IMG/VR virus record: IMGVR_UViG_3300044633_003049
Span: 62,001-126,000 of that record
Length of the DNA: 64,000 nucleotides
Strand: one strand, 5' to 3'
Shown: positions 1 to 64,000 of the stretch, piece by piece
Layout: every line of letters starts with the position of its first letter
Position numbering within the stretch: the stretch's first letter is position 1
Translations under genes and position numbers: made by a program
The notes under the pieces: generated by a model
What the model was told of the DNA's origin: nothing
Seen by the model: the letters and a program-made list of their open reading frames with translations, nothing else
Database searches by the model: none

Positions 1-2025
1 TTCCGTAGTTATGTTAATATAAGAATTTTCATGATTCACACATAATGTCGGGACTAACATCCATTCAGGTAAAATATTTTTAACAAAATTACCCTCACCA
101 TCTATCCAATTTGCATCTATTTCATAATCATTTTTTTTAATTCCAATATTTAAAAAATATTTTATTTCTTCTTTTATCGATTCAATTTCTTGTGAATTAA
201 ATATGTGACTATAAAATTCATTTTCAGCATTTGGATTATAGTCAGGTATTAACGACCAATTTATATCCTCTAATAAATTATTTTTTTTCAATAAACATAA
301 CAACGCATACCTATGTCTTTTAGGTCCTTTATTAAAACACATAAAAAATTTACCTTTTTTTTCTGTTATTAAAGAACACTCTCCCTCCATTTCTAATACT
401 CTAGTTGATGAGAATGGTAAAAAATTAATTTTATATACGTTAATATCACTATTATGTTCTTTTTTAATATCATCAATTAATGAGTTATTATTAATAAAAT
501 AAAATTGTTTTGGATTTAAATTATTTTTAATTACAAAATTATTAAGTTCTAAAAACCCGTTTTCGTCATCTGATTCGTGTTCTGTAACAAATCCCACGTA
601 AAAATTTTCACATTTTAACAAAACATTTTTTAAATTTTCATTAAAAAATTGTTCAAATTTTGCTTGTTTAAAAATTTGTTCATAATTAAATCCATGTAAT
701 GTTATGAAATAATAAAAATTTTCATCGGGTCTCTCATATACTTCATTAAATCTACATTTTTTTAATTCAAATTTATCATTACTCGATAATGTATTTTGTA
801 GATATCCAAAAAAAAGTCCTTTATCTAAATATGACCACATTAAATGATGCATATCTCCAAAATGTAAATTAGGAAAATGTTTTTTACCGTTATAATTTGT
901 ATTGTCAATGTCTAACCAATCATCATACACTAAATTTATTGTATTTTTTTTAATCATATTTTTAATCGTATTTAAAAAGTAACTTGGGATTACATCCTGA
1001 TTAATTGCATCATGTACCTCATATGTATATTCTTTAAATAATTCAATTAATTCTTTTGGTAAAAAAGGATCTTTTTCTATGATTTCTAACGCTCTTTTTT
1101 TATTTCTTTTAATCTTATCTTTAATAATATTGTTTAAATCATTTAAATTTTTATTTTTAAGATTTAATAAATTATTAACTACACCATCAGTTCTTTCCTT
1201 TAAATTTGGTTTTTTATCAAATGTATAATCAATTATTTCGTGATATAATTCAAATCCATATTCTTCTAATATATAATTTTGGTTCATATAACCTAAACAT
1301 ATAAATGGTTGTTCTAATAAAATCGCCTTAAAGGTTTTTTCTGTTACAAAAAGAAAATCATCACTAGATTCTGTTACAATTGTTAAAAATGTATTGGGTA
1401 TCAATATTTGTTTTGTCCATTCATTTAATATTTGTTTTCCGTCGTCTTCTAAATCAATATTTAACAATGTTTCGTTCCAATATTTAAATTCGTAATTAAT
1501 TTGGTAATCATCGTATTTAATCATTCTCCAAGATACTAAACCATCGTTTAATAGTTCATGTTTTGATAGGTTATCAATTAATTCACATCTATGATATCTT
1601 GACTTATTATTGTAGCATAGATAAAGATAATTAAAATTATTTCTATCTATTATATTTTCAAAATTAGATATTTGTGATTTTAAATGGTACATTGTATAGT
1701 GTAACAATGAAGTTCCCCAGGGTAATATATTTATATAATCAACTATACGTTTATTACCAAATATTGATTCCGATTTATGTATGTGATGTTGGTATTCGGC
1801 ACCACAAATAATATATAATTTAATATTCCTATCAATCAATAAATTTTTAAAAATTTTAAAGTTTTCTTCGTTATCTAACGCACGAAAAGATGCCTCAGTG
1901 ATATTAAAAAAAAATATTTTGTTAAAATTATATCTTTTAATTTCATCAATAATGTAAGATAAACCTTGTCCTACTCTTCCATCAACATGTGATATATTAT
2001 AGATTCCAACTCTTTTATCTAACAT
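1..2025 (-). CDS. Tandem two-domain GT10-like ('TEK' family) putative glycosyltransferase, 3' end beyond window
   Basis: Not in ORF track. Hand translation is open from ATG 2025 (MLDKRVGIY...) to base 1 (>=675 aa). Domain 1: CYNNKSRYHR and IVTESSDDFLFVTEKTFKAILLEQPFICLG. Domain 2 starts in frame at ATG 957 (MIKKNTINLVYDDW...) with HESDDENGF and CFNKGPKRHR, paralogous to 6451-7716. Confidence 0.75.
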   Translation of the reverse strand, partial: MLDKRVGIYNISHVDGRVGQGLSYIIDEIKRYNFNKIFFFNITEASFRALDNEENFKIFKNLLIDRNIKLYIICGAEYQHHIHKSESIFGNKRIVDYINILPWGTSLLHYTMYHLKSQISNFENIIDRNNFNYLYLCYNNKSRYHRCELIDNLSKHELLNDGLVSWRMIKYDDYQINYEFKYWNETLLNIDLEDDGKQILNEWTKQILIPNTFLTIVTESSDDFLFVTEKTFKAILLEQPFICLGYMNQNYILEEYGFELYHEIIDYTFDKKPNLKERTDGVVNNLLNLKNKNLNDLNNIIKDKIKRNKKRALEIIEKDPFLPKELIELFKEYTYEVHDAINQDVIPSYFLNTIKNMIKKNTINLVYDDWLDIDNTNYNGKKHFPNLHFGDMHHLMWSYLDKGLFFGYLQNTLSSNDKFELKKCRFNEVYERPDENFYYFITLHGFNYEQIFKQAKFEQFFNENLKNVLLKCENFYVGFVTEHESDDENGFLELNNFVIKNNLNPKQFYFINNNSLIDDIKKEHNSDINVYKINFLPFSSTRVLEMEGECSLITEKKGKFFMCFNKGPKRHRYALLCLLKKNNLLEDINWSLIPDYNPNAENEFYSHIFNSQEIESIKEEIKYFLNIGIKKNDYEIDANWIDGEGNFVKNILPEWMLVPTLCVNHENSYINITTE

Positions 2026-2752
2026 TTATATTTTTTAAAAATGGTAATATTATTTCTTTTGTAAACATTTCATGCCCATAATCATTTGGGTGAATTCCTA
2101 TATATCCATTAAAATCAGGTTTATTAAAACCTTTATCTTTACAATTAATTTTAACCCATTCATGACACCCATTTATCGGTAAGAATTTCTCAAAATTTAC
2201 CATATTAAATAAATATTCAACTTCAGGATGTTTTAATGTTGTTTCGTTTTCTTTATTTAAAATATCCATATATGTGGTCATAAAATATTTTATATTATTT
2301 TTTTCTAAATATAATTGTACTAATAAAATATTTCGTAACGTTTCTATCATTGCACCTACATATGTATGGAAATTTTGATACCACATTTTAGCTAATGGTG
2401 TGTTCCAATGTGAATTTATTATAACCCAATTTTTACGGTTTTCAACTATACTTGTTGGGTTTTCTTCCCATCCGTCTACATTCTCTAATCTTAAATTATT
2501 ATCTATAAAGAAATTGTGTCTATCAATACCACTCCACATGATACCGACAATTATTTCTTCACTTTTTTTTGTTTTTAATTGTTCATTAACATTATATAAA
2601 ACCTTTTGAGCAATAATGTTATTTCCTTGACATGGCATTGATACGTTCAATAAGTCATATTCATTTAACTCTTTAAGTTTGTATGCCCAACTCCAAGGTT
2701 GGTGTGTAAAACTACAACCACTAGCAATTAAAATTTTTTTATTTTCCTCCAT
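2015..2752 (-). CDS. SGNH/GDSL-fold protein (putative sugar O-acyl esterase/transferase)
   Basis: N-terminal LIASGCSFT, GN block, IMWS, C-terminal HPNDYGH. Confidence 0.65.
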   Translation of the reverse strand: MEENKKILIASGCSFTHQPWSWAYKLKELNEYDLLNVSMPCQGNNIIAQKVLYNVNEQLKTKKSEEIIVGIMWSGIDRHNFFIDNNLRLENVDGWEENPTSIVENRKNWVIINSHWNTPLAKMWYQNFHTYVGAMIETLRNILLVQLYLEKNNIKYFMTTYMDILNKENETTLKHPEVEYLFNMVNFEKFLPINGCHEWVKINCKDKGFNKPDFNGYIGIHPNDYGHEMFTKEIILPFLKNINVR

Positions 2753-3878
2753 AATAAACTGTGTCTTTGTATTTTCTTTCTCTCCATGGGTCTAATACAA
2801 TACTACCTTCAGGGAAAACAGTATCATTATGTGTTCCTCTATGCCCTAATAAGTATATTGCGGGTCCGTCTATTAAATCAAAATTCATTGGGTAATTTAA
2901 ATAATGAGCGATTAATCTCGTATAAGAACCATCCACATACGGAACACCAGGTTTAAAACTTTCTCCCATAATTACAAGTGGTAAATTATATTTATCCTTT
3001 AGTTCCATCATTTTATTAGCAATATTATGTGCCTGTTCCTCTCTTGATTTCATTACTGCATCAAATAAATCATATGTTAAACCATATTCTTGTGCCATAA
3101 ACCTCAACGCAATATTATCTCTCGGATGACATCCTCCACCATCTCCCATTCCAGCTTTCATATAAGCCGGTCCCATAATTCTATACGAACTTCTCTCTAA
3201 TGCACCAGTAACAATATCGGTATTCATATTACCATTTTTTTCCGCTACATCCATTATCATATTCACTAATGATAACTTAGTAGAAATAAATGTGTTATAA
3301 AATATTTTAATAGCCTCCGCATCGTCCCATGTACCTATTTCACATCTTGTTTCGGGGTGTATGAATGTTCCGTAGAACTCTGTTAGTTTTTCCGCGTCTC
3401 CCGTTCTTGACCCGTCCTCCGTACCTATTATTAACATTTCTGGTTTGACCATATCTTCTTTAACTGTACCCATTGCAATTAGGTATGGATTATATATAAA
3501 ACGATAATTTTTAACCAATGGTATAAATTCACGTCTTGTGGTGCCGGGTAAAACTGTTGATATTAAAACAACTAACTGTTCTTTTGTTGTATGTTGATTT
3601 ATCTCATTCAAAATACCCTTAACAATTGAATAGTCAAAATCTTTTGGTTCCAAATGTGATGTTGGTTGACTCCCATCGTAATCTTTGTGATGTGGGGTCG
3701 GTACCGCAATGAATATCAATTCCCTATCTCTACAAACATCTTCTAATGATGTTGTCATAGATATTGTACTATCCTTAATTTCCATCACATCGTAACCAAG
3801 AACATCGTGATTAGCACTCTGCATAACTTCAGCGGCCTCTTTTCCTAATTTACCAATTCCAATAAATCCAATTCTCAT
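2739..3878 (-). CDS. ugd: UDP-glucose/GDP-mannose 6-dehydrogenase family
   Basis: GIGKLG Rossmann motif, FIAVPTP, STVLPGTT, AIKIFYNTF, catalytic-Cys motif GGGCHPRD, SFKPG. Confidence 0.9.
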   Translation of the reverse strand: MRIGFIGIGKLGKEAAEVMQSANHDVLGYDVMEIKDSTISMTTSLEDVCRDRELIFIAVPTPHHKDYDGSQPTSHLEPKDFDYSIVKGILNEINQHTTKEQLVVLISTVLPGTTRREFIPLVKNYRFIYNPYLIAMGTVKEDMVKPEMLIIGTEDGSRTGDAEKLTEFYGTFIHPETRCEIGTWDDAEAIKIFYNTFISTKLSLVNMIMDVAEKNGNMNTDIVTGALERSSYRIMGPAYMKAGMGDGGGCHPRDNIALRFMAQEYGLTYDLFDAVMKSREEQAHNIANKMMELKDKYNLPLVIMGESFKPGVPYVDGSYTRLIAHYLNYPMNFDLIDGPAIYLLGHRGTHNDTVFPEGSIVLDPWRERKYKDTVYYGGK

Positions 3879-5164
3879 ATTAATTTCTTTTTGTTACCAT
3901 TTTTATTTATATCTTCCCAAATACCTATTAAAACTTCTTTAATTGTTTTAGATTCGTCGGTTTCACCGTAATTTTCAAAATAATAAGTTTTGAAATGGTT
4001 GTAATTAAATTCACATATCTCAAACATTTCTTCTCTCAATTTTTTTAATTCATCTAAAGATTTTAAACTAAATTTTTCTAACTCATTAACAATCATTTTA
4101 GATCTTTTATCCCTATCAGGTTCATCATCATAACTCTCATCTATCCATCTATCAAACGTTTTGAAACCGATTGATTTTAAATACTTTAACGAATACTGAT
4201 TACCGTAAACCATAAATGGATGACCTACCATAATTGGTTTCCAAATTTTTTCAGAAAAAAATAGTGTCCCGTCATCAACTAATGTTTCCGTAACTACTGA
4301 AATAAATGTTTTTTTAAAATCTTCAACAGTTATGTTAACCGCCAAATTATATTTTAATTCAGGCATCGTATCAATCGTCATTGGTGTTTCATTATCAAAA
4401 AATGATTTTATATTATCTGAAACTTCATAAGGTATTTCTGAAATTTTATCTATACTAATTAATCCTTTATATATAAGATTTTTTTCCAATAAATCAATTA
4501 TAAATCTTATTCTTTGATGTCTATATTGTCTATTATAGGATAAAAAAAGATATTTTTCATTTGTCGGTTCAAAAGATACGATTCTCCCCTTATATTTATT
4601 CCACGGCTCAAAATGTGAAACCCCTTTTGCTCCAAACCCTAAATTTCTTTCAATTACTATTTTTTCTGACAATAAATTTCCACACACATAAAAGATAGAA
4701 TTTTTTGGTAAATTTGATTCTAATCTCCATTTTTCTATTATCTCAAAATCTTCATTATTTTCCATTCCGGAATAACCTTCATATATAAAAAACATTAATA
4801 TTTTAGATTTACCATTTCTTATATCATCTATATAATTCTTTGAAATGCATGAAAACCCAATATCTAAATTATTTTCAAAAAACGTATTCGTATATATATT
4901 AATAATGTATATATGTGACGAACCATTTAATTCGTTTTTTGGTGTATATTGAATTAAATTACAAATTTTAGGTGTAGTTTGATGTCTTAAATGTTCTAAG
5001 TCAAACATTTCACCATCTTCCGTTAATACATTCCATTCCCCCAATGTATGTGGAATTGCCAATTTTTTTGATTCCTTTATATACCAAGTTTTAGAAGATC
5101 CGTTAGGTCTGTAATAATCAAAAATACTGTCCCAATCTTCTAAACTACAAATAATTTTTTCCAT
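3875..5164 (-). CDS. GT10-like 'TEK' family putative glycosyltransferase
   Basis: SYNRQYRHQR; FISVVTET...FFSEKIWKPIMVGHPFMVYG; GFKTFDRWIDESYD. Confidence 0.6.
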   Translation of the reverse strand: MEKIICSLEDWDSIFDYYRPNGSSKTWYIKESKKLAIPHTLGEWNVLTEDGEMFDLEHLRHQTTPKICNLIQYTPKNELNGSSHIYIINIYTNTFFENNLDIGFSCISKNYIDDIRNGKSKILMFFIYEGYSGMENNEDFEIIEKWRLESNLPKNSIFYVCGNLLSEKIVIERNLGFGAKGVSHFEPWNKYKGRIVSFEPTNEKYLFLSYNRQYRHQRIRFIIDLLEKNLIYKGLISIDKISEIPYEVSDNIKSFFDNETPMTIDTMPELKYNLAVNITVEDFKKTFISVVTETLVDDGTLFFSEKIWKPIMVGHPFMVYGNQYSLKYLKSIGFKTFDRWIDESYDDEPDRDKRSKMIVNELEKFSLKSLDELKKLREEMFEICEFNYNHFKTYYFENYGETDESKTIKEVLIGIWEDINKNGNKKKLI

Positions 5165-5174
5165 ATTGATATAT

Positions 5175-5253
5175 GAAATATAAGAAAATTTATTTAAAAA
5201 AACAATAAATTAACTAAAACTATTCGGTATTTAATTATTTTTTATTATATTAG
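5175..5253. promoter_or_regulatory. Divergent promoter region with Bacteroidetes-like TAnnTT elements
   Basis: TATATTTC on minus strand (5175-5182) before the 5164 start; TATATTAG on plus strand (5246-5253) before the 5258 start. Confidence 0.5.
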
Positions 5254-5257
5254 TATT

Positions 5258-5890
5258 ATGGTAAAAAATTTAAACGATAATCTACCAATTGTTAGGAATT
5301 CACTTTGGGATAAACATGGACTTATTCAATTCGAAAGGAAAATGGCCGACTATTGGGAATCTGGTAAAGTAAGAGGTCCCATACATTTAAATGGTGGTAA
5401 TGAGGACGAATTAATTGAAATTTTTAAACGAATTAAAAAAACCGATTGGGTTTTTTCGACTTGGAGATCCCATTATCATGCATTATTAAAAGGTGTTCCT
5501 TCGGAATGGTTAGAACAAGAGATATTGGAAGGTCGTTCAATAACGATTATAAACAAAGAAGAGAATTTTTATAGTTCAGGAATTGTTGCCGGTATTATAC
5601 CGATAGCGGTTGGTGCGGCAATTGCAAATAAAAGAAATGGTAGTAATGACATAGTATGGTGTTTTTTAGGTGACATGACATATGAAACAGGTATTTTCAT
5701 GGAAAACCACAAGTATGCCAAAAATTTTGATTTACCTATTAAATTTGTCATCGAAGATAATGGAGTATCGACAAATACCCCAACAATTGAAACGTGGGGG
5801 GTTAAAAGTGGAGTTCCAAATGACATTATTTGGTATGACTACGAAAAGCAATGGCCTCACTATGGTACAGGTAAATGGGTTATATTTTAA
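5258..5890 (+). CDS. ThDP-dependent E1 alpha-like subunit (shortened)
   Basis: HLNGGNE, STWRSHYHAL, GIVAG, ThDP motif GDMT...G.F.E...LPIKFVIEDNG. Confidence 0.85.
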   Translation: MVKNLNDNLPIVRNSLWDKHGLIQFERKMADYWESGKVRGPIHLNGGNEDELIEIFKRIKKTDWVFSTWRSHYHALLKGVPSEWLEQEILEGRSITIINKEENFYSSGIVAGIIPIAVGAAIANKRNGSNDIVWCFLGDMTYETGIFMENHKYAKNFDLPIKFVIEDNGVSTNTPTIETWGVKSGVPNDIIWYDYEKQWPHYGTGKWVIF

Positions 5891-5904
5891 ACATTAAAAA
5901 TTAG

Positions 5905-6450
5905 ATGAATACACAACAACAAACACCTTATAAAGATGCATTGACTAACTCAATGACTTATTTAGGTCAACAAAATGATACAGTTTTTATTGGTCAACAA
6001 ATTATTTGGCCTGGAAACCCAATGAGTTCTACTTTAAATAATGTTTCTAAAGAAAAAATGATTGAGGTTCCTGTAATGGAAGATTCACAAATGGGAATGT
6101 CATTAGGGATGGCGATGGTCGGTAAGTTTGTTATTACATTCTACCCTCGTTGGGACTTTTTAATATGTGCAACAAATCAATTAGTTAACCATGTTGATAA
6201 AATTGGTTTAATGAGTGGTGGTGAATGGAAACCTAACATGATTATTCGTGTGGGTAAAGGTTCAGATAATCCATTGGATCCAGGTCATCAACATAAAGGT
6301 AATTATTTTAATGAATTTAAATCGATGTGTCCCAATATTAATTTTATCGATTTAAAAGATTGGGAATCAATTGAATTTCACTATAAAAATGCGTATGAAA
6401 AGGGTGGAATTCATGTTATAGTTGAGTATCCTGAACTTTATAATTTATAA
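5905..6450 (+). CDS. ThDP-dependent E1 beta-like subunit (pyrimidine-binding domain only)
   Basis: EVPVME...GMSLGMAM, DFLICATNQLVN, GHQH; C-terminal domain absent. Confidence 0.8.
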   Translation: MNTQQQTPYKDALTNSMTYLGQQNDTVFIGQQIIWPGNPMSSTLNNVSKEKMIEVPVMEDSQMGMSLGMAMVGKFVITFYPRWDFLICATNQLVNHVDKIGLMSGGEWKPNMIIRVGKGSDNPLDPGHQHKGNYFNEFKSMCPNINFIDLKDWESIEFHYKNAYEKGGIHVIVEYPELYNL

Positions 6451-7716
6451 ATGAATAACATTTTAAATTTAGTGTACGATATTTGGGATGGTGATGCTCC
6501 AATTTTTAACGGAAAGAGTCATTATCCGAATAAAATTTTTTGGGATTTTGAAGATTTTATAAAGTCGTATATTAATTCATTTTCAAATTGTGATGAGTCA
6601 GGTAAAATTGTAATTAAAAATCATAAAATTAAAGATGTTTATGACAATTCAAATGAAAAATTTTATTACGTAATTTGTCATGCTTCAATAAGTATTGATG
6701 AAATTATTAACGATAAACTAATCCTTTCTGAAGAAATTATTGAATGTTTAAAAATATGTAAAAATTTTAATCTTATATTTTTTTCTCATCATGAGTCAGA
6801 TAATGAAAATGGATTTGCCGTTTTAAATAACATTGGTGTTTCACCTAAACAAATATACATTGTTAATAACAATTATAAATTAAATCATTACGTCATTAAT
6901 TATAAGTCAGAAATTAACGTATATAGTATAATGTACTTACCAATCGTAGTTGCATTATCCCTTGAAAAAAATGACATACCATTTGATGTATATGAAAAAA
7001 ATAAATTTTTTATGTGTTTTAATAGAGGTCCTAAAATACATAGATGTAGCTTATTGATTTATATGTTAAAAAATAAATTATTAGATGACACAAATTGGTC
7101 TTTTATACCTTTATATTCTAAAAAATGTCAAAATTCAAATTATTTGTCTTTATTTGATGATAGTGAATTAGAGACACTACATGATGAAATTGAATATATT
7201 GATAATTTAAAAATAAAAATTAGTGACACCGAGGTAAATGATTTAGAATTTGATGATAATAATGAAATAACAATTATAAACCCAATTTATGTAAACAGGC
7301 TTTATCCACCAGACATACCGCACAATTATAAAAACGCATATATTAATATTGTTACGGAATCACAATTTATTGATTTAGGAAATGTTATTCATATAACCGA
7401 AAAATCATTTAAACCATTTTTTTACTATCAGTTTCCGATTATTTTGGCAACACACCACCACATTAAATCATTAAAAGAAAAATATAATTTTGATTTTTTT
7501 GATGATGTAATTAATCATAGTTATGATAATGAGCCGGATCAAAAGAAAAGATTTAAAATGATTACAGAAGAATTAAAAAGATTACATGAAAATAAAGAGA
7601 CTTTAATTGAATTTTATTCAAAAAATTCACAAAGATTTGAAGATAATAAAAACAAAGTAATTCAAATAGGCAAAAATAAAAGTGATTATCTTTTTATTAA
7701 AAATTTATTAAATTAA
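6451..7716 (+). CDS. GT10-like 'TEK' family putative glycosyltransferase
   Basis: CFNRGPKIHR; YINIVTES...ITEKSFKPFFYYQFPIILA; FDFFDDVINHSYD. Confidence 0.6.
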   Translation: MNNILNLVYDIWDGDAPIFNGKSHYPNKIFWDFEDFIKSYINSFSNCDESGKIVIKNHKIKDVYDNSNEKFYYVICHASISIDEIINDKLILSEEIIECLKICKNFNLIFFSHHESDNENGFAVLNNIGVSPKQIYIVNNNYKLNHYVINYKSEINVYSIMYLPIVVALSLEKNDIPFDVYEKNKFFMCFNRGPKIHRCSLLIYMLKNKLLDDTNWSFIPLYSKKCQNSNYLSLFDDSELETLHDEIEYIDNLKIKISDTEVNDLEFDDNNEITIINPIYVNRLYPPDIPHNYKNAYINIVTESQFIDLGNVIHITEKSFKPFFYYQFPIILATHHHIKSLKEKYNFDFFDDVINHSYDNEPDQKKRFKMITEELKRLHENKETLIEFYSKNSQRFEDNKNKVIQIGKNKSDYLFIKNLLN

Positions 7717-8450
7717 TAATGTGCTTTTATTATAAAATCATATAACATATCAGAAATTAATTTATACCCATGGATATTAGGATGTTGGGTTGGTCTATCT
7801 TTATAATTTTCACTATGTTCCCAAATATCTTCTCTGTTTGTATCGTTCAAGAAATCTCTTATGGTTTTTTTACCGAACCTCCAATAATATTTTTTATCAA
7901 TTATATCTAACCTATCATCATGTTTATTTAATTCAATTATCATACTTTCAAAAGCATCACACATTACATATTTAACTTCATAAAAATCAAACATCTTCTG
8001 TAAAAAAATAATATAGTTTTGGTTAACTATATTATAATAATTTTGATTAAATAAATTGGATACGTATAATTCTTTAAATGAACACAAAAAATTATTATAT
8101 TTTTCATTTTCACTTTGATATGACTCAACGAATTTGTGGGGATATTCTATTAAGTGTTTTATTGACCAGCTAACCCATTCGTTTTTAGGTAAAAATGGTA
8201 CCAAATCCCTTAAAGATGATGACCACATAATAACCACAATATCATTTTTTTCAATCTTACCTTCAATTAAATCGTCAACAATTTTATTAAAAATATTTAA
8301 ATTTGAATTTCCTGAAATGCCGTTATTAATGGATTTTACATTAAGTTTATCTGACACTATTTTTAGCCAAGAATGTTTTTTCCATTCATTTCTATTATTA
8401 GTGGTTCCTTGTCCCTCAGTCCAACTATCTCCATATCCATGTAACCTCAT
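7713..8450 (-). CDS. SGNH/GDSL-fold protein
   Basis: Likely start ATG 8450 (MRLHGYGDSWTEG), just after the upstream stop at 8452; GISGNSN, IMWSS, QHPNIHGY. Confidence 0.7.
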   Translation of the reverse strand: MRLHGYGDSWTEGQGTTNNRNEWKKHSWLKIVSDKLNVKSINNGISGNSNLNIFNKIVDDLIEGKIEKNDIVVIMWSSSLRDLVPFLPKNEWVSWSIKHLIEYPHKFVESYQSENEKYNNFLCSFKELYVSNLFNQNYYNIVNQNYIIFLQKMFDFYEVKYVMCDAFESMIIELNKHDDRLDIIDKKYYWRFGKKTIRDFLNDTNREDIWEHSENYKDRPTQHPNIHGYKLISDMLYDFIIKAHY

Positions 8451-8451
8451 A

Positions 8452-9063
8452 TTACTTATTAAATGATACAATTGAGTATCTTGGAAATTGTGCATACTCC
8501 TCAACTGAACTAACAAAGTGAGGTGATCTAAAAACTTTATTATTTAGTAATGTAACCCTATTGAATTTAGGTAGAACTTGTTTATTAAATTCAAAATCTT
8601 TATCATCAACAACGTTTAGTATTCCTCCCCAATCCCACATCCATTTTTCATTTACATAGTATATTAAATTAATGTGTCCACCATAATCATCAATGTGTGT
8701 TCTGAAGTAATCTCCTTTATCTGATTTGTGACATCTAATGTCAAATTCATTCAATTCAAATGGTGATACTTCCTTTAACATCGGTACAAAAAATTCATTG
8801 TACGTATTTTTAATATCTTCGTTTTGTTCTAATGTAACGGACCTACTATATCTTGTTGAGTATATTTCGTCTCCTTTAGGTAAGTAAGGTGATTCGGTTT
8901 TAAAAACGTGCTCAAAGTGATTTTCTCTTACTTGATGTTTAAGTTCCCATGTTTGTTCATTTACGAATAAATCATGTATTTTTTTTGCAACATCGGTCGG
9001 TAAAAAATTGTCAATTACTGTGTAACCAATTTCCAATAAATCGCTTTTGTTTTTAGTGTACAT
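8452..9063 (-). CDS. 2OG-Fe(II) oxygenase (prolyl-4-hydroxylase-like fold)
   Basis: IDNFLP, HxD (THIDD), WGGIL, PKFNR, distal His (PHFVS), 2OG-binding R (RYSIVSF). Confidence 0.85.
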   Translation of the reverse strand: MYTKNKSDLLEIGYTVIDNFLPTDVAKKIHDLFVNEQTWELKHQVRENHFEHVFKTESPYLPKGDEIYSTRYSRSVTLEQNEDIKNTYNEFFVPMLKEVSPFELNEFDIRCHKSDKGDYFRTHIDDYGGHINLIYYVNEKWMWDWGGILNVVDDKDFEFNKQVLPKFNRVTLLNNKVFRSPHFVSSVEEYAQFPRYSIVSFNK

Positions 9064-9073
9064 AAAATTACAT

Positions 9074-9514
9074 TTAACCTTCTTCTTCTGTTATGTCGGT
9101 TTTACTCCAACTTATTCCCCAATTTTGAAATTCAGCCGCCAAACAATCAAGTTTATAATCTTTTCTACCTCCCACAACTTCTTGTATTTTATTCTTTGCG
9201 GTATTTCTAACACCATTTAACCCATGTGTTAATTCTAAATTATTTCCATCTTTTATACCTTTACGATAATTAGATTCGTTATGCCAAATATGTAAATTGG
9301 TTTGTGCTAAAACAACTATTGCTCTGATGGTTTCTGCATTTATAGTGTTAGGATGTTCATTTAAAAATAATTGAACGTCATGTTGAATGTCTCTTATTTC
9401 TTGTGAGTATTCCTCTTTATGTTCAGTTATAAAAACTTCCTTTAATTGTGATATACTTAACCTATCTACTAATTCTGCCAAAGTCGGCAAATACTTTCTT
9501 TCGTTGTTTTTCAT
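9074..9514 (-). CDS. Helical protein, DUF6165/DUF4254-like
   Basis: ELVDRLSI..LK and N..IW..E..R...N..R...K..I pattern recalled for that family. Confidence 0.45.
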   Translation of the reverse strand: MKNNERKYLPTLAELVDRLSISQLKEVFITEHKEEYSQEIRDIQHDVQLFLNEHPNTINAETIRAIVVLAQTNLHIWHNESNYRKGIKDGNNLELTHGLNGVRNTAKNKIQEVVGGRKDYKLDCLAAEFQNWGISWSKTDITEEEG

Positions 9515-9520
9515 TTTATA

Positions 9521-10471
9521 TTATTTATTTTTTGGTATTAAGGAATCTCCCATTGTTATTATGTGTTTATATATGATTTCCGATATTACTTCATGACCTT
9601 TATATGATGGGTGTGAACATTTTGTAATATAACCATAATCACTTATTTTATCAATTGAAACAGATAATTTCCTAAAATTATCCATGCTCAATATTAAATC
9701 TAATAAATCGTCTCTCTTTTCTAAAGATAACAATAAATCAGTTACACATAAACTCCCATTTGGGTATAAAAACGTATTCCAATCTATTATATCAACTAAA
9801 CCATTAACTCTTTTTGGTTCCCTGTACATTGTGTTATCATCATGTGAAACACCTTTTATATTATCAATTAATGATTTTCTATTTATATCATTTTCAAAAC
9901 CACTTGTTAATACTAATTTAGCATTATTAACAATACACCAATTTTTTACTAATGATATATTTAACAATAATTCTATTACTGAAGATTTATCACTATGTGC
10001 ATAATTTAAATATCCACCAAAAAAATCTTTTTCTGGATTGTCATCATTAATTGAAGGCCATATTGTTTTAAAATGAACATGTTCAGCATATTCTTTATGT
10101 ACAAAATCAAACCTTTCTCTTCCACTTAACATAAAAACAACAATTTTTTCTTTTGCCATTTCTAAATTTAACTCTGGATGTAAATACAATTCATTTGCCG
10201 CCGCCCTGTTACCTCTCCCTAACATGCCAAAATTTATGGGGGTAAAATCAGTTAAATAATTTTCACAAATCTTATTAACCCATGAATTTTTATAATTGGA
10301 TTCTAAAACATCTACGTTCTCATTTAAATTCATTTTATTAATGTCCCAATCATATTTTTCCCACAAATCTATTGAGCAAGCTCCCTGCCCTTGGGTGAAA
10401 CTATCCCCTAACCCAATTAATATTTTTGAGTTTTTATCAATTTTTAAATTTTTTTCTTGCCAATAATACAT
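9521..10471 (-). CDS. SGNH/GDSL-fold protein
   Basis: IGLGDSFTQG, NFGMLGRGN, SHPSYKGH. Confidence 0.7.
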   Translation of the reverse strand: MYYWQEKNLKIDKNSKILIGLGDSFTQGQGACSIDLWEKYDWDINKMNLNENVDVLESNYKNSWVNKICENYLTDFTPINFGMLGRGNRAAANELYLHPELNLEMAKEKIVVFMLSGRERFDFVHKEYAEHVHFKTIWPSINDDNPEKDFFGGYLNYAHSDKSSVIELLLNISLVKNWCIVNNAKLVLTSGFENDINRKSLIDNIKGVSHDDNTMYREPKRVNGLVDIIDWNTFLYPNGSLCVTDLLLSLEKRDDLLDLILSMDNFRKLSVSIDKISDYGYITKCSHPSYKGHEVISEIIYKHIITMGDSLIPKNK

Positions 10472-11760
10472 TATATTAATTTTATTTTAGGTATTTTAAA
10501 AACTTCATTTGAGTATCTTTCTAACTCAAGAAATTCAATTGGTCTATTTATTAGTTTATCCATAAAAGTTCTATAATTGTGTTCTACAATTTCTTCCATA
10601 GACTTAAACCAACTTAATTTATCTTCTATGTTTATTATTTTTTTTATGGATTCTACAATTGCTTCCATTCTTTCAAAAGTCGGTAATGAGTCATAACTTT
10701 CGTCAATAAATCCATCAAACGTTCGATAACCAGTTTCTCTTAATTTTTTTAGGGTATCTTTATTACCCATTATAATAAACGGTTGTCTACACGCTATTAC
10801 TTTATATGTTTTTTCACTAATAAACATTGTATTATTACTATCACCACAATGTGCTTCACTAATAACTGTTACAAACGTATCCAAACAAATTTGATCATTA
10901 AACCTTCTTATGTAATGATTATCGTCCATTTCATCATTTCTTTTTCCATAAACTAATAATGGTAAGTTTTCAGTTAAATTTTCAACATAGTCGGGTTCTA
11001 TAGTTTTACCTTCAAAGTACCAATTACTTTTTTCAAATTTATTCATACTAACGAGACCTTTATCTAAAATACCGGCTTCAAACATATACTTATAAAACCA
11101 TATTCTATGTGGTCTTAGTCTTTTATTAAGACAAGCAAATGATTTTATGTTATCAATATTATCTGTTTTATATTTTATATGATTCTCCCACGTTGGTAAA
11201 CTTTCATTTCTATGTGGCATATGTAAAACTGTTATACCTAAATCCAACTCAAAATGTGGATATCCAATTACTTTAATCCTTTCAATGATTTCATTATCAT
11301 TCGCCCATTTTGTGTAAAATTCTTCAACCACCATATTACCAGTCACATAAACAACCTGTTTTGGTGATATTTTCCATTCTCTACATTCTTTATGAAACCA
11401 ATCCCATAACCATTCTGTTTGATATCCTTCAAAACTTTGGTCAATTAATAGGATAGCGTCTTCATTTTGTAAATCCCTTAAATATTTTTCATTAAGATGT
11501 GAGAATAGACTTTTAACATTTTCGTAATAACCAGTCCAATCCTCTGGACTATGGTTTACCCCACATGAAATTATATATTTTTTTATATCTTCATTACTAT
11601 CGTGAAAAGTATGTGTTGTGTTTATTTCATTCGATACGTAAAATAAATGACTTGCATTTAATAATGGGGACACACCAAATCTACGAATCCCAGATGGGTT
11701 TACATCTTCACAATTGGTAAAATTTAAAAAATTTTTTCCGTCTTCAAATATAAATTTCAT
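10471..11760 (-). CDS. GT10-like 'TEK' family putative glycosyltransferase
   Basis: CLNKRLRPHR; FVTVISE...FISEKTYKVIACRQPFIIMG; GYRTFDGFIDESYD. Confidence 0.6.
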   Translation of the reverse strand: MKFIFEDGKNFLNFTNCEDVNPSGIRRFGVSPLLNASHLFYVSNEINTTHTFHDSNEDIKKYIISCGVNHSPEDWTGYYENVKSLFSHLNEKYLRDLQNEDAILLIDQSFEGYQTEWLWDWFHKECREWKISPKQVVYVTGNMVVEEFYTKWANDNEIIERIKVIGYPHFELDLGITVLHMPHRNESLPTWENHIKYKTDNIDNIKSFACLNKRLRPHRIWFYKYMFEAGILDKGLVSMNKFEKSNWYFEGKTIEPDYVENLTENLPLLVYGKRNDEMDDNHYIRRFNDQICLDTFVTVISEAHCGDSNNTMFISEKTYKVIACRQPFIIMGNKDTLKKLRETGYRTFDGFIDESYDSLPTFERMEAIVESIKKIINIEDKLSWFKSMEEIVEHNYRTFMDKLINRPIEFLELERYSNEVFKIPKIKLI

Positions 11761-11787
11761 ATTACAAGTTATTCTTCAATATAAGTA

Positions 11788-12699
11788 TTATTTTTGGGAT
11801 TTAAAAGACATAATATTGAAATAATTACGAATACCTTCTTCATAGTTAATGTGTTCAAAATCTACATATTTTTTTAATAAACTAAAATCAACTCCATAAT
11901 CTCTACTGTCATTTGTAAAATTTTCAAAGTATTCAAATGATTTTATTTTTTTTATAATATTAATCAGTTCTAATTTATTTATATTCAATTCATTGACTCC
12001 AATATTTAAAATTGGTTCGTTAAATTGTATGTTTACTAAAGTGGTTATAATTTTAACACAATCAATAACATGTAAATGTGGTCTTTTAGCTAAAGGGTCG
12101 TATATTTCAATTGGTTTTTTGTCAATTACATCATTTATTATATTATTAATAAAAACGTCATTTCTCCATATTTTAGTGGCAGATGTATTATAATCAAAAT
12201 TACCGTAAAGTGTTGATAATCTTAATATTTTAAAATTTGAATTTTTATTTTCGGTAATAATTTTCTCACACTCTATTTTCATTTTTGAATAGAGTGACGT
12301 TGGTATAACCTCTGAATTTTCATTTACAATGTCTTCCGTCTTACCGTAGACACTACAACTACTAATAAAATATACCTTGGGTGTTCTATATATCCCAGAC
12401 CAATTAAATGAGTTTATGAATGTATTAAAATAACTAACTTCAGTTTCAACTTGTTTTTCTGTATCTAATTCATTTAATCTAGGTTGTGATAAATAAAATA
12501 TCATATCAAAAGATGGGTAATGAAAATCAGATCTAAGTGTTATTCCACCTACGTCTCCGTGTATTTTTTTACATTCTATTAAATCTTGTGTATTATATTT
12601 GAACTTATCAAATACGACTACATTGTGCCCTTTTTTTGTTAGTTTCTTAGATAATGGTATACCTAAATAACCTCCTCCTCCTATTAGTAAAATATTCAT
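11788..12699 (-). CDS. NAD-dependent nucleotide-sugar epimerase/dehydratase (extended SDR)
   Basis: GGGGYLG, FISSCSVYG, YxxxK (YSKMK), LRLSTLYG, RPHLHV.D. Confidence 0.9.
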   Translation of the reverse strand: MNILLIGGGGYLGIPLSKKLTKKGHNVVVFDKFKYNTQDLIECKKIHGDVGGITLRSDFHYPSFDMIFYLSQPRLNELDTEKQVETEVSYFNTFINSFNWSGIYRTPKVYFISSCSVYGKTEDIVNENSEVIPTSLYSKMKIECEKIITENKNSNFKILRLSTLYGNFDYNTSATKIWRNDVFINNIINDVIDKKPIEIYDPLAKRPHLHVIDCVKIITTLVNIQFNEPILNIGVNELNINKLELINIIKKIKSFEYFENFTNDSRDYGVDFSLLKKYVDFEHINYEEGIRNYFNIMSFKSQK

Positions 12700-12700
12700 A

Positions 12701-13711
12701 TTATTCTCTTATCATATCGGCCGTGACACAATGAAAAGACCCTCCAAGCGTTCTTGAATGTCTTAATTTACAATCCAATGCCTCAATATTGTATTTTTTT
12801 AATTCTTTAATCAGTTCAGTTTGTCTATTGTCCACAATAACTGTATTTTCATCTATTGATAACAAATTAATACCAACCCATACTGAAGCTCGTTCAACTT
12901 TATGGTAACCGATGTCCACCATTGGTGGTGACCATATTTTATCCCAAGATTTTAACATCTCAGGCATATTATTTTCATTTACTCTTTCTGGATTTAACAA
13001 ACAAAGACCCTCACGGAGTAATGCGATGGTTGAATCCAAGTGGCTATATGAATACATGTTTTCAAGGATATGTACCTTGTATTGGTCTCCTAATAGGTTT
13101 TGTAACCATTTTCCACCTAACTTGTTACCAGTATTACTAACAAGATATAAAATATCTTTATTTGACCTCAAAATATTAGCAGCATCAAACACAGGTTCTC
13201 TCTCGGTTAATGTTAATTTAGATAAATCATCTCTTTGGTAACTGTCATCATTCAAGATTGGTTTTGGTGCGGATATCCACTTTGCCCCTTCGTTCATGTA
13301 TTCAATAAATTGATTTCTAAAACAATATGTTTCATATTGTCTTGACCTTAATGTCATAGGGGCTTCCAATATTGTATTTCCAATAACTGTAACAGTATCT
13401 CTTGGACAGAAAGTGTAATATTGGTCTGTTTTCCAAAAACCATTACTTATTACATTTTCAGTATTAATAACTTCGGGTCTTCTAACTTTAATATCAAGGT
13501 CTTTTAATACTTTTACTAAATTTTCTAAATCCTCATATGTTTCTTCATACACCTTATCGTCAAAATTACCTTGTTCTATATATGGGATTCTGTCTTTATC
13601 GGCATAATTAATTGCATGTAAATCTATACCATGTTTTGGCATATTAGCGTTGTCGATTGTACCTACAAACACCTCCTTTAATTTACCCCATTCATTATTA
13701 ACTGATATCAT
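12701..13711 (-). CDS. Amidinotransferase (glycine / inosamine-phosphate amidinotransferase family)
   Basis: NEWGKLKEVFVG, CPRD, catalytic Asp (FDAAN), His (HLDST) and Cys (GGSFHCVT). Confidence 0.9.
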   Translation of the reverse strand: MISVNNEWGKLKEVFVGTIDNANMPKHGIDLHAINYADKDRIPYIEQGNFDDKVYEETYEDLENLVKVLKDLDIKVRRPEVINTENVISNGFWKTDQYYTFCPRDTVTVIGNTILEAPMTLRSRQYETYCFRNQFIEYMNEGAKWISAPKPILNDDSYQRDDLSKLTLTEREPVFDAANILRSNKDILYLVSNTGNKLGGKWLQNLLGDQYKVHILENMYSYSHLDSTIALLREGLCLLNPERVNENNMPEMLKSWDKIWSPPMVDIGYHKVERASVWVGINLLSIDENTVIVDNRQTELIKELKKYNIEALDCKLRHSRTLGGSFHCVTADMIRE

Positions 13712-14300
13712 TTTTTCTAAAAATTTCTAATTTTGTCAAATCTGGCCAATCATTAATTGTCCATTCTTTTGGTTTATTTAATATTGCTGTTGGTAATTTA
13801 GTTAAACCTTCTTCCGCAATTTCAGGTGTCATATAATAATGATATCCAACCATATCTATATTTTGTTCTTTCCACGGTATATTTGGTAATCTACCGTCAT
13901 ATGACATTTTTTTTAATTTAATAGCAGCTTCTTGATTGTCGGTTAATATCATGCCACCTCTTCCCAATGATAAATGTTTTTGATATTGAAAACTAATTGA
14001 CATGAAAGTTTTAGGAATATAACTATTTGGTTTCCATAAAACTGCGGCATCGATAACACTATATGAAAGATAATAAAAATCTTTCCAATTTTGAGTTCTC
14101 CATTCTAATCCTAAATTTAATTTTTTAGCTAAAAACGGAATTGAGATGTAAGTTTGTTTAGGAACATTAATTGATTTTACATTATTATAACGTAAACATA
14201 ATTCAATTCCATGTGTACAACTATCGACCGCAACGGCAAACGGAGATCCGAAGAACTCCGCAATTTTTTTTTCAAATTCTATTACAGTGTTAAAATCCAT
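13698..14300 (-). CDS. DegT/DnrJ/EryC1/StrS sugar aminotransferase (shortened, 200 aa)
   Basis: FEKKIAEFFG, AVAVDSCT, VIDAA, SFQYQKHLSLGRGGMI (PLP Lys), GYHYYM. Confidence 0.85.
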   Translation of the reverse strand: MDFNTVIEFEKKIAEFFGSPFAVAVDSCTHGIELCLRYNNVKSINVPKQTYISIPFLAKKLNLGLEWRTQNWKDFYYLSYSVIDAAVLWKPNSYIPKTFMSISFQYQKHLSLGRGGMILTDNQEAAIKLKKMSYDGRLPNIPWKEQNIDMVGYHYYMTPEIAEEGLTKLPTAILNKPKEWTINDWPDLTKLEIFRKNDIS

Positions 14301-15390
14301 CTTTAAGATTATCAGGAATTAATTTTGATAAAGTTCTGTAATCTAAATTTTCATGCCCAAAATAATAACCGTCTGGTTGTAGCCAATTTGGATTGAGAAA
14401 TTTATCTTTTATTTTTGTTTCCCAGTCATCATTTACAGAGACTGCCGGTTGATTTCTATAATACTCTGCAAATTCGCTCCATGTTGATTGGTCTGATTTA
14501 ATTAAAAATTTACAATAACTTAATGAAAATAAATCAACGATATTTTCAATAACATTTCCTCTAATTAAATCATTAATATTCATTTCCGAATTTAATAAAT
14601 ACTCTTTTATTATTGGGACAATATCGAATCTGGTTATAATAGAGTCACCATATTTATCTTTATAATATGAGAAAAATTCATATGGTAAATCTGTACTTAA
14701 ATAAAATTTTTGGTCTGGATTAATTTTAAGAATATTATCAATAATATTGAAGTATTTTTCATCTTCGACAAAGTCATAATATTTATTTACCTTTGGTTTT
14801 ATATTTTTCATTTTTGAAAAATCTTTTCTTATTTCAACAGGTAAATTAAAAATATCTTCCTCGGAACAATTCACTCCACTATTTCTTCTAATATGAATAC
14901 CTACAACATCATAAGTATTTCTTCTAAGTAAATCTTCAATAAATTGATCTTTCAACCTAACATATTTCAACGGCCTTTCCTTTAATGTTCTTTTATATAA
15001 TGAATGAATATGTTGATAACCAAAATCACAGTACCAATGGTCATCATCTGACAATGATTTCCCATCATCATATATTAACCTTAACTTATCTTTATCTATT
15101 TTTGACGATAATCTTACATTAAAATTTTCAACATCTAAAACCGTTAAAAAATTTAAATCTTTAACCCTTTTATCATACTCATATGAAATAAATGTTGAGG
15201 TTTCTGGTAAACTTATTAAGGTGAGTTCAGGCCAATCAGTTTTATCTAACATAATTCTGAATTCACAATCATTACGTCTATTTATATCATAGGCCACTTC
15301 CCAATGAAATATTCTATTACATAAACCAGTATCATTATTTTCCCAACCACCGTATGGTTCTGACCATCTTAATGTTCTTTTGTATATCAT
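14290..15390 (-). CDS. Fucosyltransferase-like GT-B protein (GT11/GT23/NodZ-like)
   Basis: GLCNRI, VGIHIRR, FYLSTD, DLFSLSYC..LI...STWS. Confidence 0.7.
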   Translation of the reverse strand: MIYKRTLRWSEPYGGWENNDTGLCNRIFHWEVAYDINRRNDCEFRIMLDKTDWPELTLISLPETSTFISYEYDKRVKDLNFLTVLDVENFNVRLSSKIDKDKLRLIYDDGKSLSDDDHWYCDFGYQHIHSLYKRTLKERPLKYVRLKDQFIEDLLRRNTYDVVGIHIRRNSGVNCSEEDIFNLPVEIRKDFSKMKNIKPKVNKYYDFVEDEKYFNIIDNILKINPDQKFYLSTDLPYEFFSYYKDKYGDSIITRFDIVPIIKEYLLNSEMNINDLIRGNVIENIVDLFSLSYCKFLIKSDQSTWSEFAEYYRNQPAVSVNDDWETKIKDKFLNPNWLQPDGYYFGHENLDYRTLSKLIPDNLKDGF

Positions 15391-15393
15391 ATT

Positions 15394-16158
15394 TTAAAAT
15401 TTATCTTTTAATAAATCAAACCATTTATTAGCTAAAATTTCACTATCCTCATTTGATACGTGAAATGGATTTTTGGTTTCTTTATTCTCATTATAATATG
15501 TCCATGGATTTAGTTCATCTAAATTTTTAATAACATTATCTTTACAAAAATAAAAATATTTATCATCTAATATAGGTGTTATTAAATGAAAATCAATATT
15601 ATTTGATAATAATTTATACGCACCTTCTGAAATTATCCACGTATCTTGTTGTTTTTTCCATTCCATGTCGTAAAGAAATTGAAAATAATTATTTACAATT
15701 TTTTTCATCTCTTCGTTTACAATATTCTCATATAATATATTATTAATTGAGTTACTTAACATGGTTGGGGTACTGTTGTTAAATATTATATTTTTACCGC
15801 TCTCTTCTAAACTATTTTTATATGAAATATTCGATAATCCGTTATTAGATTTAAAATAATGATTTTTCCATTTTTCAAAGTAATTATTTACTTTTAAATC
15901 ATTTAAGGGTATTTCAATTCTATCAGGACTAGTTGTACCAATAATAATATGATGGGGGTTATGTTTTATAACTTCATCAATCTGTAATCTTATACATTGA
16001 TTACTGACACCTCCCTTCGCGTATGTCATAATTTCACAACCTAACATTTCTTTAAGAATATCTGTAAAATGTTTTCCATGTCCATTTTCTAAATTATTAT
16101 CGTCTTTAGAAATTGACGCCATAAAACTATCACCACAAATACCCAATATTTTTTTCAT
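15394..16158 (-). CDS. SGNH/GDSL-fold protein
   Basis: GICGDSF, AKGGVSN, TSPDR, C-terminal FH. Confidence 0.6.
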   Translation of the reverse strand: MKKILGICGDSFMASISKDDNNLENGHGKHFTDILKEMLGCEIMTYAKGGVSNQCIRLQIDEVIKHNPHHIIIGTTSPDRIEIPLNDLKVNNYFEKWKNHYFKSNNGLSNISYKNSLEESGKNIIFNNSTPTMLSNSINNILYENIVNEEMKKIVNNYFQFLYDMEWKKQQDTWIISEGAYKLLSNNIDFHLITPILDDKYFYFCKDNVIKNLDELNPWTYYNENKETKNPFHVSNEDSEILANKWFDLLKDKF

Positions 16159-16164
16159 TATAGG

Positions 16165-17613
16165 CTACTTATTATAATTTTCTTTATCCGAAATATAAAC
16201 ACCAGGTTCAAAATGTGTTATTCTACCGTCAGTAACTTTAACATCACCAATTGTATTGTCAACCACCAATGAATTATACCAATCTTCCAACTCAGGAAAT
16301 GTTGCGACAAAATTCTTATTTCTACGAATATCATATTGAACATAAAAACTCTTAAAATCGTGATATTGCATTGACATGTCCATTTCACTTGTGTTATGAC
16401 CTCTATTAACAACTTCAATGTAATCAATTAATCTTTGAATTTGAGCCCCTTCATTCATATTAATTAATGGATTTTTTTTATGTTTTCTCCACCACATTGA
16501 TAACTTACCATGTAAATCATGTTTGACGTCATCTGGTAATGTAAGTGGTGACATAAATGCTGGCCATCTTAATATGTTAAAATCTACAATTGGTTTATGT
16601 GTTCCGTATTTTTCTTTTAATTTCAACATATCATCTAAAAATTCGGTAATACTAAATAAACACAAACTATTAATTGTCATCATAATAACAACTTGTCTAA
16701 TTTTAGCACTCTCAATTACTTTAACTAAATTACTTCTCCATAGTTCATAATTTAAACCATCTCTAATATATTCTGCTTGTGCACCATAAGCCTCACAACT
16801 TGTGTATAAATCAAACTCTTTGATGTCTAATTCGTGAGATATACTAATTAACCTATTCACAGTCATTTCATTAAGACCTAGGTTAGAATTGACTGCAAGT
16901 CGTAAATTAGGGGATGGGTATTGTTTCATTGTATCCATAAACTGCCAGAAATTACGAGATTGTGATGGTTCCCCACCAGTTACACGTATTTCCATTAATT
17001 TTTGTGATAACTCAGGCCACCATTTTAAAAAGGCATCCACATATGGATTATTCTCATTGTACTTACCATAAATCTCTGACCAAGATCCGTCAGCATAATA
17101 TGCCCCCGCACTTGTTGTTTTGAATTTCTGATATGGACCGTTATCTTTTATGTCTTTACCCCATGTTGTTGAGTATCCCGAATTACAATATGAACAAGCA
17201 AAATTACAAGTTCTATCAAATGATACCTCAATAGTTTGTGGTACAATGTCCGCATCCCAAGGTAGTTCTTTTAATGCCGCAATATCTTCTGAACTATATA
17301 TTTGACTCTTATATACTCTATCTGAAATATTATTTCTACCGATATCCTCAATTTTCCAACAATAAGAACATTCAGCCGGTTTAACACCCTCTAACATCAT
17401 TTTACGAATTTCTTTTTTGAAATCAGTATTATGTAATGCCGCAGGGTTGGTTTTAATTGCTTCAACATCTATTGGATGTGGTAATGGTAGGTGACATGAA
17501 TTTGTAAACCCATGACCTAAATGTAAACTAACATTTAACCATTTTGCCGCACAAAAACTACAACTTATCTTATTTAAATGTTCATCTCTCCAATTTGACA
17601 ATTCTTCTGACAT
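16165..17613 (-). CDS. Radical SAM enzyme with N-terminal twitch-like Cys cluster
   Basis: CAAKW..SCH...CSYCW auxiliary cluster; CNFACSYC; TGGEP. Confidence 0.9.
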   Translation of the reverse strand: MSEELSNWRDEHLNKISCSFCAAKWLNVSLHLGHGFTNSCHLPLPHPIDVEAIKTNPAALHNTDFKKEIRKMMLEGVKPAECSYCWKIEDIGRNNISDRVYKSQIYSSEDIAALKELPWDADIVPQTIEVSFDRTCNFACSYCNSGYSTTWGKDIKDNGPYQKFKTTSAGAYYADGSWSEIYGKYNENNPYVDAFLKWWPELSQKLMEIRVTGGEPSQSRNFWQFMDTMKQYPSPNLRLAVNSNLGLNEMTVNRLISISHELDIKEFDLYTSCEAYGAQAEYIRDGLNYELWRSNLVKVIESAKIRQVVIMMTINSLCLFSITEFLDDMLKLKEKYGTHKPIVDFNILRWPAFMSPLTLPDDVKHDLHGKLSMWWRKHKKNPLINMNEGAQIQRLIDYIEVVNRGHNTSEMDMSMQYHDFKSFYVQYDIRRNKNFVATFPELEDWYNSLVVDNTIGDVKVTDGRITHFEPGVYISDKENYNK

Positions 17614-17661
17614 GTTTTCTATTTTTTATAATATAATATTTTTTATTGATAATCTGAAACG

Positions 17662-18399
17662 TTATTTAATATATTCCTTAGGTACTCTTTCTAAAAAATT
17701 TGTATTTTTAGACTCATCATAAATTATACCTAAATTATTGATATTGTTAAAATTATGAAGAAAAAGAATGTCGTTATAAAATTCTTCCTCTAATATAACA
17801 TCAGTTTCACTTTGATAAATTAATTTAGAAAAATTAATATCACTATGGTTAACTATAGTTGAAAAATGATTAACATCCACTTGACAATAATATCTAGCAT
17901 TTTCAAAATCGCATTCAGGGCTGGAACATCCTAAAAATAAACCTGGATTTTTATAATCATCAATTAAGTTACCCTCAAAACTAATTCTATTATTTTCTTC
18001 AAAATTTTTATAAACTATAATTTCATTTTCTTTTTTTATGACAGTTATAATTACCCCTTTATGGATGTCCTCTTTTTTTATGTCTTTAAATGGAATAAAA
18101 TTAAAAGATTCCTCTATTTCGGTTTTATTCCAAAACTCAAATGCCATAGTATTTGTAGTTTTATTATATGATAACCCAATATTTTTACCAGGTTTACCAT
18201 ATATCATACAAATTTCATCGGTAATAAATTCTTCTGTTATTTTAAAATCACATGTAATAATGTAATTATCATTTAATAAGAATTCATCTAATATTTTATT
18301 ATTTGTTTTGTTATATTCGGTTACATATTGATTATCATGATGGGTTGACATATCCCATTGAAACTTAACCCAATAAGGTTGTTTATAATTTATTATCAT
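17662..18399 (-). CDS. Stand-alone LamG/concanavalin-like domain protein
   Basis: Beta-rich; GKPGKNIGLSY..FEFW and LFLGC..P motifs shared with the two N-terminal repeats of 18383-21184. Confidence 0.55.
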   Translation of the reverse strand: MIINYKQPYWVKFQWDMSTHHDNQYVTEYNKTNNKILDEFLLNDNYIITCDFKITEEFITDEICMIYGKPGKNIGLSYNKTTNTMAFEFWNKTEIEESFNFIPFKDIKKEDIHKGVIITVIKKENEIIVYKNFEENNRISFEGNLIDDYKNPGLFLGCSSPECDFENARYYCQVDVNHFSTIVNHSDINFSKLIYQSETDVILEEEFYNDILFLHNFNNINNLGIIYDESKNTNFLERVPKEYIK

Positions 18400-21184
18400 T
18401 TCTTATTTGCTTTATAAAATTAATTAATTCGGGATAATACTCCTCACAATTTACTCCTCTTCTTTTTTCATATTCATCAATGAATTTAATAAAATCTCTT
18501 TTACTACTATCAAATTCTTTAATGTCAGTATCGTAATCTGTAATGAAGATGTCTTTTATTCTTGAAATTTTTTCAATCTCTTGGGTTGAAAATCCGACGT
18601 CTTCAATAGTTTGTTGTTCATAGAAATTAATACTTCTATATGTTGAATTAAATTTCATGTACTTTAACCACCTATTAAAGTACTCAACATCAATATAATC
18701 TTTCAATACTCTAAAACTCATAAATGAAGGATGTCTCAAATATGATGTATCTAAAATAACTGCCGAGTTCCAATATCTTGATGTATTGAAATGTTTAAGT
18801 TTAAAACTATGTATTTTTTTAATTAGTTTTTCGTATGAAAATATACTAAACATATTAAAAGTTGACATTACTACAATGGTTACTTTGTCCAATACCGTTA
18901 AAATTTTATCTATGTTTGAGAATAGTCTATCAAACTCCAATCCAAATCTTGTGTATTCGGCTTGTTTACCGTATCCTTCACATGATGTAAACAATATTAC
19001 CTCCTTAACTCTACCTTCAGCAATTATTTTTTCTAATTTTAAAATTAATTTATCAATCAACTCATCTGATACACCTAAATTGCTATTGATTGATAATTTT
19101 AAATTTTCGTTAGGTGTGTCAGTTTCCAATATGAAATCTAATACTTTCCATGTGTCTTTTGATAATAGAGGTTCTCCACCGGTAATTCTAAAAGTATCTA
19201 AAGTTGAATATAATTCAGGGAACCATTCCCAAAACGCTTCCACATATGGATTTTCATCTGTTTGTTTATATGGTTTAGTATTTCTTTCCTCCATCCTTCT
19301 GAGACCATTAAATTCATGTGTATCTAACATATATCCTCCGTGTTCGTTAATCTCTTCCATCCATTTGGTCGAATATTCAGGTCCACAATACGCACATTTA
19401 AAATTACATGTGTTAGAAAAATTAACTTCAACATATTTTGGGTTGTAGTTATCTCTCCAATGTAAGTTGGCAATTTCGTCAAAGTGAGGTTCAGACCATG
19501 GTTCCGCAGATTTAAAAAATCTATCAGAAAATGAATCGGAATGATCTTCTACATTCCAACAATAATTACATTCACTTGGTCTTTTGTTTTCCAACATTTC
19601 TTTCCTAGCTCTCTTCTTTACATTACTATTGTGTAATGCGGTTGGGTTTCTTTTAATTTCATCTAACCCTATTTTATGTGGTTCAGGATGGTGACAACTA
19701 TGTGTTGTTCCATTATGTAAATGCATAGTCACTTGTGTCCATTTAGCCAAACAAAAACCACAACCAACTTTATTTAATTTTTCTTTAACAAGATTAAAAT
19801 CTACCATTGTCTTAAATGTTAATAAATCAACAAGTTCGATTGATGTTTCTTTATTTAAATTGTCAAAAATTTCATCAATATTATCAGTTTTTTTAAAATT
19901 AAAATAAGTTAAAGAATTATCTGTTTTTGTTAGTTTTTCTAAATCAACAATATTCATAATTCCATCATAAATACTAAAATGATTTAATTCCATTTCAGTA
20001 AAACATTTATGATTTTCTAATAAAGAACTTGGATTATGGCAACCGAAATAAATTGATTCCGTATTGTATTCAGATATTAAATTATCTTTAACTTCAATTG
20101 TGTCAATTAATTTAAAATTATGATACAATTCGAAATATTCATTCTTTTTATAAATTAAACTAATAGTAATTCCATTATGTAAATCGTTACGATTTATTTT
20201 ATAGTTTTTGTGGCAATGAAATTCTTTATTTTCTTCATCTTTTTGTGTCCAATATTCAAAAACAAACTTCTCGACTTCATAATCAAAGCTAATACCAAAG
20301 TTTTTACCTGGTATTCCAAAAAATCCAATTTTCTCATCTTGAGTAAAATGACGTTCTATTTTAAAAATAATATTTAATGAAAAATCTCTATTTGTTAATA
20401 AATTAGATTCTAAATTGGTTTTTAATTTAAATGGTTTTTTATGTTCAATTTTTAATCCAGGTACCCTTTTTCTTTTTAATTTTATTCTATCCGCAACACT
20501 GACATTTAATTCACTAAATGAAATGTTTATTAGTTTATCTTTTTGATTTTGTATTAGAAAATAATTATAGTCTTCTTTATGAACTAAATATTTTTCCTTT
20601 AAATCAAAGTAACATAACAAATTATCATTAAGATTTTTACTATTATAAAATTTTTCAACATCTTCTATATTCGCCTCTCCATTAAAAATACTAAAATGTT
20701 TTAAATCTAATTCTGTAAAACATTTGTGTTTGTGATTATCAGCATCGGGGTTATGACAACCAAAATAAAGTGGTTGGGTATAGTAATCTTCAATTAAAGG
20801 GTCGTCTAATTCTACATCGAAAAATATATTAAAGTCATGATATAATTCTAATATATTTTTTTCTTTATCGTAATGTATAGTTAAAACAAGACCATTTTCA
20901 ACATCAATTCTATTAATATGGAAATCTTTATGGCAGTGAAAATTATCTCTACCGTTCAACCCTTTTGTCCAAAATTCAAATACAAAAGTCTCAACTTCAA
21001 AATCATAACTAATTCCAAAGTTTTTACCTGGCATACCTAAAAATCCTAATTTTTCATTATCGTAAAAATTTTCAACTTTAAATTCAATTGTTAAATAGGA
21101 ACTATCAGATAAAAACGGATTTATCTTATTACTATCAAGATTATTAATTTCAAATAACCAAGGTTTTTGATTTTCTACTTTCAT
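18383..21184 (-). CDS. Two LamG-like domains fused to a twitch-type radical SAM enzyme
   Basis: Duplicated G.PGKNFGIS.D.EVE.FVFE.WT / YFGCHNP repeats; CLAKW..SCH, CNYCW, CNFKCAYC, TGGEP; paralog of 16165-17613. Confidence 0.85.
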   Translation of the reverse strand: MKVENQKPWLFEINNLDSNKINPFLSDSSYLTIEFKVENFYDNEKLGFLGMPGKNFGISYDFEVETFVFEFWTKGLNGRDNFHCHKDFHINRIDVENGLVLTIHYDKEKNILELYHDFNIFFDVELDDPLIEDYYTQPLYFGCHNPDADNHKHKCFTELDLKHFSIFNGEANIEDVEKFYNSKNLNDNLLCYFDLKEKYLVHKEDYNYFLIQNQKDKLINISFSELNVSVADRIKLKRKRVPGLKIEHKKPFKLKTNLESNLLTNRDFSLNIIFKIERHFTQDEKIGFFGIPGKNFGISFDYEVEKFVFEYWTQKDEENKEFHCHKNYKINRNDLHNGITISLIYKKNEYFELYHNFKLIDTIEVKDNLISEYNTESIYFGCHNPSSLLENHKCFTEMELNHFSIYDGIMNIVDLEKLTKTDNSLTYFNFKKTDNIDEIFDNLNKETSIELVDLLTFKTMVDFNLVKEKLNKVGCGFCLAKWTQVTMHLHNGTTHSCHHPEPHKIGLDEIKRNPTALHNSNVKKRARKEMLENKRPSECNYCWNVEDHSDSFSDRFFKSAEPWSEPHFDEIANLHWRDNYNPKYVEVNFSNTCNFKCAYCGPEYSTKWMEEINEHGGYMLDTHEFNGLRRMEERNTKPYKQTDENPYVEAFWEWFPELYSTLDTFRITGGEPLLSKDTWKVLDFILETDTPNENLKLSINSNLGVSDELIDKLILKLEKIIAEGRVKEVILFTSCEGYGKQAEYTRFGLEFDRLFSNIDKILTVLDKVTIVVMSTFNMFSIFSYEKLIKKIHSFKLKHFNTSRYWNSAVILDTSYLRHPSFMSFRVLKDYIDVEYFNRWLKYMKFNSTYRSINFYEQQTIEDVGFSTQEIEKISRIKDIFITDYDTDIKEFDSSKRDFIKFIDEYEKRRGVNCEEYYPELINFIKQIRNDNKL

Positions 21185-22599
21185 TTCATTGTAACATTTA
21201 TAAATTTAGTATTTTCATATAAAGATACATCAATATTTTCAACATTCAAAACATTTAATATATTGTTTAATCCATCTTCATTATGTTTAATTAAACCCTG
21301 TTGCATCTCCATAACAAATCTTTTTTCGTTTCTAGCGGTAGTTTCCCCCTTAGCCCATTTTCCTTTAACATAACCCTCATCTATATGGGGTATACAGTCA
21401 AAATTACCTTCCTTTCTGAATGGAATCACATTTTCAACCACATTAATATTTTCTTTTGAAATGTTAACATTAAATTCACATTCTTCTTTATTAATATTTT
21501 CTACAACTCCCTTTTTAAAATCCATTTGTAATAACAATCCATCTGAATCATGTAACGCTTCATTGATATCATTTATTGATTTATTAAAAATTCTAATTTC
21601 CGCAATTTTACCTTTAAAAAATGTATTAACGTGTGAACAAAATCCAATTATAAATGGTTGTAGATTATTATATGGTTTTAATTTTTTCTCAATTTTAAAT
21701 GGTGTGTTTTGTTTAGTTCCGTTTTGATTATTAATTAATTCATCGTTTATATATAATGACATCTCCTTTCTTTTACTATTATATGACATTGTCACCCATG
21801 TCCATTGATTTTCATATCTTTTTGCATAGTTGTAATAGTGATTACTATCTTTATCATACATAACCATATTAACTGAACGTGAATTATTAAACGATAATCC
21901 CCAAGTCCAAGAATCTAATTTTCTTATTAATGGGTACTCAATGAATTTCTTTTCTTCGTCCCCAACAAGCCAAATCGGTACCTTTTCTGGTTGTTGTTCA
22001 GCATTAAATAATATTGATATTGTATGGTCATTATCCAAACAACTATCTAATTCTTTATTAGACGGTATAATTATAAAGTTATTTATTCCATTAAAAGTTG
22101 CCGTTGTTTTATTTTTATAAGTTTTAAAAACATTATTCGTTGTATATCCTTCTAAATAACATCTCCAAAATAAGTCATCATCTTCCTGACCCCAATCCCA
22201 ATATTCATTTGAATATCCATTGGTTTTATATGCTTGTTCTTTTGTGAATAAAACGACACCTCCAAAGTATTGATCATAACCTAACCCGTAATTATATTTT
22301 GATAACTTTGTTGCAATGTGTGTTGGATGTTCTTCAGGATACGAATAATCAGCATCTACTTGTGGTAACATATCAACATCGTGCCATGCAACATAGTCAC
22401 ATCCGTCTTCAAACGCGTAATGTGCTGCAATATTTTTCATTGCACCTCTATTGAATAACTTTTCGTCTACTTGGTGACCAACATAAAACGTATGGTCAAT
22501 TCCATTATCTGTTAAATGTTTTGATAGATGTGGTATTAATTTATCAATGTGTTCTTTTCTATCTCTATATGGTATACAAATACCTAATTTATGACTCAT
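21181..22599 (-). CDS. GT7 beta-1,4-galactosyltransferase-like enzyme with inserted LamG domain
   Basis: IPYRDR, FNRGAMKN, WHDVD, YFGGV, GYSNEYWDWGQEDDD; LamG (WTWVTMSY, LYIND, FKGKIAEIRIFN); GT7 C-terminus DGLNN...INVTM. Confidence 0.85.
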   Translation of the reverse strand: MSHKLGICIPYRDRKEHIDKLIPHLSKHLTDNGIDHTFYVGHQVDEKLFNRGAMKNIAAHYAFEDGCDYVAWHDVDMLPQVDADYSYPEEHPTHIATKLSKYNYGLGYDQYFGGVVLFTKEQAYKTNGYSNEYWDWGQEDDDLFWRCYLEGYTTNNVFKTYKNKTTATFNGINNFIIIPSNKELDSCLDNDHTISILFNAEQQPEKVPIWLVGDEEKKFIEYPLIRKLDSWTWGLSFNNSRSVNMVMYDKDSNHYYNYAKRYENQWTWVTMSYNSKRKEMSLYINDELINNQNGTKQNTPFKIEKKLKPYNNLQPFIIGFCSHVNTFFKGKIAEIRIFNKSINDINEALHDSDGLLLQMDFKKGVVENINKEECEFNVNISKENINVVENVIPFRKEGNFDCIPHIDEGYVKGKWAKGETTARNEKRFVMEMQQGLIKHNEDGLNNILNVLNVENIDVSLYENTKFINVTMK

Positions 22600-24047
22600 A
22601 TTGCTACGTTAACGTGTGTTATGTTTTCACTTATCTGAATTTTTGAATGTTCAGCAAATTCCAATGTTGATAATCCGTCATTTTCCAATAACTCGTCATT
22701 TAATCTAACTTCATTATAAAATCTTAATTGATTCCATCTGGTTGCTTTGAATTTCCATTTGTTTTTATAAAACCCATTTTCTTTGTGTGGTAATAATGCA
22801 AATGTCGATTCTCTTCTATGTGGTATTTTTATTCTTTTATATTTTTCAAATTCTAAATCAACAATTTCACAATTAAAAATTTTACCGTTATTTAAATTAT
22901 CCGATAAATCTTTTAATTTATAACCTTCAGTAAAATTAGGGTCATAATATAGTTGTAGGTCTTGTGATGATATATAATCACCAAAATTTTCCTTTAAATT
23001 ATTATTTTCATTTTTAGATATTTCTAAAATTTCATTGTCATTTAAATTACAATTGTATACTGCGAATGTTGAAATATAACCATTAAAATAATTAGGATAT
23101 TGAGAATTAGGTGTGTCATTTCTTTTTGGGTTACCTACACCTAAATAAAAATATTTTTCATTATCGTATGAACGTATTTTTTTATAAAATACTTCTTTCC
23201 CAATCAGTTTTCCGTCTTGATATACTTTAATAACGTCGTTAATGTTGTCTAACACAACACATATATTCGTTTTATAATTTGTTATTATATTTGAATTAAC
23301 ATAAACCGCATTATTGTCTTTATCAAAAGTGCAGAAATTATATCTACGAAATGAATTATACGTAATTGAAAAATCGTATCCTGGAATTGAAAATATAGTA
23401 AAATCGTCAGAGTCTTTTGTATGGTCTAATATTAAATCAGTAGGATAAAACGAAACGAAAAATGTCATATTTTGATTAAGTTTAAATTCATTTCTTGCCT
23501 TAACATATGCATTTATACCATTAAGTTTTAATACTTTTGATGGTGATGTCCCCACATTCTGAATATCTAAATCATTTAATGGTATACCTTTTTTTTCACA
23601 TCTATAAAGTAAGTCAGTGTCCTCATAACCCCAACCCCAATACTTATTGGAATACCCATCTATTTGACGAAAATGTTCCATTGGGAACATTACAACTCCT
23701 CCAAAATATTCTTCGAAGGTTAATTTTTTATCATACTCTTCATTATTTAAAAAATGTGTTGATAAATGTAACGGGACCTCTGAATATGAATAATCAACAT
23801 GTATTGGCATCATGTCAATATCATGAAATACGACATAATCACAATTTAATTCTTCAGCATACTTAAATCCGATATTTAATAATGTTCCCCTATTAAATAA
23901 TTTAGCATCGTCTTGGTTAATAACAATTAATTCATAATTGATATCAAATTTTTCCATATATCTAACAAATCGTCTACTAAATTCTTTTAAATGACTTCTT
24001 CTATTTCTATATGGAACAACGACTCCTAATTTTTTACTTTTTTCCAC
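22596..24047 (-). CDS. GT7 beta-1,4-galactosyltransferase-like enzyme with inserted LamG domain
   Basis: VPYRNR, FNRGTLLNIG, FHDID, YFGGV, GYSNKYWGWGYED; LamG (VYQDG, FNGYISTFAVYN, DLSDNLNNG); C-terminus DGLSTL...HVNVAI. Confidence 0.85.
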   Translation of the reverse strand: MEKSKKLGVVVPYRNRRSHLKEFSRRFVRYMEKFDINYELIVINQDDAKLFNRGTLLNIGFKYAEELNCDYVVFHDIDMMPIHVDYSYSEVPLHLSTHFLNNEEYDKKLTFEEYFGGVVMFPMEHFRQIDGYSNKYWGWGYEDTDLLYRCEKKGIPLNDLDIQNVGTSPSKVLKLNGINAYVKARNEFKLNQNMTFFVSFYPTDLILDHTKDSDDFTIFSIPGYDFSITYNSFRRYNFCTFDKDNNAVYVNSNIITNYKTNICVVLDNINDVIKVYQDGKLIGKEVFYKKIRSYDNEKYFYLGVGNPKRNDTPNSQYPNYFNGYISTFAVYNCNLNDNEILEISKNENNNLKENFGDYISSQDLQLYYDPNFTEGYKLKDLSDNLNNGKIFNCEIVDLEFEKYKRIKIPHRRESTFALLPHKENGFYKNKWKFKATRWNQLRFYNEVRLNDELLENDGLSTLEFAEHSKIQISENITHVNVAI

Positions 24048-24264
24048 TCTTAGTTGTTACTTTACTGTCCTCAACGAAACCTTCTTTTACAAATTTGTTA
24101 TGAAATTCCGCTAGATAATATTGGGCTCTGTTACCCCACTCATCTTTATCGATTTCTTCAAACCAAACGGTTAAAGAATCTAATGAATTTGCAATTTTTT
24201 CTAAGGCTTTTACTTTTCTTGTTTCGAGAGCCATTAACTCGTCATTTGATGGTTTTACACTCAT
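24034..24264 (-). CDS. Hypothetical protein (76 aa)
   Basis: Overlapping, translationally coupled ORF within the operon. Confidence 0.6.
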   Translation of the reverse strand: MSVKPSNDELMALETRKVKALEKIANSLDSLTVWFEEIDKDEWGNRAQYYLAEFHNKFVKEGFVEDSKVTTKSGKK

Positions 24265-25118
24265 ATTGATGTTATTTTATTTATTAATTTATTCCAACTT
24301 TTATATCTGTTATATTCGGGATATATTAATCCCAATTCAAACATATATTCTCTTTTATTTAGATTTATTTTATATTTTGTTTTTAACAATTCAGTGAACA
24401 TTTTAAAATACTCATCTGAATAAGAATAATCTTCTTTTAATTCTGCAACCGCTTTCACTCTATCTATGGAAGTTTTATCCCATTTAAAATGATGTACTTG
24501 AACTGAATAGGATGGTATTGGTGCAATTGATGGATGACCCCAACCTTGCCATTTCCATGTGGTGTGTCCATCAATATTTGCATAGTGTTGACCTGAAGTA
24601 ATTTGTATTCCACCTCTAATTAAACATATTTTATTTGGACACGCTTTACTCATATGATATCTAAAAAAACCGGCATTTGGAAATTGTTCCCATATTGATA
24701 CATCATCTTTTAATTCAACAAACTCACCATCTTCTCCAATTCTATCAATAAAACCACCTCGAACAATATCCCATCCAAATTCTTCACAATCGTTAATTAA
24801 TGAAACAATATCATCATCAGGATATAAATGAAATTCATCAATGTCGGCAATCACCCACCAATCAAATGGTATTTGATCCTTAATGAAGTTATATAATGCG
24901 GTTACTTTCTCCCAATCAAAAACTCTATCTTCAATGACCTTAACAATCTTCACATTGTCATGGTCTTTAATAATTTCATTTATATCTTCTTCTAATGTTG
25001 GGTATAAATCTGTTTTATAAATTGCAATGTTAATCTCATCAACATATCTTTTATAATGTTTGATGAAATGTGGAAGTAAATTAACTCCGTGACCTATAAC
25101 TGTTAATAACCTAACCAT
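24261..25118 (-). CDS. GT2-like/GT92-like glycosyltransferase (GT-A fold)
   Basis: LLPHFIKHY, WWVIADIDEF (DxD), HHFKW. Confidence 0.75.
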   Translation of the reverse strand: MVRLLTVIGHGVNLLPHFIKHYKRYVDEINIAIYKTDLYPTLEEDINEIIKDHDNVKIVKVIEDRVFDWEKVTALYNFIKDQIPFDWWVIADIDEFHLYPDDDIVSLINDCEEFGWDIVRGGFIDRIGEDGEFVELKDDVSIWEQFPNAGFFRYHMSKACPNKICLIRGGIQITSGQHYANIDGHTTWKWQGWGHPSIAPIPSYSVQVHHFKWDKTSIDRVKAVAELKEDYSYSDEYFKMFTELLKTKYKINLNKREYMFELGLIYPEYNRYKSWNKLINKITSI

Positions 25119-25843
25119 TATTTTTTATTAATTACCGTTATACCGCTTGATGCTGGTTTGTTAGGTAATATACGAAAATTAAATAAATTAATCAAATTAT
25201 AAAGTGGATTTTTTTCTAATTCTTTAATAAATTTTGATGGACCGTCAAATCTATGGTGGTCTTTTTTTGCGTCCTCTGAAACTATTAATGATTCCTCGTA
25301 ATCTGAATCTGTATCGTGAATAACAATAATACCTTTATCGGTTAATAGTGTTGAATATAATTCAAAATCTTTCTTAACTCCTTCATATGAATGGTCACCA
25401 TCTATAAAGATAAAATCTAATTTAATATCTTGTAAAACAAAGAAATTATAATATGCATCTTCTGATGTTGATTTAATCAATCTGGGTTGAAACGTATGTC
25501 GGTAGTATGAATACTCATCCTCAAGGTCGTTAGGTCCTCCTACCCCATTACAAGCGTCAACCAGATAGGTTACACCAATATCACCCCAATTTAAAGTGTC
25601 GTTACCTTCAAATATTCCTTGTTTATGTAAATCTAATCTTGCTTGTGTTATAATACGAGGTATATATCCACCACCAGAACCGATACATGCGCAGTTCTTG
25701 GCTCTCATATGTTGTATTAACGAATAAACTATAATACCATCACCTAAATGTTCTTCGGTGGCACCATGTGTCCATCTATAAGGTACAGGTTCACCATAAT
25801 TGGTTGTAATTTTTTCTTTAATAAAATCTTGATTGGTAATCAT
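25118..25843 (-). CDS. Class I SAM-dependent methyltransferase (Methyltransf_24-like)
   Basis: IGSGGG, DFIFIDGDHSYEGVKKDF, GIIVIHDT. Confidence 0.85.
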   Translation of the reverse strand: MITNQDFIKEKITTNYGEPVPYRWTHGATEEHLGDGIIVYSLIQHMRAKNCACIGSGGGYIPRIITQARLDLHKQGIFEGNDTLNWGDIGVTYLVDACNGVGGPNDLEDEYSYYRHTFQPRLIKSTSEDAYYNFFVLQDIKLDFIFIDGDHSYEGVKKDFELYSTLLTDKGIIVIHDTDSDYEESLIVSEDAKKDHHRFDGPSKFIKELEKNPLYNLINLFNFRILPNKPASSGITVINKK

Positions 25844-25846
25844 AAC

Positions 25847-26527
25847 TTATTGTTTTATTACATTTATAACATTATCTTTTAACATATTAAACAATTCATT
25901 ATCTTTTTGTATATACACATTTGATAGTTTTGATGCAATATGTATTGAGAATCCTTCTCCACCTGCGTATATTTCTTTAATTCTTCTGATATCACAACTT
26001 TCTCTCACCACTTGCAACTTTTCATATTGTAAAAAGAAATCATCTTTAAGTCCTTGATTATTAAAGACAATGAAATATTCGTTAATTGTTTCTAACTCTG
26101 TAAATGTTGGTAATAATTTATCAACGTACTTCTTATATTCATCCCAATCTGGTGCAGTTAAATTGATTTCACCGATAAACTCTTTATTAACTTTATTTGA
26201 TAATAGATTATCAATGTATGTGATTCCGTCTTTGAATTTGTGGTTTTTTAAATCGTTAATAATTGAATAGTCATTGATGATGGTGTCGGCATCAATTAAT
26301 ATTGCTATGTTATGATATTTTAATATTTCTTTAACTAATATTATCTTATCATGATATGACTTAAGGTGTCTACCATAGTATATAGTTTTAGTTGTAAATT
26401 GTTCTGTGTCATCGGTTAAGACATAACAATCAATTCCAATATCTTTTAAATTGGTAACTTTTTCTTTTGTACTATTAAAATAGGAAACGTCACCGAAACA
26501 CATTACTCCTATACCGATATTATTCAT
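25847..26527 (-). CDS. DxD-type glycosyltransferase-like protein (GT6/GT8-like)
   Basis: Likely start ATG 26527 (MNNIGIGVMCFG) after CTTATATTAT; YVLTD, LIDADT. Confidence 0.5.
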   Translation of the reverse strand: MNNIGIGVMCFGDVSYFNSTKEKVTNLKDIGIDCYVLTDDTEQFTTKTIYYGRHLKSYHDKIILVKEILKYHNIAILIDADTIINDYSIINDLKNHKFKDGITYIDNLLSNKVNKEFIGEINLTAPDWDEYKKYVDKLLPTFTELETINEYFIVFNNQGLKDDFFLQYEKLQVVRESCDIRRIKEIYAGGEGFSIHIASKLSNVYIQKDNELFNMLKDNVINVIKQ

Positions 26528-26568
26528 ACCTATAATATAAGAAAAATATTTCAATAATTAAAATATTA

Positions 26569-28230
26569 TTATCTAATATAGACTTCCACTCTTGCACTTC
26601 TATTGATACCGGTAGTATCTTGACAACACCCAATCATATCTCCACCAGAATAGTTTCCATATCTACTATCCATACCAATACCACCACTTACATCATCCGA
26701 ACCTCTATATGGTCCTACTGCCAAAGTAGCTGGAGATGTGTATAATCCTTCACCATTTTCATTCCAACCAAACCCCCATCTAACTTTTGCATCCGTTGTA
26801 CCAAAATATAATGGGTTATTTCTAAAATTAAATCCATAAAATCTAATATCCACCTGACTTGAAAATACTCCACTTGCCCAACCAGTAAAAGTTTTTGCAT
26901 CTCTTAAAAAATATCCACCATAAGTACCACCATCACCACTTTCGTATGTTCCTGCATTAGTAAAAAAATCTACTAAATTTGTTCGCGTACTAGCTCTACC
27001 ACCATTAAACCCTTTTTCCATCCATATCCAATTTCCTGTTCCCGCAATACTACCACCAGTAGTTGGAATATCGGGCCATCTAGCCATTAAATCTGTACCT
27101 TCAAAATAATTGAATGCGTCATATTTAGCATCACCATCATCTTGATTTAAGTTATTTTGATTTAATACATTTTGTGTTGTCCAATAACTTGCCCCATAAT
27201 TAAAAGTAGTTCCTCTTGTGGCTTTCATTACCATCATCCAACCTCCTCCATCATATGCACTATCCATAATACAAAATGTTTTTCTTGGGCCAATGTTAGG
27301 TAAATTTATATAATATACCCCATTTGGTGCATTTGAATTTAAGGTTTTTATTGTTTGTGCCGAATCGGCCGGATTAAATGCTGAACCTAATGGTGTATCT
27401 ACTCCGTATCTACCTCTTTGTTCATTAAATATATTTCCAATTTCTTCATCACTTAATGCTCGGTTATAAATCATAACTGCTCCTAAATAACCAATAAGTA
27501 ATTCTCCCGTATTACCTTCACCAAATCTCAATGTTTCAGTATTTGTAGTTGAACTAACGGCACCTGTTACATATGCACATCGTATTGTATCAATAAATGT
27601 TGCTTTTGATGACCCGTCACTTCTAATGACAACTTGTTGCCACTTACTTCCTATTATTGAATTATTGGGTGTATCTATCGCTGCCAATGAGTAATTTGTT
27701 TCATAATGAATATATCCGAATGCACTTCTCAATGTTGCGGCGTATTGTTGTGAATCTCCTTTACTAATTAATCCGTGCCAAGTTCCACCACCTAATGATG
27801 GATTTACCCAAATTAACGCAGTATATTGTTGGGTACTCGTAAAATCCAATGAACTATGATGTGCAACGTTTGCTCTTGCGGTTCCATCAAAATATAAAGA
27901 ACCTCCTCCGGTCGTATTAAATGAAACACCTGAACCAGGTAGAGTTAAATTATTTGAATTTCCTGATAAATCTGTTAATGTACTACCATTACCACTATAA
28001 CATTGTGGATCACCAGCATCTATATAACAAACTAAACCAGATGTGCTATAATTTTCTTTTCTTTTTTGTGCGCTCATCCACTTAGTACCATCATACACTT
28101 CAACTTCGGTACGACTTGAATTATATCGTATCATACCAGTTGTTGGTGATGGTCTTTGTGTTCCAGTTCCCGATGGTAGTCCTAAATATCCGGTAGAACT
28201 TGTTATTGTTGTATTTTTAAGTGTTGCCAT
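26569..28230 (-). CDS. Fibre tip/adhesin: anchor domain + LamG + fibrinogen C-terminal-like domain
   Basis: LPSGT..QRP..G.IRYN..E.YDG.W anchor; LamG (DLSGNSN, IYNRALS); GVYYI..FC.MD..DGGGW fibrinogen-like motif. Confidence 0.75.
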   Translation of the reverse strand: MATLKNTTITSSTGYLGLPSGTGTQRPSPTTGMIRYNSSRTEVEVYDGTKWMSAQKRKENYSTSGLVCYIDAGDPQCYSGNGSTLTDLSGNSNNLTLPGSGVSFNTTGGGSLYFDGTARANVAHHSSLDFTSTQQYTALIWVNPSLGGGTWHGLISKGDSQQYAATLRSAFGYIHYETNYSLAAIDTPNNSIIGSKWQQVVIRSDGSSKATFIDTIRCAYVTGAVSSTTNTETLRFGEGNTGELLIGYLGAVMIYNRALSDEEIGNIFNEQRGRYGVDTPLGSAFNPADSAQTIKTLNSNAPNGVYYINLPNIGPRKTFCIMDSAYDGGGWMMVMKATRGTTFNYGASYWTTQNVLNQNNLNQDDGDAKYDAFNYFEGTDLMARWPDIPTTGGSIAGTGNWIWMEKGFNGGRASTRTNLVDFFTNAGTYESGDGGTYGGYFLRDAKTFTGWASGVFSSQVDIRFYGFNFRNNPLYFGTTDAKVRWGFGWNENGEGLYTSPATLAVGPYRGSDDVSGGIGMDSRYGNYSGGDMIGCCQDTTGINRSARVEVYIR

Positions 28231-28236
28231 AATTTT

Positions 28237-28944
28237 TTATTTTATCCATAATTGAACATGTGAAAGATAATGTGCTTCATCTGCTTGTGCCTGATCTGCT
28301 CCACATACATGTCTTGCTGTAAATGATGTTGATGTGTGGTCATAATATCCACTATCAAATATCACATATCCATCATTTCCATAAGTACCATTTCCCCAAG
28401 GTCTATAAGTGTATGTTTTTGGATTACTCCAAGTTGCGGACGCCCCTGATTGTAAAACTGATGTTGATGGTGCGGCATTATAAATTTTTGTAAATCTCCA
28501 AAATTCAGTTTCTGTTCCTGATGAATTCATTAAATATAAATTACTTGTTTCGGTATCCAATGAGTCCACTAAATGCCAAAATACCATATAACGAACTTGT
28601 GTATGTGTTGGAATTGAACTCAATGTTAATGTATATGTTGCAGGACCTGTCGACCAACCATGTGCGGTGACATGTCCTAATTCGCCAAAGTTTAACATTG
28701 AGAATGTTGTACTATTATTCCAATTTCCTGTATATAAATTCGCATCTCTACCTTCGTAATAATGTAAATAACTTTCCGTTCTAGCATAAGGATTTAACCA
28801 ATTATTAATATAAACTTCAGGTCTACCTAAAGTAGTATTATATCTAACATATCCATTAGACGGAGATGGTCTTTCAGCTGTACTACCTGTTGGTAATCCA
28901 ATAAATCCAGTGTCGTTAATTGTTAAATTTTTTAAACTTGCCAT
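28237..28944 (-). CDS. Fibre tip/adhesin with shared anchor and unknown beta-rich head
   Basis: MASLKNLTINDTGFIGLPTGSTAERP..GYVRYN anchor. Confidence 0.65.
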   Translation of the reverse strand: MASLKNLTINDTGFIGLPTGSTAERPSPSNGYVRYNTTLGRPEVYINNWLNPYARTESYLHYYEGRDANLYTGNWNNSTTFSMLNFGELGHVTAHGWSTGPATYTLTLSSIPTHTQVRYMVFWHLVDSLDTETSNLYLMNSSGTETEFWRFTKIYNAAPSTSVLQSGASATWSNPKTYTYRPWGNGTYGNDGYVIFDSGYYDHTSTSFTARHVCGADQAQADEAHYLSHVQLWIK

Positions 28945-28949
28945 TATAT

Positions 28950-29813
28950 TTAAATATTAAATCTATTTCTTTGCGCGTTATAATTTTGTAAAACTTGAGC
29001 TCCACTTAATCCTATACTATATATTCTTGCAATTGCAATTTGTCCTTGAAAATTATGCAACCCATCTGTCAATCCACTTCCATATGTTCCAACTACATAT
29101 GTGGCGGCGGCAATTGTCCCTGTCTGTGCCGCAGACCATACTTCGGTACCATTCACATATGCTTTACTCGTTGAACCATCCCATGTACCTACAATGTGTG
29201 ACCAAACATTATTGGGGATATTACCAACTGCACTATATGGTCTACTACTATCGGTAGTATTTGCCCAATGTAAAGAGTGTGTACTACCACCATCTGCGGA
29301 ATTAAATATACCTAAATATGTCGTATTTGTTGCAGAAACCACACCACCTCTCACAGTTCCCGTACTTACTGTTCTTGTTGGTTTAATCCAACCTTCCATA
29401 GTTATTTGTGTTGTTGGTAATGTATTTAATGTAGAAATTCTAATATAATCATTAGTTCCGTCAAATGAAACGGTACCTCCCGAACCATCAGCTGGTGTAT
29501 ATGTTGGACTGTTTACAAATATCCCATGTGCACATTGTGAACTAACATCATACCACACATTACCACCGCGATAACTCGTTGGTTTACCACTATCTAAATG
29601 AAGTAATAAGTTTGATGTTACAATACCACCTTCCGCAATTCTACCGGTTGTTTGATCTATCCAATAACTACCGTTGTAATATTCAACTAAACCCATAGTT
29701 GTATTAAATCTAACATATCCAGTCAATGGTGACACAGGTCTTTGTGCTGTTGTTCCCGATGGTAATTGTATATAACCAGTGTCGTTTATGGTAAGATTTG
29801 TAAGATTTGACAT
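28950..29813 (-). CDS. Fibre tip/adhesin: anchor + LamG domain
   Basis: LPSGTTAQRP..GYVRFN anchor; LLLHLD, FDGTNDY, WSHIVGTWDG, YVNG, QNYNAQRNRF. Confidence 0.75.
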   Translation of the reverse strand: MSNLTNLTINDTGYIQLPSGTTAQRPVSPLTGYVRFNTTMGLVEYYNGSYWIDQTTGRIAEGGIVTSNLLLHLDSGKPTSYRGGNVWYDVSSQCAHGIFVNSPTYTPADGSGGTVSFDGTNDYIRISTLNTLPTTQITMEGWIKPTRTVSTGTVRGGVVSATNTTYLGIFNSADGGSTHSLHWANTTDSSRPYSAVGNIPNNVWSHIVGTWDGSTSKAYVNGTEVWSAAQTGTIAAATYVVGTYGSGLTDGLHNFQGQIAIARIYSIGLSGAQVLQNYNAQRNRFNI

Positions 29814-29815
29814 TA

Positions 29816-30082
29816 TTAAGGTTTTGGATTGTTTTCTTTAACCTCTTTTATTTTATTAAACCATTCACCATTACTTGTTAAACTTCCACTCACATTTAAT
29901 TCATGCCACAACATATCTAATTGATTACCTAATGATGGGTATATTTGTTGTCTATCTCTTTGATATTGTGTTGAGTAATGTTCTGCTAAACCAACATAGA
30001 AACCATATCTTTGGTCTTCTGTAAGTGGTGTTCCATCAACTGGACTTAATAATGGTTCTCCTTTATCTAATTCGTGTATCAT
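29816..30082 (-). CDS. Tail fibre assembly chaperone-like protein
   Basis: Y...R...YPS...QLD.LWH...W...I..VK...PKP pattern common beside phage fibre genes. Confidence 0.55.
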   Translation of the reverse strand: MIHELDKGEPLLSPVDGTPLTEDQRYGFYVGLAEHYSTQYQRDRQQIYPSLGNQLDMLWHELNVSGSLTSNGEWFNKIKEVKENNPKP

Positions 30083-30091
30083 ATTATATAA

Positions 30092-30532
30092 TTATTTTAC
30101 TCTTGTTAATATTGACGATTCATATCCCGATGAATTTAATATTCTTATATTAAAATAAACAGTTAATCCATTTTGTCCTGATGTATTGGTAAATCTTAAC
30201 CAATTTCTATCAACATTACCTTCTTGATAATGAGAAACTGAATAATCTCCCCACGATAAAATTGGTGTGTGTTGTAATCCATATCTTGATACATCAAACT
30301 CAAATATTCCATATCTCCATGTTCCCGTTGTAAAATTAAAAAAATTACAAAGTCCAATTGTTCTTGCGTATCCACTAACATTACATATTAAATCAACGGA
30401 AGAACCATTATTAATCGCCGCCGTTCCTGTCCATTCATTCATTGCCCCATATGTATTACTCATTAACATTTTTGGTGATGTTATTGAAGTTGCAGTTAAT
30501 TCAGAAGATGTTGTTGCTATTAAATTTGCCAT
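30092..30532 (-). CDS. Small beta-rich fibre-tip paralog
   Basis: MANL start; VDL, F..SRYGL, WLRFTN, SSILTRV shared with the next two genes. Confidence 0.6.
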   Translation of the reverse strand: MANLIATTSSELTATSITSPKMLMSNTYGAMNEWTGTAAINNGSSVDLICNVSGYARTIGLCNFFNFTTGTWRYGIFEFDVSRYGLQHTPILSWGDYSVSHYQEGNVDRNWLRFTNTSGQNGLTVYFNIRILNSSGYESSILTRVK

Positions 30533-30999
30533 TATCTTACTCGTTGTGTTAAATATGATGATGTGAAATCACCGGGTCCTTGTACATTTAATACAAAGAG
30601 ATATGTACCATTACCCCATTCAGAACCTATCGTATTGTAGAATCTACAATAATTTGTCCCATATGATGGATTATGTCTAGCGGCAGACCACGTACCTGTA
30701 CTTGTTAATGTTTGTATATTAAAACCATATTCAGATAATTGCCAATAAAAACTACCACAATGTATTTGAGATTGATAGCAAACCCAACTACAAAACCCAT
30801 ACATACGATTATGAACTCCCGTATTACCAAATAGGTCAACATAATTTGTTGCACTATTAACCGTTGTTGGGATAAAGACTGTTCCACTATACTCCCTCAT
30901 CATATGATTATAACTTGTATTATTTAATATACGTGGTGATGTGAAACTCGTAGATGTGGTTAAAATACCATTTACTGTTGTATTTTGTAAAGTTGCCAT
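30532..30999 (-). CDS. Small beta-rich fibre-tip paralog
   Basis: MATLQN start; VDL, LSEYGF, YCRFYN, WGN, SSYLTQRV. Confidence 0.6.
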   Translation of the reverse strand: MATLQNTTVNGILTTSTSFTSPRILNNTSYNHMMREYSGTVFIPTTVNSATNYVDLFGNTGVHNRMYGFCSWVCYQSQIHCGSFYWQLSEYGFNIQTLTSTGTWSAARHNPSYGTNYCRFYNTIGSEWGNGTYLFVLNVQGPGDFTSSYLTQRVR

Positions 31000-31469
31000 T
31001 ATACGTATCTTGTTAAAATTGGTGACGTTATTGCGTTAGCATTTGGAGCAAATAATGTTATATTAACTAAACATGTGGCATTTCCCCACGATACGTTATA
31101 TTGATTTGTAAATCTTAACCAACTTTTACTACCATCACTTGGGTCTTGGTAATATGAGAATGTTATTAGTTGGTCGTTAGTTGGTCCTGATGTAATTTGT
31201 AAACCATATTGTGATAATGCAAACCAAACATTTTGAGTACCGTTATAACTTTGATATGATAAAAAACTAATATAACCTGTTACCCATTGCCAATTACTAT
31301 TATTACAAAGAACATCTGTATATGGTGTGGCGGTATAATATGGTGATATTACAGAAACATTTCCACCCCATTGTTGTAAAGCCATTGGATTAGAACAAAT
31401 TGTACTACTTGCATTTGACGTAGATGTTGCATTGTATGTTGTTGCAGTTGTACCTATTAATGTCGCCAT
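30999..31469 (-). CDS. Small beta-rich fibre-tip paralog
   Basis: MATL start; LSQYGL, WLRFTN, WGN, SPILTRYV. Confidence 0.6.
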   Translation of the reverse strand: MATLIGTTATTYNATSTSNASSTICSNPMALQQWGGNVSVISPYYTATPYTDVLCNNSNWQWVTGYISFLSYQSYNGTQNVWFALSQYGLQITSGPTNDQLITFSYYQDPSDGSKSWLRFTNQYNVSWGNATCLVNITLFAPNANAITSPILTRYV

Positions 31470-34400
31470 TATTTATTTGATTTAAGTTCTTCAATTTCTT
31501 TCTTTAAATCTTTTATTGCTTCAATCAAATATGAAACTACTCTACCGTAAGAAACGGAATCAGGTAATCCTTCTTCATTTTTATTTACCAATTCAGGTGC
31601 AATTTCATTTAACTCTTCCGCTATTAAACCAATCTCTTTAACACCTGTATCTTTTTTAATGTATGAAACACCTCTCATTTTAAGAACATTATCTAAACCA
31701 TATTTTAAAGTTTCAATGTTATCCTTATATCTTACTGATGAGTTTTCTGTTAATGTTCCACCTACTGTTAAGTTACCGGTTGTTGATACTGCACCTGTTA
31801 CCGTTAATGTTGAACCATCAAATGTTAAATTCGCTTCCGCATTTAACGTAACACCACCGACACTTGTCATTACTCTATTATCTACCGCATTTGTGATTGT
31901 TGTTGTACCACTAGAACCTGATGAACCGTTGGTTCCATTACTACCACTTGTTCCTGAACTACCGTTCGTTCCGTTAGAACCCGAAGTACCATTCGTTCCA
32001 TTAGAACCTGATGAACCTGAACTACCATTAGTTCCATTAGAACCTGAACTACCATTTGTACCGTTACTACCACTAGTTCCTGAAGAACCATTTGTACCGT
32101 TAGAACCTGAAGTTCCTGATGTTGCCGCAGTATATGATGTTCCGTTAATATTTAAACTTGTTACACTTAATGAACCTGTAACTTCTGTATTTGTACTAAT
32201 TTTAACAGTTGTACCGTCATCTGAAATATTACTATCACCAAGATGTTCTTGACCTAATGATTTTAATACTCTATTAGTTGTTGGTAAAATCTCATTTCCT
32301 AAACTATTGTAAGTTTGAGCACCTACCATAACTACCGAAGACGTTACGGTTGATTGATTTGTGTGAACATAAACAAACTGATTGTTTAATGAGTCAAATA
32401 AGAATGAACCTGAAACTAATGGTGATGAACCACTATCTAACACTGACAAACCAGCAAATCTTACACCAGGAGATGAAGCGTTAACCGTAATGACATTGTC
32501 ATTTACTCTTAGTTGAGACGCTGTCACATAAATTATTGATGATGACCCTAAAACATTTAAGTTTTGTGTAATTGTTAATGAACCAGTAATTGTTGTGTTT
32601 GAATTAATATTAACTAATGAAGCATTATCGGTTATGTTTGAATTAACCATACTGTTAGACGAGAACTTACCCAAAACATTGTCAGTACCAGAAACTGTAA
32701 CTGAAGTTCCTGAAGAACCATTTGTTCCGTTAGAACCTGAACTACCATTTGTTCCGTTAGAACCACTTGAACCTGAACTACCGTTTGTTCCATTACTACC
32801 TGATGTACCATTTGTTCCATTACTACCTGATGTACCATTTGTTCCATTACTACCTGATGTACCATTTGTTCCACTAGTTCCGTTTGTGCCGTTAGACCCT
32901 GATGATCCGTTACTTCCACTTGTCCCCGAAGAACCGTTGGTTCCATTAGAACCTGATGTTCCTGATGTCATTGAACTAAATGTTGTACCATTAACAGTAA
33001 TTCCGTTTGTGAAATTTGCTGAACCTGATACTATAATATCATCAGCAAAAACAACACTATTACCACCTGAACTTAATATTTTAAATCCGTCTTGAACTAT
33101 AACATTTCCTCTAATGTCAACCGAACCTGTCGTTGGGTCAATTAATATATTACCTCCGCCAGATGATTTCAATTGGATATCTCCATCCGCTGTTTGAAAT
33201 GTAATTGTATCTGTACCTTGTTCTAAAATTTTAATTGATTGACCGTTGTCGGTTGTAATCTGTAATTCTTGATTTGTCGAACCTAATACTTTTTGTCCGT
33301 CAATGTATAAAGATGCACTTGATAAGTATAAGTGTCTAAACGGATTCGTTACCGTACCTAAATCATATGACCCACTACCAAAAGGTATTAATGATCCACT
33401 AAATGTTTGGTCTCCTTTAAATGTGTTTGATCCTGTAGTTGCTAAACCTGATGTACTTGATCCACCTGTGAGTGGTGTTCCATTAACTAATAGACTACCT
33501 GAAATATAAACGTTATTAAATTGTTTTAATGAACTACCTAAATTATATAGACCATTTGCTGATGGTGTTATTGTCCCAACAGCAGATAAATCTTGAGCAC
33601 CTTCTACTTGATGTCCACCTCTAACTATATGAACTTCACCCGCTTGTGCAATTGGGAATGTTATTTGTAAATTGTTTGAATCTATTGATGTTATCTCACT
33701 TGGGATTATAACTTTTCTATTACTATCCCAAACTGTTACACCTGGATAATCAATGTCTAAATTGTGAGCAACAGACCATGTTGTTGCCGATGTGTATGTT
33801 TCTGTATAACCACCAATACCACTAGCACCTGTTGCACCGACACCACCTAATGTGGCAATCACTGTACCTGTTTGTGCAATTGAAAAATATACTTCAATAT
33901 TATTAGAATCTATCGCTCTAATTCCTGTTGGTATAACAACATAACCATCACTATCAAATACTGTAATTGATGGGTATCTTTCATTCATACCATGATTTAA
34001 TGACCATGTGGTTGCCGCAACTGTAACTGTTGTCTTCATTGTTGAACCTGAAACAATAAATGGATTTTCAACATATGAGGCGGTTAAGGCGTATGTTGCA
34101 AATGATGATGTTCCTGCAAATGTAGATGTATTTGAACCTGTATATGTGTTAAATGCCGTTTCGTCTAACTTACCTGTACCCACAACTGCACCATTAACAT
34201 ATAATGATCCAGTAATCTTTACTGATCCAGTAAAATTGTGATTATCGTCAAATGTATTACCAAATGCGGTAGAACCTGATTCATACAATACCGAAGATGT
34301 AACTAATGCTGTGTGAATTTCTTTTGCTGTAAGTGTTCCTGTAATTGTTAAATCACCATTTACTTTTGCGTTATTTGTGGTTTCCCAAACTGAACCTGTT

Positions 34401-35305
34401 AAAGCAAATAAACTATCTCCTGATGTTCCTGATGAACCGTTGGTTCCGTTAGACCCACTAGTTCCAGAACTACCGTTTGTTCCATTACTACCACTAGTTC
34501 CTGAAGACCCGTCTGTTCCATTAGAACCTGATGAACCGTTAGTTCCGTTAGAACCTGAAGAACCATTCGTTCCGTTAGAGCCTGAAGTTCCTGATGAACC
34601 GTTGGTTCCATTTGACCCTGATGTTCCAGAAGATCCTGATGAACCATTTGTACCATTACTACCACTAGTTCCTGAAGAACCGTTGGTTCCGTTACTTCCT
34701 GATGTACCACTTGTAGTTGAGGTATATTCAGTTCCGTTTATATTAAATGAACCTGTTAAATTAATTGAACCTGATAGAACTAAATTATTATTCTCATCAA
34801 GTAACATTTGTCTGTTACCATTTCTACTGAAAACTAAACCATCAACATCGGTTGTTGCACCTCTTGCAGCACCTATCGTCCAATTCTCACCGCTCCAATT
34901 AAAACGAATACCTGCAGCAACTCTATCTGGAGTGTTGAAACTTGCAGGATTGTAAACTGAACTATCAGGTACGAATGCTTGAACATTTGCAACAGGGTCA
35001 GAACCCGAAACGACTAATGATGTTAATGATGTGTTACCTAAAACTTTTAAAGAACCTGTAACATTTAATGAACCCGTAATATTTTCTGTTCCAAGTAAAT
35101 TGAAACTTCCACTTAGATTTAATGAACCTGTGTTTTGAGTATTTGTAGTTAAAACTTCCTCTATTGAGGCTGATAATGATCCTGATTTGGCAAAATATAA
35201 TTTACCATCGGTTGTGTTTATTGCTAATTCTCCTAATTGTAATTGGGAATTGGTAGGCCTATTCCCACCAGTGGAACTTCTACGTAGTTTTACTATTTGA
35301 CTCAT
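31469..35305 (-). CDS. Long tail fibre with Gly-X-Y repeats and C-terminal intramolecular chaperone (peptidase S74)
   Basis: N-terminal KLRRS...GELAINTTDGKLY; three GSNGTNGSS repeat blocks; C-terminal SS.RYKDNI...GLIAEE...L.EAIKDL..EI. Confidence 0.85.
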   Translation of the reverse strand: MSQIVKLRRSSTGGNRPTNSQLQLGELAINTTDGKLYFAKSGSLSASIEEVLTTNTQNTGSLNLSGSFNLLGTENITGSLNVTGSLKVLGNTSLTSLVVSGSDPVANVQAFVPDSSVYNPASFNTPDRVAAGIRFNWSGENWTIGAARGATTDVDGLVFSRNGNRQMLLDENNNLVLSGSINLTGSFNINGTEYTSTTSGTSGSNGTNGSSGTSGSNGTNGSSGSSGTSGSNGTNGSSGTSGSNGTNGSSGSNGTNGSSGSNGTDGSSGTSGSNGTNGSSGTSGSNGTNGSSGTSGDSLFALTGSVWETTNNAKVNGDLTITGTLTAKEIHTALVTSSVLYESGSTAFGNTFDDNHNFTGSVKITGSLYVNGAVVGTGKLDETAFNTYTGSNTSTFAGTSSFATYALTASYVENPFIVSGSTMKTTVTVAATTWSLNHGMNERYPSITVFDSDGYVVIPTGIRAIDSNNIEVYFSIAQTGTVIATLGGVGATGASGIGGYTETYTSATTWSVAHNLDIDYPGVTVWDSNRKVIIPSEITSIDSNNLQITFPIAQAGEVHIVRGGHQVEGAQDLSAVGTITPSANGLYNLGSSLKQFNNVYISGSLLVNGTPLTGGSSTSGLATTGSNTFKGDQTFSGSLIPFGSGSYDLGTVTNPFRHLYLSSASLYIDGQKVLGSTNQELQITTDNGQSIKILEQGTDTITFQTADGDIQLKSSGGGNILIDPTTGSVDIRGNVIVQDGFKILSSGGNSVVFADDIIVSGSANFTNGITVNGTTFSSMTSGTSGSNGTNGSSGTSGSNGSSGSNGTNGTSGTNGTSGSNGTNGTSGSNGTNGTSGSNGTNGSSGSSGSNGTNGSSGSNGTNGSSGTSVTVSGTDNVLGKFSSNSMVNSNITDNASLVNINSNTTITGSLTITQNLNVLGSSSIIYVTASQLRVNDNVITVNASSPGVRFAGLSVLDSGSSPLVSGSFLFDSLNNQFVYVHTNQSTVTSSVVMVGAQTYNSLGNEILPTTNRVLKSLGQEHLGDSNISDDGTTVKISTNTEVTGSLSVTSLNINGTSYTAATSGTSGSNGTNGSSGTSGSNGTNGSSGSNGTNGSSGSSGSNGTNGTSGSNGTNGSSGTSGSNGTNGSSGSSGTTTITNAVDNRVMTSVGGVTLNAEANLTFDGSTLTVTGAVSTTGNLTVGGTLTENSSVRYKDNIETLKYGLDNVLKMRGVSYIKKDTGVKEIGLIAEELNEIAPELVNKNEEGLPDSVSYGRVVSYLIEAIKDLKKEIEELKSNK
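31905..32120 (-). repeat. Gly-X-Y coding repeat (GTS/GSN/GTN/GSS)
   Basis: 9-nt periodic degenerate repeat; coordinates approximate. Confidence 0.9.
32700..32968 (-). repeat. Gly-X-Y coding repeat
   Basis: 9-nt periodic degenerate repeat; coordinates approximate. Confidence 0.9.
34418..34712 (-). repeat. Gly-X-Y coding repeat
   Basis: 9-nt periodic degenerate repeat; coordinates approximate. Confidence 0.9.
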
Positions 35306-35326
35306 ATATATGTGTTCTAAATCCTT

Positions 35327-35361
35327 GTGATATATATCACGGTTAACGACCTATGTAGGTC
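35327..35361. promoter_or_regulatory. Three adjacent palindromes in the leader of the fibre gene
   Basis: GTGATATATATCAC (35327-35340), GTTAAC (35342-35347), GACCTA-TG-TAGGTC (35348-35361). Confidence 0.45.
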
Positions 35362-35365
35362 TTAT

Positions 35366-35373
35366 TATAAATA
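35366..35373 (-). promoter_or_regulatory. TATTTATA putative phage promoter
   Basis: Recurrent motif upstream of starts; here directly after a terminator. Confidence 0.55.
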
Positions 35374-35385
35374 CATTTAATAAAT

Positions 35386-35414
35386 AAAAAAGGAGACTTT
35401 TTTACGGTCTCCTT
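35386..35414 (-). terminator. Intrinsic terminator
   Basis: AAGGAGAC-9nt-GTCTCCTT stem followed by a T-run on the minus strand. Confidence 0.8.
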
Positions 35415-35432
35415 GAATGTTTTTATTTATTG

Positions 35433-37373
35433 TTAATATTTTGCGGCTATTGAGTTAACTCTATTGTTCATTATGGTATTACCATTTGTTGTTGCTGACC
35501 AAGTTAAACCGTCGGTTGATGTTGCCAATTGATTTGGTCCTCCTACACCGCCCGCAACCCATTTAGTACCGGCCCAAGTTACACTTAACGCCGAGAATGA
35601 GAATATTGTGTTTCCGTTTGTAGATCCCGACCATGTTATACCATCAGATGAATATGCCAATGCGTTTGTACCTTGTCCTGCGGCAACCCATTGTGAACCA
35701 TTATATGATATACCATAACCAGTACCTGAGATTCTGCTATTTCCACTTGTTGAACCTGTCCATGTTATGCCGTCTGATGAATATGCGATTCTATTTGCAC
35801 CTGTACCAACTGCAACCCATTTATCACCACCCCAAACTACATTATTACATGATCCTGTAAATATTGTACCACTGTTTGCGGATGCCGTCCAAGATATACC
35901 ATCATCTGAATATGCTATTGTTGTTCTATTTCCAGTACCACCAGCAGGTGATGAACCTACCGCAACCCATCTACTTCCATTATATGCCACAGTATTTGGT
36001 ACACTACCAATTACATTCGAATTTGATGCCGCTGTCCAAGTTATACCATCTGTTGAATATGCAAATTTGGCGGCGCCTGATGAAATACCGACCGCAACCC
36101 ATTTATCTCCTCCATATCCTATACCTCTAACATTTGTTGTAAACATGGATGAACCATTTGTTGATCCCGACCATGTATTTCCATCAGAAGACCAAAGTAA
36201 AGCATTTGAATTACCTCCACCTGCAGTTCCTCCTGCAACAAATATATTTCCATCAGTTGCAACGGCAAGTGCCGGTTGGGTTATAAATGTGGCACCATTA
36301 GATGAATTTGTCCAATTATCACCACCATCATATGAATAACTTAATACGTTTACAGCACCCGCAGCAACAATTACATTAGTCGTCATTGATGTTGCTGTCG
36401 GTGTTATTGTTGGTGTTGGTGTATTGGTAGGTGTGTTAGTTGGTGTGATACTTGGTGTTACCGTATTTGTTGGTGTATTTGTTGGAGTAGGAGTAGGAGT
36501 TTCGGTATTCGTAGGAGTTGGTGTTAATACTTCAGTTTCTGTAGGAGTAGGAGTAGGAGTTTCGGTATTCGTAGGAGTTGGGGTTGGAGTTATATAAGTA
36601 CTCTCACAATCATTACATCCACCAGTTCCAAATGATGTGGTAAACGCGTCGTCTATCGGAGCATTTATCTTACCAATGACTGAATAACACCCACTTGGTG
36701 TTGCTCCTGTGAATGTGTAATAGTTTACATCTCCAAGAACTATAAATCCTGGTCCTAAATCGACAACTAAAACATTTAGATTAGTACATCCTGAAATTGT
36801 GTATGTAGTTATTGAACTCGAATCAGTTGGAGTTGGAGTTGGTGTATTCGTAGGTGTTTCTGTTGGAGTATTAGTTGGTGTTGGTGTTGTAGTATTGGTA
36901 GGTGTTGGTGTAGGTGTATCAGGAATTATTTCACTAGATGTTGGAGTTGGTGTGACTGTTGCAGTTGGTGTAATAGTTGGTGTTGGGGTTGGAGGTGGTG
37001 CACCTTCACCATATGATGTGAAATGACCATTATCATTTAACCAAGTTTTAGCATCAGTTGCATTTGTAAATGGTTCTAAACCATCTGTTATTGGTAAAAC
37101 GTTTAATAACTCTAATAAAGATTGTTCTGTTAAATCTGTTGATCTCCAGAAATTAATATATGAATCCTCATCTGTCGGTGTTGGATGATTTCCCGTTGGT
37201 ACTTGGTTGGCAATAACATAACCTAACTCTTCATCAGGTCCCATCCACCATTTAACCCCACCTGGATTTTGTGAATAATCTTGTTCTGAAACACCTATTG
37301 CGATGTTTCCAATTTGTGTTGTTCCATCTATGGTGGATCCTGTGTTGTATGCGAAGGGTCTTGTTGTTGCCAT
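35433..37373 (-). CDS. Pro/Thr mucin-like stalk protein with C-terminal Asp-box beta-propeller
   Basis: TPTPT repeat tracts; repeated YSxDGxTW Asp-boxes and KWVAVG blades. Confidence 0.75.
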
Positions 37374-37380
37374 TATGTTA

Positions 37381-37388
37381 TATAAATA
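37381..37388 (-). promoter_or_regulatory. TATTTATA putative phage promoter
   Basis: 7 nt upstream of ATG 37373. Confidence 0.55.
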
Positions 37389-37398
37389 CTTTTATTTT

Positions 37399-39093
37399 TT
37401 ATAATCCGTATTTTGTTTTATCCGAATTAAAGTTTTGTAAAACTTCAGTTGATGTTAATGCTCTATTATAAAATCTTATTATTCCATAACGACCAGCAAA
37501 ATAACCGGCAGTTGACGCATTATATGTTGTAGTATCTATTGCCCCAAAATGCATATACCATGAATTTGCAATTTGAACCCAAGGTGGATACCAATTTATT
37601 GTAGATGGGGTACCAGCAGTGCCGTTTATATAACCTGTTAATGTGGTACCACTATATGTTTTAACAACTTGAATCCAATTATTAAGATATGTTGCAGCAC
37701 CATTAACCACTCTTTGAACACCATTAGTTTGATTATATATATTAGAAATTATTGATTGAACTGGCCCGGTTTGAAATATTTGACCACCCGCATAATGATA
37801 ACCCGAATTTGGAGTTTGATCTCCCGTATCTGACCATAAACAATCATCAACCGCAGTTGGTCTTATCCATATTTCAAGTGTATGTGCAGTATTACCCGCG
37901 TTATATGAGTTTGGACTTGTGATATAATCATTTACACCATCAAATGTGAAATAACCACCAACACCTGAAGTATATGTTGGGCTATTACTTATCGTTGCAT
38001 TTCTATTATTACCCGATAAGTCATATAATGTAGTTCCACTTACGTAACTTGAAACATTACCTGGATCATAATAAAAATAAGAATTTGACACAGGTTGTAT
38101 TGCTGACGATGTTGTTACAGTAGGTGTTGGAGTAACAGTTGATGTGTTCGTTGGTGTAACGGTAGGTGTAGGAGTATTCGTAACCGTCGGCGTAGGTGTA
38201 ACGGTAGGTGTTGGAGTTGGTTCCACAAATCTTGGTGCCAAATAATTGTATTGTTCCGTTATTTCAGCAAGATTTAATTGTCTGTTGTAAAAATACATGT
38301 TGGCAACATGTCCCCAAGGTTGAGCAACAACATCATTATTACCCAATCCCCAATGTGTATTTCCACCCGAACCCTCATTGATTGTGCTTCCCACCTGTGA
38401 ACCATTTATGTAGAATTTTTGAGATGAGTTAGTTCCAACTACCGCAAATTGAACCCAAACACCATTTGAAGCTGAAACATCATACCCTGAACTTACGAAT
38501 CCTGTTGCCCAATATCCTAATGTGTTTGATGCATTAGGTATAGTAATTGGTGTGATTTTAGTAGATCCTTTTGTGTAAAGTAATGTTCTAAACGATGAAG
38601 GATTACTTGTCATCAATCTTGTCCAAGTAATATATGTGTACCCTGTTGTTGGTAACGTAGGTCCTGTTGCGTTGTAATCAACTCTATTATTCCCTGTCGT
38701 ACAATCAAAACATTTTATACCATTAAGAACTGTGTAAGTCGCACCAATTAATGTATGATTATATCCACTTGTTACATCGTAAACTGTTGTTCCTGTACCA
38801 GGATAACTTGAATTATTATATGCGTCTAATTGAATAACCAATCCATTTGTTATTATATTTGGAGTTGATGATGGTGTCGGTGTAACTGTATTGGTTGGCG
38901 TAACGGAACTCGTTGGTGTAACCGTAGGTGTTGGTGTAACTGTTGGTGTCGATGTTGTGGTATTCGTTGGTGTAACACTAGGAGTTGGTGTAATAGTATT
39001 TGTTGGTGTAACTGTAGGAGTTACACTTGGTGTAGGAGTTGGTGTTACATTTGAGTTTGGAACTATCTTAATTTTATTAAATAATATACCCAT
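37399..39093 (-). CDS. Pro/Thr mucin-like protein with two LamG domains
   Basis: TPTPSVTPT tracts alternate with LamG domains (LVIQLDA, YNRQL; DLSGNNRNA, FDGVNDY, FYNRALT). Confidence 0.8.
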   Translation of the reverse strand: MGILFNKIKIVPNSNVTPTPTPSVTPTVTPTNTITPTPSVTPTNTTTSTPTVTPTPTVTPTSSVTPTNTVTPTPSSTPNIITNGLVIQLDAYNNSSYPGTGTTVYDVTSGYNHTLIGATYTVLNGIKCFDCTTGNNRVDYNATGPTLPTTGYTYITWTRLMTSNPSSFRTLLYTKGSTKITPITIPNASNTLGYWATGFVSSGYDVSASNGVWVQFAVVGTNSSQKFYINGSQVGSTINEGSGGNTHWGLGNNDVVAQPWGHVANMYFYNRQLNLAEITEQYNYLAPRFVEPTPTPTVTPTPTVTNTPTPTVTPTNTSTVTPTPTVTTSSAIQPVSNSYFYYDPGNVSSYVSGTTLYDLSGNNRNATISNSPTYTSGVGGYFTFDGVNDYITSPNSYNAGNTAHTLEIWIRPTAVDDCLWSDTGDQTPNSGYHYAGGQIFQTGPVQSIISNIYNQTNGVQRVVNGAATYLNNWIQVVKTYSGTTLTGYINGTAGTPSTINWYPPWVQIANSWYMHFGAIDTTTYNASTAGYFAGRYGIIRFYNRALTSTEVLQNFNSDKTKYGL

Positions 39094-39099
39094 ATAAAC

Positions 39100-39107
39100 T
39101 ATAAATA
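39100..39107 (-). promoter_or_regulatory. TATTTATA putative phage promoter
   Basis: 6 nt upstream of ATG 39093, downstream of a terminator. Confidence 0.55.
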
Positions 39108-39128
39108 TATTATATTGTCTTTATGGAT

Positions 39129-39158
39129 AAAAAAAGGAGGACTTTTTGAGTCCTCCTT
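39129..39158 (-). terminator. Intrinsic terminator
   Basis: AAGGAGGACT-loop-AGTCCTCCTT followed by a T-run on the minus strand. Confidence 0.85.
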
Positions 39159-39177
39159 GTTAATTTTTATTCTACTT

Positions 39178-42100
39178 TTAGAACGTTCCTCCGTCTATTG
39201 TATCGGTGAAGGTTAACGTTCCGTCAGATGTTTTATAACCTAACATTGATGTAACCGCCACACTTGAAGATGTTGCTGAAATCTCACCAAATACATCAGT
39301 TGAGTTTTTGAATGTTACAGTTGAGGTGTTTGTACCCGCATCTGCACCATTTCCACTTACTTTCAATGTACCCGCTATTACTGTGTTTCCTGATGCTGAT
39401 TCAACTGTGAATTTATCTGTGTTGAATTGTAATGTTGTACCTGAGTAAGTTAATAAACTATCAGTAATTGTATTATCAGCCGATGCGATTGGGAATGTTC
39501 CACTTGTTAAACTTGTTTCACTTCCTAATGTTGCTGCAGTTGTTCCAACTATTTTACTTGAACTATTTGAACCGTTTACAGTTAACCATTTGTTATTAAG
39601 AGAATCCCATAATAATGAACCTGATTGATCCGCTGAACCTGAATCATATCCACTGATACCTGCGTATCTTTGGAATGGTGAGTAAGCGTTTACTAATATG
39701 ATATTATCACCGATTGCTACTGTATTTGATTGTAAACTTACATTTGTTGATGAACCTAATACTTGTAAGTTTCCTGATACAAATAAATCACCACCTAAAC
39801 TTGTTAATGAACCTGAACCAACTGTGAACGCTCCTGTAACACTTGTATTACCTTGTATATTTGTTTTTCCTGTTACAACTAAATCTGAATTAACTGTTAC
39901 ATTTGTTCCATTATCAACTATACTTGAATCTACTAATGTGATTGTTGCTCCTGTTGAATCAAATTTACCAATGTAGTTGTTTGTACCTGTTACTGATACT
40001 GATGTACCTGACGTACCATCTGTACCATTTGAACCACTTGTTCCTGAAGAACCATCAGTACCATTACTACCTGAAGTGCCATCTGTTCCGTTTGAACCAC
40101 TAGTTCCTGAACTACCATCTGTTCCGTTTGAACCACTAGTTCCTGAACTACCATCTGTTCCGTTAGAACCTGAGCTACCGTCCGTACCATTAGAACCACT
40201 AGTTCCTGAACTACCATCTGTACCATTTGATCCTGAACTACCATCTGTTCCGTTAGAACCAGAACTTCCGTCAGTACCATTTGAACCACTTGTTCCTGAA
40301 GAACCGTCGGTGCCATTACTTCCTGATGAACCTGAAGAACCATCTGTACCATTAGAACCTGATGAACCTGATGAACCTGATGAACCATCTGTTCCATTAG
40401 AACCTGATGAACCTGAAGATCCGTCTGTACCATTAGAACCTGATGAACCTGATGAACCATCTGTTCCATTAGAACCTGATGAACCATCTGTACCATTAGA
40501 ACCTGAACTACCATCTGTACCATTTGATCCACTAGAACCTGATGTACCATCAGTACCATTTGACCCACTAGAACCTGATGTACCGTCGGTACCATTACTT
40601 CCTGATGTACCTGAAGTTGCTGCGGTATATGATGTACCATTAATTGTTAAATCACCACCAACTAAATTTATTGATCCTGAAACTAAAACTGAACCAGTGA
40701 ATTGGTGATTATCGTCAGGCGTATCTCCGAATTTAGTTGAACCTGAAGTATATAACACTGAAGATGTTACATAATCAATATGTAATTCTTTAGCAGTTAA
40801 TATACCATTAATGTATGTGTCTCCATTTACTCTGAATGTTCCATCAGATTGAATTGATGCACTTACACTTCCACTTACTATTTTGTTTAATTCTAATCCT
40901 GTAACTCCACTTGCTGGAATGTTATATAATCCACCTCCATCTCCAGTAAATGAACCTGATATTGTTCCAGTTTTTACTGTTAATGAACCTGTTATTTCTA
41001 CATTGTTTGTTGTTCTCCATATTCCAGAACCTAAACTTGTTTCGGCAAATAAACTATCTCCTGATGTACCTGAAGAACCGTCGGTACCATTACTTCCTGA
41101 AGAACCATCAGTACCATTAGAACCTGAACTACCGTCTGTTCCGTTAGAACCTGATGAACCTGAAGAACCATCTGTACCGTTTGACCCACTAGAACCTGAA
41201 GTACCGTCTGTTCCATTAGAACCTGATGAACCTGATGAACCTGAACTACCATCTGTTCCGTTAGACCCAGAACTTCCGTCAGTACCATTTGAACCACTTG
41301 TTCCTGAGGAACCGTCGGTACCATTTGAACCTGAAGAACCATCGGTACCGTTTGACCCACTTGTTCCAGAACTTCCGTCTGTACCATTAGAACCTGATGA
41401 ACCTGAAGAACCGTCAGTTCCGTTTGACCCACTTGTTCCTGAAGAACCATTACCACCAATAGTGGCAATTACCGTACCTGTTTGAGCTTCGTTAAAATAT
41501 ACTTTTAAGTTATTACTATCAATAACGTGAATTTCCGTTGGTATTACAACTTTATCACTACCATCAAACACATTAACCGCTGGATATTTGTATCCTAAAT
41601 TGTGGTTGAATGACCATGTTGTTGATGCTGAACCAATTACTAATGTTTTAGTTTGACCTGAAACAATTACAGCGTTTTCCGCATATACTGCATATGATGC
41701 TGAAGTTGCAAATGATGCTGTACCTGCAAATGATGAGGTAACTGAAGATGTATAAGCGTTAAATGCTGTTTCATCTAATTTACCCGTACCAATTGCTTGA
41801 CCGTTTAATGATATTGAACCTGTAATATTAACACTACCTGTAAATTGATGTGTATCATCTAACGTATCACCAAATCTATTTGAACCTGAAGTAAATAACA
41901 CTGAAGAAGTCACATAATCCATGTGTATTTCTCTTGCTGTTAATATACCATTGATATTAACATCTGAACTAATTGTAACAGTTGTACCATCATCACTAAT
42001 ACTTGAATCTACTAACGTTGTAGTTGCTCCTGTTTGGAATTTACCAATTGTATTGTTTGTACCACTTACAGTTACCGATGTACCTGAAGAACCGTCGGTA

Positions 42101-43560
42101 CCATTACTTCCTGATGAACCTGATGTACCATCTGTTCCGTTTGAACCAGAAGTTCCTGAACTTCCATCGGTACCATTAGAACCACTAGTTCCTGAAGAAC
42201 CATCTGTTCCGTTAGACCCCGATGAACCATCCGTACCATTTGAACCTGAAGAACCATCCGTTCCGTTTGACCCACTAGAACCAGATGTACCATCAGTACC
42301 ATTTGAACCTGAAGTACCTGAAGAACCGTCGGTACCATTAGAACCTGAAGTACCTGAAGTCATTGCTAAGAATGAAACTCCGTTTATTGTTAAATCACCT
42401 TCAGTGATATTAACTGAACCTGAAAGAATATTTATTGATCCTGTAAATTGGTGTGTGTCATCGTTAGTATCTCCGAATTTAGTAGATCCTGAAGTATATA
42501 ATATAGATGAAGTAACATAATCAATATGTAATTCTTTCGCAGTTAATATACCGTTGATGTATGTATCACCGTTTACTCTGAATGTTCCATCAGATTGTAT
42601 AGACGCACTAACTGAACCGCTTACTATTTTATTTAATTCTAATCCTGTAACTCCTGAAGCTGGAATGTTATATAAACCCCCACCATCACCTGTAAATGAA
42701 CCTGATATTGTACCAGTTTTAACAGTTAAAGAGCCTGTAATTTCTACATTATTGGTTGTTGTCCATATTCCAGAACCTAAACTTGTTTCAGCAAACAATG
42801 AATCTCCTGATGTACCTGAAGAACCGTCTGTTCCGTTTGATCCTGAAGAACCATCCGTACCATTAGAACCTGAAGAACCGTCAGTACCATTAGAACCTGA
42901 AGAACCAGAACTTCCGTCTGTTCCGTTTGATCCTGAAGAACCTGAACTACCGTCTGTACCATTAGAACCTGAAGAACCGTCGGTTCCATTACTTCCTGAT
43001 GTGCCTGAAGAACCGTCAGTTCCGTTACTTCCTGATGAACCTGATGTACCATCTGTTCCGTTTGAACCTGAAGTTCCTGAAGTTGCTGCCGTATATGATG
43101 TTCCGTTTATAAATAAACTACCCGTAACATTTAAAGAACCACTTACATTAACTTGACTACCGAATGTTGCGGTTGTACCTGTTAAATTAGTAATTGTTAC
43201 ACCACTGATAGTATTACCTTCAATGTTACCAACTAAATTTAATTTGACATTACCACCCGCACCGTCATTATTTAATATGTATAATTTATTTTCACCACTA
43301 GCGTAGAATGGTGTACCGTCTAATGTTGAACCATACGTTCCCGCAGAAATCGTTGGTGCATTAGCTCCTTGATACATCTTGGACACCGCCTTAAATGCAC
43401 CTGCAACTCCTTCATCTCCAATTGCTGGTGAACCGATAAAGATAAAAGGACCTGATAAGTCATTTATCGAACCGGTTGCGATGATTAATTCACCATTTCT
43501 TGCCGTTGTATTTTTGAGGATTTCTAACGAACCCCTCCTGTGTTTAATAATTTGTGCCAT
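39178..43560 (-). CDS. Long tail fibre (1460 aa) with four Gly-X-Y repeat blocks
   Basis: N-terminal IKHRRG...GELIIAT; GSNGTDGSS repeats; FGDxxDDxHxFTGS modules; C-terminal IDGGTF. Confidence 0.8.
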   Translation of the reverse strand: MAQIIKHRRGSLEILKNTTARNGELIIATGSINDLSGPFIFIGSPAIGDEGVAGAFKAVSKMYQGANAPTISAGTYGSTLDGTPFYASGENKLYILNNDGAGGNVKLNLVGNIEGNTISGVTITNLTGTTATFGSQVNVSGSLNVTGSLFINGTSYTAATSGTSGSNGTDGTSGSSGSNGTDGSSGTSGSNGTDGSSGSNGTDGSSGSSGSNGTDGSSGSSGSNGTDGSSGSNGTDGSSGSNGTDGSSGTSGDSLFAETSLGSGIWTTTNNVEITGSLTVKTGTISGSFTGDGGGLYNIPASGVTGLELNKIVSGSVSASIQSDGTFRVNGDTYINGILTAKELHIDYVTSSILYTSGSTKFGDTNDDTHQFTGSINILSGSVNITEGDLTINGVSFLAMTSGTSGSNGTDGSSGTSGSNGTDGTSGSSGSNGTDGSSGSNGTDGSSGSNGTDGSSGTSGSNGTDGSSGTSGSNGTDGTSGSSGSNGTDGSSGTSVTVSGTNNTIGKFQTGATTTLVDSSISDDGTTVTISSDVNINGILTAREIHMDYVTSSVLFTSGSNRFGDTLDDTHQFTGSVNITGSISLNGQAIGTGKLDETAFNAYTSSVTSSFAGTASFATSASYAVYAENAVIVSGQTKTLVIGSASTTWSFNHNLGYKYPAVNVFDGSDKVVIPTEIHVIDSNNLKVYFNEAQTGTVIATIGGNGSSGTSGSNGTDGSSGSSGSNGTDGSSGTSGSNGTDGSSGSNGTDGSSGTSGSNGTDGSSGSNGTDGSSGSSGSSGSNGTDGTSGSSGSNGTDGSSGSSGSNGTDGSSGSNGTDGSSGSNGTDGSSGTSGDSLFAETSLGSGIWRTTNNVEITGSLTVKTGTISGSFTGDGGGLYNIPASGVTGLELNKIVSGSVSASIQSDGTFRVNGDTYINGILTAKELHIDYVTSSVLYTSGSTKFGDTPDDNHQFTGSVLVSGSINLVGGDLTINGTSYTAATSGTSGSNGTDGTSGSSGSNGTDGTSGSSGSNGTDGSSGSNGTDGSSGSNGTDGSSGSSGSNGTDGSSGSSGSNGTDGSSGSSGSSGSNGTDGSSGSSGSNGTDGSSGTSGSNGTDGSSGSNGTDGSSGSNGTDGSSGTSGSNGTDGSSGSNGTDGSSGTSGSNGTDGSSGTSGSNGTDGTSGSNGTDGSSGTSGSNGTDGTSGTSVSVTGTNNYIGKFDSTGATITLVDSSIVDNGTNVTVNSDLVVTGKTNIQGNTSVTGAFTVGSGSLTSLGGDLFVSGNLQVLGSSTNVSLQSNTVAIGDNIILVNAYSPFQRYAGISGYDSGSADQSGSLLWDSLNNKWLTVNGSNSSSKIVGTTAATLGSETSLTSGTFPIASADNTITDSLLTYSGTTLQFNTDKFTVESASGNTVIAGTLKVSGNGADAGTNTSTVTFKNSTDVFGEISATSSSVAVTSMLGYKTSDGTLTFTDTIDGGTF
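39998..40617 (-). repeat. Longest Gly-X-Y coding repeat (~200 aa)
   Basis: GSNGTDGSS units; coordinates approximate. Confidence 0.9.
41059..41455 (-). repeat. Gly-X-Y coding repeat
   Basis: GSNGTDGSS units; coordinates approximate. Confidence 0.9.
42075..42360 (-). repeat. Gly-X-Y coding repeat
   Basis: GSNGTDGSS units; coordinates approximate. Confidence 0.9.
42805..43083 (-). repeat. Gly-X-Y coding repeat
   Basis: GSNGTDGSS units; coordinates approximate. Confidence 0.9.
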
Positions 43561-43581
43561 CTACTTTGTGTTTGTTTTGTT

Positions 43582-43589
43582 TATAAATA
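43582..43589 (-). promoter_or_regulatory. TATTTATA putative phage promoter
   Basis: 21 nt upstream of ATG 43560. Confidence 0.5.
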
Positions 43590-43661
43590 GTGTATTTTAC
43601 TACATCCACCGAATTATTTCTATTGTTTTTTAATATATTTTTATTATTAATTTGTTTTTTT

Positions 43662-46163
43662 TTAAAATCCTCCCAAATCCATGACACTTCCAGTACCCAT
43701 ATCATATGTTATTACTCTTTGTCCTTGCATTGAAAGTGACGCGGATATCATTTGTGATTGAATTTGAGCTTGCATAATAGCTATTGCTCCTGATACTATT
43801 AATGACTCTCTTAATGGATCCGAAGCAGTTAATATTGTTGTACCATTAACTGTTAGGTCACCATTAATAACAACTGAACCTGATGTACGTAATGAACCAG
43901 TAAACAGATGTAAATCATCTGATGTATCTCCAAACTTAGTCGAACCTGATGAATAAAGAACTGAAGATGTTACATAATTAATATGTAATTCTCTCGCAGT
44001 TAATGTACCGTCAATATTAACATCAGTATTAACTCTTAACGTACCGTCAGCCATTGAAGCACTTACACTTCCACTAATGATTCTATCTAATTGTAATCCT
44101 GTAACTCCTGTAGCTGGAATGTTATATAAACCTGCACCGTCTCCTTTGAAAGATGCGGTAATAAAACCACCATTCTCAATGTATATGTTAGAACCACTTG
44201 TTAATACTAATGACGCACTTTCATTTAATAAAACATTTGCGTCATTAATACCTAATTGAGAAGATATACTTAATGAACCTGTAATTTGGATATCGTTTGT
44301 TGTTGTCCAAACACCTGGTGATGTTTCAGCAAATAATGAATCTCCTGATGTACCTGAAGTTCCGTTAGTACCATTACTTCCACTTGTACCAGAACTTCCG
44401 TCGGTACCGTTAGAACCTGAAGAACCATTTGTACCATCTACTCCTGATATACCTGAAGAACCTGAACTACCATCTGTACCATTACTACCACTTGTTCCCG
44501 AAGAACCATCGGTTCCATTACTTCCACTAGTTCCTGAAGAACCATCTGTTCCGTTGGAACCTGATGAACCAGAACTTCCATCTGTACCATTACTACCCGA
44601 TGAACCATCGGTTCCATTACTTCCTGAAGAACCTGAAGTACCGGAAGAACCATCAGTACCATTACTACCCGATGAACCATCGGTTCCATTACTTCCTGAA
44701 GAACCTGAAGTACCATCCGTACCGTTAGAACCACTTGTACCGGAACTACCATCGGTACCGTTTGAACCTGATGTTCCTGATGTCATTGCGGAGAATGAAA
44801 CTCCGTCTATCGATAAACTACCGCTTACTATGTTAATTGACCCCGAAACAAATACCGAACCTGTAAATTGATGTGTATCATCATGTGTGTCACCAAATTT
44901 GGTTGAACCTGAACTATATAATACTGATGAAGAAACTAATGTAACATTATATTCTTCCGCAGTTAAAACACCTTTAATTTTTACTGAACCCGTAATTTCT
45001 ACATTGTTGGTTGTTGTCCAAAAAGAACCACTATTCGCAAATAAAGAATCTCCTGAGGTTCCCGAACTACCATCAGTTCCATTAGAACCTGAAGTACCGG
45101 AAGAACCATCAGTACCATTACTACCTGAAGTACCATCTGTTCCATTACTTCCTGAAGAACCATCCGTACCGTTACTTCCTGAAGTACCTGAACTACCATC
45201 GGTTCCATTTGAACCACTAGTTCCTGAAGAACCGTCAGTTCCGTTAGAACCTGAACTTCCGTCTGTACCATCTACCCCTGATATACCTGAAGTACCTGAA
45301 GATCCATCGGTACCATTACTACCACTAGTTCCTGAACTACCATCGGTACCATTACTTCCACTTGTACCAGAACTTCCGTCGGTACCGTTAGAACCTGAAG
45401 TTCCGTCTGTACCATTAGAACCTGAAGTACCTGAAGAACCATCGGTTCCGTTTGAACCTGATGAACCACTTGTACCAGAACTACCATCACTACCTGAAGT
45501 ACCTGAAGTACCATCAGCACCACTTGTACCTGATGTACCTGAAGATGATGCTACAGATGTCACTAACGCATCTTTTAATGTTCTACCAACATATTGATAT
45601 GCCGTTATGTAAACATATTTTGTATTATCAGGGGCATCTGCAGTTAAAACAAACTGAAGAACACCCGTTTTATAATCAAATACAAATTTTGTAGGGTCTA
45701 ATTGATCACCGGCAGATGGTGAAGATGAGTTAGTTGAAACAAAAACTTTAACACCATAACCCGCTGGACTGTCTTCCGCGTTGGCGGTAGATAGTGAGGG
45801 GATTGAATATTTTGGTGATATGAAGTTTTTTTGTTGATTGGAATCAATTAATTGAGCATCGATACCTGCCGTAGTACCTGTAGTAAAAAACCAAACTTGG
45901 TTATTCGTACTTGATTTGGTCATCTTGTAACGATAGTAATACTTCATTACTTGTTGACCACCTGAAGAATAAATTGATAAATTGTCTCCACTTGTTCCAA
46001 AAGGAACGCTACTTACTGGTATTAAATCTTGATCTACATAAATCTCATTAGCATTAATATCCAACACCGAAGTGAAAGCTTCTTGAGCATCGGTAAAAGT
46101 TTCGTGTGTGTATCTTCTACTTTGGAGTAACCTTGGGGATTTTTTACTGTTATCTATCGACAT
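43662..46163 (-). CDS. Tail fibre-like structural protein (833 aa) with Gly-X-Y repeats
   Basis: Globular N-terminus (FDYKTGVLQF, YQYVG); two repeat blocks (~45050-45550, ~44340-44785); C-terminal DLGGF. Confidence 0.75.
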   Translation of the reverse strand: MSIDNSKKSPRLLQSRRYTHETFTDAQEAFTSVLDINANEIYVDQDLIPVSSVPFGTSGDNLSIYSSGGQQVMKYYYRYKMTKSSTNNQVWFFTTGTTAGIDAQLIDSNQQKNFISPKYSIPSLSTANAEDSPAGYGVKVFVSTNSSSPSAGDQLDPTKFVFDYKTGVLQFVLTADAPDNTKYVYITAYQYVGRTLKDALVTSVASSSGTSGTSGADGTSGTSGSDGSSGTSGSSGSNGTDGSSGTSGSNGTDGTSGSNGTDGSSGTSGSNGTDGSSGTSGSNGTDGSSGTSGISGVDGTDGSSGSNGTDGSSGTSGSNGTDGSSGTSGSNGTDGSSGSNGTDGTSGSNGTDGSSGTSGSNGTDGSSGTSGDSLFANSGSFWTTTNNVEITGSVKIKGVLTAEEYNVTLVSSSVLYSSGSTKFGDTHDDTHQFTGSVFVSGSINIVSGSLSIDGVSFSAMTSGTSGSNGTDGSSGTSGSNGTDGTSGSSGSNGTDGSSGSNGTDGSSGTSGSSGSNGTDGSSGSNGTDGSSGSSGSNGTDGSSGTSGSNGTDGSSGTSGSNGTDGSSGSSGISGVDGTNGSSGSNGTDGSSGTSGSNGTNGTSGTSGDSLFAETSPGVWTTTNDIQITGSLSISSQLGINDANVLLNESASLVLTSGSNIYIENGGFITASFKGDGAGLYNIPATGVTGLQLDRIISGSVSASMADGTLRVNTDVNIDGTLTARELHINYVTSSVLYSSGSTKFGDTSDDLHLFTGSLRTSGSVVINGDLTVNGTTILTASDPLRESLIVSGAIAIMQAQIQSQMISASLSMQGQRVITYDMGTGSVMDLGGF

Positions 46164-46169
46164 TTCTTA

Positions 46170-49100
46170 TTAACTAAAAGTTGTTGTTATTGATGTTATT
46201 GGCGTTGGGTCCCCCTTGTATCTTACAATTACATAAATATTAGTATATGTAGCGTTTAGTATCATACCATCCGCACTAATTAATGGTATTGTGTATGTAT
46301 TACTTGAAACTGAACTTGTGTTACAACGATTTACGTATATACTTGAACCAAATGGATTTGTTCCGTCAGTATTTGCAGTAATTGTTCCTAAGTTTGTTAA
46401 AGCATTTGATGGGTCAAAAAATCTTGGTGGTGTATATAAACCACTCTTTGTCGATTCAAATAAAATTAATGATGAAACAGAATTACTTGTTGTTGAGTCC
46501 CAATTTACAAGTGCCGTTCCCATGTTTAAAGTCATTGTAAGTTTTACTCCCGCGTTGGTTGTAACTTTTCTAACATAATATTTGTAATCACTTGTATCAC
46601 TTGGATTTTCTAACCAATACTTGTAAGCTCCACCAGGTTTAACTAAGAAACCAGGTTTAACTTGTAAATCGTTTGCACCTAAATTATATAAACCAAATGC
46701 AGTATCCCAAGCTGTTCCTGTGAATGATAAAATATTATCACTTAATTGTATTCTATTGTTTTCACCAAGGAATGGTTCAGAGTTAGATGCCCCACCATTT
46801 GTTGCAGTATCACCTGTTTGTGGTCTACCATAATACGCTAAACTACCACTCGCACTTGGTTGTCCAAATGTACCCGCCGTATGATAAGAAACTGTTGATG
46901 TGTTTGTTGTTGTACTTCCACCTTTATTTAATCCATTTATTTGTAATGAAAAAGATGTTGTACCTAAACCTGTTTGACTTATATTTTCATCAGACGCTGT
47001 AGGTGCAAATGAAGATGTTGTATATACTTTTACAATATCAGTTTCATAAGGAACCGTTCCTGTACTTCTAACAGTTACACCTGTAGAATCATAAACTGCG
47101 TTTGCAGTTTGTATTGTTCCTCCCGCAGTTGATACGGTTAATACTCCACCCGATTCAGTTACTAACGCATCAGAATCTGTAATTGTTGCAATACCCGTAC
47201 CAGCATAATATAAAGGATTAAACAATCCTAATACTGAACCCGATATTGTATATGTTGCCGAACTTAAATAAGGTGCTCCACTCAATGAACGAGACACTGC
47301 GGTTATTCCATTAACACTCACACCACTAAATGTAGGTGTCTGTGCCGGTATGTTTGTTGATATTGTTGTTAATGGTGCGTAAAATATTTCAGTACTACGT
47401 GTTTGTGGTGTTGTATATGTACTTGATCCACTAGCTATTGCAATAGACGACGTTATATGATAATAACCACTTCCACTAATTGCAGTTGCCCCTGCGTTAT
47501 AAATTGCCGGTGAGAAAACCGTTACATATTTACCATCTTGATATGCTGCAGGAATAACAGCAGGATTTGCCGTGTTAATCTTTGCTAATGTAACTCCGTT
47601 AGTTGTACCAGCACCTGTTTGTGTAATGAGTGCCTGTGAACTTGAAGTTGCCGTATCTGTTTTAGAACTATTATCTTTAAATTTAAAGGTGAATGAACCC
47701 GAAACTTTAAATGAAGTTGGAGTTCCACTACTTAATGTACCTAAACCGAATAATTGAGAGTCAACTGATGATGAAACTATTGTAGAACCACCGGCAACAC
47801 TCGTATACGTTTCGTAATATCCTGAATTAGTATAAATTGGAGAAATACCACTGAAGATTGTTGAACCTGTGGTTGCAAAACCTTTACTTTGTAAGTAAGT
47901 AATTGTTGGATTACTTGAGTTTAATGGTATACTACCAACCGTAACCGTTCCCGTCGCATTATTATTAGGGACTGTTGTATATGAACTATATGTTTTTGTA
48001 TTTGGTGCTGCGTCAGGTGCTGAAGATGATAATAAACCAGCAACAAATCTTAATATTTCAGAAACATCTGTATTTTCATTGAAGTTATTAAAATAAGAAC
48101 CATTTAAACTTGATTGCCATGGATTTGATGTTGGAACACCTACGTTGATGTTTTCAGCATGTATTGATTGTGATACCGATAATGCATATTTGTTACTGAC
48201 ACTGCCATCAGGTGAGTTTAATAAAACTTCACTACCTGTAATTTCTTGATTTCCTTTTAGAGTTATTGACCCTGTAACTAAAAGTGAACCTGTAAATAAA
48301 TGTGTATCATTTTGACTGTCACCGAAATTAGTCGAACCGCTCGCATATTGAACGGTCATGTTGGTAACCGACGACGATACTATTAATTCGTTAATGGTTA
48401 ATTTACCATCAATTGTTACGTCATTTTTTGTGTACCAATTTGAACCTGTTAATGCAAATAAACTATCACCAGAAGTTCCTGAAGAACCATCACTACCTGA
48501 AGTACCAATTGCCCCATCTGACCCACTCGTTCCAGACGTTCCTGATGTACCATCTGTTCCATTAGAACCACTCGTTCCTGAAGAACCATCACTACCTGAT
48601 GTTCCATCTGTTCCATTAGAACCACTCGTTCCTGAAGAACCGTCCGTACCATCTACACCAGAAATACCCGATGTACCATCACTACCTGATGTTCCACTTG
48701 AACCGTCGGTACCATTAGAACCTGAAGTGCCATCCGTACCATTAGAACCTGAAGTACCGGAACTACCATTCGTACCATTAGAACCTGATGTACCTGAAGA
48801 ACCATCCGTACCATCACTACCTGAAGTACCTGCCGTACCTGTCAAACCAGGTACACCTAAAGGAATGATTAAAAACTCATCATTATTATTTGGAGTTGTT
48901 CCACCGACTGATAATTGACTAACTGTATATTTTTCATACCCACTATCTAATGGGTCAACAACATCAATTTTTAATAATTTAAATGTTGTTGCGTCCCCTA
49001 CTTTAACTAATTTTAAAATTGTTCCAATAGTTAATCCGTCTAAATAAGATTCAAAATCTTGATTTGGTGAATATGCAACATTATCTATTGAAATACTCGT

Positions 49101-49916
49101 TGTTGATGTTAACCAAGCTGCCGAATTTAAATTGAAATATCCACTTCCTGGATCAACACTTGTGTTTGTGTTTCCACTATATCTCCAAATTGCTAAATGT
49201 CCTTCATATCCTGCATATCCACTTGTACCTGATGTACCATTTATACCACTTGTGCCTGATGTACCACTTGTTCCAACTCCACTTGTACCTGAAGTACCAT
49301 CTGTTCCACTTGTTCCTGAAGTACCATCTGTTCCGTCACTTCCATTAATTCCAGACGTACCATCAGTACCGCTTGTTCCTGATGTACCATTTATACCACT
49401 TGTGCCTGATGAACCATTACTACCTGAAGAACCATTAGACCCACTAGTACCTGATGTACCATCTGTACCATTAGAACCTGAAGTACCACTTATTCCACCT
49501 CCAGTACCACCTGTTATTGTAACTATTACATCACCATTACCACTATCGGTAACCGTAGCACCACTAAATGTAATTTTATCAACATTATTAATTGTTGTTG
49601 TTCCGTCTGTTAACGTAATTGCCGTACCCGTACCACTTGTACCTGAAGTTCCTGAAGAACCAGTACCACTAGAACCTGAAGTTCCTGATGTACCAGCAAC
49701 ACCTGAAGAACCACTTGTACCTGAAGAACCTGACAATCCACCGGTACCACCAGTACCTCCTGCCGCAATTAAAGCTGTAACACTTGTTCCGGAGATATAA
49801 AGATTGTCCGCATATACCGCATGTAATGAACCAGATGGAGAACCTAAGTTAATTGTCGACCCCGAAGGGACGTTCTCGGTATCAACTTGGGTCCAATTTA
49901 TTTTTTGTAATGCCAT
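46170..49916 (-). CDS. Large fibre/structural protein (1248 aa) with Gly-X-Y repeats and Ser/Thr-rich beta C-terminal region
   Basis: GTSGS/GTDGT repeat blocks (~48470-48840, ~49220-49490, ~49620-49760); FGDSQNDTHLFTGS module. Confidence 0.7.
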   Translation of the reverse strand: MALQKINWTQVDTENVPSGSTINLGSPSGSLHAVYADNLYISGTSVTALIAAGGTGGTGGLSGSSGTSGSSGVAGTSGTSGSSGTGSSGTSGTSGTGTAITLTDGTTTINNVDKITFSGATVTDSGNGDVIVTITGGTGGGISGTSGSNGTDGTSGTSGSNGSSGSNGSSGTSGINGTSGTSGTDGTSGINGSDGTDGTSGTSGTDGTSGTSGVGTSGTSGTSGINGTSGTSGYAGYEGHLAIWRYSGNTNTSVDPGSGYFNLNSAAWLTSTTSISIDNVAYSPNQDFESYLDGLTIGTILKLVKVGDATTFKLLKIDVVDPLDSGYEKYTVSQLSVGGTTPNNNDEFLIIPLGVPGLTGTAGTSGSDGTDGSSGTSGSNGTNGSSGTSGSNGTDGTSGSNGTDGSSGTSGSDGTSGISGVDGTDGSSGTSGSNGTDGTSGSDGSSGTSGSNGTDGTSGTSGTSGSDGAIGTSGSDGSSGTSGDSLFALTGSNWYTKNDVTIDGKLTINELIVSSSVTNMTVQYASGSTNFGDSQNDTHLFTGSLLVTGSITLKGNQEITGSEVLLNSPDGSVSNKYALSVSQSIHAENINVGVPTSNPWQSSLNGSYFNNFNENTDVSEILRFVAGLLSSSAPDAAPNTKTYSSYTTVPNNNATGTVTVGSIPLNSSNPTITYLQSKGFATTGSTIFSGISPIYTNSGYYETYTSVAGGSTIVSSSVDSQLFGLGTLSSGTPTSFKVSGSFTFKFKDNSSKTDTATSSSQALITQTGAGTTNGVTLAKINTANPAVIPAAYQDGKYVTVFSPAIYNAGATAISGSGYYHITSSIAIASGSSTYTTPQTRSTEIFYAPLTTISTNIPAQTPTFSGVSVNGITAVSRSLSGAPYLSSATYTISGSVLGLFNPLYYAGTGIATITDSDALVTESGGVLTVSTAGGTIQTANAVYDSTGVTVRSTGTVPYETDIVKVYTTSSFAPTASDENISQTGLGTTSFSLQINGLNKGGSTTTNTSTVSYHTAGTFGQPSASGSLAYYGRPQTGDTATNGGASNSEPFLGENNRIQLSDNILSFTGTAWDTAFGLYNLGANDLQVKPGFLVKPGGAYKYWLENPSDTSDYKYYVRKVTTNAGVKLTMTLNMGTALVNWDSTTSNSVSSLILFESTKSGLYTPPRFFDPSNALTNLGTITANTDGTNPFGSSIYVNRCNTSSVSSNTYTIPLISADGMILNATYTNIYVIVRYKGDPTPITSITTTFS

Positions 49917-49966
49917 TGTAAAAGTAAACTCTTTTAGATAAATACTTTTATTTAGGTATATTACAT

Positions 49967-50000
49967 AAAAAAAGGGATTTTTTTTAATCCCTTTTTTTTT
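49967..50000. terminator. Intrinsic terminator (bidirectional-type)
   Basis: A7-GGGATT...AATCCC-T9. Confidence 0.8.
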
Positions 50001-50271
50001 ATATATGTTTTTTAATCATTTCTATGAGTTCTTCCTTACTTTCATAGTCTCTTTCGGGAACAAAAACTATCCCTTCATCTGTACCTTCATTGGGTAAAAA
50101 CACCGTTGGCACTGCGTTGTGACCTGTTTGTGAAACTACTTTGTCCCATATTTCTTTGTTCTCCTCAATTTCTATTTCATCAAAATCTATCTTCTCTTTA
50201 TTTAATAAATTTTTTAAAACAGTGCAATGAGAACAATTATTTAGTGTAAAAATAATTACCTTACTACCCAT
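49999..50271 (-). CDS. Glutaredoxin/NrdH-like protein
   Basis: CSHC active site; TGHNAVPTVF cis-Pro motif. Confidence 0.85.
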   Translation of the reverse strand: MGSKVIIFTLNNCSHCTVLKNLLNKEKIDFDEIEIEENKEIWDKVVSQTGHNAVPTVFLPNEGTDEGIVFVPERDYESKEELIEMIKKHI

Positions 50272-50274
50272 AAA

Positions 50275-50580
50275 CTATAATGTGTCTAAAATTTTTGTAT
50301 AAACGCTGTCAATATTTGCACCAAGTGATCTGTTTACTAACACATCTCCATTATAAATCATAATTGTAGGTACAGTACTAATACCTAACTCCATAACTGC
50401 GTCTTGATTTTCATCAACATTTACTTTAACAAATGTAACGTCAGGATATCCTGATGATAATTCTGTTAATCTTGGTGCTAATGCCTTACATGGTGAACAC
50501 CAATCGGCTGTGTACTGAACTAATAATTTTTTTCCTTCTGATTGTAATTGTGCAACTTGTGCGGATGTAACGTATTCCAT
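50275..50580 (-). CDS. trxA: Thioredoxin
   Basis: ADWCSPCK, KVNVDE, ISTVPT. Confidence 0.9.
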   Translation of the reverse strand: MEYVTSAQVAQLQSEGKKLLVQYTADWCSPCKALAPRLTELSSGYPDVTFVKVNVDENQDAVMELGISTVPTIMIYNGDVLVNRSLGANIDSVYTKILDTL

Positions 50581-50589
50581 TTTATAATT

Positions 50590-51678
50590 TTAAAATCCTA
50601 TTTTATTTCCTTTTGTGGATGTTTTATAGACCTCTGTGTCTATGTTATAAATATCAGCTAAAACCATACCTTCCCCAACTTCTTGATTTTTTTCTAAATG
50701 TTTTAATAATTTGTTTGTGTCATCAATTGAAAGTTTCTCAAACTTATGTTCAGCAATTAAACGACCCTTACGAAGAAGAGCTTGGTCTATCTTCTCTCTC
50801 TTCATGTTAAAGGTTGCAATAACTTGAATGTTCAAACAGTCACCTAAAATACCGTCAGTTAAGTTAAGGATATTAGAAACTCCCGCAGGTGAACCATTAC
50901 CTTCTCTGTCTGATATAACTCTTTCAGCATCCTCAATAATCAATATAGAGTTCTTATGGTCCATTAAAAATGGAATGATTGTTGGTTCAGATAACATTTC
51001 AGCCATTGATGGTGGGATGAATAAAATATCCTTATCTTTTACTAAACTTGTCAAATGTTTAATGTATGAGGTCTTACCTGTACCAGGATCTCCGTGTAAA
51101 AGAATAATTCCCTTATCATATTCAGAATTTAATCTATCAACAATGACATCGTGTATTTTTAAAAACTCAGAACCATAGTTCAATTCTAAATCAGTAGGTG
51201 GAACAAATAAATCATAATCTTCAGTATCTAAATGACCCATGTCACTTTTAACAAGTTGAATACTCGCTTTCTTTTTTGGTCTTTGGTGTATTTTAATTAC
51301 ATCTAAATCTAATTGGTCTTTTAATTCACCCTTTTTAATGTCATATGAAAAATCTAATAATAATAAATCATCTTTAGATTTTTTATTTGTGTTGTTATTG
51401 TTACTACTATAAACTCTAATTATAATTTCTTTACTATCATATACAAATAAAGATTGTGAAGAAGAATCGTGTCTTTTATTTTTTATGTTACATCTCGCCT
51501 CTTCAACAAACCCCAATTTTTTTAATTCATCTATTATCATTGGGTCGTAGAATGTTCCACCATCTAAAAATTTAGAAGGTATTTTATCATACTTAATCGT
51601 ATAGTACTGTTCAGTTGGTGTTTCACTTCCATATACAGTATCGTAAATTGCATAATTTTGGGGTAATAATTTTTCCAT
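50590..51678 (-). CDS. AAA+ ATPase
   Basis: Walker A GDPGTGKT, Walker B IIEDAE, LNLTDG, SRH IDQALLRKGRL. Confidence 0.9.
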   Translation of the reverse strand: MEKLLPQNYAIYDTVYGSETPTEQYYTIKYDKIPSKFLDGGTFYDPMIIDELKKLGFVEEARCNIKNKRHDSSSQSLFVYDSKEIIIRVYSSNNNNTNKKSKDDLLLLDFSYDIKKGELKDQLDLDVIKIHQRPKKKASIQLVKSDMGHLDTEDYDLFVPPTDLELNYGSEFLKIHDVIVDRLNSEYDKGIILLHGDPGTGKTSYIKHLTSLVKDKDILFIPPSMAEMLSEPTIIPFLMDHKNSILIIEDAERVISDREGNGSPAGVSNILNLTDGILGDCLNIQVIATFNMKREKIDQALLRKGRLIAEHKFEKLSIDDTNKLLKHLEKNQEVGEGMVLADIYNIDTEVYKTSTKGNKIGF

Positions 51679-51713
51679 TGATTAAATATAAATAAAATGT
51701 TTGTAAATAAAAA

Positions 51714-52052
51714 CTAATTAAGACAAATTAAACCAAAATTGGGAAAAGGAAGTCCGATAAAAACTCCATTATCGTAATTGAAATCCTCGCTTTTAATTTC
51801 CACTTTTTTTGTAAATGATTTTTTTTCAATTACATTTATTGCTAATATTGTCTTTCGTAATAATTCAAATTGGTCTCTATTAAGCATTGATTCTCCTGAC
51901 TTAGTAAAATTCTTTTGAGCAATTTCAGTTAAATGTTTAAAGAATAATTCTTCGTTAGTTCCACTTAAAAAATATTCACCAGCTTCTTTGTTTGTTGCAA
52001 AGTAATTTTTAACTGACTGAACATAAATTAAAACTTCGGGTGATAAATCCAT
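51714..52052 (-). CDS. Hypothetical protein
   Basis: ORF coupled to the nusG stop. Confidence 0.65.
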   Translation of the reverse strand: MDLSPEVLIYVQSVKNYFATNKEAGEYFLSGTNEELFFKHLTEIAQKNFTKSGESMLNRDQFELLRKTILAINVIEKKSFTKKVEIKSEDFNYDNGVFIGLPFPNFGLICLN

Positions 52053-52582
52053 TATATCTTTTCTATTTGTGATAACATTAAAGAAACGGCAGTGTTACGC
52101 CCAAATATTTTTATTTCAACGTCAACTCGGTCACCTTTAACTTCAGATATGGTTCCTTCAAATGATGTGAATGGACCTTCGTTTACTTTAACTTGTTCTC
52201 CTGAAATGTATTTCAATTTCTTTGCATCAATATGTTCTTCTAATGTATCATCTTTCAATATTCTTCTTACATCAGTTTCTTTTAATAACATTGGCATCCG
52301 ATCTCCCATCATACCCATAATATTTGGAATCAAAGATATGACTTTTAAATCATCATCTTGTAATCTTTTAATAGATTCAAAATAAAGATATCCACTATAT
52401 AATACTTTCTCTCTTAAAACTTTTTTATTTTTAAGAACTACCAATTCTTTTTCAGTTGGACATACGAATCTCACAATATTAGAAATTCTACCTAATCCGA
52501 TGTCTTTATTAAATTGTTCGTTTAATGATCTTTCTTTCCCTGGTAAAACTTTTACCACATACCATGCTGTTTCCATATTCAT
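52052..52582 (-). CDS. nusG: Transcription elongation/antitermination factor NusG family
   Basis: WYVVKVLPGKE and LYSGYLYF (NGN domain); GEQVKVNEGPFTSFEGTI..V.IKIFGR (KOW). Confidence 0.9.
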   Translation of the reverse strand: MNMETAWYVVKVLPGKERSLNEQFNKDIGLGRISNIVRFVCPTEKELVVLKNKKVLREKVLYSGYLYFESIKRLQDDDLKVISLIPNIMGMMGDRMPMLLKETDVRRILKDDTLEEHIDAKKLKYISGEQVKVNEGPFTSFEGTISEVKGDRVDVEIKIFGRNTAVSLMLSQIEKI

Positions 52583-52598
52583 TTTTTTATAAATATAA

Positions 52599-53441
52599 TT
52601 AATAGTTCATTATTAAAAGTTCAGTACCCATATTTTGTTTACCGTCTTTTTTAGCCGCAGCTGCTTTAGCAAAATCTTTTTGATTCCATTTATATTGGTC
52701 TTTTGGAAACCATTCAACCAATTTAGGAAAATCGTAATATGACAAACTAAATTTACCTTCAATGTTTTTAATACACTCCGCCAATCTTGTGTGATCATTC
52801 ACATCAAAGTCATGATTTGAATAGTAATTTTCAGTTTTCCAATATGGTGGGTCCATATAGAAATAAGTTGTTGGTGAATCATATTTTTCAACAACCACCT
52901 CAAAATCCATATTCTCAACAAACGTTAACTTATCAAAATGTTCTCTATACTTTGGGTGTTTTAATTTATCCATAAAGATTAAAACTTTACAACGATACTT
53001 TCCTTTATAATCTGTGTAAGCGGCAGTTTCAGGTTTTGATCCTGAGAATACTTGACACAACACATAAACATACTTCCCCGCAATGTCTAAACTATTTTCT
53101 TCGGTGATAACTAATTCAGGATTAAATACCTCTTTTTGGTATGTTTTAAACATTTCAGCATATTCGGGTGGTGTATCAATTACACCTAATTGTTGGCACG
53201 GGTATTTTGCTAACTCCTCCCATAGAATGTCATATTGTTTAGACCATTTCATTAGGTTAGCATTTAACCTATTATAGTCATTATACACTACCGTTTTAAG
53301 ATTGGGGAACTTACTTAAATCCATATTAAAAAATACCCAGAACATCCCACTAAACCCTTCAACATATGTTTCAATATCCGTCGGGATTTGTGGTACTATC
53401 CATTTACCTATACGAGCTTTACCTCCGATGTAACTAATCAT
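52599..53441 (-). CDS. D12-class (Dam-like) DNA adenine methyltransferase
   Basis: YIGGK, YVEGFSG, VYND, DPPY, ELLIMNY. Confidence 0.9.
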   Translation of the reverse strand: MISYIGGKARIGKWIVPQIPTDIETYVEGFSGMFWVFFNMDLSKFPNLKTVVYNDYNRLNANLMKWSKQYDILWEELAKYPCQQLGVIDTPPEYAEMFKTYQKEVFNPELVITEENSLDIAGKYVYVLCQVFSGSKPETAAYTDYKGKYRCKVLIFMDKLKHPKYREHFDKLTFVENMDFEVVVEKYDSPTTYFYMDPPYWKTENYYSNHDFDVNDHTRLAECIKNIEGKFSLSYYDFPKLVEWFPKDQYKWNQKDFAKAAAAKKDGKQNMGTELLIMNY

Positions 53442-53512
53442 TTATCATTCATTATATTTAAAAATATAACAAAAAAAATTGATAAAGAGAAATTAAAAGT
53501 ATATATTTTAAT

Positions 53513-53665
53513 ATGAGTTGCACATCTTGTAAAGAAAAAAAGAACATTAAAGAGGAGTTAATTAAATCTGGGGATTTTGTACCTAAGGGAATTGTTATAT
53601 TCTCAATTATATGGTTTATTCTAGGTGGTTACGGTCTCTATTCTTTAATTATAAAACTATTATGA
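53513..53665 (+). CDS. Small membrane protein with N-terminal CxxC (50 aa)
   Basis: Hand translation MSCTSCKEKK...GIVIFSIIWFILGGYGLYSLIIKLL; TATATTTT at 53502; ATGA overlap with the next gene. Confidence 0.65.
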   Translation: MSCTSCKEKKNIKEELIKSGDFVPKGIVIFSIIWFILGGYGLYSLIIKLL

Positions 53666-54303
53666 AAAACGGGAAATATTTTATAGTACTTTTCTGTAAC
53701 CAAAAAAGGGTTAAAATATTACATAGGAGTATGAGAAGAACCACCGCATATGAATATTGGAGGGAGTTTAAGACCCAACAAGTTCCACCCTTTCTTAAAC
53801 AACAAGGGGGTGAGAGAAAAAAAAATGAATTAGTTTTTGAATTGGCACTTATCTTCCCAAATAACCGTTGGGCAACTGCAACATATGTTAGAGATAGTTT
53901 GGGTAGGAATCAACCAGCAATAATTGAAAACGATAAATTTCGTATCAAAGAGATAATCCCGTATTGGCAAGAAGAACAGATATACGATTACCAAATAAAG
54001 AAGAGAATTAGATATCATGTAATGATGGAACAAATATTACCCATAACAGAGGTTGCTCAAATTTTCACTTTAAACAATAAACTATTTGTACAGGTTGATG
54101 ATGATATTAAGTTATTTGGGAATAAGAATATAAACGACGCCAATAGACTATTTGAAATTGTAAAAAAGGATTTGGTGAGTAGAAAAAAAGGTAATTTCTT
54201 TTTTGTTAAAGACATAACCACACACCAAAGAAGTTTATTATATAAACTATTAGAATCTAAAGGATTTAAAAAAGAAGAACTTTTTAGACATTATTCGTAT
54301 TAA
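53662..54303 (+). CDS. Hypothetical basic protein
   Basis: Likely start ATG 53662 (MKNGKYF) via ATGA coupling. Confidence 0.7.
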   Translation: MKNGKYFIVLFCNQKRVKILHRSMRRTTAYEYWREFKTQQVPPFLKQQGGERKKNELVFELALIFPNNRWATATYVRDSLGRNQPAIIENDKFRIKEIIPYWQEEQIYDYQIKKRIRYHVMMEQILPITEVAQIFTLNNKLFVQVDDDIKLFGNKNINDANRLFEIVKKDLVSRKKGNFFFVKDITTHQRSLLYKLLESKGFKKEELFRHYSY

Positions 54304-54517
54304 ATACAATATCAATTAACCCTATCGTAATATTAAACTTACCTTTAGGGTTCTCCAATTTACTTCCATATTTTTTTTGTATACTCTGAAACACTCTATC
54401 AAACTCCATATTTGATAATTCAAAAACAATTGTTGTTGATTTAGTCTCGGCGTTTACCTTTTCTAATAAATCCGATATAATAGCTAATTGATTTAATAAC
54501 TCACCTTTTTTTTCCAT
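54284..54517 (-). CDS. Hypothetical protein
   Basis: Coupled ORF. Confidence 0.6.
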   Translation of the reverse strand: MEKKGELLNQLAIISDLLEKVNAETKSTTIVFELSNMEFDRVFQSIQKKYGSKLENPKGKFNITIGLIDIVFNTNNV

Positions 54518-54704
54518 GTCCTAATATCTTTAATATCTTATCTATTATAGATACTTTCTTTTTTGGTTTCGGCTGAAACATTTTATTTTTATCCAGTGAT
54601 TTGATTTCATCAATCATCCTGTTCTTGCTCGTCTCTATCTCCAACGAGTCCTTCTCTATCTCCTTCCTCAGTATCTCCAATCCCTGTTGTATTCTCTTGT
54701 CCAT
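54501..54704 (-). CDS. Hypothetical protein
   Basis: Overlapping ORF with helical, charged composition. Confidence 0.55.
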   Translation of the reverse strand: MDKRIQQGLEILRKEIEKDSLEIETSKNRMIDEIKSLDKNKMFQPKPKKKVSIIDKILKILGHGKKR

Positions 54705-55065
54705 AATTATCTAATAAATTTAAACCTTTTAATTTATCTAATGATTCATTCTTAAATAGTTCTTGTAATTCTTTTACTTTCGATTGGAAAAGTTTTTGTT
54801 TCTCTTCTTCATCTTTATTTACTTTAAATATTTCTAATGCACAAGCAAAAACAACATCATATCCTTCTTGTGTTGCACTTGAAATTAAAGACATTAACGT
54901 AAACTTTTCATTCTTATCTTGAATTTTAACTACAACCGAACGATACGGTTTTAAAATTTCTTCGTATTTCCAATTTAATGGTAATTTAATATCTAAACTA
55001 ACATTATTTTCAATTTCTCTTAACGAATGAAAATATGGTCTTATTGATTTTATTGATTCAAACAC
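54610..55065 (-). CDS. Hypothetical protein with acidic tail
   Basis: ORF track. Confidence 0.65.
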   Translation of the reverse strand: MFESIKSIRPYFHSLREIENNVSLDIKLPLNWKYEEILKPYRSVVVKIQDKNEKFTLMSLISSATQEGYDVVFACALEIFKVNKDEEEKQKLFQSKVKELQELFKNESLDKLKGLNLLDNYGQENTTGIGDTEEGDREGLVGDRDEQEQDD

Positions 55066-55069
55066 GGTA

Positions 55070-55246
55070 TTATGTTAATATGAATGTTATTATATATGAA
55101 ACAGCAAGATATATTAAAACCTGTTCAATTTTTGACAAAACTAAAGGTTCAGGATTATCTTGGAATAATTTAATTGTAAATTCAGTAATTAATCTCATTG
55201 AAAATAATATACTGATTACAAATAAAAATATTTTAACTTGGTACAT
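55070..55246 (-). CDS. Small two-TM membrane protein
   Basis: Likely start ATG 55246 (MYQVKIFLFVISILF...); two hydrophobic helices. Confidence 0.55.
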   Translation of the reverse strand: MYQVKIFLFVISILFSMRLITEFTIKLFQDNPEPLVLSKIEQVLIYLAVSYIITFILT

Positions 55247-55424
55247 CGTCGTATTTTTTAATTTCTTCAAGGATGTCCTTGCGATAAATGGCAATTAATA
55301 ATTTAATTTCTTGAGCGTATTTTCTAGCTCTAATTGATGCACTTCGGTTTCCTTTATCATAAACCTTTTGTGTATCTACTGACATTTTCTCTACTAGGTC
55401 CTTTATTTTATTTAAGGTTTCCAT
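55233..55424 (-). CDS. Histone H1-like Hc1 family nucleoid protein
   Basis: KGNRSASIRARK...YRK resembles the KGNKAA..RAR..K..RK core of Chlamydia/Bacteroidetes Hc1. Confidence 0.7.
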   Translation of the reverse strand: METLNKIKDLVEKMSVDTQKVYDKGNRSASIRARKYAQEIKLLIAIYRKDILEEIKKYDDVPS

Positions 55425-55464
55425 AATATTATTCGGTTTTTAATATGAATATACGGAAAAATAT

Positions 55465-55920
55465 CTACTTTTTCAAGTTTTGTTCAAACAATTTGTAAAT
55501 TTCGGTCAACATATCCAATTCGGACCTGGTCTTTCTATGTTTAAAATCAAATAATTTAAAAAAATATTGGGTTATTTTTATTTGATTATCATCAAGTTGT
55601 GCAAAATAATACGCCTCTAAAAAGAAGTTCCAACAGTATTCGTAACAATTGCCTCTCTCTTTAAAAAATATCTTTTCTTTATTGAAATTTTCAATGGTTT
55701 TATCCCAACACCAAGTAAAATGATTTTTTTGGTCCTCCTCTAATTCAAACACTTCAGGTCCCAAATACGTCTCTTGTAAAAGATTATATAATGACATAAG
55801 AAAGTCATAGAAAAGTTCTGTCTTCTCACGACTTATGTTGTAAGCTCTATACCAAACGTCAATTTGATTTTTGTAACTTTCGGAATGTACAAACTCTAAA
55901 TAACCTTCTTTATTTTCCAT
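55465..55920 (-). CDS. Hypothetical helical protein
   Basis: ORF with its own TATATT element. Confidence 0.65.
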   Translation of the reverse strand: MENKEGYLEFVHSESYKNQIDVWYRAYNISREKTELFYDFLMSLYNLLQETYLGPEVFELEEDQKNHFTWCWDKTIENFNKEKIFFKERGNCYEYCWNFFLEAYYFAQLDDNQIKITQYFFKLFDFKHRKTRSELDMLTEIYKLFEQNLKK

Positions 55921-55969
55921 AACCTTATTATATTATAATATAAAGATTAAAGAATTTAAAAAAAAGAAA

Positions 55970-57232
55970 TTATTGAGTTTTTTTATTGTATTCTGAAATA
56001 TTCTTCATTTTCTTGATTTCATTGTCAAGAACACTTGAAAAATTTACTTTTGATTCACTAACTGGAACCTTTTCTTTAGAATATAAAACTCTATTCTTTT
56101 TATCTTCTTCTCTATCTTTAACTTGTTTTTCTATCTTTTTAGCGGTTTCAGGAGTTTGAATGTGATTACCTTCTTTTTCTTTTGCTTCTTTTCCTTTCTC
56201 CGCACCGTTTGATGGTTTAATACTTGCAGGTTCGGTAACTTTACCATTACCCATCAATGTATCTCCTTCTATCGCCATCTTCAATCTTTTCTTAAATTGT
56301 TCTGATGGTTCAATATCATATTCTAAATTTTCTAAACCAGCATAGTTTTTAGCAATTTCATCTTCTTGTTCTGGTGTATTTTTTCTTGCAACCTTTTCAC
56401 CCTTACCAATAGCTTTAGGAAATTCAGGATTGTCGTTACCATCAAATGATGCTAATTTTTTCATTTTAGTTTCAACGTCAGCTAAATGTGCCTTATTTTC
56501 TTTACCACTTTCAAGATGTGATTTTTCGGCAGCTTGTAAACCAGGAATTGATTCATTAACCATCTTACTGATTAATTTGATTAATTCGGTTTCAGTTAAA
56601 CGTACCGTTTTCTTTTTTGATTCGTACATTCCGCCTCCACACTCACATATTTCTTTATCACATTTTTCACAAGATTTCTTTTCTTCAGCCATTTCGTCAG
56701 GTGTTTCTTCACCTTTATCTACATAACTGTGTTTTCTTCTACCCCTTAACATATTTTCAAAATCGTCATCACCTTTTTCCTCTTCTTCCATAGAAGAACT
56801 ACCACACTCATCACACTCTTCTTCATCTGATGAATCTTGACCTTTCATGATTTTAAAATCTTGACCATCAATCTTACCATTGTGATTTTTATCAAGTTTA
56901 TCTTGATTACCCACTAATTTTTCGTCCATTTGTGTATTTTCCATATTTTCTGTTTCTTCTAATTGGTCGTTCATCTCATCAAGTTTATTCATCATATCAT
57001 CATGACTTTCATAAACTCCTTTTTCGATGATTAGTTCACCATCTTTATGTTTAGCCTTATAATCAGGTAATGCGTCGTTCGCTTCTTCTTCAGATTCAAA
57101 TGTTGCTAAAGGTATACCTTCACATTTTATATGATAAACTTCTTTCTTACCATTATTCTCTTCCATAATTGTCTTTCTAATTTCGTTAGAAACGATGTTT
57201 TCAATAATTGTTGTTAATTCGCTTACTTTCAT
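55970..57232 (-). CDS. Acidic head-associated/scaffold-like protein
   Basis: VRLTETELIKLISKMVNES-type helices ending in Glu; EF-hand-like DKNHNGKIDGQDF; CxxC clusters. Confidence 0.5.
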   Translation of the reverse strand: MKVSELTTIIENIVSNEIRKTIMEENNGKKEVYHIKCEGIPLATFESEEEANDALPDYKAKHKDGELIIEKGVYESHDDMMNKLDEMNDQLEETENMENTQMDEKLVGNQDKLDKNHNGKIDGQDFKIMKGQDSSDEEECDECGSSSMEEEEKGDDDFENMLRGRRKHSYVDKGEETPDEMAEEKKSCEKCDKEICECGGGMYESKKKTVRLTETELIKLISKMVNESIPGLQAAEKSHLESGKENKAHLADVETKMKKLASFDGNDNPEFPKAIGKGEKVARKNTPEQEDEIAKNYAGLENLEYDIEPSEQFKKRLKMAIEGDTLMGNGKVTEPASIKPSNGAEKGKEAKEKEGNHIQTPETAKKIEKQVKDREEDKKNRVLYSKEKVPVSESKVNFSSVLDNEIKKMKNISEYNKKTQ

Positions 57233-57234
57233 AA

Positions 57235-58080
57235 TTAAATAAATATCTTGTTAATCTCATTTAATACGATATTTTCCACATCTTTATGTAGAATTCCGTA
57301 TTTTTTTGATATTTCCTTAATGGATTCTTGTAATTCATCGTCTTCGTGTATGAATTCAATTGCACCAGTGTCACCTTGGTTACAATAAGGGAATTTCTTA
57401 CACTTCTCTTTAACTTTTACAAAAACACTATCAGGACCTCCCCATTTAGGGAAATTCCTATCTGTAACCGCTCTACCTTTGTAGATACTTTTAGGTCCGT
57501 CTATTTTTAATGGATTTTTACGTCCACCTTTAGTTGTTTTACCAAATGCCGGAACATCAAATTGTCCAGCGTCACCTGCGGTCACTTCTTTAATCTCTTC
57601 CTCTTCAGTAAGGTTTAGATTAGGTATACTTGAAATTGGTCTTTTAACCACTTTTGATTTACCAAACAAAGGACCACTAAATGATCCTGAAGAGTCTGCA
57701 CCAGTTTCTTTAACCTCTTCCTTTTTCTTTTTTGTCATATTCACAACCCACAATTTTGGGTTAATCCCTTTGTCAATTAATCCCGCCAATCTTGTATTAC
57801 CACCTAAAAGATGATAATCATTATCCCCAAATTTAACCACCATTGGTATTTCTACTTTACCCTTTTTAAATGCTTTATTAAATCTTTCCTTTTTTTCGTC
57901 TTCTAATGTGTCAAAATCTAAATCAACATTCTTTAACACATCTTTAATCTTATTGTAATTGGTAATATCGTAATCGTTTGATGCAATATCTTTCCAACCA
58001 TCCTTACCCATTTTTTCAAATTCACGGTAACGAAGTGCTTCCATCCACTCATGGTCAATATTTGGTTTAAGGTACTTCAT
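57235..58080 (-). CDS. Protein with ParB/Srx-like domain and Cys-containing C-terminal motif
   Basis: Likely start 58080 (MKYLKPN); PMVV...YHLLGGNTRLA; CKKFPYCNQG. Confidence 0.5.
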   Translation of the reverse strand: MKYLKPNIDHEWMEALRYREFEKMGKDGWKDIASNDYDITNYNKIKDVLKNVDLDFDTLEDEKKERFNKAFKKGKVEIPMVVKFGDNDYHLLGGNTRLAGLIDKGINPKLWVVNMTKKKKEEVKETGADSSGSFSGPLFGKSKVVKRPISSIPNLNLTEEEEIKEVTAGDAGQFDVPAFGKTTKGGRKNPLKIDGPKSIYKGRAVTDRNFPKWGGPDSVFVKVKEKCKKFPYCNQGDTGAIEFIHEDDELQESIKEISKKYGILHKDVENIVLNEINKIFI

Positions 58081-58319
58081 TATCTCACACCTTTTAATGC
58101 ACTTTCCCAAAATCCCTTTCTCTGCCACAAGGTCTTAAAAAGTTCAACAACCACTTTAGTTGAAAGGTCAACGATTTTATCATCTATTTTTTTGGTACCT
58201 AACTCATCTTGAATCATTTTAACAACGATTCTTGTGGCTTGGGTTGAATCCATAAAATCTTTAATCTCCCTTTTGGTGATTCTTTCTATTTCTTTTTTAT
58301 CTTGGTCTGTTAATGCCAT
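58080..58319 (-). CDS. Hypothetical protein
   Basis: Coupled ORF. Confidence 0.65.
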   Translation of the reverse strand: MALTDQDKKEIERITKREIKDFMDSTQATRIVVKMIQDELGTKKIDDKIVDLSTKVVVELFKTLWQRKGFWESALKGVR

Positions 58320-58846
58320 TATATGTTATTATCTCTTTGATTTATTAATGGTTCAATTGATGTTTTGAATGTTTCATCAAATTTCGCCAATTTTTCTAAC
58401 GCTGTTGCAACATTTTGTTCAAGTTTCAACATATCAGCATTAATATAAACACCACTTTCGGTTCCAGCGATAAAAACAAAGTTAATATCTTCATCTGGTA
58501 AATAACCATCCAATCTGATTTGGTCTTGGTTAATGGTCATCCCTGGGTCAAATTCTGCTATTTGTGAAACTTGTTGTTTGAAATTATCAATTAAACCTGA
58601 AATTGTAGTTTTTTGTGTTTCACTCAATGTCATGTCAGCTTGATCTGTAGATAATAACTTAACATCAACATTATTAATTACTGTAACGTCATTTTTTTGT
58701 TCTTGACTTGCATCATCAGATAATGTAGATTCGAACTCAGCAACCTCATTAATTGATTGTTTTGATATTTTAGATTCTGTTATAGACCTAATGGTCTTTA
58801 ACATATTCTTGGTTACATCATAATCTGTTTTCATTTTCATTTGCAT
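58319..58846 (-). CDS. Hypothetical (probable virion) protein
   Basis: Likely start in the MQMKMK region; N-terminal ITE/INE segments; TATTTATA at 58889-58896. Confidence 0.55.
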   Translation of the reverse strand: MQMKMKTDYDVTKNMLKTIRSITESKISKQSINEVAEFESTLSDDASQEQKNDVTVINNVDVKLLSTDQADMTLSETQKTTISGLIDNFKQQVSQIAEFDPGMTINQDQIRLDGYLPDEDINFVFIAGTESGVYINADMLKLEQNVATALEKLAKFDETFKTSIEPLINQRDNNI

Positions 58847-59441
58847 AATTAAAAAAGACCCCAAAATTAAAAGAAGGGTTTATATCTGTATAAATACTTG
58901 AAAAGTTGGATTTACATACTATTCCTTTGAAATTAGATATGTTTTCTAAATATCCTTGGGACGGTACGGTTTGTTTTGGTATTTCGTGTTTATCACATAG
59001 GGAATCACATAGTTCAGATAGTGAATTCATTTGGATTTCAGTGTACTTATCCCAAAAATAGTAGTTTCTCCAATTACGTATATGGGGTTCTGACCTATAT
59101 GGGTCTCCAATCCAATTATTAAGGACACCAGTGATGGTGTTCTTATTCAACCAACCCAAGTTCTCAATTGCTATTTTAATCATCCTCTTATCGTTCTGTG
59201 AGTCATTAAACGTATTAGAACTATAGTTGGTATCAAACAATTGATATGTACTACCTAATTTTGTAACTATAAAATGTGGGATGTCATCAAACTTACCATT
59301 ATTACGATGTTCAATTTTATTAACAAAGTCGTCAAATCTTCTTTGTGTATCGTATAGGAATATTTGAGTTTTTTTAGATTTTCTTTTATTAATAATTAAA
59401 CTATTATAATCTATTTTTTCTATTTCGTGTATTACTAACAT
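58818..59441 (-). CDS. Amidase_2 (N-acetylmuramoyl-L-alanine amidase)-fold protein, Zn ligands degenerate
   Basis: PHFIVTKLG..YQL, I.IAIENLG, YTEIQMNSL..L...L, TDINP; expected His ligands read LYDT and VCKS. Confidence 0.65.
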   Translation of the reverse strand: MLVIHEIEKIDYNSLIINKRKSKKTQIFLYDTQRRFDDFVNKIEHRNNGKFDDIPHFIVTKLGSTYQLFDTNYSSNTFNDSQNDKRMIKIAIENLGWLNKNTITGVLNNWIGDPYRSEPHIRNWRNYYFWDKYTEIQMNSLSELCDSLCDKHEIPKQTVPSQGYLENISNFKGIVCKSNFSSIYTDINPSFNFGVFFNYANENENRL

Positions 59442-59649
59442 TTTTCTTAATGAATTTAGGACCTAAATCAGTTAGTGGTGAGTTAAGAGTTATATCCTCA
59501 TTTGGTATTATAACCTTATTATTTTCCAAATCATATAGTACTTGGTTTGGATTTACGTCATCTTTTTCCCAATATAAATTATCAGAATCTTGAGATTCTA
59601 ACGTTGGGACGTTTTTTTCCGTTATTGGAATTTGGGGGTCTACTAATTT
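59404..59649 (-). CDS. Start-less ~80-codon ORF, probable -1 frameshift extension of 59643-61010
   Basis: Open -1 frame begins inside the A10 run (KLVDPQIPITEKNVP...RNRKNRL*); TGA just upstream; no ATG. Confidence 0.5.
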   Translation of the reverse strand, partial: KLVDPQIPITEKNVPTLESQDSDNLYWEKDDVNPNQVLYDLENNKVIIPNEDITLNSPLTDLGPKFIKKNVSNTRNRKNRL

Positions 59650-61010
59650 TTTTTTTCATCATTTTTTTCTAATGATGTGTCTTCTTCATTGTCGTAATGT
59701 AACCCTTCATTTCCATTCTGACCTATAATGTTCATTCTTTCGTCATCTTTAGGAATTTGACTTACTTTATAACCATTCTTTTTATGTTGTTCAATTGTTG
59801 TGAATATTTTATTATTTGCGGTTGTTGTTGGTTCTTCTTGTAAAATATTCTCTGTTTCAGGTTCTATAGTGGAAAAATTTCTTTTAATTTCTTCTTCAGT
59901 TGGTTCTTCTTGTAAAATTTTCTCCGTTTCTTCTTCAGTAAAGAATGGTTCTTCATCTTCTAAACCATCCATTAAAGTAACATCCCAATCTGATGTATCG
60001 TCATATAAACCTAATTCTTGGTCGTTCTTCATCATCTCCGCTAATAGTTCTCCACGTTTTTCACGTTCAATATCTGTCTTCATTTTATAATATTCGGCAG
60101 CAGATTTTAAATTGTCATTTGGTTTTGGTGGATTTAATAAAGTTTCTTCTAACTTCATTAAATCGTTTTCAGTTAAATGTAATCTTGTGGTTTCATCAAC
60201 AAAGTTTTTTAAATCTTCCGGAGACGATGGTTCTTTTTCATCCTCATCTTTCTTCTTACCTTCCATGGTTAATTGATTGAATGAAATAATTAACGCAACC
60301 GCCAATGGATCAAACACAATCACAATTAAAATTATAAAGAATTTAACAACAGAATTAAGTGGTACACCGAAAGATTCTGCTACAAAACGAAACCCCCCTA
60401 CTTCTTTTTCTAATTCAATATTATTATTTTTAATAACATTAATTGAATCTAATGATGCGTTGTTTTTTATTGTTAATTCATCAATTCTTTTTGAAATAGA
60501 ATTAATTTCTTTATCTGCGGATTTAATCATTTGAGACACTCTAGATGTTGATTTATCCTTATCAATTTGTTTGGTTAAATTTGTCTCTTGTGAATTACGA
60601 ATATTTTGTTGATTGTTTAATTGAGTGGTGTAACGAGATATTTCTAAATCATTTTTAGTAATTTGTGTTTGGTAAACTGCAATGTCTCTTTCAATTTTTT
60701 GTAATCCTAAATTTTGTTGTTGGAATGCATTTGAAAGATAACCGAAGATACCTGCAGATGTGATTAACATTAAAATAACAACGGAGGTGGTTAAATAAAT
60801 TTTACTAAGTAACTCTATTTTTTCCCACTTTTGTTTTAAATAAGTTGCGGTAACTAACTTTGCAAATTCTAATGAACTTGCCATAATCATAACGGCAATT
60901 GCAGCACCACTAAATAAAACACCAAGACCAGTTACTGAAAAATATGCAGCACTACCCGCAATCATAATAGCCGCCAGTGCAACCAAATACTTTAACCAAT
61001 TATTATTCAT
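59643..61010 (-). CDS. Membrane protein: 3 N-terminal TMs, coiled coil, TM, acidic tail
   Basis: AAYFSVTGL, SLEFAKLV, ITSAGIFGYLS, IVFDPLAVAL. Confidence 0.75.
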   Translation of the reverse strand: MNNNWLKYLVALAAIMIAGSAAYFSVTGLGVLFSGAAIAVMIMASSLEFAKLVTATYLKQKWEKIELLSKIYLTTSVVILMLITSAGIFGYLSNAFQQQNLGLQKIERDIAVYQTQITKNDLEISRYTTQLNNQQNIRNSQETNLTKQIDKDKSTSRVSQMIKSADKEINSISKRIDELTIKNNASLDSINVIKNNNIELEKEVGGFRFVAESFGVPLNSVVKFFIILIVIVFDPLAVALIISFNQLTMEGKKKDEDEKEPSSPEDLKNFVDETTRLHLTENDLMKLEETLLNPPKPNDNLKSAAEYYKMKTDIEREKRGELLAEMMKNDQELGLYDDTSDWDVTLMDGLEDEEPFFTEEETEKILQEEPTEEEIKRNFSTIEPETENILQEEPTTTANNKIFTTIEQHKKNGYKVSQIPKDDERMNIIGQNGNEGLHYDNEEDTSLEKNDEKKN

Positions 61011-61013
61011 ACC

Positions 61014-61829
61014 TTATAAATAGTTTAAGAGACCAAAACTTTCGTTTCTTAGTTTCTTAATAGCCTTATCACGTAATTGTCTTATACGTTCTTTAGTACA
61101 ACCAAACTCCTCACCTAAATCTTCCAAGTTAGATTCTATACCCGTTAACCCATAATATCTTTCAATGATTATTTTTTCTCTATCATCCAACACACTTAAC
61201 ATTGCTGAAACTTTTTTCTTTATTTCTTCCGGTGAATTAAGAATGGCGTCAGGACTTTCAGCCTCTCTATTAGGTATAACATCAATTAATTGGTCACCAT
61301 CTTCATTAATTTCTTTATATAAACCAATACAGTATGGGAGATTAACACCGATTGGTGTTTCATCTTCAACATTGTTTATGAAGAAATTATCTTCTTCACT
61401 TATTTCAATTTTCTTTTGTTTTTGAGCATCTTGTACTAAATTTGAAGGTATACGAATTGTTCTACAGTTTTCATTTAGAGATGCCATTATTGATTGTCTA
61501 ACCCACCACACCGCGTATGAAATAAATTTTAAACCAGTCGTCGGGTCAAATCTTTCCGCCGCTTTAATTAAACCAATATTACCTTCTGAAATAATGTCCA
61601 ACAAATCCATTCCCTGATTTTGAAACATTTTAGCCACAGATATTACAAATCTTAAATTACCAACAACCAATTCATTATAAAGTTTTCCTCTAGTTTCTTT
61701 ATCTGTTTTTTTATTGTTTAATAATTCAAAAACTTCTTCCTGTCTTTGATGTGACATTACAGGAATTTTTCGTAAATCTTTGATATACAATTGAATCTCG
61801 TCTGGATTAACTAAAATGGATTTTTTCAT
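61014..61829 (-). CDS. rpoD: RNA polymerase sigma-70 factor, Bacteroidetes RpoD-like (no region 1.1)
   Basis: NLRFVISVAK.FQNQG, EGNIGLIKAAERFD, KFISYAVWWVRQSI, region 4 TKERIRQ. Confidence 0.9.
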   Translation of the reverse strand: MKKSILVNPDEIQLYIKDLRKIPVMSHQRQEEVFELLNNKKTDKETRGKLYNELVVGNLRFVISVAKMFQNQGMDLLDIISEGNIGLIKAAERFDPTTGLKFISYAVWWVRQSIMASLNENCRTIRIPSNLVQDAQKQKKIEISEEDNFFINNVEDETPIGVNLPYCIGLYKEINEDGDQLIDVIPNREAESPDAILNSPEEIKKKVSAMLSVLDDREKIIIERYYGLTGIESNLEDLGEEFGCTKERIRQLRDKAIKKLRNESFGLLNYL

Positions 61830-61877
61830 GTGGTGTAAGTTTAAGTGGATGGATAGTACTAAGATATGAAATATATC

Positions 61878-62324
61878 TTAATTTTCAAAATTGTCAAGGA
61901 AGTTTTTTTCTTCTATTGTAAGGCTCTCAATTCCAGATTCTTCTATTTTTTCAAGTAATCTGTCTAAATCTAAAGTTTCCCTTTTTTTATTTTTCTCATA
62001 ATCTACCCTAATAATCGTATTATCAATAGTTGGGGTGAAAATTAAATCTTTGATTTGTTGGGGTAGATGAGCCGTGACCATATTTTCTCTTTGGAATAAG
62101 AAATAAAATTTAATATGTTCGTCAATTAATATTGTATATAATTCTCGGTCGACCTCTATTGGTTCCATTTCAGAATCAAATATTACTATTATATTCTCTG
62201 AATTTTCTATAATGAATCTAATTGATTTGATGACCTTGCTTTCACCTATAACATCAGTACAAAAATACTCGATATCCTCATGGTCATCGAACATACCAAA
62301 AATAAATAATACGTATGTATTCAT
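61878..62324 (-). CDS. Hypothetical protein with C-terminal DUF6576-like motif
   Basis: LDRLLEKIEESGIESLTIEEKNFL. Confidence 0.55.
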   Translation of the reverse strand: MNTYVLFIFGMFDDHEDIEYFCTDVIGESKVIKSIRFIIENSENIIVIFDSEMEPIEVDRELYTILIDEHIKFYFLFQRENMVTAHLPQQIKDLIFTPTIDNTIIRVDYEKNKKRETLDLDRLLEKIEESGIESLTIEEKNFLDNFEN

Positions 62325-62331
62325 TTATGTG

Positions 62332-62979
62332 TTATTTTTTGAGTTTAACTTTCCAATAAACACCTCCACCGATAAATGGAACCAATTTTCCATTAGTCCC
62401 TTCGTCATCAACTCTATTCGTTACTCCAACACCTAATCTATACATATGTCTATCGTCTTTATTTTTAAATAAAACACTGATACCTACAATATTGATTACA
62501 TTCGGTTTGTCAAATTTTGCGTCAATACCGAGGTACATTTCATTCTGTCTTGGTATTGGTGTGTACATTGTGTCTCTAACAATTTTTTGTTTTACGTCAC
62601 TTTTAAATGAGCGACCGACTATTCTACTATTAGATATTGTATCAAATAAAGTAACCGTTCCTATATTGTTTGGTAATTTAAGAACGTCTTTCTTAAACAT
62701 TTTCATTCCAATTGCATTTAATAATGCCGTCGTGTCAATTGGTTTATCTACCGGTACAGTATCGTGAACTGCATATGGAATCTGTACTTCTACGGGTATC
62801 TCAACTTCCACAAGAGACTCAACTTCTACCGTATCATGAACAGGGACTTCAAATCCAACCGTATCTCGTATTAAAACCGTTCTATTTGGCATTATACCCT
62901 TAGGATTAAGAAATTCTAAAATACATATTAATAATAAAATTAATATTATTATATGTCTGATGTCAAAAATTTTCTTCAT
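62332..62979 (-). CDS. Envelope protein: N-terminal TM, DT-rich linker, C-terminal beta strands (lysis/spanin-like)
   Basis: HIIILILLLICIL; repeated xxDT(V/I/M/T); terminal GGGVYW. Confidence 0.5.
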   Translation of the reverse strand: MKKIFDIRHIIILILLLICILEFLNPKGIMPNRTVLIRDTVGFEVPVHDTVEVESLVEVEIPVEVQIPYAVHDTVPVDKPIDTTALLNAIGMKMFKKDVLKLPNNIGTVTLFDTISNSRIVGRSFKSDVKQKIVRDTMYTPIPRQNEMYLGIDAKFDKPNVINIVGISVLFKNKDDRHMYRLGVGVTNRVDDEGTNGKLVPFIGGGVYWKVKLKK

Positions 62980-62980
62980 T

Positions 62981-63397
62981 TTACTTAAGAAGATAAAGAG
63001 ATGTCATTATTATACCTGCAAAACTTCCAACCTTATAAAGAAACGTTTTTCTTCTTTGTCCTTTTAATTCTTTAAATAAACTTTCAGATTTTTGTCTTTC
63101 TAATCCAAATTGCTCATCTTTTTTAGTGATGATTAATTCAAGATTACCGATTTTTTGTTCTTTTAATGAATCCTTTTGTTTGTATAAACCAATTTGTTCA
63201 TCTTTTAATGATACAACTTTATTTAATTCAACAACTTCAGCAACGGCACCGTCACCTTTCATAAGGTCTTTGATAACTAATTTAGCTACCGGTACTTTTA
63301 ATGCTACGATAGTGTCTACGTTAGTTTTTGTAACGGTCTGAGAAAAACTTTTCAAGGTCACTAAAGTTATAATTGTTAACAGAATCAATTTTTTCAT
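62981..63397 (-). CDS. Secreted coiled-coil protein with hydrophobic C-terminus (spanin-like)
   Basis: Signal peptide MKKLILL...SFS/Q; coiled coil; VGSFAGIIMTSLYLLK. Confidence 0.55.
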   Translation of the reverse strand: MKKLILLTIITLVTLKSFSQTVTKTNVDTIVALKVPVAKLVIKDLMKGDGAVAEVVELNKVVSLKDEQIGLYKQKDSLKEQKIGNLELIITKKDEQFGLERQKSESLFKELKGQRRKTFLYKVGSFAGIIMTSLYLLK

Positions 63398-63659
63398 GTG
63401 TTTGGTTTTTAATAATAGTTATGTTTTTGGTAACGTTATTTACATTTGCATCGACTTTATCTATTTCTTTGTCGATGATAACCATTTGTTCGTTTAATTT
63501 AAGATTTTCATAATGAACAGAATCTATTTCATTTTGGATTGAATCTATTTTTTGGTTGTACCCCGCAACATCGGTTCTAATCCCGTTTGTTGTAAAAATA
63601 TTCCAAGCGGCCAAAACGATAATTATAACTAATAAAATGTTGGATTTATTTATCTTCAT
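63321..63659 (-). CDS. N-terminal TM plus coiled coil (i-spanin-like)
   Basis: ILLVIIIVLAAW then heptads; overlaps the next gene by 77 nt. Confidence 0.55.
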   Translation of the reverse strand: MKINKSNILLVIIIVLAAWNIFTTNGIRTDVAGYNQKIDSIQNEIDSVHYENLKLNEQMVIIDKEIDKVDANVNNVTKNITIIKNQTHEKIDSVNNYNFSDLEKFFSDRYKN

Positions 63660-63672
63660 ATCTATGTTTTAT

Positions 63673-63680
63673 TATAAATA
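63673..63680 (-). promoter_or_regulatory. TATTTATA putative phage promoter
   Basis: Between the clpP terminator and ATG 63659. Confidence 0.55.
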
Positions 63681-63685
63681 TGAAG

Positions 63686-63707
63686 AAAGGGGGTTTTATC
63701 CCCCTTT
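63686..63707 (-). terminator. Intrinsic terminator after clpP
   Basis: AAAGGGGG-TTTTAT-CCCCCTTT hairpin. Confidence 0.75.
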
Positions 63708-63709
63708 AC

Positions 63710-64000
63710 TTACTTTTTCTTCTTTTTAACTATTTCGTCAATAATTCCATAGGAAAGTGCGTCTTCCGCATTTAACCACAAATCCCTTGAAGCGTCATTT
63801 TTAACCTGTTCTGCGGTTTTTCCACAATATTCACCTAATAATGTGAATAGAATTTCATTCACCTTTCTCCACTCTATCATGCTGATTTCAGCGTCTTGGA
63901 TGTTTCCAACTGCCCCACCTGATGATTGGTGTAACATGGTTTGGGAAAACCTCAATGACCCTCTTTTACCTTTGGTACCAGCCCCTAATAGGACCGAACC
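63710..64000 (-). CDS. clpP: ATP-dependent Clp protease proteolytic subunit (3' part; 5' end beyond window)
   Basis: Frame extends to the window edge: GSVLLGAGTKGKR...MLHQ...RDLWLNAEDALSYGIIDEI. Confidence 0.92.
   Translation of the reverse strand, partial: GSVLLGAGTKGKRGSLRFSQTMLHQSSGGAVGNIQDAEISMIEWRKVNEILFTLLGEYCGKTAEQVKNDASRDLWLNAEDALSYGIIDEIVKKKKK

What the first reader, a model, noticed from the sequence alone, without database searches (positions are those of the whole stretch)
21181..24047. Two GT7 galactosyltransferases with a LamG domain inserted inside the catalytic fold
Seen: in both paralogs the GT7 sequence runs to W.WG.ED.D..R, is interrupted by ~230 aa of LamG-type sequence, then resumes with the GT7 His region and the DGL...V.V C-terminus. 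Known: in beta4GalT these segments are contiguous, near the acceptor site and mobile loop. Inference: a built-in glycan-binding or scaffolding module makes the enzyme processive on repetitive acceptors, analogous to the lectin domain of ppGalNAc-Ts. The tandem pair may act as a heterodimer.
Basis: partly seen in the sequence, partly recalled or inferred. Interest (0 to 1): 0.72.

Follow-up and report, generated by a model that had tools for sequence, protein, structure and literature searches.

The report
Phage galactosyltransferases with nested LamG domain
Two neighbouring genes of an uncultured freshwater jumbo phage encode beta-1,4-galactosyltransferase-like enzymes whose catalytic fold is split by a complete LamG beta-sandwich; the design is real, is conserved in hundreds of related phages, and I found no description of it in the literature searched, but what these enzymes glycosylate is unknown.

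Summary
Genes A (21181-22599, 472 aa) and B (22596-24047, 483 aa), both on the minus strand, each contain a GT7 (beta4GalT-type) GT-A domain. It is interrupted after the WGxEDD helix by a LamG jelly roll of about 235-245 aa, and it resumes with the metal-binding His strand and the DGL C-terminus.

- **Structure:** AlphaFold models (pLDDT 93-94, pTM 0.88-0.91) superpose on beta4GalT1 at Z 27-28, using both flanks. The insert matches LamG and pentraxin domains at Z 16-22.
- **Insertion site:** a profile of uninserted 220-aa relatives hits both proteins in two pieces. The break is the same in about 50 divergent family representatives and corresponds to bovine beta4GalT1 S331-R334, 10-13 residues before M344/H347.
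- **Distribution:** the family occurs almost only in tailed-phage contigs (at least 513 IMG/VR contigs, up to 335 kb).
- **Paralogs:** A and B are ancient paralogs in a fixed order. Both keep every catalytic residue.
- **Context:** they sit in a conserved module of methyltransferase, GT-A, B, A and N-twitch radical-SAM enzymes. The radical-SAM enzymes carry a homologous LamG domain, either fused or encoded as a separate gene.

My reading is that these are soluble sequential hexosyltransferases and that LamG is a shared acceptor-docking module.

The parts
22596..24047 (-). Gene B: GT7-LamG transferase, 483 aa, GTG start
   Evidence: ORF. Pfam 7N+7C+Laminin_G_3. AF2 model pLDDT 94.4, pTM 0.91. 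beta4GalT1 Z 27.5. B clade 64/64 in the tree.
23571..24047 (-). B, GT7 N-terminal part (residues 1-159): DxD (HDID), YFGG, WGYEDTD
   Evidence: Profile of uninserted relatives, positions 2-153, on residues 4-159. Catalytic residues 100% conserved in the B clade.
22839..23570 (-). B, nested LamG beta-sandwich (residues about 160-403)
   Evidence: Laminin_G_3 E 7.6e-9. Model residues 168-402 match the PAPP-A LG domain and 4dqa at Z about 22.
22599..22838 (-). B, GT7 C-terminal part (residues 404-483): R..F..LPH metal-His strand and the DGL end
   Evidence: Profile 147-218 on residues 404-482. The structural alignment runs to residue 483.
21181..22599 (-). Gene A: GT7-LamG transferase, 472 aa. 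Its start overlaps B's stop (ATGA) and its stop overlaps the start of the radical-SAM gene.
   Evidence: AF2 model pLDDT 92.7, pTM 0.88. beta4GalT1 Z 27.9. A clade 65/65, support 1.0.
22129..22599 (-). A, GT7 N-terminal part (residues 1-157): HDVD, YFGG, WGQEDDD
   Evidence: phmmer to beta4GalT7, E 1e-30, over residues 3-174. Profile 1-157 on residues 1-160.
21424..22128 (-). A, nested LamG beta-sandwich (residues about 158-392)
   Evidence: Laminin_G_3 E 8.4e-9. Model residues 160-390 match PAPP-A, 4dqa and pentraxins at Z 16-20. DSSP is almost all strand.
21184..21423 (-). A, GT7 C-terminal part (residues 393-472): P393, R395, C402 (equivalent to M344), H405 (equivalent to H347), DGL
   Evidence: Profile 148-199 on residues 390-448. 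Mapping to bovine numbering through. Conservation.
25118..25843 (-). Methyltransf_24 class I methyltransferase, part of the conserved module
   Evidence: Pfam E 7e-12. Homolog present in 69 of 79 related loci.
24261..25118 (-). 285-aa protein with a weak GT2-like (GT-A) signal, part of the conserved module
   Evidence: Glyco_tranf_2_4 E 0.0011, below the cut-off. Homolog in 72 of 79 loci.
24034..24264 (-). Small ORF (76 aa) between the 285-aa gene and B. ORFs of 62-99 aa lie at the same position in related loci.
   Evidence: Read from the sequence. Small genes at this position in L004 and L005 and in L028, L072 and L065.
18383..21184 (-). 933-aa N-twitch radical-SAM enzyme with two N-terminal LamG-like domains
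   Evidence: NF033640 E 3.9e-91 on residues 477-923. N-terminal repeats. hhalign to the GT7 LamG insert, probability 98%, E 2.9e-13.
17662..18399 (-). 245-aa stand-alone LamG-like protein
   Evidence: BLASTP to both N-terminal repeats of the 933-aa protein. hhalign.
16165..17613 (-). Second N-twitch radical-SAM enzyme (482 aa), without LamG
   Evidence: NF033640 E 8.1e-89. Homolog in 76 of 79 loci.

Best explanation
A and B are two soluble, cytoplasmic, metal-dependent inverting hexosyltransferases of the GT7 (beta4GalT) fold. A complete LamG jelly roll has been inserted into the surface turn between the helix that follows the catalytic WGxEDD motif and the strand that carries the metal-binding His. 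This point corresponds to bovine beta4GalT1 S331-R334.

The insertion happened once, in the ancestor of a phage-restricted family. The gene then duplicated, and both copies stayed catalytically competent in a fixed B-A order.

They act as consecutive steps of a phage-encoded glycan-building module: methyltransferase, GT-A-like protein, B, A, and N-twitch radical-SAM enzymes. A variable set of nucleotide-sugar tailoring genes lies next to it. By analogy with Tyr289 of beta4GalT1, the donor is probably a UDP-hexose such as UDP-Gal rather than a UDP-HexNAc.

The LamG domain is a built-in acceptor-recognition or docking module that the transferases share with the radical-SAM enzymes of the same module. 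It holds the enzymes on a common acceptor, most plausibly a phage structural protein or its growing glycan. Less plausibly the acceptor is a host envelope glycan.

Shown: the architecture, the insertion point, conservation, paralogy, module membership, and the homology of LamG between enzyme classes. Inferred: donor, acceptor, the role of LamG, and the sequential action.
For: **Architecture and insertion point**
- Pfam domains.
- Two-piece profile hits with the same break in about 50 representatives at 50% clustering.
- Uninserted relatives align without a break to beta4GalT1, E 4e-61.
- AF2 models pLDDT 92.7 and 94.4, pTM 0.88 and 0.91.
- beta4GalT1 and beta4GalT7 at Z 25-28 using both flanks; LamG and pentraxins at Z 16-22 for the insert.

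**Catalytic competence**
- D74/D76, Y111-FGG, W136, E139, D140 and H405 are 100% conserved in both the A clade (65 sequences) and the B clade (64 sequences).

**Soluble proteins**
- No hydrophobic segment in A or B, and no polytopic membrane protein in the glycan island.

**Ancient fixed paralogs**
- Position in the tandem equals clade: A 65/65 with support 1.0, B 64/64 with support 0.995.
- Two or three tandem copies in 77 of 81 loci, mostly with a 4-nt overlap.

**Module**
- The methyltransferase, the 285-aa protein, B, A and the radical-SAM genes are present in 52-79 of 79 loci.
- The radical-SAM enzymes belong to NF033640.
- Neighbouring genes include a UDP-glucose dehydrogenase-like protein, an epimerase and a carbamoyltransferase.

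**LamG shared between enzyme classes**
- hhalign of the radical-SAM N-domain against the GT7 insert: probability 98%, E 2.9e-13.
- The radical-SAM enzyme occurs with 0, 1 or 2 fused LamG domains. When it has none, a stand-alone LamG ORF of about 200 aa follows it in the loci inspected.

**Phage-restricted**
- At least 513 IMG/VR contigs.
- ESM Atlas clusters with this architecture are 100% viral, Uroviricota.
- Only three full-length hits in 185,579 species genomes, all on MAG contigs.
Against: - No biochemical or ligand evidence exists. The donor and the acceptor are inferred only.
- The LamG insert has no invariant polar residues that would mark a ligand site. It is the least conserved part of the protein: 0.56 against 0.60-0.79 for the GT7 parts. 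That also fits a purely structural or oligomerisation role.
- I could not measure where LamG sits relative to the active site, because the model coordinates are not exposed.
- Adjacency to tail-fibre genes is seen in the window and in several of the loci inspected, but not all (L072 and L041, for example, have unassigned genes upstream).
- The genome record is only about 63% complete. The absence of a flippase, a polymerase or an initiating transferase is therefore weak evidence.
- Transcription is not shown. Only a few short contigs from RNA libraries match.
Confidence: 0.55

Rival explanations
1. A and B form an obligate heterodimer, possibly through their LamG domains, and work as one bifunctional or processive polymerase on a repetitive acceptor.
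For: - The B-A order is strictly conserved, with overlapping stop and start codons in most loci. This suggests coupled, equimolar expression.
- The two clades have been co-retained since before the lineage diversified.
- GT7-containing chondroitin synthases are bifunctional polymerases (established knowledge).
Against: - The complex prediction gave no verdict, which counts neither for nor against.
- Both copies keep all catalytic residues, so neither is a scaffold subunit.
- Gene overlap extends beyond the pair. A's stop overlaps the radical-SAM gene's start by 4 nt, and that gene's end overlaps the next ORF by 17 nt, so overlap is not specific to A and B.
Confidence: 0.2
2. The module glycosylates phage DNA (hypermodified bases) to evade restriction. 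LamG has no role in glycan recognition.
For: - Phage GT-A enzymes that build glycans on 5hmC DNA are known (10.1101/2023.12.21.572611).
- The moraphage paper discusses DNA glucosylation for the core glycosyltransferases of freshwater jumbo phages (PMC12619734).
Against: - No thymidylate-synthase-like hydroxymethylase or TET/JBP domain was found in the 212 kb available. This is weak evidence: the record is incomplete, and the TET control rang nowhere.
- The module lies beside the tail-fibre cluster and among nucleotide-sugar tailoring, O-methyl and carbamoyl transferases typical of polysaccharide or protein glycans.
- In this genome, LamG domains otherwise occur in proteins matching virion-structural families.
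Confidence: 0.1
3. LamG is a passive passenger or an oligomerisation and stability domain with no role in substrate choice. The enzymes modify host envelope glycans (O-antigen or capsule precursors) during infection, as proposed for the LPS gene clusters of other large phages.
For: - The insert is the least conserved region and lacks invariant polar residues.
- The N and C termini of the LamG fold are adjacent (established knowledge of the fold), so it is easily tolerated in loops.
- Bacteria encode uninserted GT7-like enzymes.
Against: - The same LamG type recurs on a different enzyme class of the module, fused or split. That is hard to explain for a passive passenger.
- No polytopic membrane protein, such as a flippase, polymerase or initiating transferase, lies in the island.
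- The insert has been retained in every one of about 170 family members examined, across sequences only about 30% identical.
Confidence: 0.15

Closest known systems
Beta-1,4-galactosyltransferase 7 and 1 (CAZy GT7; PDB 3lw6, 4irp, 1tvy, 1fgx)
   Same: - Same GT-A fold: Z 25-28, about 30% identity over 205-217 aligned residues.
- Same DxD, Tyr-FGG, WGxEDD and metal-binding His positions.
- Sequence match E 1e-30.
   Different: - The fold is interrupted by a LamG domain of 235-245 aa at the position of bovine S331-R334.
- There is no signal anchor or stem, and about 45 N-terminal residues of the eukaryotic catalytic domain are missing (chain alignment starts at 176-178).
- Cys (A) or Leu (B) replaces the metal ligand Met344.
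- The proteins are phage-encoded and cytoplasmic.
Uninserted prokaryotic and viral GT7-like proteins of about 220 aa (e.g. P0243, P0266; bacterial copies in Steroidobacter and Vibrio; giant-virus GT7)
   Same: They share the catalytic core, 32-38% identical to A. They also lack the eukaryotic stem and the N-terminal extension.
   Different: They have no LamG. The turn 'GL...R.G.Y..LPH' is continuous.
Polypeptide GalNAc-transferases (GT27: GT-A plus a ricin-type lectin domain)
   Same: A GT-A catalytic domain, whose Pfam signature includes Glyco_transf_7C, is combined with a built-in non-catalytic beta-rich domain that directs the enzyme to acceptors (established knowledge).
   Different: The lectin is a beta-trefoil appended at the C-terminus through a flexible linker. 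It is not a LamG nested inside the fold. The models here predict a fixed inter-domain arrangement (pTM 0.88-0.91). No glycan binding is shown here.
Lactose synthase (beta4GalT1 plus alpha-lactalbumin; PDB 1nf5, 4l41)
   Same: A non-catalytic protein module associated with a GT7 core re-defines acceptor specificity, next to the mobile loop that follows His347 (established knowledge). The insertion here lies 10-13 residues before that hinge.
   Different: Alpha-lactalbumin is a separate lysozyme-fold protein. Here the module is covalently nested and has the LamG fold. Its contact with the acceptor site was not measured.
LamG / pentraxin-like domains (PAPP-A LG domain, BACOVA_03559, PTX3; Pfam PF13385)
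   Same: Jelly-roll beta-sandwich: Z 16-22 over 180-200 residues. Pfam match above the gathering score.
   Different: Only 9-17% identity. No conserved Ca2+ or ligand residues were identified. The domain is used here as an insert in enzymes, not as an extracellular or virion domain.

Membership tests
CAZy GT7 / beta4GalT-type GT-A transferases | Sequence signatures Glyco_transf_7N and Glyco_transf_7C above the curated cut-offs | tested here: met
   A scores 56.5 and 68.5 bits; B scores 68.2 and 70.5 bits. The cut-offs are 27 and 23.
CAZy GT7 / beta4GalT-type GT-A transferases | Complete GT-A fold superposable on solved beta4GalT structures, including the C-terminal His strand and the last helix and strands | tested here: met
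   On AF2 models: Z 27.9 (A) and 27.5 (B), 215-217 residues aligned, model residues 1 to the end against chain 176-399. These are predicted structures, not experimental ones.
CAZy GT7 / beta4GalT-type GT-A transferases | DxD metal/nucleotide motif (bovine D252-x-D254) | tested here: met
   HDVD in A and HDID in B. D74 and D76 are 100% conserved in both clades.
CAZy GT7 / beta4GalT-type GT-A transferases | WGxEDD motif with W314, E317 and the catalytic base D318 | tested here: met
   W136, E139 and D140 are 100% conserved in the A and B clades. They are lost in the third paralog C.
CAZy GT7 / beta4GalT-type GT-A transferases | Metal-binding His (H347) downstream of the WGxEDD helix | tested here: met
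   H405 (A) and H421 (B) align to the invariant His of the uninserted profile and to bovine H347. The position is 100% conserved. The Met344 position is Cys in A and Leu in B.
CAZy GT7 / beta4GalT-type GT-A transferases | Inverting beta-1,4 transfer from a UDP-sugar | not testable with these tools
   Needs an enzyme assay. The Tyr at the Y289 position (Y111, 100% conserved) suggests a hexose donor only by analogy.
Eukaryotic Golgi beta4GalTs (subgroup of GT7) | Type II membrane anchor, stem region and luminal disulfides | tested here: not met
   The proteins start 4-6 residues before the first beta-strand. No hydrophobic segment was found. I therefore do not file them as orthologues of any eukaryotic beta4GalT.
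LamG / ConA-like lectin superfamily (PF13385) | Profile match above cut-off and a jelly-roll beta-sandwich fold | tested here: met
   36.2 and 36.3 bits against a cut-off of 27.6. Z 16-22 to the PAPP-A LG domain, 4dqa and pentraxins.
LamG / ConA-like lectin superfamily (PF13385) | Ligand-binding (Ca2+, glycan or protein) site on the sandwich rim | tested here: inconclusive
   Only F169, G171, G319 and G330 are (near-)invariant within the insert. No coordinates were available to map the surfaces.
Lectin-assisted transferases of the ppGalNAc-T type | C-terminal ricin-type beta-trefoil lectin on a flexible linker | tested here: not met
   The accessory domain is a LamG nested in the fold. The resemblance is functional analogy only.

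The most novel reading that the evidence does not exclude
The LamG-bearing enzymes are the conserved core of a self-contained, cytoplasmic protein-glycosylation system of freshwater jumbo phages. This core comprises two GT7 transferases with nested LamG, N-twitch radical-SAM enzymes with fused or stand-alone LamG, a methyltransferase and a further GT-A. In this reading, LamG is a common adaptor that docks each enzyme onto the phage's own fibre or virion proteins, so that a phage-specified, chemically unusual glycan is built directly on the virion. That would be a bacterial-virus counterpart of the autonomous glycosylation machineries of chloroviruses and mimiviruses.
Probability: 0.25. Interest if true: 0.8.

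Novelty: new variant of a known kind. Interest (0 to 1): 0.58.

Why it matters
GT7 enzymes are textbook eukaryotic Golgi transferases. Here the same catalytic machinery is a core gene pair of a large, uncultured lineage of aquatic jumbo phages.

Its fold tolerates a whole 240-residue domain, inserted ten residues before the hinge that controls the open and closed states of beta4GalT. If LamG sets the acceptor specificity, this is a natural built-in specifier. That would be a covalent counterpart of alpha-lactalbumin or of the ppGalNAc-T lectin, and a template for engineering acceptor-targeted galactosyltransferases.

The same LamG also travels with radical-SAM enzymes, fused or split. This gives a concrete, testable handle on what a conserved and completely uncharacterised phage glycan module acts on.

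Pfam-style annotation shows these proteins as '7N-7C-LamG' with an unassigned tail. The nested architecture is therefore invisible in current databases.

Tried and rejected
- **Heterodimer prediction of A and B:** no verdict (score 0.00, folded without alignments). This is neither support nor evidence against.
- **tblastn of A and of an uninserted relative against 50,697 GenBank phage records:** no match, so no cultured phage carries the family. blastn found only a chance 119-nt AT-rich match to Campylobacter phages.
- **Single-protein scan of species genomes:** nothing. The alignment-based rescan found only three full-length copies, all on MAG contigs.
- **phmmer of the C-terminal 87 residues or of the insert alone against PDB:** nothing significant. 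The link of the C-terminal segment to GT7 needed the profile of uninserted relatives and the fold comparison.
- **PHROGs and NCBIfam for A and B:** no family.
- **Literature searches for the domain combination and for phage twitch radical-SAM plus glycosyltransferase:** nothing relevant.
- **Link to 'moraphages' (PMC12619734):** considered, because both are freshwater jumbo phages with several core glycosyltransferases. It is not established. No DnaK was found, and I could not compare the genomes.
- **Terminase_6C search in the record:** no hit. The record is about 63% complete.
- **Metatranscriptome contigs:** a handful of 151-nt pieces, too sparse to claim expression.
- **An apparent similarity of A residues 166-174 to the beta4GalT7 'TFSHIH' strand:** rejected as the true continuation. 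The profile and the structure both place the His strand at residues 399-405.
- **Rooting of the family tree with uninserted relatives:** unresolved (support 0.44-0.66). A single insertion event is argued from the identical insertion site, not from the tree.

Full report
**1. What is there**

The window is bases 62001-126000 of a 211,784-bp IMG/VR virus record, estimated about 63% complete. The same sequence is held by many lake-water and freshwater metagenome runs.

The record encodes a DnaB-like helicase, a ribonucleotide reductase and a B-family DNA polymerase. The polymerase is only 23-25% identical to any polymerase in GenBank phages. The record also encodes several very large collagen-like tail-fibre proteins. 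Related contigs reach 300-335 kb. This is therefore an uncultured aquatic jumbo phage.

The finding covers two minus-strand genes:
- B: 22596-24047, 483 aa, GTG start.
- A: 21181-22599, 472 aa.

B's stop and A's start overlap as ATGA. A's stop overlaps the start of the next gene. A and B are 29% identical along their whole length.

**2.

*Sequence evidence.*
- Pfam finds Glyco_transf_7N, Glyco_transf_7C and Laminin_G_3 above the curated cut-offs in both proteins. The 7C match ends prematurely at profile position 64-67 of 78.
- phmmer against PDB sequences gives beta4GalT7 and beta4GalT1 at E 1e-30 to 1e-26, but only over residues about 3-174.
- An exhaustive representative search found, besides about 58 representatives of 440-510 aa (about 50 of them with the split architecture), many relatives of 215-260 aa that have no insert.
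- A profile of 11 of these uninserted proteins hits A as positions 1-157 on residues 1-160, plus positions 148-199 on residues 390-448.
- The same profile hits B as positions 2-153 on residues 4-159, plus positions 147-218 on residues 404-482.
- The break falls at profile position about 150-153 in about 50 representatives that are only 25-45% identical to one another.
- The uninserted profile aligns without interruption to bovine and human beta4GalT1, E 4e-61.

*Insertion point.* The PDB sequences can be numbered using the residues named in the PDB titles (Met344His, Cys342Thr, W314A). On that numbering the insertion point corresponds to bovine S331-R334. This is 10-13 residues before the metal ligands M344 and H347.

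The equivalences for A are:

| A residue | Bovine beta4GalT1 |
|---|---|
| D74 / D76 | D252 / D254 |
| Y111 | Y289 |
| W136 | W314 |
| E139 / D140 | E317 / D318 |
| R395 | R334 |
| C402 | M344 |
| H405 | H347 |

*Structure evidence.*
- AlphaFold2 with 61-sequence alignments gave confident models: A at pLDDT 92.7 and pTM 0.88, B at pLDDT 94.4 and pTM 0.91.
- Against the PDB, beta4GalT1 (1tvy) scores Z 27.9 for A and 27.5 for B. It aligns 215-217 residues at rmsd 1.9-2.3, spanning model residue 1 to the last residue against chain residues 176/178 to 398/399. The C-terminal 80 residues therefore complete the GT-A fold.
- Residues about 160-390 of A and 168-402 of B match the LamG-like domain of PAPP-A, the putative carbohydrate-binding protein BACOVA_03559 and pentraxins at Z 16-22.

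**3. Distribution and evolution**

- The family is large: 1,662 clusters at 90% identity with E below 0.001 for A.
- At least 513 IMG/VR viral contigs encode it.
- ESM Atlas holds at least five clusters with the same three Pfam families and the same fold (TM 0.75-0.86 for four of them, 0.57 for the fifth). All are labelled 100% viral, Uroviricota.
- AlphaFold DB has a single fold cluster of this architecture: A0A2E0BNI5, auto-named 'Galactosyltransferase C-terminal domain-containing protein', TM 0.88.
- BFVD has none. Giant-virus GT7 proteins match only the N-terminal part, and phage LamG structural proteins match only the insert.
- Among one genome for each of 185,579 prokaryote species, only three full-length copies appear. 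All are on MAG contigs (Flavobacteriaceae, Pelagibacterales, Spirochaetales). Genuine bacterial hits, such as Steroidobacter and Vibrio, are uninserted.
- No GenBank phage has the family.

In 81 related loci, 64 carry two tandem split genes, 13 carry three and 4 carry one. Most of the pairs overlap by 4 nt or abut.

In a maximum-likelihood tree, position in the tandem equals clade: A 65/65 with support 1.0, B 64/64 with support 0.995, and the extra upstream copy C 11/11 with support 0.95.

A and B keep D74, D76, Y111, F112, W136, E139, D140 and H405 at 100%. Copy C has lost W136, E139, D140 and H405, so it is probably a pseudo-enzyme.

Within each clade the LamG insert is less conserved than the catalytic parts: 0.56 against 0.60-0.79. 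Its only (near-)invariant positions are F169, G171, G319 and G330.

**4. Context**

A block of five or six genes recurs across the lineage:

| Gene | Window coordinates | Loci with a homolog (of 79) |
|---|---|---|
| Methyltransf_24 methyltransferase | 25118-25843 | 69 |
| 285-aa protein, weak GT2-like signal | 24261-25118 | 72 |
| Small ORF | 24034-24264 | seen in several loci, not counted |
| B | 22596-24047 | 79 |
| A | 21181-22599 | 79 |
| Radical-SAM enzyme | 18383-21184 | 52 |
| Second radical-SAM enzyme | 16165-17613 | 76 |

Both radical-SAM proteins belong to NCBIfam NF033640, 'twitch domain-containing radical SAM protein' (E 1e-89 to 1e-91).

In the window and several related loci, variable LamG-bearing or fibre-like proteins lie on the high-coordinate side of the block (transcriptionally upstream). 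Variable nucleotide-sugar genes lie on the other side: a UDP-glucose dehydrogenase-like protein, an epimerase/dehydratase and, further on, a carbamoyltransferase.

No ORF of the island has more than one strongly hydrophobic segment. There is thus no obvious flippase, polymerase or polyprenyl-phosphate transferase. The genome is incomplete, so this is weak evidence.

**5. A new clue to the role of LamG**

- The 933-aa radical-SAM protein has two N-terminal repeats. The repeats also make up the neighbouring 245-aa ORF (17662-18399).
- Pfam does not recognise them, even at E 10.
- A profile-profile comparison with the GT7 inserts gives probability 98%, E 2.9e-13, over 140 columns.
- In other phages the orthologous radical-SAM enzyme has one such domain (about 700 aa) or none (about 460 aa). 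In the loci inspected, when it has none, a stand-alone LamG ORF of about 200 aa follows it directly.

A related LamG module is therefore nested in two transferases, fused to a radical-SAM enzyme, or encoded separately next to it. This is a Rosetta-stone pattern. It argues that LamG works with the enzymes of this module as a common accessory, not as a device peculiar to galactosyl transfer.

**6. Most likely mechanism**

*Shown:* two catalytically intact, soluble GT7 enzymes with a rigidly packed nested LamG. They are always together and always in the same module.

*Inferred:*
- They add two successive hexoses, with a UDP-hexose donor by analogy with Tyr289, to an acceptor that the radical-SAM and methyl-transfer enzymes further tailor.
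- LamG docks each enzyme on that common acceptor.
- The acceptor is most plausibly a phage structural protein or its glycan. The reasons are the cytoplasmic soluble enzymes, the lack of export genes, the position beside the fibre genes, and the many LamG-bearing virion-type proteins in the genome.

I put about 0.55 on this overall reading and 0.95 on the architecture itself.

Rivals are an obligate A/B heterodimer or polymerase (0.2), host-envelope modification with a passive LamG (0.15) and DNA glycosylation (0.1). Neither a thymidylate-synthase-like hydroxymethylase nor a TET domain was found, but the record is incomplete and the TET control rang nowhere.

**7. Comparison with what is known**

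The catalytic core passes every sequence and fold test for GT7. It lacks the membrane anchor, the stem and the first 45 or so residues of eukaryotic beta4GalTs. Its nearest relatives are uninserted GT7-like proteins of about 220 aa found in public genomes and metagenomes, some of them bacterial.

Two functional analogies apply: the ppGalNAc-T lectin domain and the beta4GalT1/alpha-lactalbumin pair. Both are analogies only, and the defining features of those systems are not met.

I found no paper that describes this domain combination. A 2025 paper on freshwater 'moraphages' notes four core glycosyltransferase groups without resolving their architecture (PMC12619734). Whether this phage belongs to that lineage is open.

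**8. Verdict**

The feature is real and strongly conserved, and I found no prior description of it. It is a new variant of a known enzyme kind: a GT7 with a nested LamG. Its mechanistic guesses remain untested. The shared-LamG observation suggests a more specific and testable hypothesis.

Noticed in passing
L065:6818-8266, L067:6757-8214, L073:6771-8249 and 10 further loci (third, upstream tandem copy): Thirteen related phages carry a third GT7-LamG paralog (clade C). It has lost W136, E139, D140 and H405 but keeps the LamG insert. It is probably a pseudo-glycosyltransferase retained for binding or scaffolding.
   Followed up: partly
window 18383-21184, 17662-18399, 16165-17613 (minus strand): Two N-twitch radical-SAM enzymes (NF033640) lie here. 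One has two N-terminal LamG-like domains that Pfam does not recognise, and next to it is a stand-alone copy of that domain. In other phages the fusion is split into separate genes. The chemistry of this radical-SAM subfamily is unknown to me.
   Followed up: partly
window 24034-24264 (minus strand): A 76-aa ORF lies between the 285-aa gene and B and overlaps B's GTG start by 14 nt. ORFs of 62-99 aa sit at the same place in L004, L005, L028, L065 and L072. Its function is unknown.
   Followed up: no
window 1-26500 versus 26500-50000: The glycan-gene island has 23-31% G+C, while the adjoining fibre-gene region has 33-40%. This may reflect the Gly-rich collagen-like fibre genes rather than foreign origin. 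I did not analyse it.
   Followed up: no
window 31469-49916 (minus strand): Four very large ORFs (1278, 1460, 833 and 1248 aa) show many collagen-like and tail-fibre PHROG matches. Two proteins (646 and 564 aa) lie among them, the 564-aa one carrying LamG, and further LamG-bearing 'virion structural' type proteins lie just downstream at 26569-29813.
   Followed up: no
G000:C1:26608-27204 (+), outside the window (L003): A 198-aa ORF has a weak partial Glyco_transf_7C / GT7-like match (E 6e-6 and 2e-5). It lies in a second, plus-strand cluster of small genes and is possibly a degenerate or distant GT-A.
   Followed up: no
G000:C1:50629-52296 (L008:10629-12296, minus strand): A Nol/NodU-like carbamoyltransferase (PHROG E 2e-117) lies upstream of the window. 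It suggests that the phage glycan is carbamoylated.
   Followed up: no
whole record G000; L094 (248-kb contig in a Flavobacteriaceae MAG), L095 (Pelagibacterales MAG): IMG/VR labels the 212-kb record 'provirus'. Near relatives sit on long contigs binned into Flavobacteriaceae and Pelagibacterales MAGs. These are either host hints or binning artefacts.
   Followed up: no
window 23306-23615 and 22139-22215: A few short contigs (151-222 nt) from two freshwater metatranscriptome libraries match genes B and A at 91-99% identity. This is too sparse to show transcription, and DNA carry-over cannot be excluded.
   Followed up: partly
window 59643-61010 (minus strand): This is the only polytopic membrane protein candidate in the 212-kb record (455 aa, about 5 hydrophobic segments). 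It has no PHROG match.
   Followed up: no

What the first reader, a model, noticed from the sequence alone, without database searches (positions are those of the whole stretch)
26569..31469. Array of six small tip proteins sharing an M-A/S-x-L N-terminus with variable heads
Seen: downstream of the S74 fibre are three diverged ~150 aa paralogs (shared S.YG, RF.N, S..LT..V), a chaperone-like gene, then three genes with a common LP.G..RP..G..R.N anchor but different heads (LamG; unknown; LamG plus fibrinogen-like). All six start MATL/MANL/MASL/MSNL followed by a Thr-rich strand. Inference: interchangeable or heterotrimeric receptor-binding tips that dock by a common N-terminal strand. Two sets of three could each form a heterotrimer.
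Basis: partly seen in the sequence, partly recalled or inferred. Interest (0 to 1): 0.62.

Follow-up and report, generated by a model that had tools for sequence, protein, structure and literature searches.

The report
Two tip-protein cassettes behind self-cleaving fibre
Behind a tail-fibre gene of an uncultured freshwater giant phage lie two conserved sets of small sugar-binding "tip" genes that share a short N-terminal tag also seen on phage T4 fibre joints; they probably clip onto the fibre end to set host range, though binding was not shown.

Summary

They are two separate modules, not one array of six.

- **Module S (30092-31469, plus the 88-aa gene 29816-30082).** It holds three old paralogues. 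Each has a roughly 30-residue Thr/Ser-rich arm and a beta-sandwich like the distal knob of phage tailspikes. The block is complete, in fixed order, and directly behind a fibre ending in a Peptidase_S74 self-cleaving chaperone in all 10 distinct related contigs.
- **Module H (26569-29813).** It holds three proteins with a shared 50-residue anchor and lectin-type heads: LamG, a CBM-like sandwich, and LamG plus an intelectin-like domain. This module is mobile. It follows an S74 fibre directly in 10 other contigs, in 2 to 5 copies.

T4 gp36 and gp37, which join fibre segments end to end, start MADLK and MATLK.

The best reading is that these are accessory receptor-binding tips that dock by their N-termini on the fibre end exposed after chaperone cleavage, as gp38 does on gp37 in phages T2 and S16.

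Docking and heterotrimer formation remain inferred; the one complex prediction gave no verdict. The variable copy number of H argues against an obligate H heterotrimer.

I rate this a new variant of a known kind, of moderate interest.

The parts
31469..35305 (-). Tail fibre, 1278 aa. It has a canonical fibre N-terminus, three blocks of collagen-like repeats and a C-terminal self-cleaving chaperone.
   Evidence: Pfam Collagen E 1.8e-32 and Peptidase_S74 E 1.4e-9. PHROG tail-fibre families.
31472..31741 (-). Peptidase_S74 intramolecular chaperone, residues 1189-1278. The predicted autocleavage site is N1188|S1189, within the junction TLTENSSVRYKDN.
   Evidence: The Pfam match starts at residue 1189, profile position 1. 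The junction is conserved in all 12 related fibres. The S16 site S^SDRRIKK is from PMC7917993. Cleavage itself was not tested.
30999..31469 (-). S1, 156 aa: a disordered Thr/Ser-rich N-terminal arm (residues 1-30) plus an 8-strand beta-sandwich knob. Its start overlaps the fibre stop by 1 nt.
   Evidence: AF2 model with pLDDT 82. VIA Z 8.8 and 8.7 to tailspike C-terminal domains 6c72 and 6e1r. BFVD and Atlas hits to phage fibre ends.
30532..30999 (-). S2, 155 aa: paralogue of S1. Its start overlaps the S1 stop by 1 nt.
   Evidence: The position-2 clade has support 100/99.
30092..30532 (-). S3, 146 aa: paralogue of S1 and S2. Its start overlaps the S2 stop by 1 nt.
   Evidence: The position-3 clade has support 96/93.
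29816..30082 (-). 88-aa accessory protein (c88), always the fourth gene of the S block. It is a probable fibre or adhesin assembly factor.
   Evidence: phrog_9114 and phrog_1787, both of unknown function. Related to P-TIM40 gp045, E 2e-6. Relatives follow adhesin arrays in cyanophages. No Pfam match.
28950..29813 (-). H1, 287 aa: N-terminal anchor (residues 1-55, window 29649-29813) plus a LamG head.
   Evidence: Laminin_G_3 E 1e-20. The anchor matches many PHROGs.
28237..28944 (-). H2, 235 aa: anchor (28780-28944) plus a CBM-like / galactose-binding-like beta-sandwich head carrying an invariant His/Asp/Glu cluster.
   Evidence: AF2 model with pLDDT 87.5. VIA Z 10.1 to CBM61 (2xom) and 10.0 to CBM22 (2w5f). 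Foldseek hits CBM27 and CBM4. Invariant residues.
26569..28230 (-). H3, 553 aa: anchor (28066-28230), LamG (27439-27873) and an intelectin-like / fibrinogen-related C-terminal domain (26572-27393).
   Evidence: Laminin_G_3 E 1.9e-11. phrog_1325 E 5e-40. PDB hit to XEEL intelectin, E 1.1e-3. The profile search hits two intelectins only, E 0.02-0.03.

Best explanation
**What it is.** The stretch encodes two cassettes of accessory receptor-binding proteins that serve a tail fibre ending in a self-cleaving S74 chaperone.

**Shown**
- Gene structure, paralogy and predicted folds.
- Strict synteny of the S block (S1-S2-S3-c88) with S74-ending fibres.
- Mobility and variable copy number of the H cassette, which also follows S74 fibres.
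- Lectin-type heads.
- Conservation of the M-A/S-x-L N-terminal tag, and its presence on T4 gp36 and gp37.

**Inferred**
- The fibre trimerises and its C-terminal chaperone cuts itself off at about N1188|S1189.
- The new distal end is then capped by the small proteins, which attach through their N-terminal arms. This would resemble the gp38 adhesin docking on cleaved gp37 in T2/S16-type phages, and gp36/gp37 joining end to end in T4.
- S1, S2 and S3 most likely form one 1:1:1 knob. All three are ancient, non-redundant and always present, and their starts overlap the preceding stops.
- The H proteins act as independent, exchangeable glycan-binding heads.
- c88 assists assembly.
For: - **S block synteny.** The block sits behind an S74-ending fibre in 10 of 10 distinct loci, while the fibre's distal part varies.
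- **H array synteny.** The array lies directly behind an S74 fibre in L011, L012, L034-L037, L039, L040, L041 and L048.
- **Same-slot exchange.** Seen between L021 and L011 and between the window and L034.
- **Triplication.** Three position-specific clades, with the triplication older than the lineage split.
- **S fold.** It matches terminal knobs of tailspikes and fibres. Remote relatives carry the domain at the C-end of short fibre-like proteins.
- **Heads.** LamG, CBM-like and intelectin-like.
- **T4 comparison.** gp36 starts MADLK and gp37 starts MATLK.
- **S16 precedent.** Chaperone cleavage exposes the gp38 docking surface (PMC7917993).
- **Gene overlaps.** The fibre stop and the S1, S2 and S3 starts overlap as TAATG.
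- **Annotation.** The anchor matches PHROGs annotated as virion structural protein: phrog_20787 and phrog_6005.
Against: - No physical or predicted interaction was obtained, and there are no virion proteomics because the phage is uncultured.
- Solved S74 fibres (T5 pb1, K1F endosialidase; own knowledge) use their own cleaved end as the receptor-binding tip, without extra proteins.
- In cyanophages S-H9-2, P-TIM40 and S-RIM44, anchored or tagged adhesins follow fibres that lack an S74 end. The tag therefore does not need an S74 tip.
- The fibre region just before the junction is highly variable while the S block is conserved. This leaves only the short conserved junction strand as a common docking site.
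- The conserved S74 domain could also be merely a recombination boundary that keeps the block linked.
Confidence: 0.5

Rival explanations
1. The S and H proteins are independent short fibres or side fibres that attach elsewhere, such as the baseplate or the joints of the other collagen-like fibres. Linkage to the S74 fibre would arise only because the conserved S74 domain acts as a recombination boundary.
For: - The fibre distal domains upstream of the junction are swapped while the S74 domain and the S block stay conserved.
- Tagged adhesins in cyanophages follow non-S74 fibres or a baseplate wedge gene.
- The H anchor aligns weakly with the canonical fibre N-terminal domain, which joins fibres to proximal partners (hhalign E 0.031).
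- In L049-L054 the H2-type head sits on proteins with the canonical fibre N-terminus.
Against: - 20 of 20 S or H arrays in this phage group lie directly behind an S74-ending gene or behind the S block, often with overlapping stop and start.
- The two other S74 fibres of the same genome have no such genes, so the linkage is specific rather than general.
Confidence: 0.27
2. S1-S3, with or without c88, are assembly chaperones for the fibre and are not part of the virion.
For: - They lie directly downstream of the fibre, where T4 gp38 and Mu Tfa-type chaperones are encoded (PMC7289586).
- Remote single-copy relatives are followed by a Phage_tail_APC gene.
Against: - The fibre already carries its own intramolecular chaperone.
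- The S fold is that of terminal knob domains, and it occurs fused to the C-end of fibre-like and collagen-repeat proteins.
- A separate chaperone-like gene (c88) follows the trio.
Confidence: 0.12
3. The H proteins form one obligate H1-H2-H3 heterotrimer through their near-identical anchors.
For: - The order H1-like, H2, H3 is conserved in the window and in 8 other distinct loci that hold exactly three; L034 holds the same three after two further anchor genes.
- The anchors are 39-65% identical.
Against: - Copy number varies: five anchor genes in L034, two in L022/L026, and other mixes in L048.
- The first head is variable in size (279-419 aa).
Confidence: 0.15

Closest known systems
T2/S16-type long tail fibre: gp37 with a C-terminal intramolecular chaperone, plus the gp38 adhesin
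   Same: - The fibre ends in an S74 chaperone with a Ser-Ser junction.
- The adhesin gene or genes lie directly downstream.
- In S16, cleavage exposes the docking surface for the adhesin's N-terminal attachment domain (PMC7917993).
   Different: - There is no sequence or fold relation to gp38.
- The arms lack Trp prongs and the heads lack a polyglycine sandwich.
- There are three paralogous knob proteins plus 2-5 lectin-headed proteins instead of a single adhesin.
- Binding is not shown.
T4 gp36-gp37 end-to-end fibre joints
   Same: gp36 starts MADLK and gp37 starts MATLK, like the six proteins here. The N-termini of both join the preceding fibre component (established knowledge of T4 long-fibre assembly).
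   Different: - The T4 proteins are long fibre segments, whereas these are an arm plus a head.
- Beyond the first five residues, similarity is weak (hhalign E 0.031 for the H anchor against the fibre N-domain).
Virophage DSLV2 tripartite tail proteins (PMC12724248)
   Same: Three consecutive small paralogous tail genes, shown by co-purification to form a 1:1:1 heterotrimer with a receptor-binding head.
   Different: - Those proteins have the gp37 tip fold with the collar domain PF07484, which Pfam does not detect here.
- They are modelled (AlphaFold3) on the capsid, not on a fibre.
C-terminal knob domains of phage tailspikes (Acinetobacter phages Fri1 gp49 and vB_ApiP_P1)
   Same: The same beta-sandwich fold: Z 8.8 and 8.7, rmsd about 3 A over 100-105 residues.
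   Different: There the domain is the fused end of one homotrimeric chain. Here it is a free-standing, triplicated gene product with an N-terminal arm. Sequence identity is 5-13%.

Membership tests
T2/S16 gp37-gp38 adhesin system | The fibre ends in a self-cleaving S74 intramolecular chaperone. | tested here: met
   Peptidase_S74 at E 1.4e-9, above the Pfam cut-off. The junction ENSSVRYKDN aligns with S16 S^SDRRIKK. Cleavage itself is not testable here.
T2/S16 gp37-gp38 adhesin system | The adhesin gene lies immediately downstream of the fibre gene. | tested here: met
   The S1 start overlaps the fibre stop. The same arrangement holds in all related loci.
T2/S16 gp37-gp38 adhesin system | A gp38-type N-terminal attachment domain with Trp prongs, and a polyglycine-rich receptor-binding sandwich. 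| tested here: not met
   The first 30 residues of all six proteins hold no Trp. The models are plain beta-sandwiches. No named adhesin or tail-fibre-assembly (gp38-type) family appears among the Pfam and PHROG matches.
T2/S16 gp37-gp38 adhesin system | Physical attachment of the adhesin to the cleaved fibre tip. | not testable with these tools
   This needs co-expression, proteomics or cryo-EM.
Laminin_G_3 (concanavalin-like lectin) | A Pfam PF13385 match above the gathering score. | tested here: met
   H1 scores 74.9 bits and H3 scores 44.8 bits, against a cut-off of 27.6.
Intelectin / fibrinogen-related domain (H3 C-terminus) | Sequence match across the domain, including the Ca/ligand site. 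| tested here: inconclusive
   Only the first 90 or so of 274 residues match XEEL (E 1.1e-3). The profile search hits two intelectins at E 0.02-0.03. Pfam Fibrinogen_C is not detected. No model was made.
Carbohydrate-binding module, galactose-binding-like fold (H2 head) | The beta-sandwich fold, plus membership of a curated CBM sequence family. | tested here: inconclusive
   At fold level, Z is 9.9-10.1 to CBM61, CBM22 and CBM27. No Pfam family matches. Sugar binding was not tested.
Phage_tail_APC / XkdW (for the 88-aa gene) | A Pfam PF16778 or PF09636 match. | tested here: not met
   No Pfam hit even at E 10. The only links are a positional analogy, BLASTP E 0.007 and an Atlas lead at 0.90.
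DSLV2-type tripartite collar-domain tail proteins | [quoted passage not shown] | tested here: not met
   No such Pfam hit in S1-S3 or H1-H3.

The most novel reading that the evidence does not exclude
The M-A/S-x-L N-terminal arm is a general 'address tag' for distal fibre joints, shared from T4 gp36/gp37 to freshwater giant phages. In this phage, the three equivalent chain ends exposed by S74 cleavage can each take a different tagged protein. One fibre type would then be capped either by a heterotrimeric S1-S2-S3 knob or by mixed sets of 2-5 lectin heads. A single burst would carry a combinatorial population of tips, a form of host-range bet-hedging.
Probability: 0.15. Interest if true: 0.8.

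Novelty: new variant of a known kind. Interest (0 to 1): 0.55.

Why it matters
**Host range.** Host range of uncultured freshwater phages is set by fibre tips that cannot yet be read from sequence. This locus gives three things:
- A previously unnamed family of free-standing knob proteins, with no Pfam or PHROG match. An exhaustive profile search of 1.84 billion proteins found only 58 clusters.
- A clear case of cassette exchange behind a conserved self-cleaving fibre end.
- A short N-terminal tag that could be used to recognise detachable tip proteins in metagenomes.

**If docking is confirmed.** The gp37-gp38 principle would extend to multi-subunit and multi-head tips. The tag and the junction would also become a candidate handle for swapping receptor-binding heads in laboratory phage work.

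Tried and rejected
- **Complex prediction.** The S1+S2+S3 job, with S3 as partner, gave no verdict (score 0.26, below the mark of 0.32; controls not run). It counts neither for nor against a heterotrimer.
- **Cultured phage records.** Megablast of the region found nothing. tblastn of S1 found nothing at E up to 1.
- **T4-like cyanophage idea.** Rejected. S-H9-2 terminase and neck proteins find nothing in the genome; only head domains and a weak sheath match appear. Pfam Terminase_6N finds nothing in the 63%-complete record.
- **H anchor against the canonical fibre N-domain.** hhalign gives E 0.031 and probability 1.6%. The alignment register is suggestive, but this is too weak to claim homology.
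- **Foldon idea.** A resemblance of the anchor to the T4 fibritin foldon was recalled from memory only.
- **c88 as Phage_tail_APC or XkdW.** No Pfam match. It shares no PHROGs with a true APC protein. The word search returned only unnamed relatives.
- **'Always three genes before a c88-like gene'.** True for the window, P-TIM40, S-RIM44 and L049-L054. It is not true for S-H25 or MED4-184, so it was dropped as a rule.
- **C1q/TNF-like fold for S.** Only Z about 4.
- **Paper search.** A search for phage, tail fiber and intelectin returned no papers.
- **RNA evidence.** Contigs of one lake metatranscriptome library cover the S block of a relative. The tool warns that DNA can be present in such libraries, so this is not counted as expression.
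- **Operator limits.** No alternative genetic code was needed.
Full report
**Context**

The window lies in a single 211,784-bp virus record with 31% G+C. CheckV rates the record 63% complete. Contigs that carry homologues of these genes reach 213-334 kb, and the DNA occurs in lake and freshwater metagenomes from 21 studies.

The phage is not a T4-like cyanophage. Cyanophage terminase and neck proteins find nothing in the genome. Only head domains are shared with cyanophages.

The neighbourhood is a fibre region. It holds four collagen-repeat fibres and LamG proteins, followed downstream by methyltransferase and glycosyltransferase genes. Gene starts lack Shine-Dalgarno sequences.

Seven minus-strand genes fill 26569-31469. 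The fibre upstream (31469-35305) has collagen repeats and a Peptidase_S74 domain at residues 1189-1240.

- S1, S2 and S3 are full-length paralogues: 28-31% identity, E about 1e-10.
- H1, H2 and H3 share a 50-residue anchor, with E 9e-16 and 4e-15.
- Only these three of 433 ORFs have the anchor motif. Only these six real genes have the M-A/S-x-L start followed by Thr/Ser.
- S and H proteins share nothing detectable apart from the N-terminal nonapeptide.

**What the proteins are**

*S family.*
- It has no Pfam or PHROG match.
- The word search found only unnamed metagenomic relatives of 144-159 aa.
- An exhaustive profile search of 1.84 billion representatives gave 58 clusters at E up to 1e-3. 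A few carry the domain at the C-end of short fibre-like proteins.
- The AF2 model (pLDDT 82) has an unstructured arm at residues 1-30 and an eight-strand beta-sandwick at residues 31-156.
- The best structural matches are the C-terminal knobs of Acinetobacter phage tailspikes: 6c72 at Z 8.8 and 6e1r at Z 8.7, with rmsd about 3 A. Further tailspike and fibre ends follow.
- BFVD and the ESM Atlas return phage tail-fibre, tailspike and collagen-repeat proteins.
- Z near 8-9 is only just above the tool's stated background. The consistency of the top hits carries more weight than the score.

*H2.*
- The head (residues 57-235, model pLDDT 87.5) is a CBM-like sandwich. Z is 10.1 to CBM61 and 10.0 to CBM22, with phage fibre and baseplate proteins also listed.
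- It carries an invariant His/Asp/Glu cluster.
- In metagenomes the same head is fused to LamG, He_PIG and canonical fibre N-termini.

*H1 and H3.*
- Both carry Laminin_G_3.
- The H3 C-terminal 274 residues hit only intelectins in the PDB: XEEL at E 1.1e-3, and by profile search XEEL and a serum lectin at E 0.02-0.03.

*The 88-aa gene (c88).*
- It matches only PHROGs of unknown function.
- It is related to P-TIM40 gp045 (E 2e-6).
- c88-like genes close adhesin or short-fibre arrays in several cyanophages and in L049-L054.
- Remote single-copy S relatives are followed instead by a Phage_tail_APC gene.
- c88 itself fails the Pfam tests for both candidate chaperone families. An assembly role is therefore an inference from position.

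**Comparative anatomy**

This is the strongest evidence.

*S block.*
- The block S1-S2-S3-c88 is complete and in the same order in 10 distinct loci: the window (identical to L017-19), L004, L005, L008 and L020-L025.
- In all ten the gene directly upstream ends in an S74 chaperone with the junction ...T-x-T-E-N/S/T-S-S/A....
- The fibre part before the junction differs widely between loci.
- A tree gives three position-specific clades with support 100/99, 100/99 and 96/93. Each clade repeats the same lineage split, so the triplication is old and no copy has been lost.

*What follows c88 varies.*
- The H trio in the window.
- Two anchor proteins in L022 and L026.
- LamG proteins with another tag (MP-x-D-I/V-x-G) in L020.
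- Long fibres elsewhere.

*H cassette.*
- It follows an S74 fibre directly, without the S block, in L011, L012, L034-L037, L039, L040 and L041, and in the T4-like contig L048.
- L034 has a fibre that begins like the window's and similar downstream genes. It carries five anchor genes and no S block.
- The fibres of L011 (H cassette) and L021 (S cassette) share their N-terminus. Their last 240 or so residues are 59% identical.
- S and H are therefore alternative or additive cassettes in one slot.
- The other two S74 fibres of this genome have no such genes downstream.

**The tag**

- M1, A2 and L4 are nearly invariant in the S family.
- Distant relatives and cyanophage gp38-like adhesins also start M-A/S-x-L followed by a strand-like stretch.
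- T4 gp36 starts MADLKVG and gp37 starts MATLKQIQ. By established knowledge of T4 fibre assembly, these N-termini join the preceding fibre component.
- Codons differ between S2 and H3 at 5 of 27 positions. There is no sign of recent gene conversion.

**Mechanism**

In phage S16 the last 113 residues of gp37 form an intramolecular chaperone that is cut off at S^SDRRIKK. This exposes the docking surface for the gp38 adhesin (PMC7917993). The window's fibre has the same kind of junction (ENSSVRYKDN).

I therefore propose the following steps:
- The fibre is cleaved at about N1188|S1189.
- The small proteins dock on the new end through their N-terminal arms.
- S1-S3 form one heterotrimeric knob, for three reasons:
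  - The paralogues are ancient and non-redundant.
  - Their starts overlap the preceding stops by 1 nt.
  - Three consecutive tail paralogues of a virophage have been shown to form a heterotrimer (PMC12724248).
- The H proteins are exchangeable lectin heads.

All of these steps are inferred. The single complex job gave no verdict and is not used as evidence.

The variable H copy number argues against an obligate H heterotrimer.

The main rival is attachment elsewhere on the virion, with the conserved S74 domain acting only as a recombination boundary. It is favoured by cyanophage arrays that follow non-S74 fibres.

**Novelty and verdict**

The principle of an adhesin on a cleaved S74 fibre is known. 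Four things are new:
- A knob family with no Pfam or PHROG match.
- Its triplication.
- The coexistence and exchange of two cassettes.
- The recognition that one short tag spans them and T4 gp36/gp37.

I rate it a new variant of a known kind, with interest 0.55.

No other genetic code was used.

Noticed in passing
window 21181-26554: Directly downstream of the tip cassettes lies a conserved sugar-modification island. It holds two paralogous 472- and 483-aa proteins; the partly seen homologue in relative L008 hits Glyco_transf_7N/7C plus Laminin_G_3. The homologue of the 241-aa gene at 25118-25843 in relatives hits Methyltransf_24. Two further small genes (235 and 285 aa) complete the island. 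The island follows the fibre region in most relatives, whichever cassette precedes it.
   Followed up: partly
window 35433-37373 and 37399-39093: Two proteins have long Pro/Thr-rich linkers. The 646-aa protein carries at least six S-x-D-G-x-x-W (Asp-box-like) repeats, suggesting a sialidase-type beta-propeller, although Pfam gave no hit at E 0.01. The 564-aa protein has two LamG-like parts.
   Followed up: no
L005:15980-18064, L008:14737-16829, L024:13189-15279, L020:9660-13541: Relatives carry a second class of small head proteins with a different N-terminal tag (MP-x-D/N/Y-I/V/L-x-G). Again they come in sets of three or four, interleaved with an 83-96-aa gene, and lie behind fibres that lack an S74 end. 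This suggests tag classes matched to fibre types.
   Followed up: partly
window 28237-28776 (H2 head); alignment A6: Across 54 relatives the head has invariant His, Asp and Glu residues: H95, H114, H124, D127, D130, E132, H203, E223 and H229. This looks like a metal site or an active site rather than a plain lectin surface.
   Followed up: no
window 26000-31900: Gene starts lack Shine-Dalgarno sequences. The fibre, S1, S2 and S3 genes overlap as TAATG. The lack of Shine-Dalgarno sequences is typical of hosts such as Bacteroidota or cyanobacteria (own knowledge). The host was not determined.
   Followed up: no
window 31496 joined to 27148 (contigs of runs X13 and X17): Contigs in two lake metagenomes join the end of the S74 domain to a point inside the H3 intelectin-like domain, with 17 other letters between. 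A metatranscriptome-library contig continues from c88 into about 1.5 kb unlike H1. These may be further cassette variants or chance joins at conserved stretches.
   Followed up: no
L049-L054 (e.g. L049:4791-8625): Another phage group has three short fibres (about 319, 501 and 318 aa) with canonical fibre N-termini and glycine-rich, gp38-like C-ends. The middle one carries the H2-type head. They are followed by a 131-aa c88 relative.
   Followed up: partly
genome G000:C1:36890-38701 and 148809-151139 (outside the window): Two more S74-type fibres (603 and 776 aa) are present in the same genome, without tagged small genes downstream.
   Followed up: partly
window 52599-53441 and 61014-61829: A DNA methyltransferase (phrog_56) and a phage sigma factor (phrog_351) lie upstream of the fibre region.
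   Followed up: no

Follow-up and report, generated by a model that had tools for sequence, protein, structure and literature searches.

The DNA analysed here is a window of 64,000 nucleotides (positions 62,001 to 126,000 of IMG/VR virus record IMGVR_UViG_3300044633_003049). The 212-kb record comes from an uncultured jumbo phage of lake water and is about 63% complete, the relatives of the phage being about 335 kb. A tail sheath gene is present in the same record, and we regard the phage as a jumbo myophage with the moderate confidence that we hold in our interpretation as a whole. Four minus-strand genes of the window, gA, gD, gE and gF (Table 1), encode, on the evidence of sequence comparison, modular fibre proteins of this freshwater-lake phage. 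All four match the Pfam Collagen family (PF01391) with 95-239 bits against a gathering cut-off of 27.2 (E 1.8e-32 for gA, 1.8e-72 for gD and 1.7e-45 for gE; overall range 1e-27 to 1e-72), and their PHROG matches are to tail-fibre families and a collagen-like minor tail family. In alignments to solved collagens, the shared positions are almost only Gly. Two further genes of this type lie outside the window (genome positions 36890-38701 and 148809-151139), so that the genome holds six collagen-like fibre genes in total; gE has more than 1048 metagenomic homologues. A Peptidase_S74 domain, which in its family drives trimer folding and then cleaves itself off, is found in gA (E 1.4e-9) and in the 603-aa fibre g603 (E 2e-17), and its motif was recognised by eye in g776; Pfam reports none in gD, gE or gF. 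The 763-aa C-terminal region of gF is without a family match. Amid the collagen-like genes stand gB and gC, both with Pro-Thr linker runs; gB also has SxDGxxW repeats and gC two concanavalin-A-like (LamG) lectin domains (Laminin_G_3 E 5e-18). These two are probably accessory fibre or glycan-binding parts.

Table 1. Features of the fibre-gene cluster and its surroundings (window coordinates).
Feature	Position	Strand	Basis
Two paralogous GT7 (beta-4-galactosyltransferase-like) + LamG fusions	21181..24047	-	Pfam Glyco_transf_7N/7C, Laminin_G_3
gA (P0001), 1278-aa fibre protein; three Gly-X-Y blocks (86 triplets), junction modules, C-terminal S74	31469..35305	-	translation, Pfam, PHROG
gA Peptidase_S74 (endosialidase-type intramolecular chaperone) domain, aa 1189-1240	31586..31741	-	Pfam
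gA block 1, 33 triplets, aa 200-298	34412..34708	-	translation
gA block 2, 29 triplets, aa 782-868	32702..32962	-	translation
gA block 3, 24 triplets, aa 1064-1135	31901..32116	-	translation
gB and gC	35433..39093	-	translations, Pfam
gD (P0002), 1460-aa fibre protein; four blocks (175 triplets)	39178..43560	-	translation, Pfam
gD block 1, 31 triplets	42799..43077	-	translation
gD block 2, 31 triplets	42076..42354	-	translation
gD block 3, 45 triplets	41053..41457	-	translation
gD block 4, 68 triplets, 204 residues, the longest	40000..40611	-	translation
gE (P0003), 833-aa fibre protein; two blocks (104 triplets)	43662..46163	-	translation, Pfam
gE block 1, 55 triplets	45045..45539	-	translation
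gE type-1 junction module (aa 374-462), lying between two blocks and predicted to clamp the trimer	44778..45044	-	motif, model
gE block 2, 49 triplets	44337..44777	-	translation
gF (P0004), 1248-aa fibre protein; four less regular blocks (88 triplets)	46170..49916	-	translation, Pfam
gF block 1, 11 triplets	49659..49757	-	translation
gF block 2, 25 triplets	49272..49496	-	translation
gF block 3, 8 triplets, 2-residue interruption from block 2	49194..49265	-	translation
gF block 4, 44 triplets, sole Pro (GVP triplet)	48462..48857	-	translation

We defined a block as at least six uninterrupted Gly-X-Y triplets and re-derived the blocks from the translations. This gave 13 blocks with 453 triplets, or 12 if the two gF blocks separated by a 2-residue gap are merged. 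They range from 8 to 68 triplets (24-204 residues) and extend from 31901 to 49757, in agreement with a sequence-only reading that had placed about 12 strict-Gly blocks in the four genes at 31905-49760. The 1359 block residues include 458 Gly, 444 Ser, 210 Thr, 125 Asn and 95 Asp. That reading had also described the blocks as free of Pro, Lys and Arg, which holds for Lys and Arg (0 in 1359 residues) and, apart from a single residue, for Pro; with these counts, stabilising imino acids or charge pairs at X and Y are practically absent. The X position is Ser (218) or Thr (208) in 94% of the 453 triplets, and the Y position is mostly Ser (226), Asn (125) or Asp (89). The main triplets, GSS, GSN, GTS, GTD and GTN, are those named before. 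Further, the two positions are restricted differently, Thr being found almost only at X, and Asn and Asp only at Y. Each block is bordered on both sides by conserved motifs, which the sequence-only reading had overlooked together with the two genes outside the window.

The blocks do not differ from the remaining regions in codon usage. Each triplet type is encoded by 13-25 distinct 9-mers, with Ser drawn from both TCN and AGY codons, and the nine-residue unit GSNGTDGSS, present 57 times, is written in 49 DNA versions whose nucleotide identity averages 0.78; the arrays detected by Tandem Repeats Finder have a DNA identity of only 60-90%. Because identical peptides are written with almost random synonymous codons, selection acts at the level of the protein, as had been proposed from the degenerate codons. 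These facts bear on the idea that the blocks are a flexible, disordered tether whose Gly period is a mere historical result of the expansion of a 9-nt unit. A composition of low complexity, rich in S/G/T/N, is what disordered linkers typically show, and the arrays do expand and contract: near-identical gE orthologues have 53-106 triplets, so that fibre length would vary with repeat number. However, those orthologues always retain two uninterrupted in-frame blocks, which a tether leaves unexplained, and not one Gly has been lost in the 365 triplets of gA, gD and gE although their synonymous sites are near saturation. A structureless linker would need neither the different restriction of X and Y nor the conserved borders of every block. 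We thus consider a disordered tether rather improbable.

All 125 block Asn residues lie in N-G-S/T, a pattern that the sequence-only reading had taken for N-glycosylation sequons from which the repeats are built. The pattern is confirmed, but it carries no independent information, because in 94% of triplets X is occupied by Ser or Thr. We regard the "sequons" as a by-product of composition and find no support for them as an organising principle of the repeats. Asn is in fact dispensable: among homologues with at least 20 triplets, it occupies less than 5% of Y positions in 18 of 83, and it exchanges with Asp at the equivalent repeat position among genes (GTN in gA, GTD in gD and gE). Phage fibres assemble in the cytoplasm, whereas oligosaccharyltransferase acts outside it. 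In the 212-kb phage record, which is about 63% complete, neither STT3/PglB (PF02516) nor a GT41/HMW1C-type enzyme (PF13844) was matched. Despite the full set of N-G-S/T sites and the many glycosyltransferases of the phage, a triple helix stabilised by N-glycans, the main idea of the earlier reading, is in our judgement very unlikely. What is conserved across the family, judging from the homologues, is Gly-[Ser/Thr]-Ser, and in some of them Y is Ser in 140 of 141 triplets. The features under selection would be Gly at every third residue together with hydroxyl residues at X and Y, a view that is part of the interpretation favoured below and shares its strength.

The blocks alternate with junction modules that recur within and between the six fibre genes. 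The type-1 module has the core motif YVxSSxxYxSGSTKFGDTxDDxHxFTGS, belongs to no Pfam family and is represented by 4451 clusters in the representative library. Modelled as three copies with ESMFold2, gE residues 326-510 scored 0.63 (best control 0.00); this mark was reached by 21 of 30 same-chain-pair proteins and by none of 23 single-chain proteins, in a calibration on two copies, not three. The confident interface coincides with the junction module (residues 374-458), while overall pLDDT is about 58. Trimer modelling had been proposed earlier as a check, and it supports a predicted trimer for the knob that is conserved between blocks but leaves the Gly-X-Y flanks without a confident placement, a result that fits a disordered tether and also weighs against our own reading.

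The trimeric context is pertinent to another suggestion of the sequence-only reading, a polyglycine-II bundle of the snow-flea antifreeze type that might bind ice. The Gly-X-X period with small residues and the cold freshwater habitat are in keeping with it. The snow-flea type, though, is a compact monomer of short polyglycine-II segments joined by turns, with about 45% Gly and disulfides. The present blocks contain neither turn motifs nor Cys over their 24-204 residues, their Gly content is exactly one third (33%), and they sit between trimeric fibre modules in proteins that Pfam and PHROG group with collagen-like tail fibres. Such a bundle is exceedingly improbable here.

A candidate for modification of the fibres is encoded in the same record. 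P0276 (L003:771-3764, minus strand) has GT4 and FkbM methyltransferase domains fused to a C-terminal TibC-like domain (residues 640-998). It matches TibC (PDB 4RAP) with E 2.5e-59 over chain residues 38-386 of 406, and it scores 287 bits against the NCBIfam equivalog TIGR04414 (cut-off 200), compared with only 28 bits for LPS heptosyltransferase I. Asp110, the catalytic base of TibC, and Thr226, Lys230 and Trp305, which bind the sugar, are identical in the alignment, and the sugar-binding Arg286 is replaced by Lys (residue roles from PMC4358343). The iron-finger residues Cys339, Cys342, Cys358 and Cys370 are all aligned (4/4); Pro300, a determinant of heptose stereoselectivity in TibC, is Gly. 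By these sequence criteria the C-terminal domain of P0276 belongs to the TibC/Aah family of serine O-heptosyltransferases and has kept both the catalytic residues and the iron finger. TibC itself glycosylates Ser but not Thr, and it is active on peptides. As to the donor sugar of P0276, the reaction of the family draws on ADP-heptose, and the record does not encode a heptose pathway: neither an SIS-type heptose isomerase nor a PfkB-type heptose kinase was found in it, and its sole nucleotidyltransferase is ambiguous.

P0276 lies 67 bp from g603, the fifth collagen-like fibre gene, which carries an S74 domain; the neighbour of P0276 is not an autotransporter passenger. A G-[ST]-S collagen-like gene is located within 10 kb of the TibC-like gene at 23 of 30 viral loci, and it directly adjoins that gene on about 10 different contigs, where TibC identity goes down to 47-50% and the gene context takes at least three different forms, although shared gene order in related phages does not count as phylogenetically independent evidence. 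Cultured Microcystis phage Mel-JY01 shows this arrangement too. Among 13 bacterial TibC-homologue loci, none has a Gly-X-Y gene within 8 kb; 6 of the 13 have large open frames (>=700 aa, 12-20% Gly) of unassigned family. Apart from Gly, nothing in the repeats is as well conserved as Ser at Y, above all in the TibC-adjacent fibres (140/141, 108/115 and 91/93 triplets). The retention of a TibC-like gene beside such fibre genes suggests sugar-coated fibres, and the glycosyltransferase evidence favours O-linkage through Ser over N-linkage. Further, a glycan-gene island of about 65 kb, with sugar-nucleotide and glycosyltransferase genes, abuts the fibre cluster, the two GT7-LamG fusions forming its fibre-proximal edge. 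Since the phage possesses both this very large island and a protein O-glycosyltransferase, some form of fibre glycosylation, as previously proposed, is plausible; the N-linked form lacks support. Alternatively, the island could serve to remodel the host surface, a role suggested for the "LPS" genes that cyanophage P-SSM2 carries (PMC1079782).

On balance, we favour the view that the blocks are length-variable, trimer-clamped, collagen-like spacer rods that are probably O-glycosylated; the triple helix, the trimer, the glycosylation and its acceptor sites are all things that we infer. The products of gA, gD, gE and gF would be homotrimeric fibres in which trimer-forming junction modules alternate with proline-free Gly-[Ser/Thr]-[Ser/Asn/Asp] blocks. 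The blocks would most likely form thin triple-helical rods of the collagen type, held in register by the flanking modules and, in some fibres, by the C-terminal S74 chaperone, and their repeat number would be easily changed in whole-triplet steps. Ser would probably be O-glycosylated in the cytoplasm by phage-encoded enzymes, with the TibC/Aah-family domain of P0276 as the leading candidate; the glycans may make the rods stiffer and more hydrated, or may mask them. Several observations weigh against this account. The low triple-helix propensity of such triplets, correctly noted in the sequence-only reading, is established knowledge, and S/T/N/D triplets reportedly rank low on the host-guest peptide scales of Persikov et al. 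from 2000. The window genes are 52-73 kb from the TibC-like gene, and the record lacks the heptose isomerase and kinase mentioned above. Also, some TibC-adjacent fibres of the same module family, namely a 508-aa structural protein of Mel-JY01 and the L030 orthologue, have no Gly-X-Y blocks; the acceptor may therefore be Ser of the junction or beta-structured parts instead.

Those fibres are also in line with an unmodified triple-helical spacer, stabilised only by its trimer clamps, by hydration of Ser/Thr hydroxyls and by the low temperature of the lake, with the glycosyltransferase island, including the TibC-like enzyme, directed at other fibre parts, host glycans or capsid proteins. The trimeric context and strict Gly period suit such a spacer equally. 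Phage "LPS" clusters have been read as host-surface modifiers (PMC1079782), and polar, hydroxyproline-free bacterial collagens are reportedly stabilised by hydration networks (PMC8968730). It leaves aside, however, that the most conserved non-Gly residue, Ser at Y, is the very residue that TibC targets, and it offers no Pro or charge pairs to offset the low propensity. We therefore see the unmodified spacer as a possible but doubtful reading.

Collagen-like phage fibres are already known (Smith et al. 1998 "Bacteriophage collagen"; P-SSM2 orf028; E. coli O157 prophages; PHROG 1806) and have Gly-X-Y in trimeric fibres with non-collagen flanks, an arrangement predicted here too. P-SSM2 has a gene that is 49% Gly-X-Y and 24 sugar ("LPS") genes (PMC1079782). 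The present fibres differ in having practically no Pro or charge pairs, with Ser/Thr at X and Ser/Asn/Asp at Y; in carrying as many as four blocks in one protein and six such genes in one genome; and in their conserved partnership with a protein O-glycosyltransferase gene. Known TibC/Aah enzymes, the bacterial autotransporter heptosyltransferases (BAHT), work in the cytoplasm, where they hyper-glycosylate the Ser residues of repetitive fibrous proteins. P0276 is a full-length homologue with their catalytic Asp, sugar-binding residues and family-specific iron finger, but it is phage-encoded, GT4/FkbM-fused and next to a collagen-like S74 fibre, not an autotransporter. In the vent worm Riftia, a hydroxyproline-poor cuticle-collagen triple helix is stabilised by O-glycosylated hydroxyl residues (galactosyl-Thr). 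Riftia has this Thr at Y, preceded by Pro at X, whereas in the phage repeats Thr occupies X, and Ser is what the candidate enzyme family modifies. Viruses that glycosylate their own surface proteins, as proposed here, include Mimivirus and mycobacteriophages; in the latter, the sugars are carried by the C-terminal tails of capsid and tail-tube proteins and not by collagen-like fibres. Mimivirus differs in using hydroxylysine-linked glucose; its collagen is hydroxylated and glycosylated by the virus itself (PMC8968730). BclA (Bacillus anthracis, B. cereus; C. difficile BclA1) forms a filament that is likewise collagen-like, trimeric and variable in length, and the O-linked glycans on its hydroxyl residues are thought to aid hydration and stability (PMC8968730), a modification that is proposed for the phage fibres. 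It differs in its GPT triplets (Pro at X, Thr at Y), its C1q/TNF-like trimerising domain and its being a bacterial spore protein; the sequence match to PDB 1WCK is weak.

It is tempting to go one step further, tentatively and at rather low confidence, and propose that a phage TibC/Aah-family enzyme hyper-O-glycosylates Ser of proline-free Gly-[Ser/Thr]-Ser fibres in the cytoplasm, yielding a glycan-stabilised "glyco-collagen" rod. If this is true, these fibres would be the first substrate class of TibC/Aah enzymes outside the autotransporters, bacteriophages would have their first described glycosylated collagen, and glyco-collagen rods would be widespread in freshwater jumbo phages.

Six minus-strand genes run co-directionally in this region, and the products of four of them (gA, gD, gE and gF) include blocks with glycine at every third residue. 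A script applied to the translations, with a cut-off of at least six triplets, delimits 13 blocks of 453 triplets, or 1359 residues, between window positions 31901 and 49757. These residues comprise 458 Gly, 444 Ser, 210 Thr, 125 Asn, 95 Asp and one Pro, with neither Lys nor Arg. The coordinates, triplet types and lack of Lys and Arg described in the sequence-only reading thus stand, and its statement that proline is absent fails by that single residue. The X position is Ser or Thr in 426 of the 453 triplets, and the Y position is Ser in 226, Asn in 125 and Asp in 89; Thr occurs almost only at X, and Asn and Asp are held to Y. Two further fibre genes of the record, g603 and g776, are of the same kind. 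All six proteins share one layout: an N-terminal domain, Gly-X-Y blocks alternating with junction modules, and a C-terminal domain. The block borders are conserved, with INGTSYTAATS as lead-in and, as lead-out, GTSGDS then LFA..TTNN before junction type 1 or GSSGTS then (V/I)T.SGTNN..GKF before type 2. Where gD, gE and g776 have GTD, gA and g603 have GTN, and this choice leaves some rods neutral and gives others one negative charge per 3-4 triplets. The arrays also contain long open frames, on the opposite strand or in other registers, which are not genes but arise from the repeat composition.

Features of the fibre cluster, the glycan-gene island and related loci (window positions unless a genome or locus is named)
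Feature	Position	Strand	Remark
gA	31469-35305	-	Gly-X-Y blocks in translation
gB	35433-37373		long Pro-Thr linker runs
gC	37399-39093		long Pro-Thr linker runs
gD	39178-43560	-	Gly-X-Y blocks in translation
gE	43662-46163	-	Gly-X-Y blocks in translation
gF	46170-49916	-	Gly-X-Y blocks in translation
Junction module, type 1	44778-45044		in gE
Frames opposite the arrays	39977-40708; 40883-41485; 44887-45597	+	among others
g603	genome 36890-38701		outside the window
g776	genome 148809-151139		outside the window
Glycan-gene island	genome 20 kb to ~86 kb		~65 kb; window 1-24047, on to genome 20-62 kb (L002, L003, L004)
P0276	L003:771-3764	-	998 aa
2OG-Fe(II) oxygenase	8452-9063	-	prolyl-4-hydroxylase-like, PF13640; one of five
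Twitch-domain radical SAM proteins	16165-17613; 18383-21184	-	NF033640, ~300 bits each
GT7-LamG fusions	21181-22599; 22596-24047	-	tandem paralogues
AAA ATPase	50590-51678		within 49999-52582
Genes upstream of the fibre cluster in a relative	L021 3585-6150		NusG-like gene, AAA ATPase, thioredoxin, glutaredoxin
TibC-like genes of a relative	L026 3312-4439; 8957-11077		335-kb contig
Collagen-like frame of Mel-JY01	L058:2-3049	+	unannotated, at least 1016 residues

All four window proteins match Pfam Collagen (E 1e-27 to 1e-72) and the PHROG 'tail fiber' and 'collagen like minor tail' families. A Peptidase_S74 intramolecular-chaperone domain lies at the C-terminus of gA; g603 has an S74 domain, and g776 an S74 motif recognized by eye. 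Searched against the PDB by sequence, the fibres matched animal collagens and a Pro-rich 'spindle/axial fibril' and nothing else; these matches rest on Gly alone and carry no fold information.

The period is maintained at the level of the protein, as had been proposed from the degenerate codons. Codon usage for Gly, Ser, Thr, Asn and Asp is the same inside the blocks as outside, each triplet type is encoded by 13-25 different 9-mers, Ser is written with both TCN and AGY, and DNA identity of the TRF arrays is only 60-90%. The peptide GSNGTDGSS has 57 copies, written in 49 ways at the DNA level; their nucleotide identity averages 0.78, or about 6 differences per 27 bases. Despite this near-saturated synonymous divergence, not one Gly has been lost in gA, gD or gE. 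Recent DNA slippage alone is rejected as the source of the period because the synonymous divergence is too high. When repeat length is read from orthologues, near-identical versions of gE have 53-106 triplets, always in two uninterrupted blocks; repeat number is free, and the Gly period is constrained.

The blocks had been read as strings of N-glycosylation sequons. Every block Asn (125 of 125) does precede Gly-Ser or Gly-Thr, but with Ser or Thr at nearly every X the same is true of any Y residue, and N-G-S/T is thus no independent observation. More than 1048 metagenomic homologues of gE were found (E <1e-10). A composition survey of 83 homologues with at least 20 triplets found Ser at 40% or more of the Y positions in all 83, no Pro at all in 66 and Asn at less than 5% of Y positions in 18; two gE homologues, P0026 and P0104, have Y counts of S43 A8 D6 N1 and S141 D2 L1. 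Family searches of the record, which is ~63% complete, detected neither STT3 nor GT41. The rarity of Asn in many homologues, the GTN/GTD exchange and the lack of STT3 and GT41 together argue that Asn is dispensable and leave the attractive sequon reading unsupported: the sequons are a compositional artefact, and N-glycosylation of the blocks is highly improbable. All block Asn residues do lie in Asn-Gly, the dipeptide most prone to spontaneous deamidation.

A TibC-like domain occurs once in the record, at the C-terminus of P0276. This protein is encoded within the island, 67 bp from g603, and consists of GT4, an FkbM methyltransferase and the TibC-matching domain (residues 640-998). It matches PDB entry 4RAP with E 2.5e-59 over chain residues 38-386; catalytic Asp110, Thr226, Lys230, Trp305 and all four iron-finger Cys are aligned, and Arg286 and Pro300 of TibC are replaced by Lys and Gly (residue roles from PMC4358343). 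P0276 scores 287 bits with the NCBIfam equivalog model TIGR04414 (cut-off 200) and only 28 bits with that for LPS heptosyltransferase I. TibC and Aah hyper-heptosylate Ser, not Thr, in repetitive fibrous autotransporter domains, and they act on peptides too. Families SIS_2 and PfkB were sought in the ~63% complete record and were not found.

The association of such an enzyme with collagen-like fibres recurs. When IMG/VR was scanned with the TibC-like domain, 30 loci emerged (26 distinct), and in 23 of the 30, which come from related phages and are not independent samples, the TibC-like gene has a proline-free G-[ST]-S collagen-like gene no more than 10 kb away. The collagen-like gene is the immediate neighbour in about 10 distinct contigs, with gaps of 51-109 bp, and the pairing persists at TibC identities as low as 47-50%, in three or more distinct neighbourhoods and for fibres of 350-3086 residues. 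Y is Ser in 140 of 141, 108 of 115 and 91 of 93 triplets of neighbouring fibres, and therefore these contain no sequons. The loci that lack a nearby Gly-X-Y gene include short fragments; five that were fully searched span 16-32 kb, and two of the five have a collagen-like gene elsewhere. By comparison, 13 bacterial loci with TibC homologues, examined as a control, show no Gly-X-Y block at distances up to 8 kb. A scan of bacterial genomes returned TibC homologues of at most 37% identity, in Negativicutes and Paraburkholderia, and gave no clue to the host. TibC-like genes also stand beside same-module fibres without a Gly-X-Y block (an orthologue in the relative L030 and a structural protein of phage Mel-JY01), and the glycan acceptor could be Ser outside the repeats. 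Some relatives, such as L026, have two TibC-like genes, and others occur in INPHARED 'uncultured phage' records of 636-735 kb, with LR756501, LR756503 and LR756504 among those listed.

A cultured example exists in Microcystis phage Mel-JY01 (PP395634.1), which encodes an FkbM and TibC-like fusion (46% identity). Two genes upstream of the fusion, a structural protein rich in Ser carries the type-1 junction module twice; it is preceded by an unannotated frame whose 202 G-[TS]-[SRDG] triplets are capped with short runs of GPP. GenBank annotates antisense frames (PVPEVPE...) as proteins here, not the collagen-like frame. Our literature search found no paper on Mel-JY01, nor any linking phage collagen-like fibres to heptosyltransferases. 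The phage offers a laboratory system for testing fibre glycosylation.

The island holds six SDR dehydratase/epimerases, three DegT aminotransferases, a C-methyltransferase, a carbamoyltransferase, an APS kinase, a UDP-glucose dehydrogenase, GT2 (5-6 copies), GT4 (3 copies), GT7, Anp1-like and TOD1/MUCI70-like glycosyltransferases, and DUF5672. It may explain the 'provirus' label in IMG/VR. In two proteins a beta-4-galactosyltransferase-like GT7 and a concanavalin-A-like LamG lectin domain are fused, a combination unusual for a phage; no NCBIfam model matches either protein. The radical SAM pair sits between the sugar genes and the fibre cluster. Five PF13640 oxygenase genes are present among 73 scanned (genome 21-93 kb), and the collagen-like blocks offer these enzymes no Lys and essentially no Pro for hydroxylation. 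Their targets could be the Pro-Thr linkers of gB and gC, or Asn/Asp. Pro-Thr runs are classic O-glycosylation-type linkers. A C-terminal series of SxDGxxW (Asp-box/BNR-like) repeats suggests a beta-propeller in gB, and gC contains a pair of LamG domains.

The core of the type-1 junction module reads YVxSSxxYxSGSTKFGDTxDDxHxFTGS; the module repeats in gA, gD, gE and gF and matches no Pfam family. It is found in about 4451 clusters of a representative library, in proteins of up to 5012 residues, and appears to be a very common yet undescribed phage fibre domain. Gly-X-Y blocks accompany it in only 5 of the 141 best representatives; it is therefore a general phage fibre module, between copies of which this lineage inserted collagen-like spacers. 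Trimer modelling had been named as a check on the repeats. Modelled as three copies with ESMFold2, gE residues 326-510 scored 0.63 versus 0.00 for the best control, a mark reached by 21 of 30 same-chain-pair structures and 0 of 23 single-chain ones in a calibration on two copies rather than three. Contacts are confident only in the junction module (residues 374-458), where the modelling thus supports a trimer; the placement of the Gly-X-Y flanks is not confident, and overall pLDDT is ~58. An AlphaFold2 monomer of the module (31-sequence alignment; pLDDT 71, pTM 0.33) is extended, with no secondary structure assigned, and would fit a fold that exists only in the trimer. The S74 chaperone family drives trimer folding. 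Together, the module's model and the S74 domain argue for a trimeric context for the blocks, in which we infer a triple helix. A disordered tether, for which the loosely placed flanks might be taken, seems improbable beside the strict retention of Gly. A polyglycine-II bundle, also raised in the sequence-only reading, was considered and rejected as scarcely credible.

We propose that the blocks would be thin, hydrophilic, length-adjustable spacer rods between the trimeric knobs of virion fibres. Collagen rises ~0.29 nm per residue; at that rise, 31 triplets would span ~27 nm and 68 triplets ~58 nm, and gD would have ~150 nm of rod in total. Host-guest studies give triplets of Ser, Thr, Asn and Asp a low intrinsic triple-helix propensity, and stability would therefore have to come from elsewhere: from end-clamping, from hydroxyl hydration and plausibly from O-glycans on Ser. 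A helix that does without modification, its ends clamped and its hydroxyls hydrated, is unlikely, though it deserves serious consideration.

The record has 211,784 bp at 31% GC (CheckV completeness 63%), and related contigs reach 334-335 kb. Its genes include those for a tail sheath and a family-B DNA polymerase, and its DNA turns up repeatedly in metagenomes of lake water and freshwater (2020-2025). With megablast, 23 kb of the window had no match in INPHARED, and the polymerase (tblastn) is at best only ~23-27% identical to those of Salinibacter, Anabaena and Nostoc phages; consequently, no cultured close relative or host can be assigned. No tRNA genes were found in the record outside the window. 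In the window, the AAA ATPase beyond the fibre genes occupies the same position as its counterpart in L021, and the neighbouring ORFs match by size only.

Collagen-like segments are a known kind of phage fibre element, reportedly described by Smith et al. in 1998 and represented by P-SSM2 orf028 and the E. coli prophage collagens. P-SSM2 carries 24 sugar genes besides its collagen-like orf028 (PMC1079782). The closest functional analogue is the BclA filament, which is glycosylated and length-polymorphic (PMC8968730). Two features appear to be new: so extreme a proline-free G-[ST]-[SND] composition throughout a large uncultured family, and the conserved pairing of such fibres with a putative BAHT-family protein O-glycosyltransferase.

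How a triple helix holds without Pro, Hyp or charge pairs is a standing question for phage collagens. This family of more than 1000 metagenomic members is an extreme natural test case: Gly-[Ser/Thr]-[Ser/Asn/Asp], probably clamped by trimers, with repeat number as a length dial. The pairing with a Ser O-heptosyltransferase homologue makes the glycosylation idea specific, in that it names an enzyme, a residue and a cultivable phage. If true, it would widen the substrate range of the autotransporter heptosyltransferase family, define a new class of glycosylated virion structure and provide a design rule for proline-free collagen mimetics.
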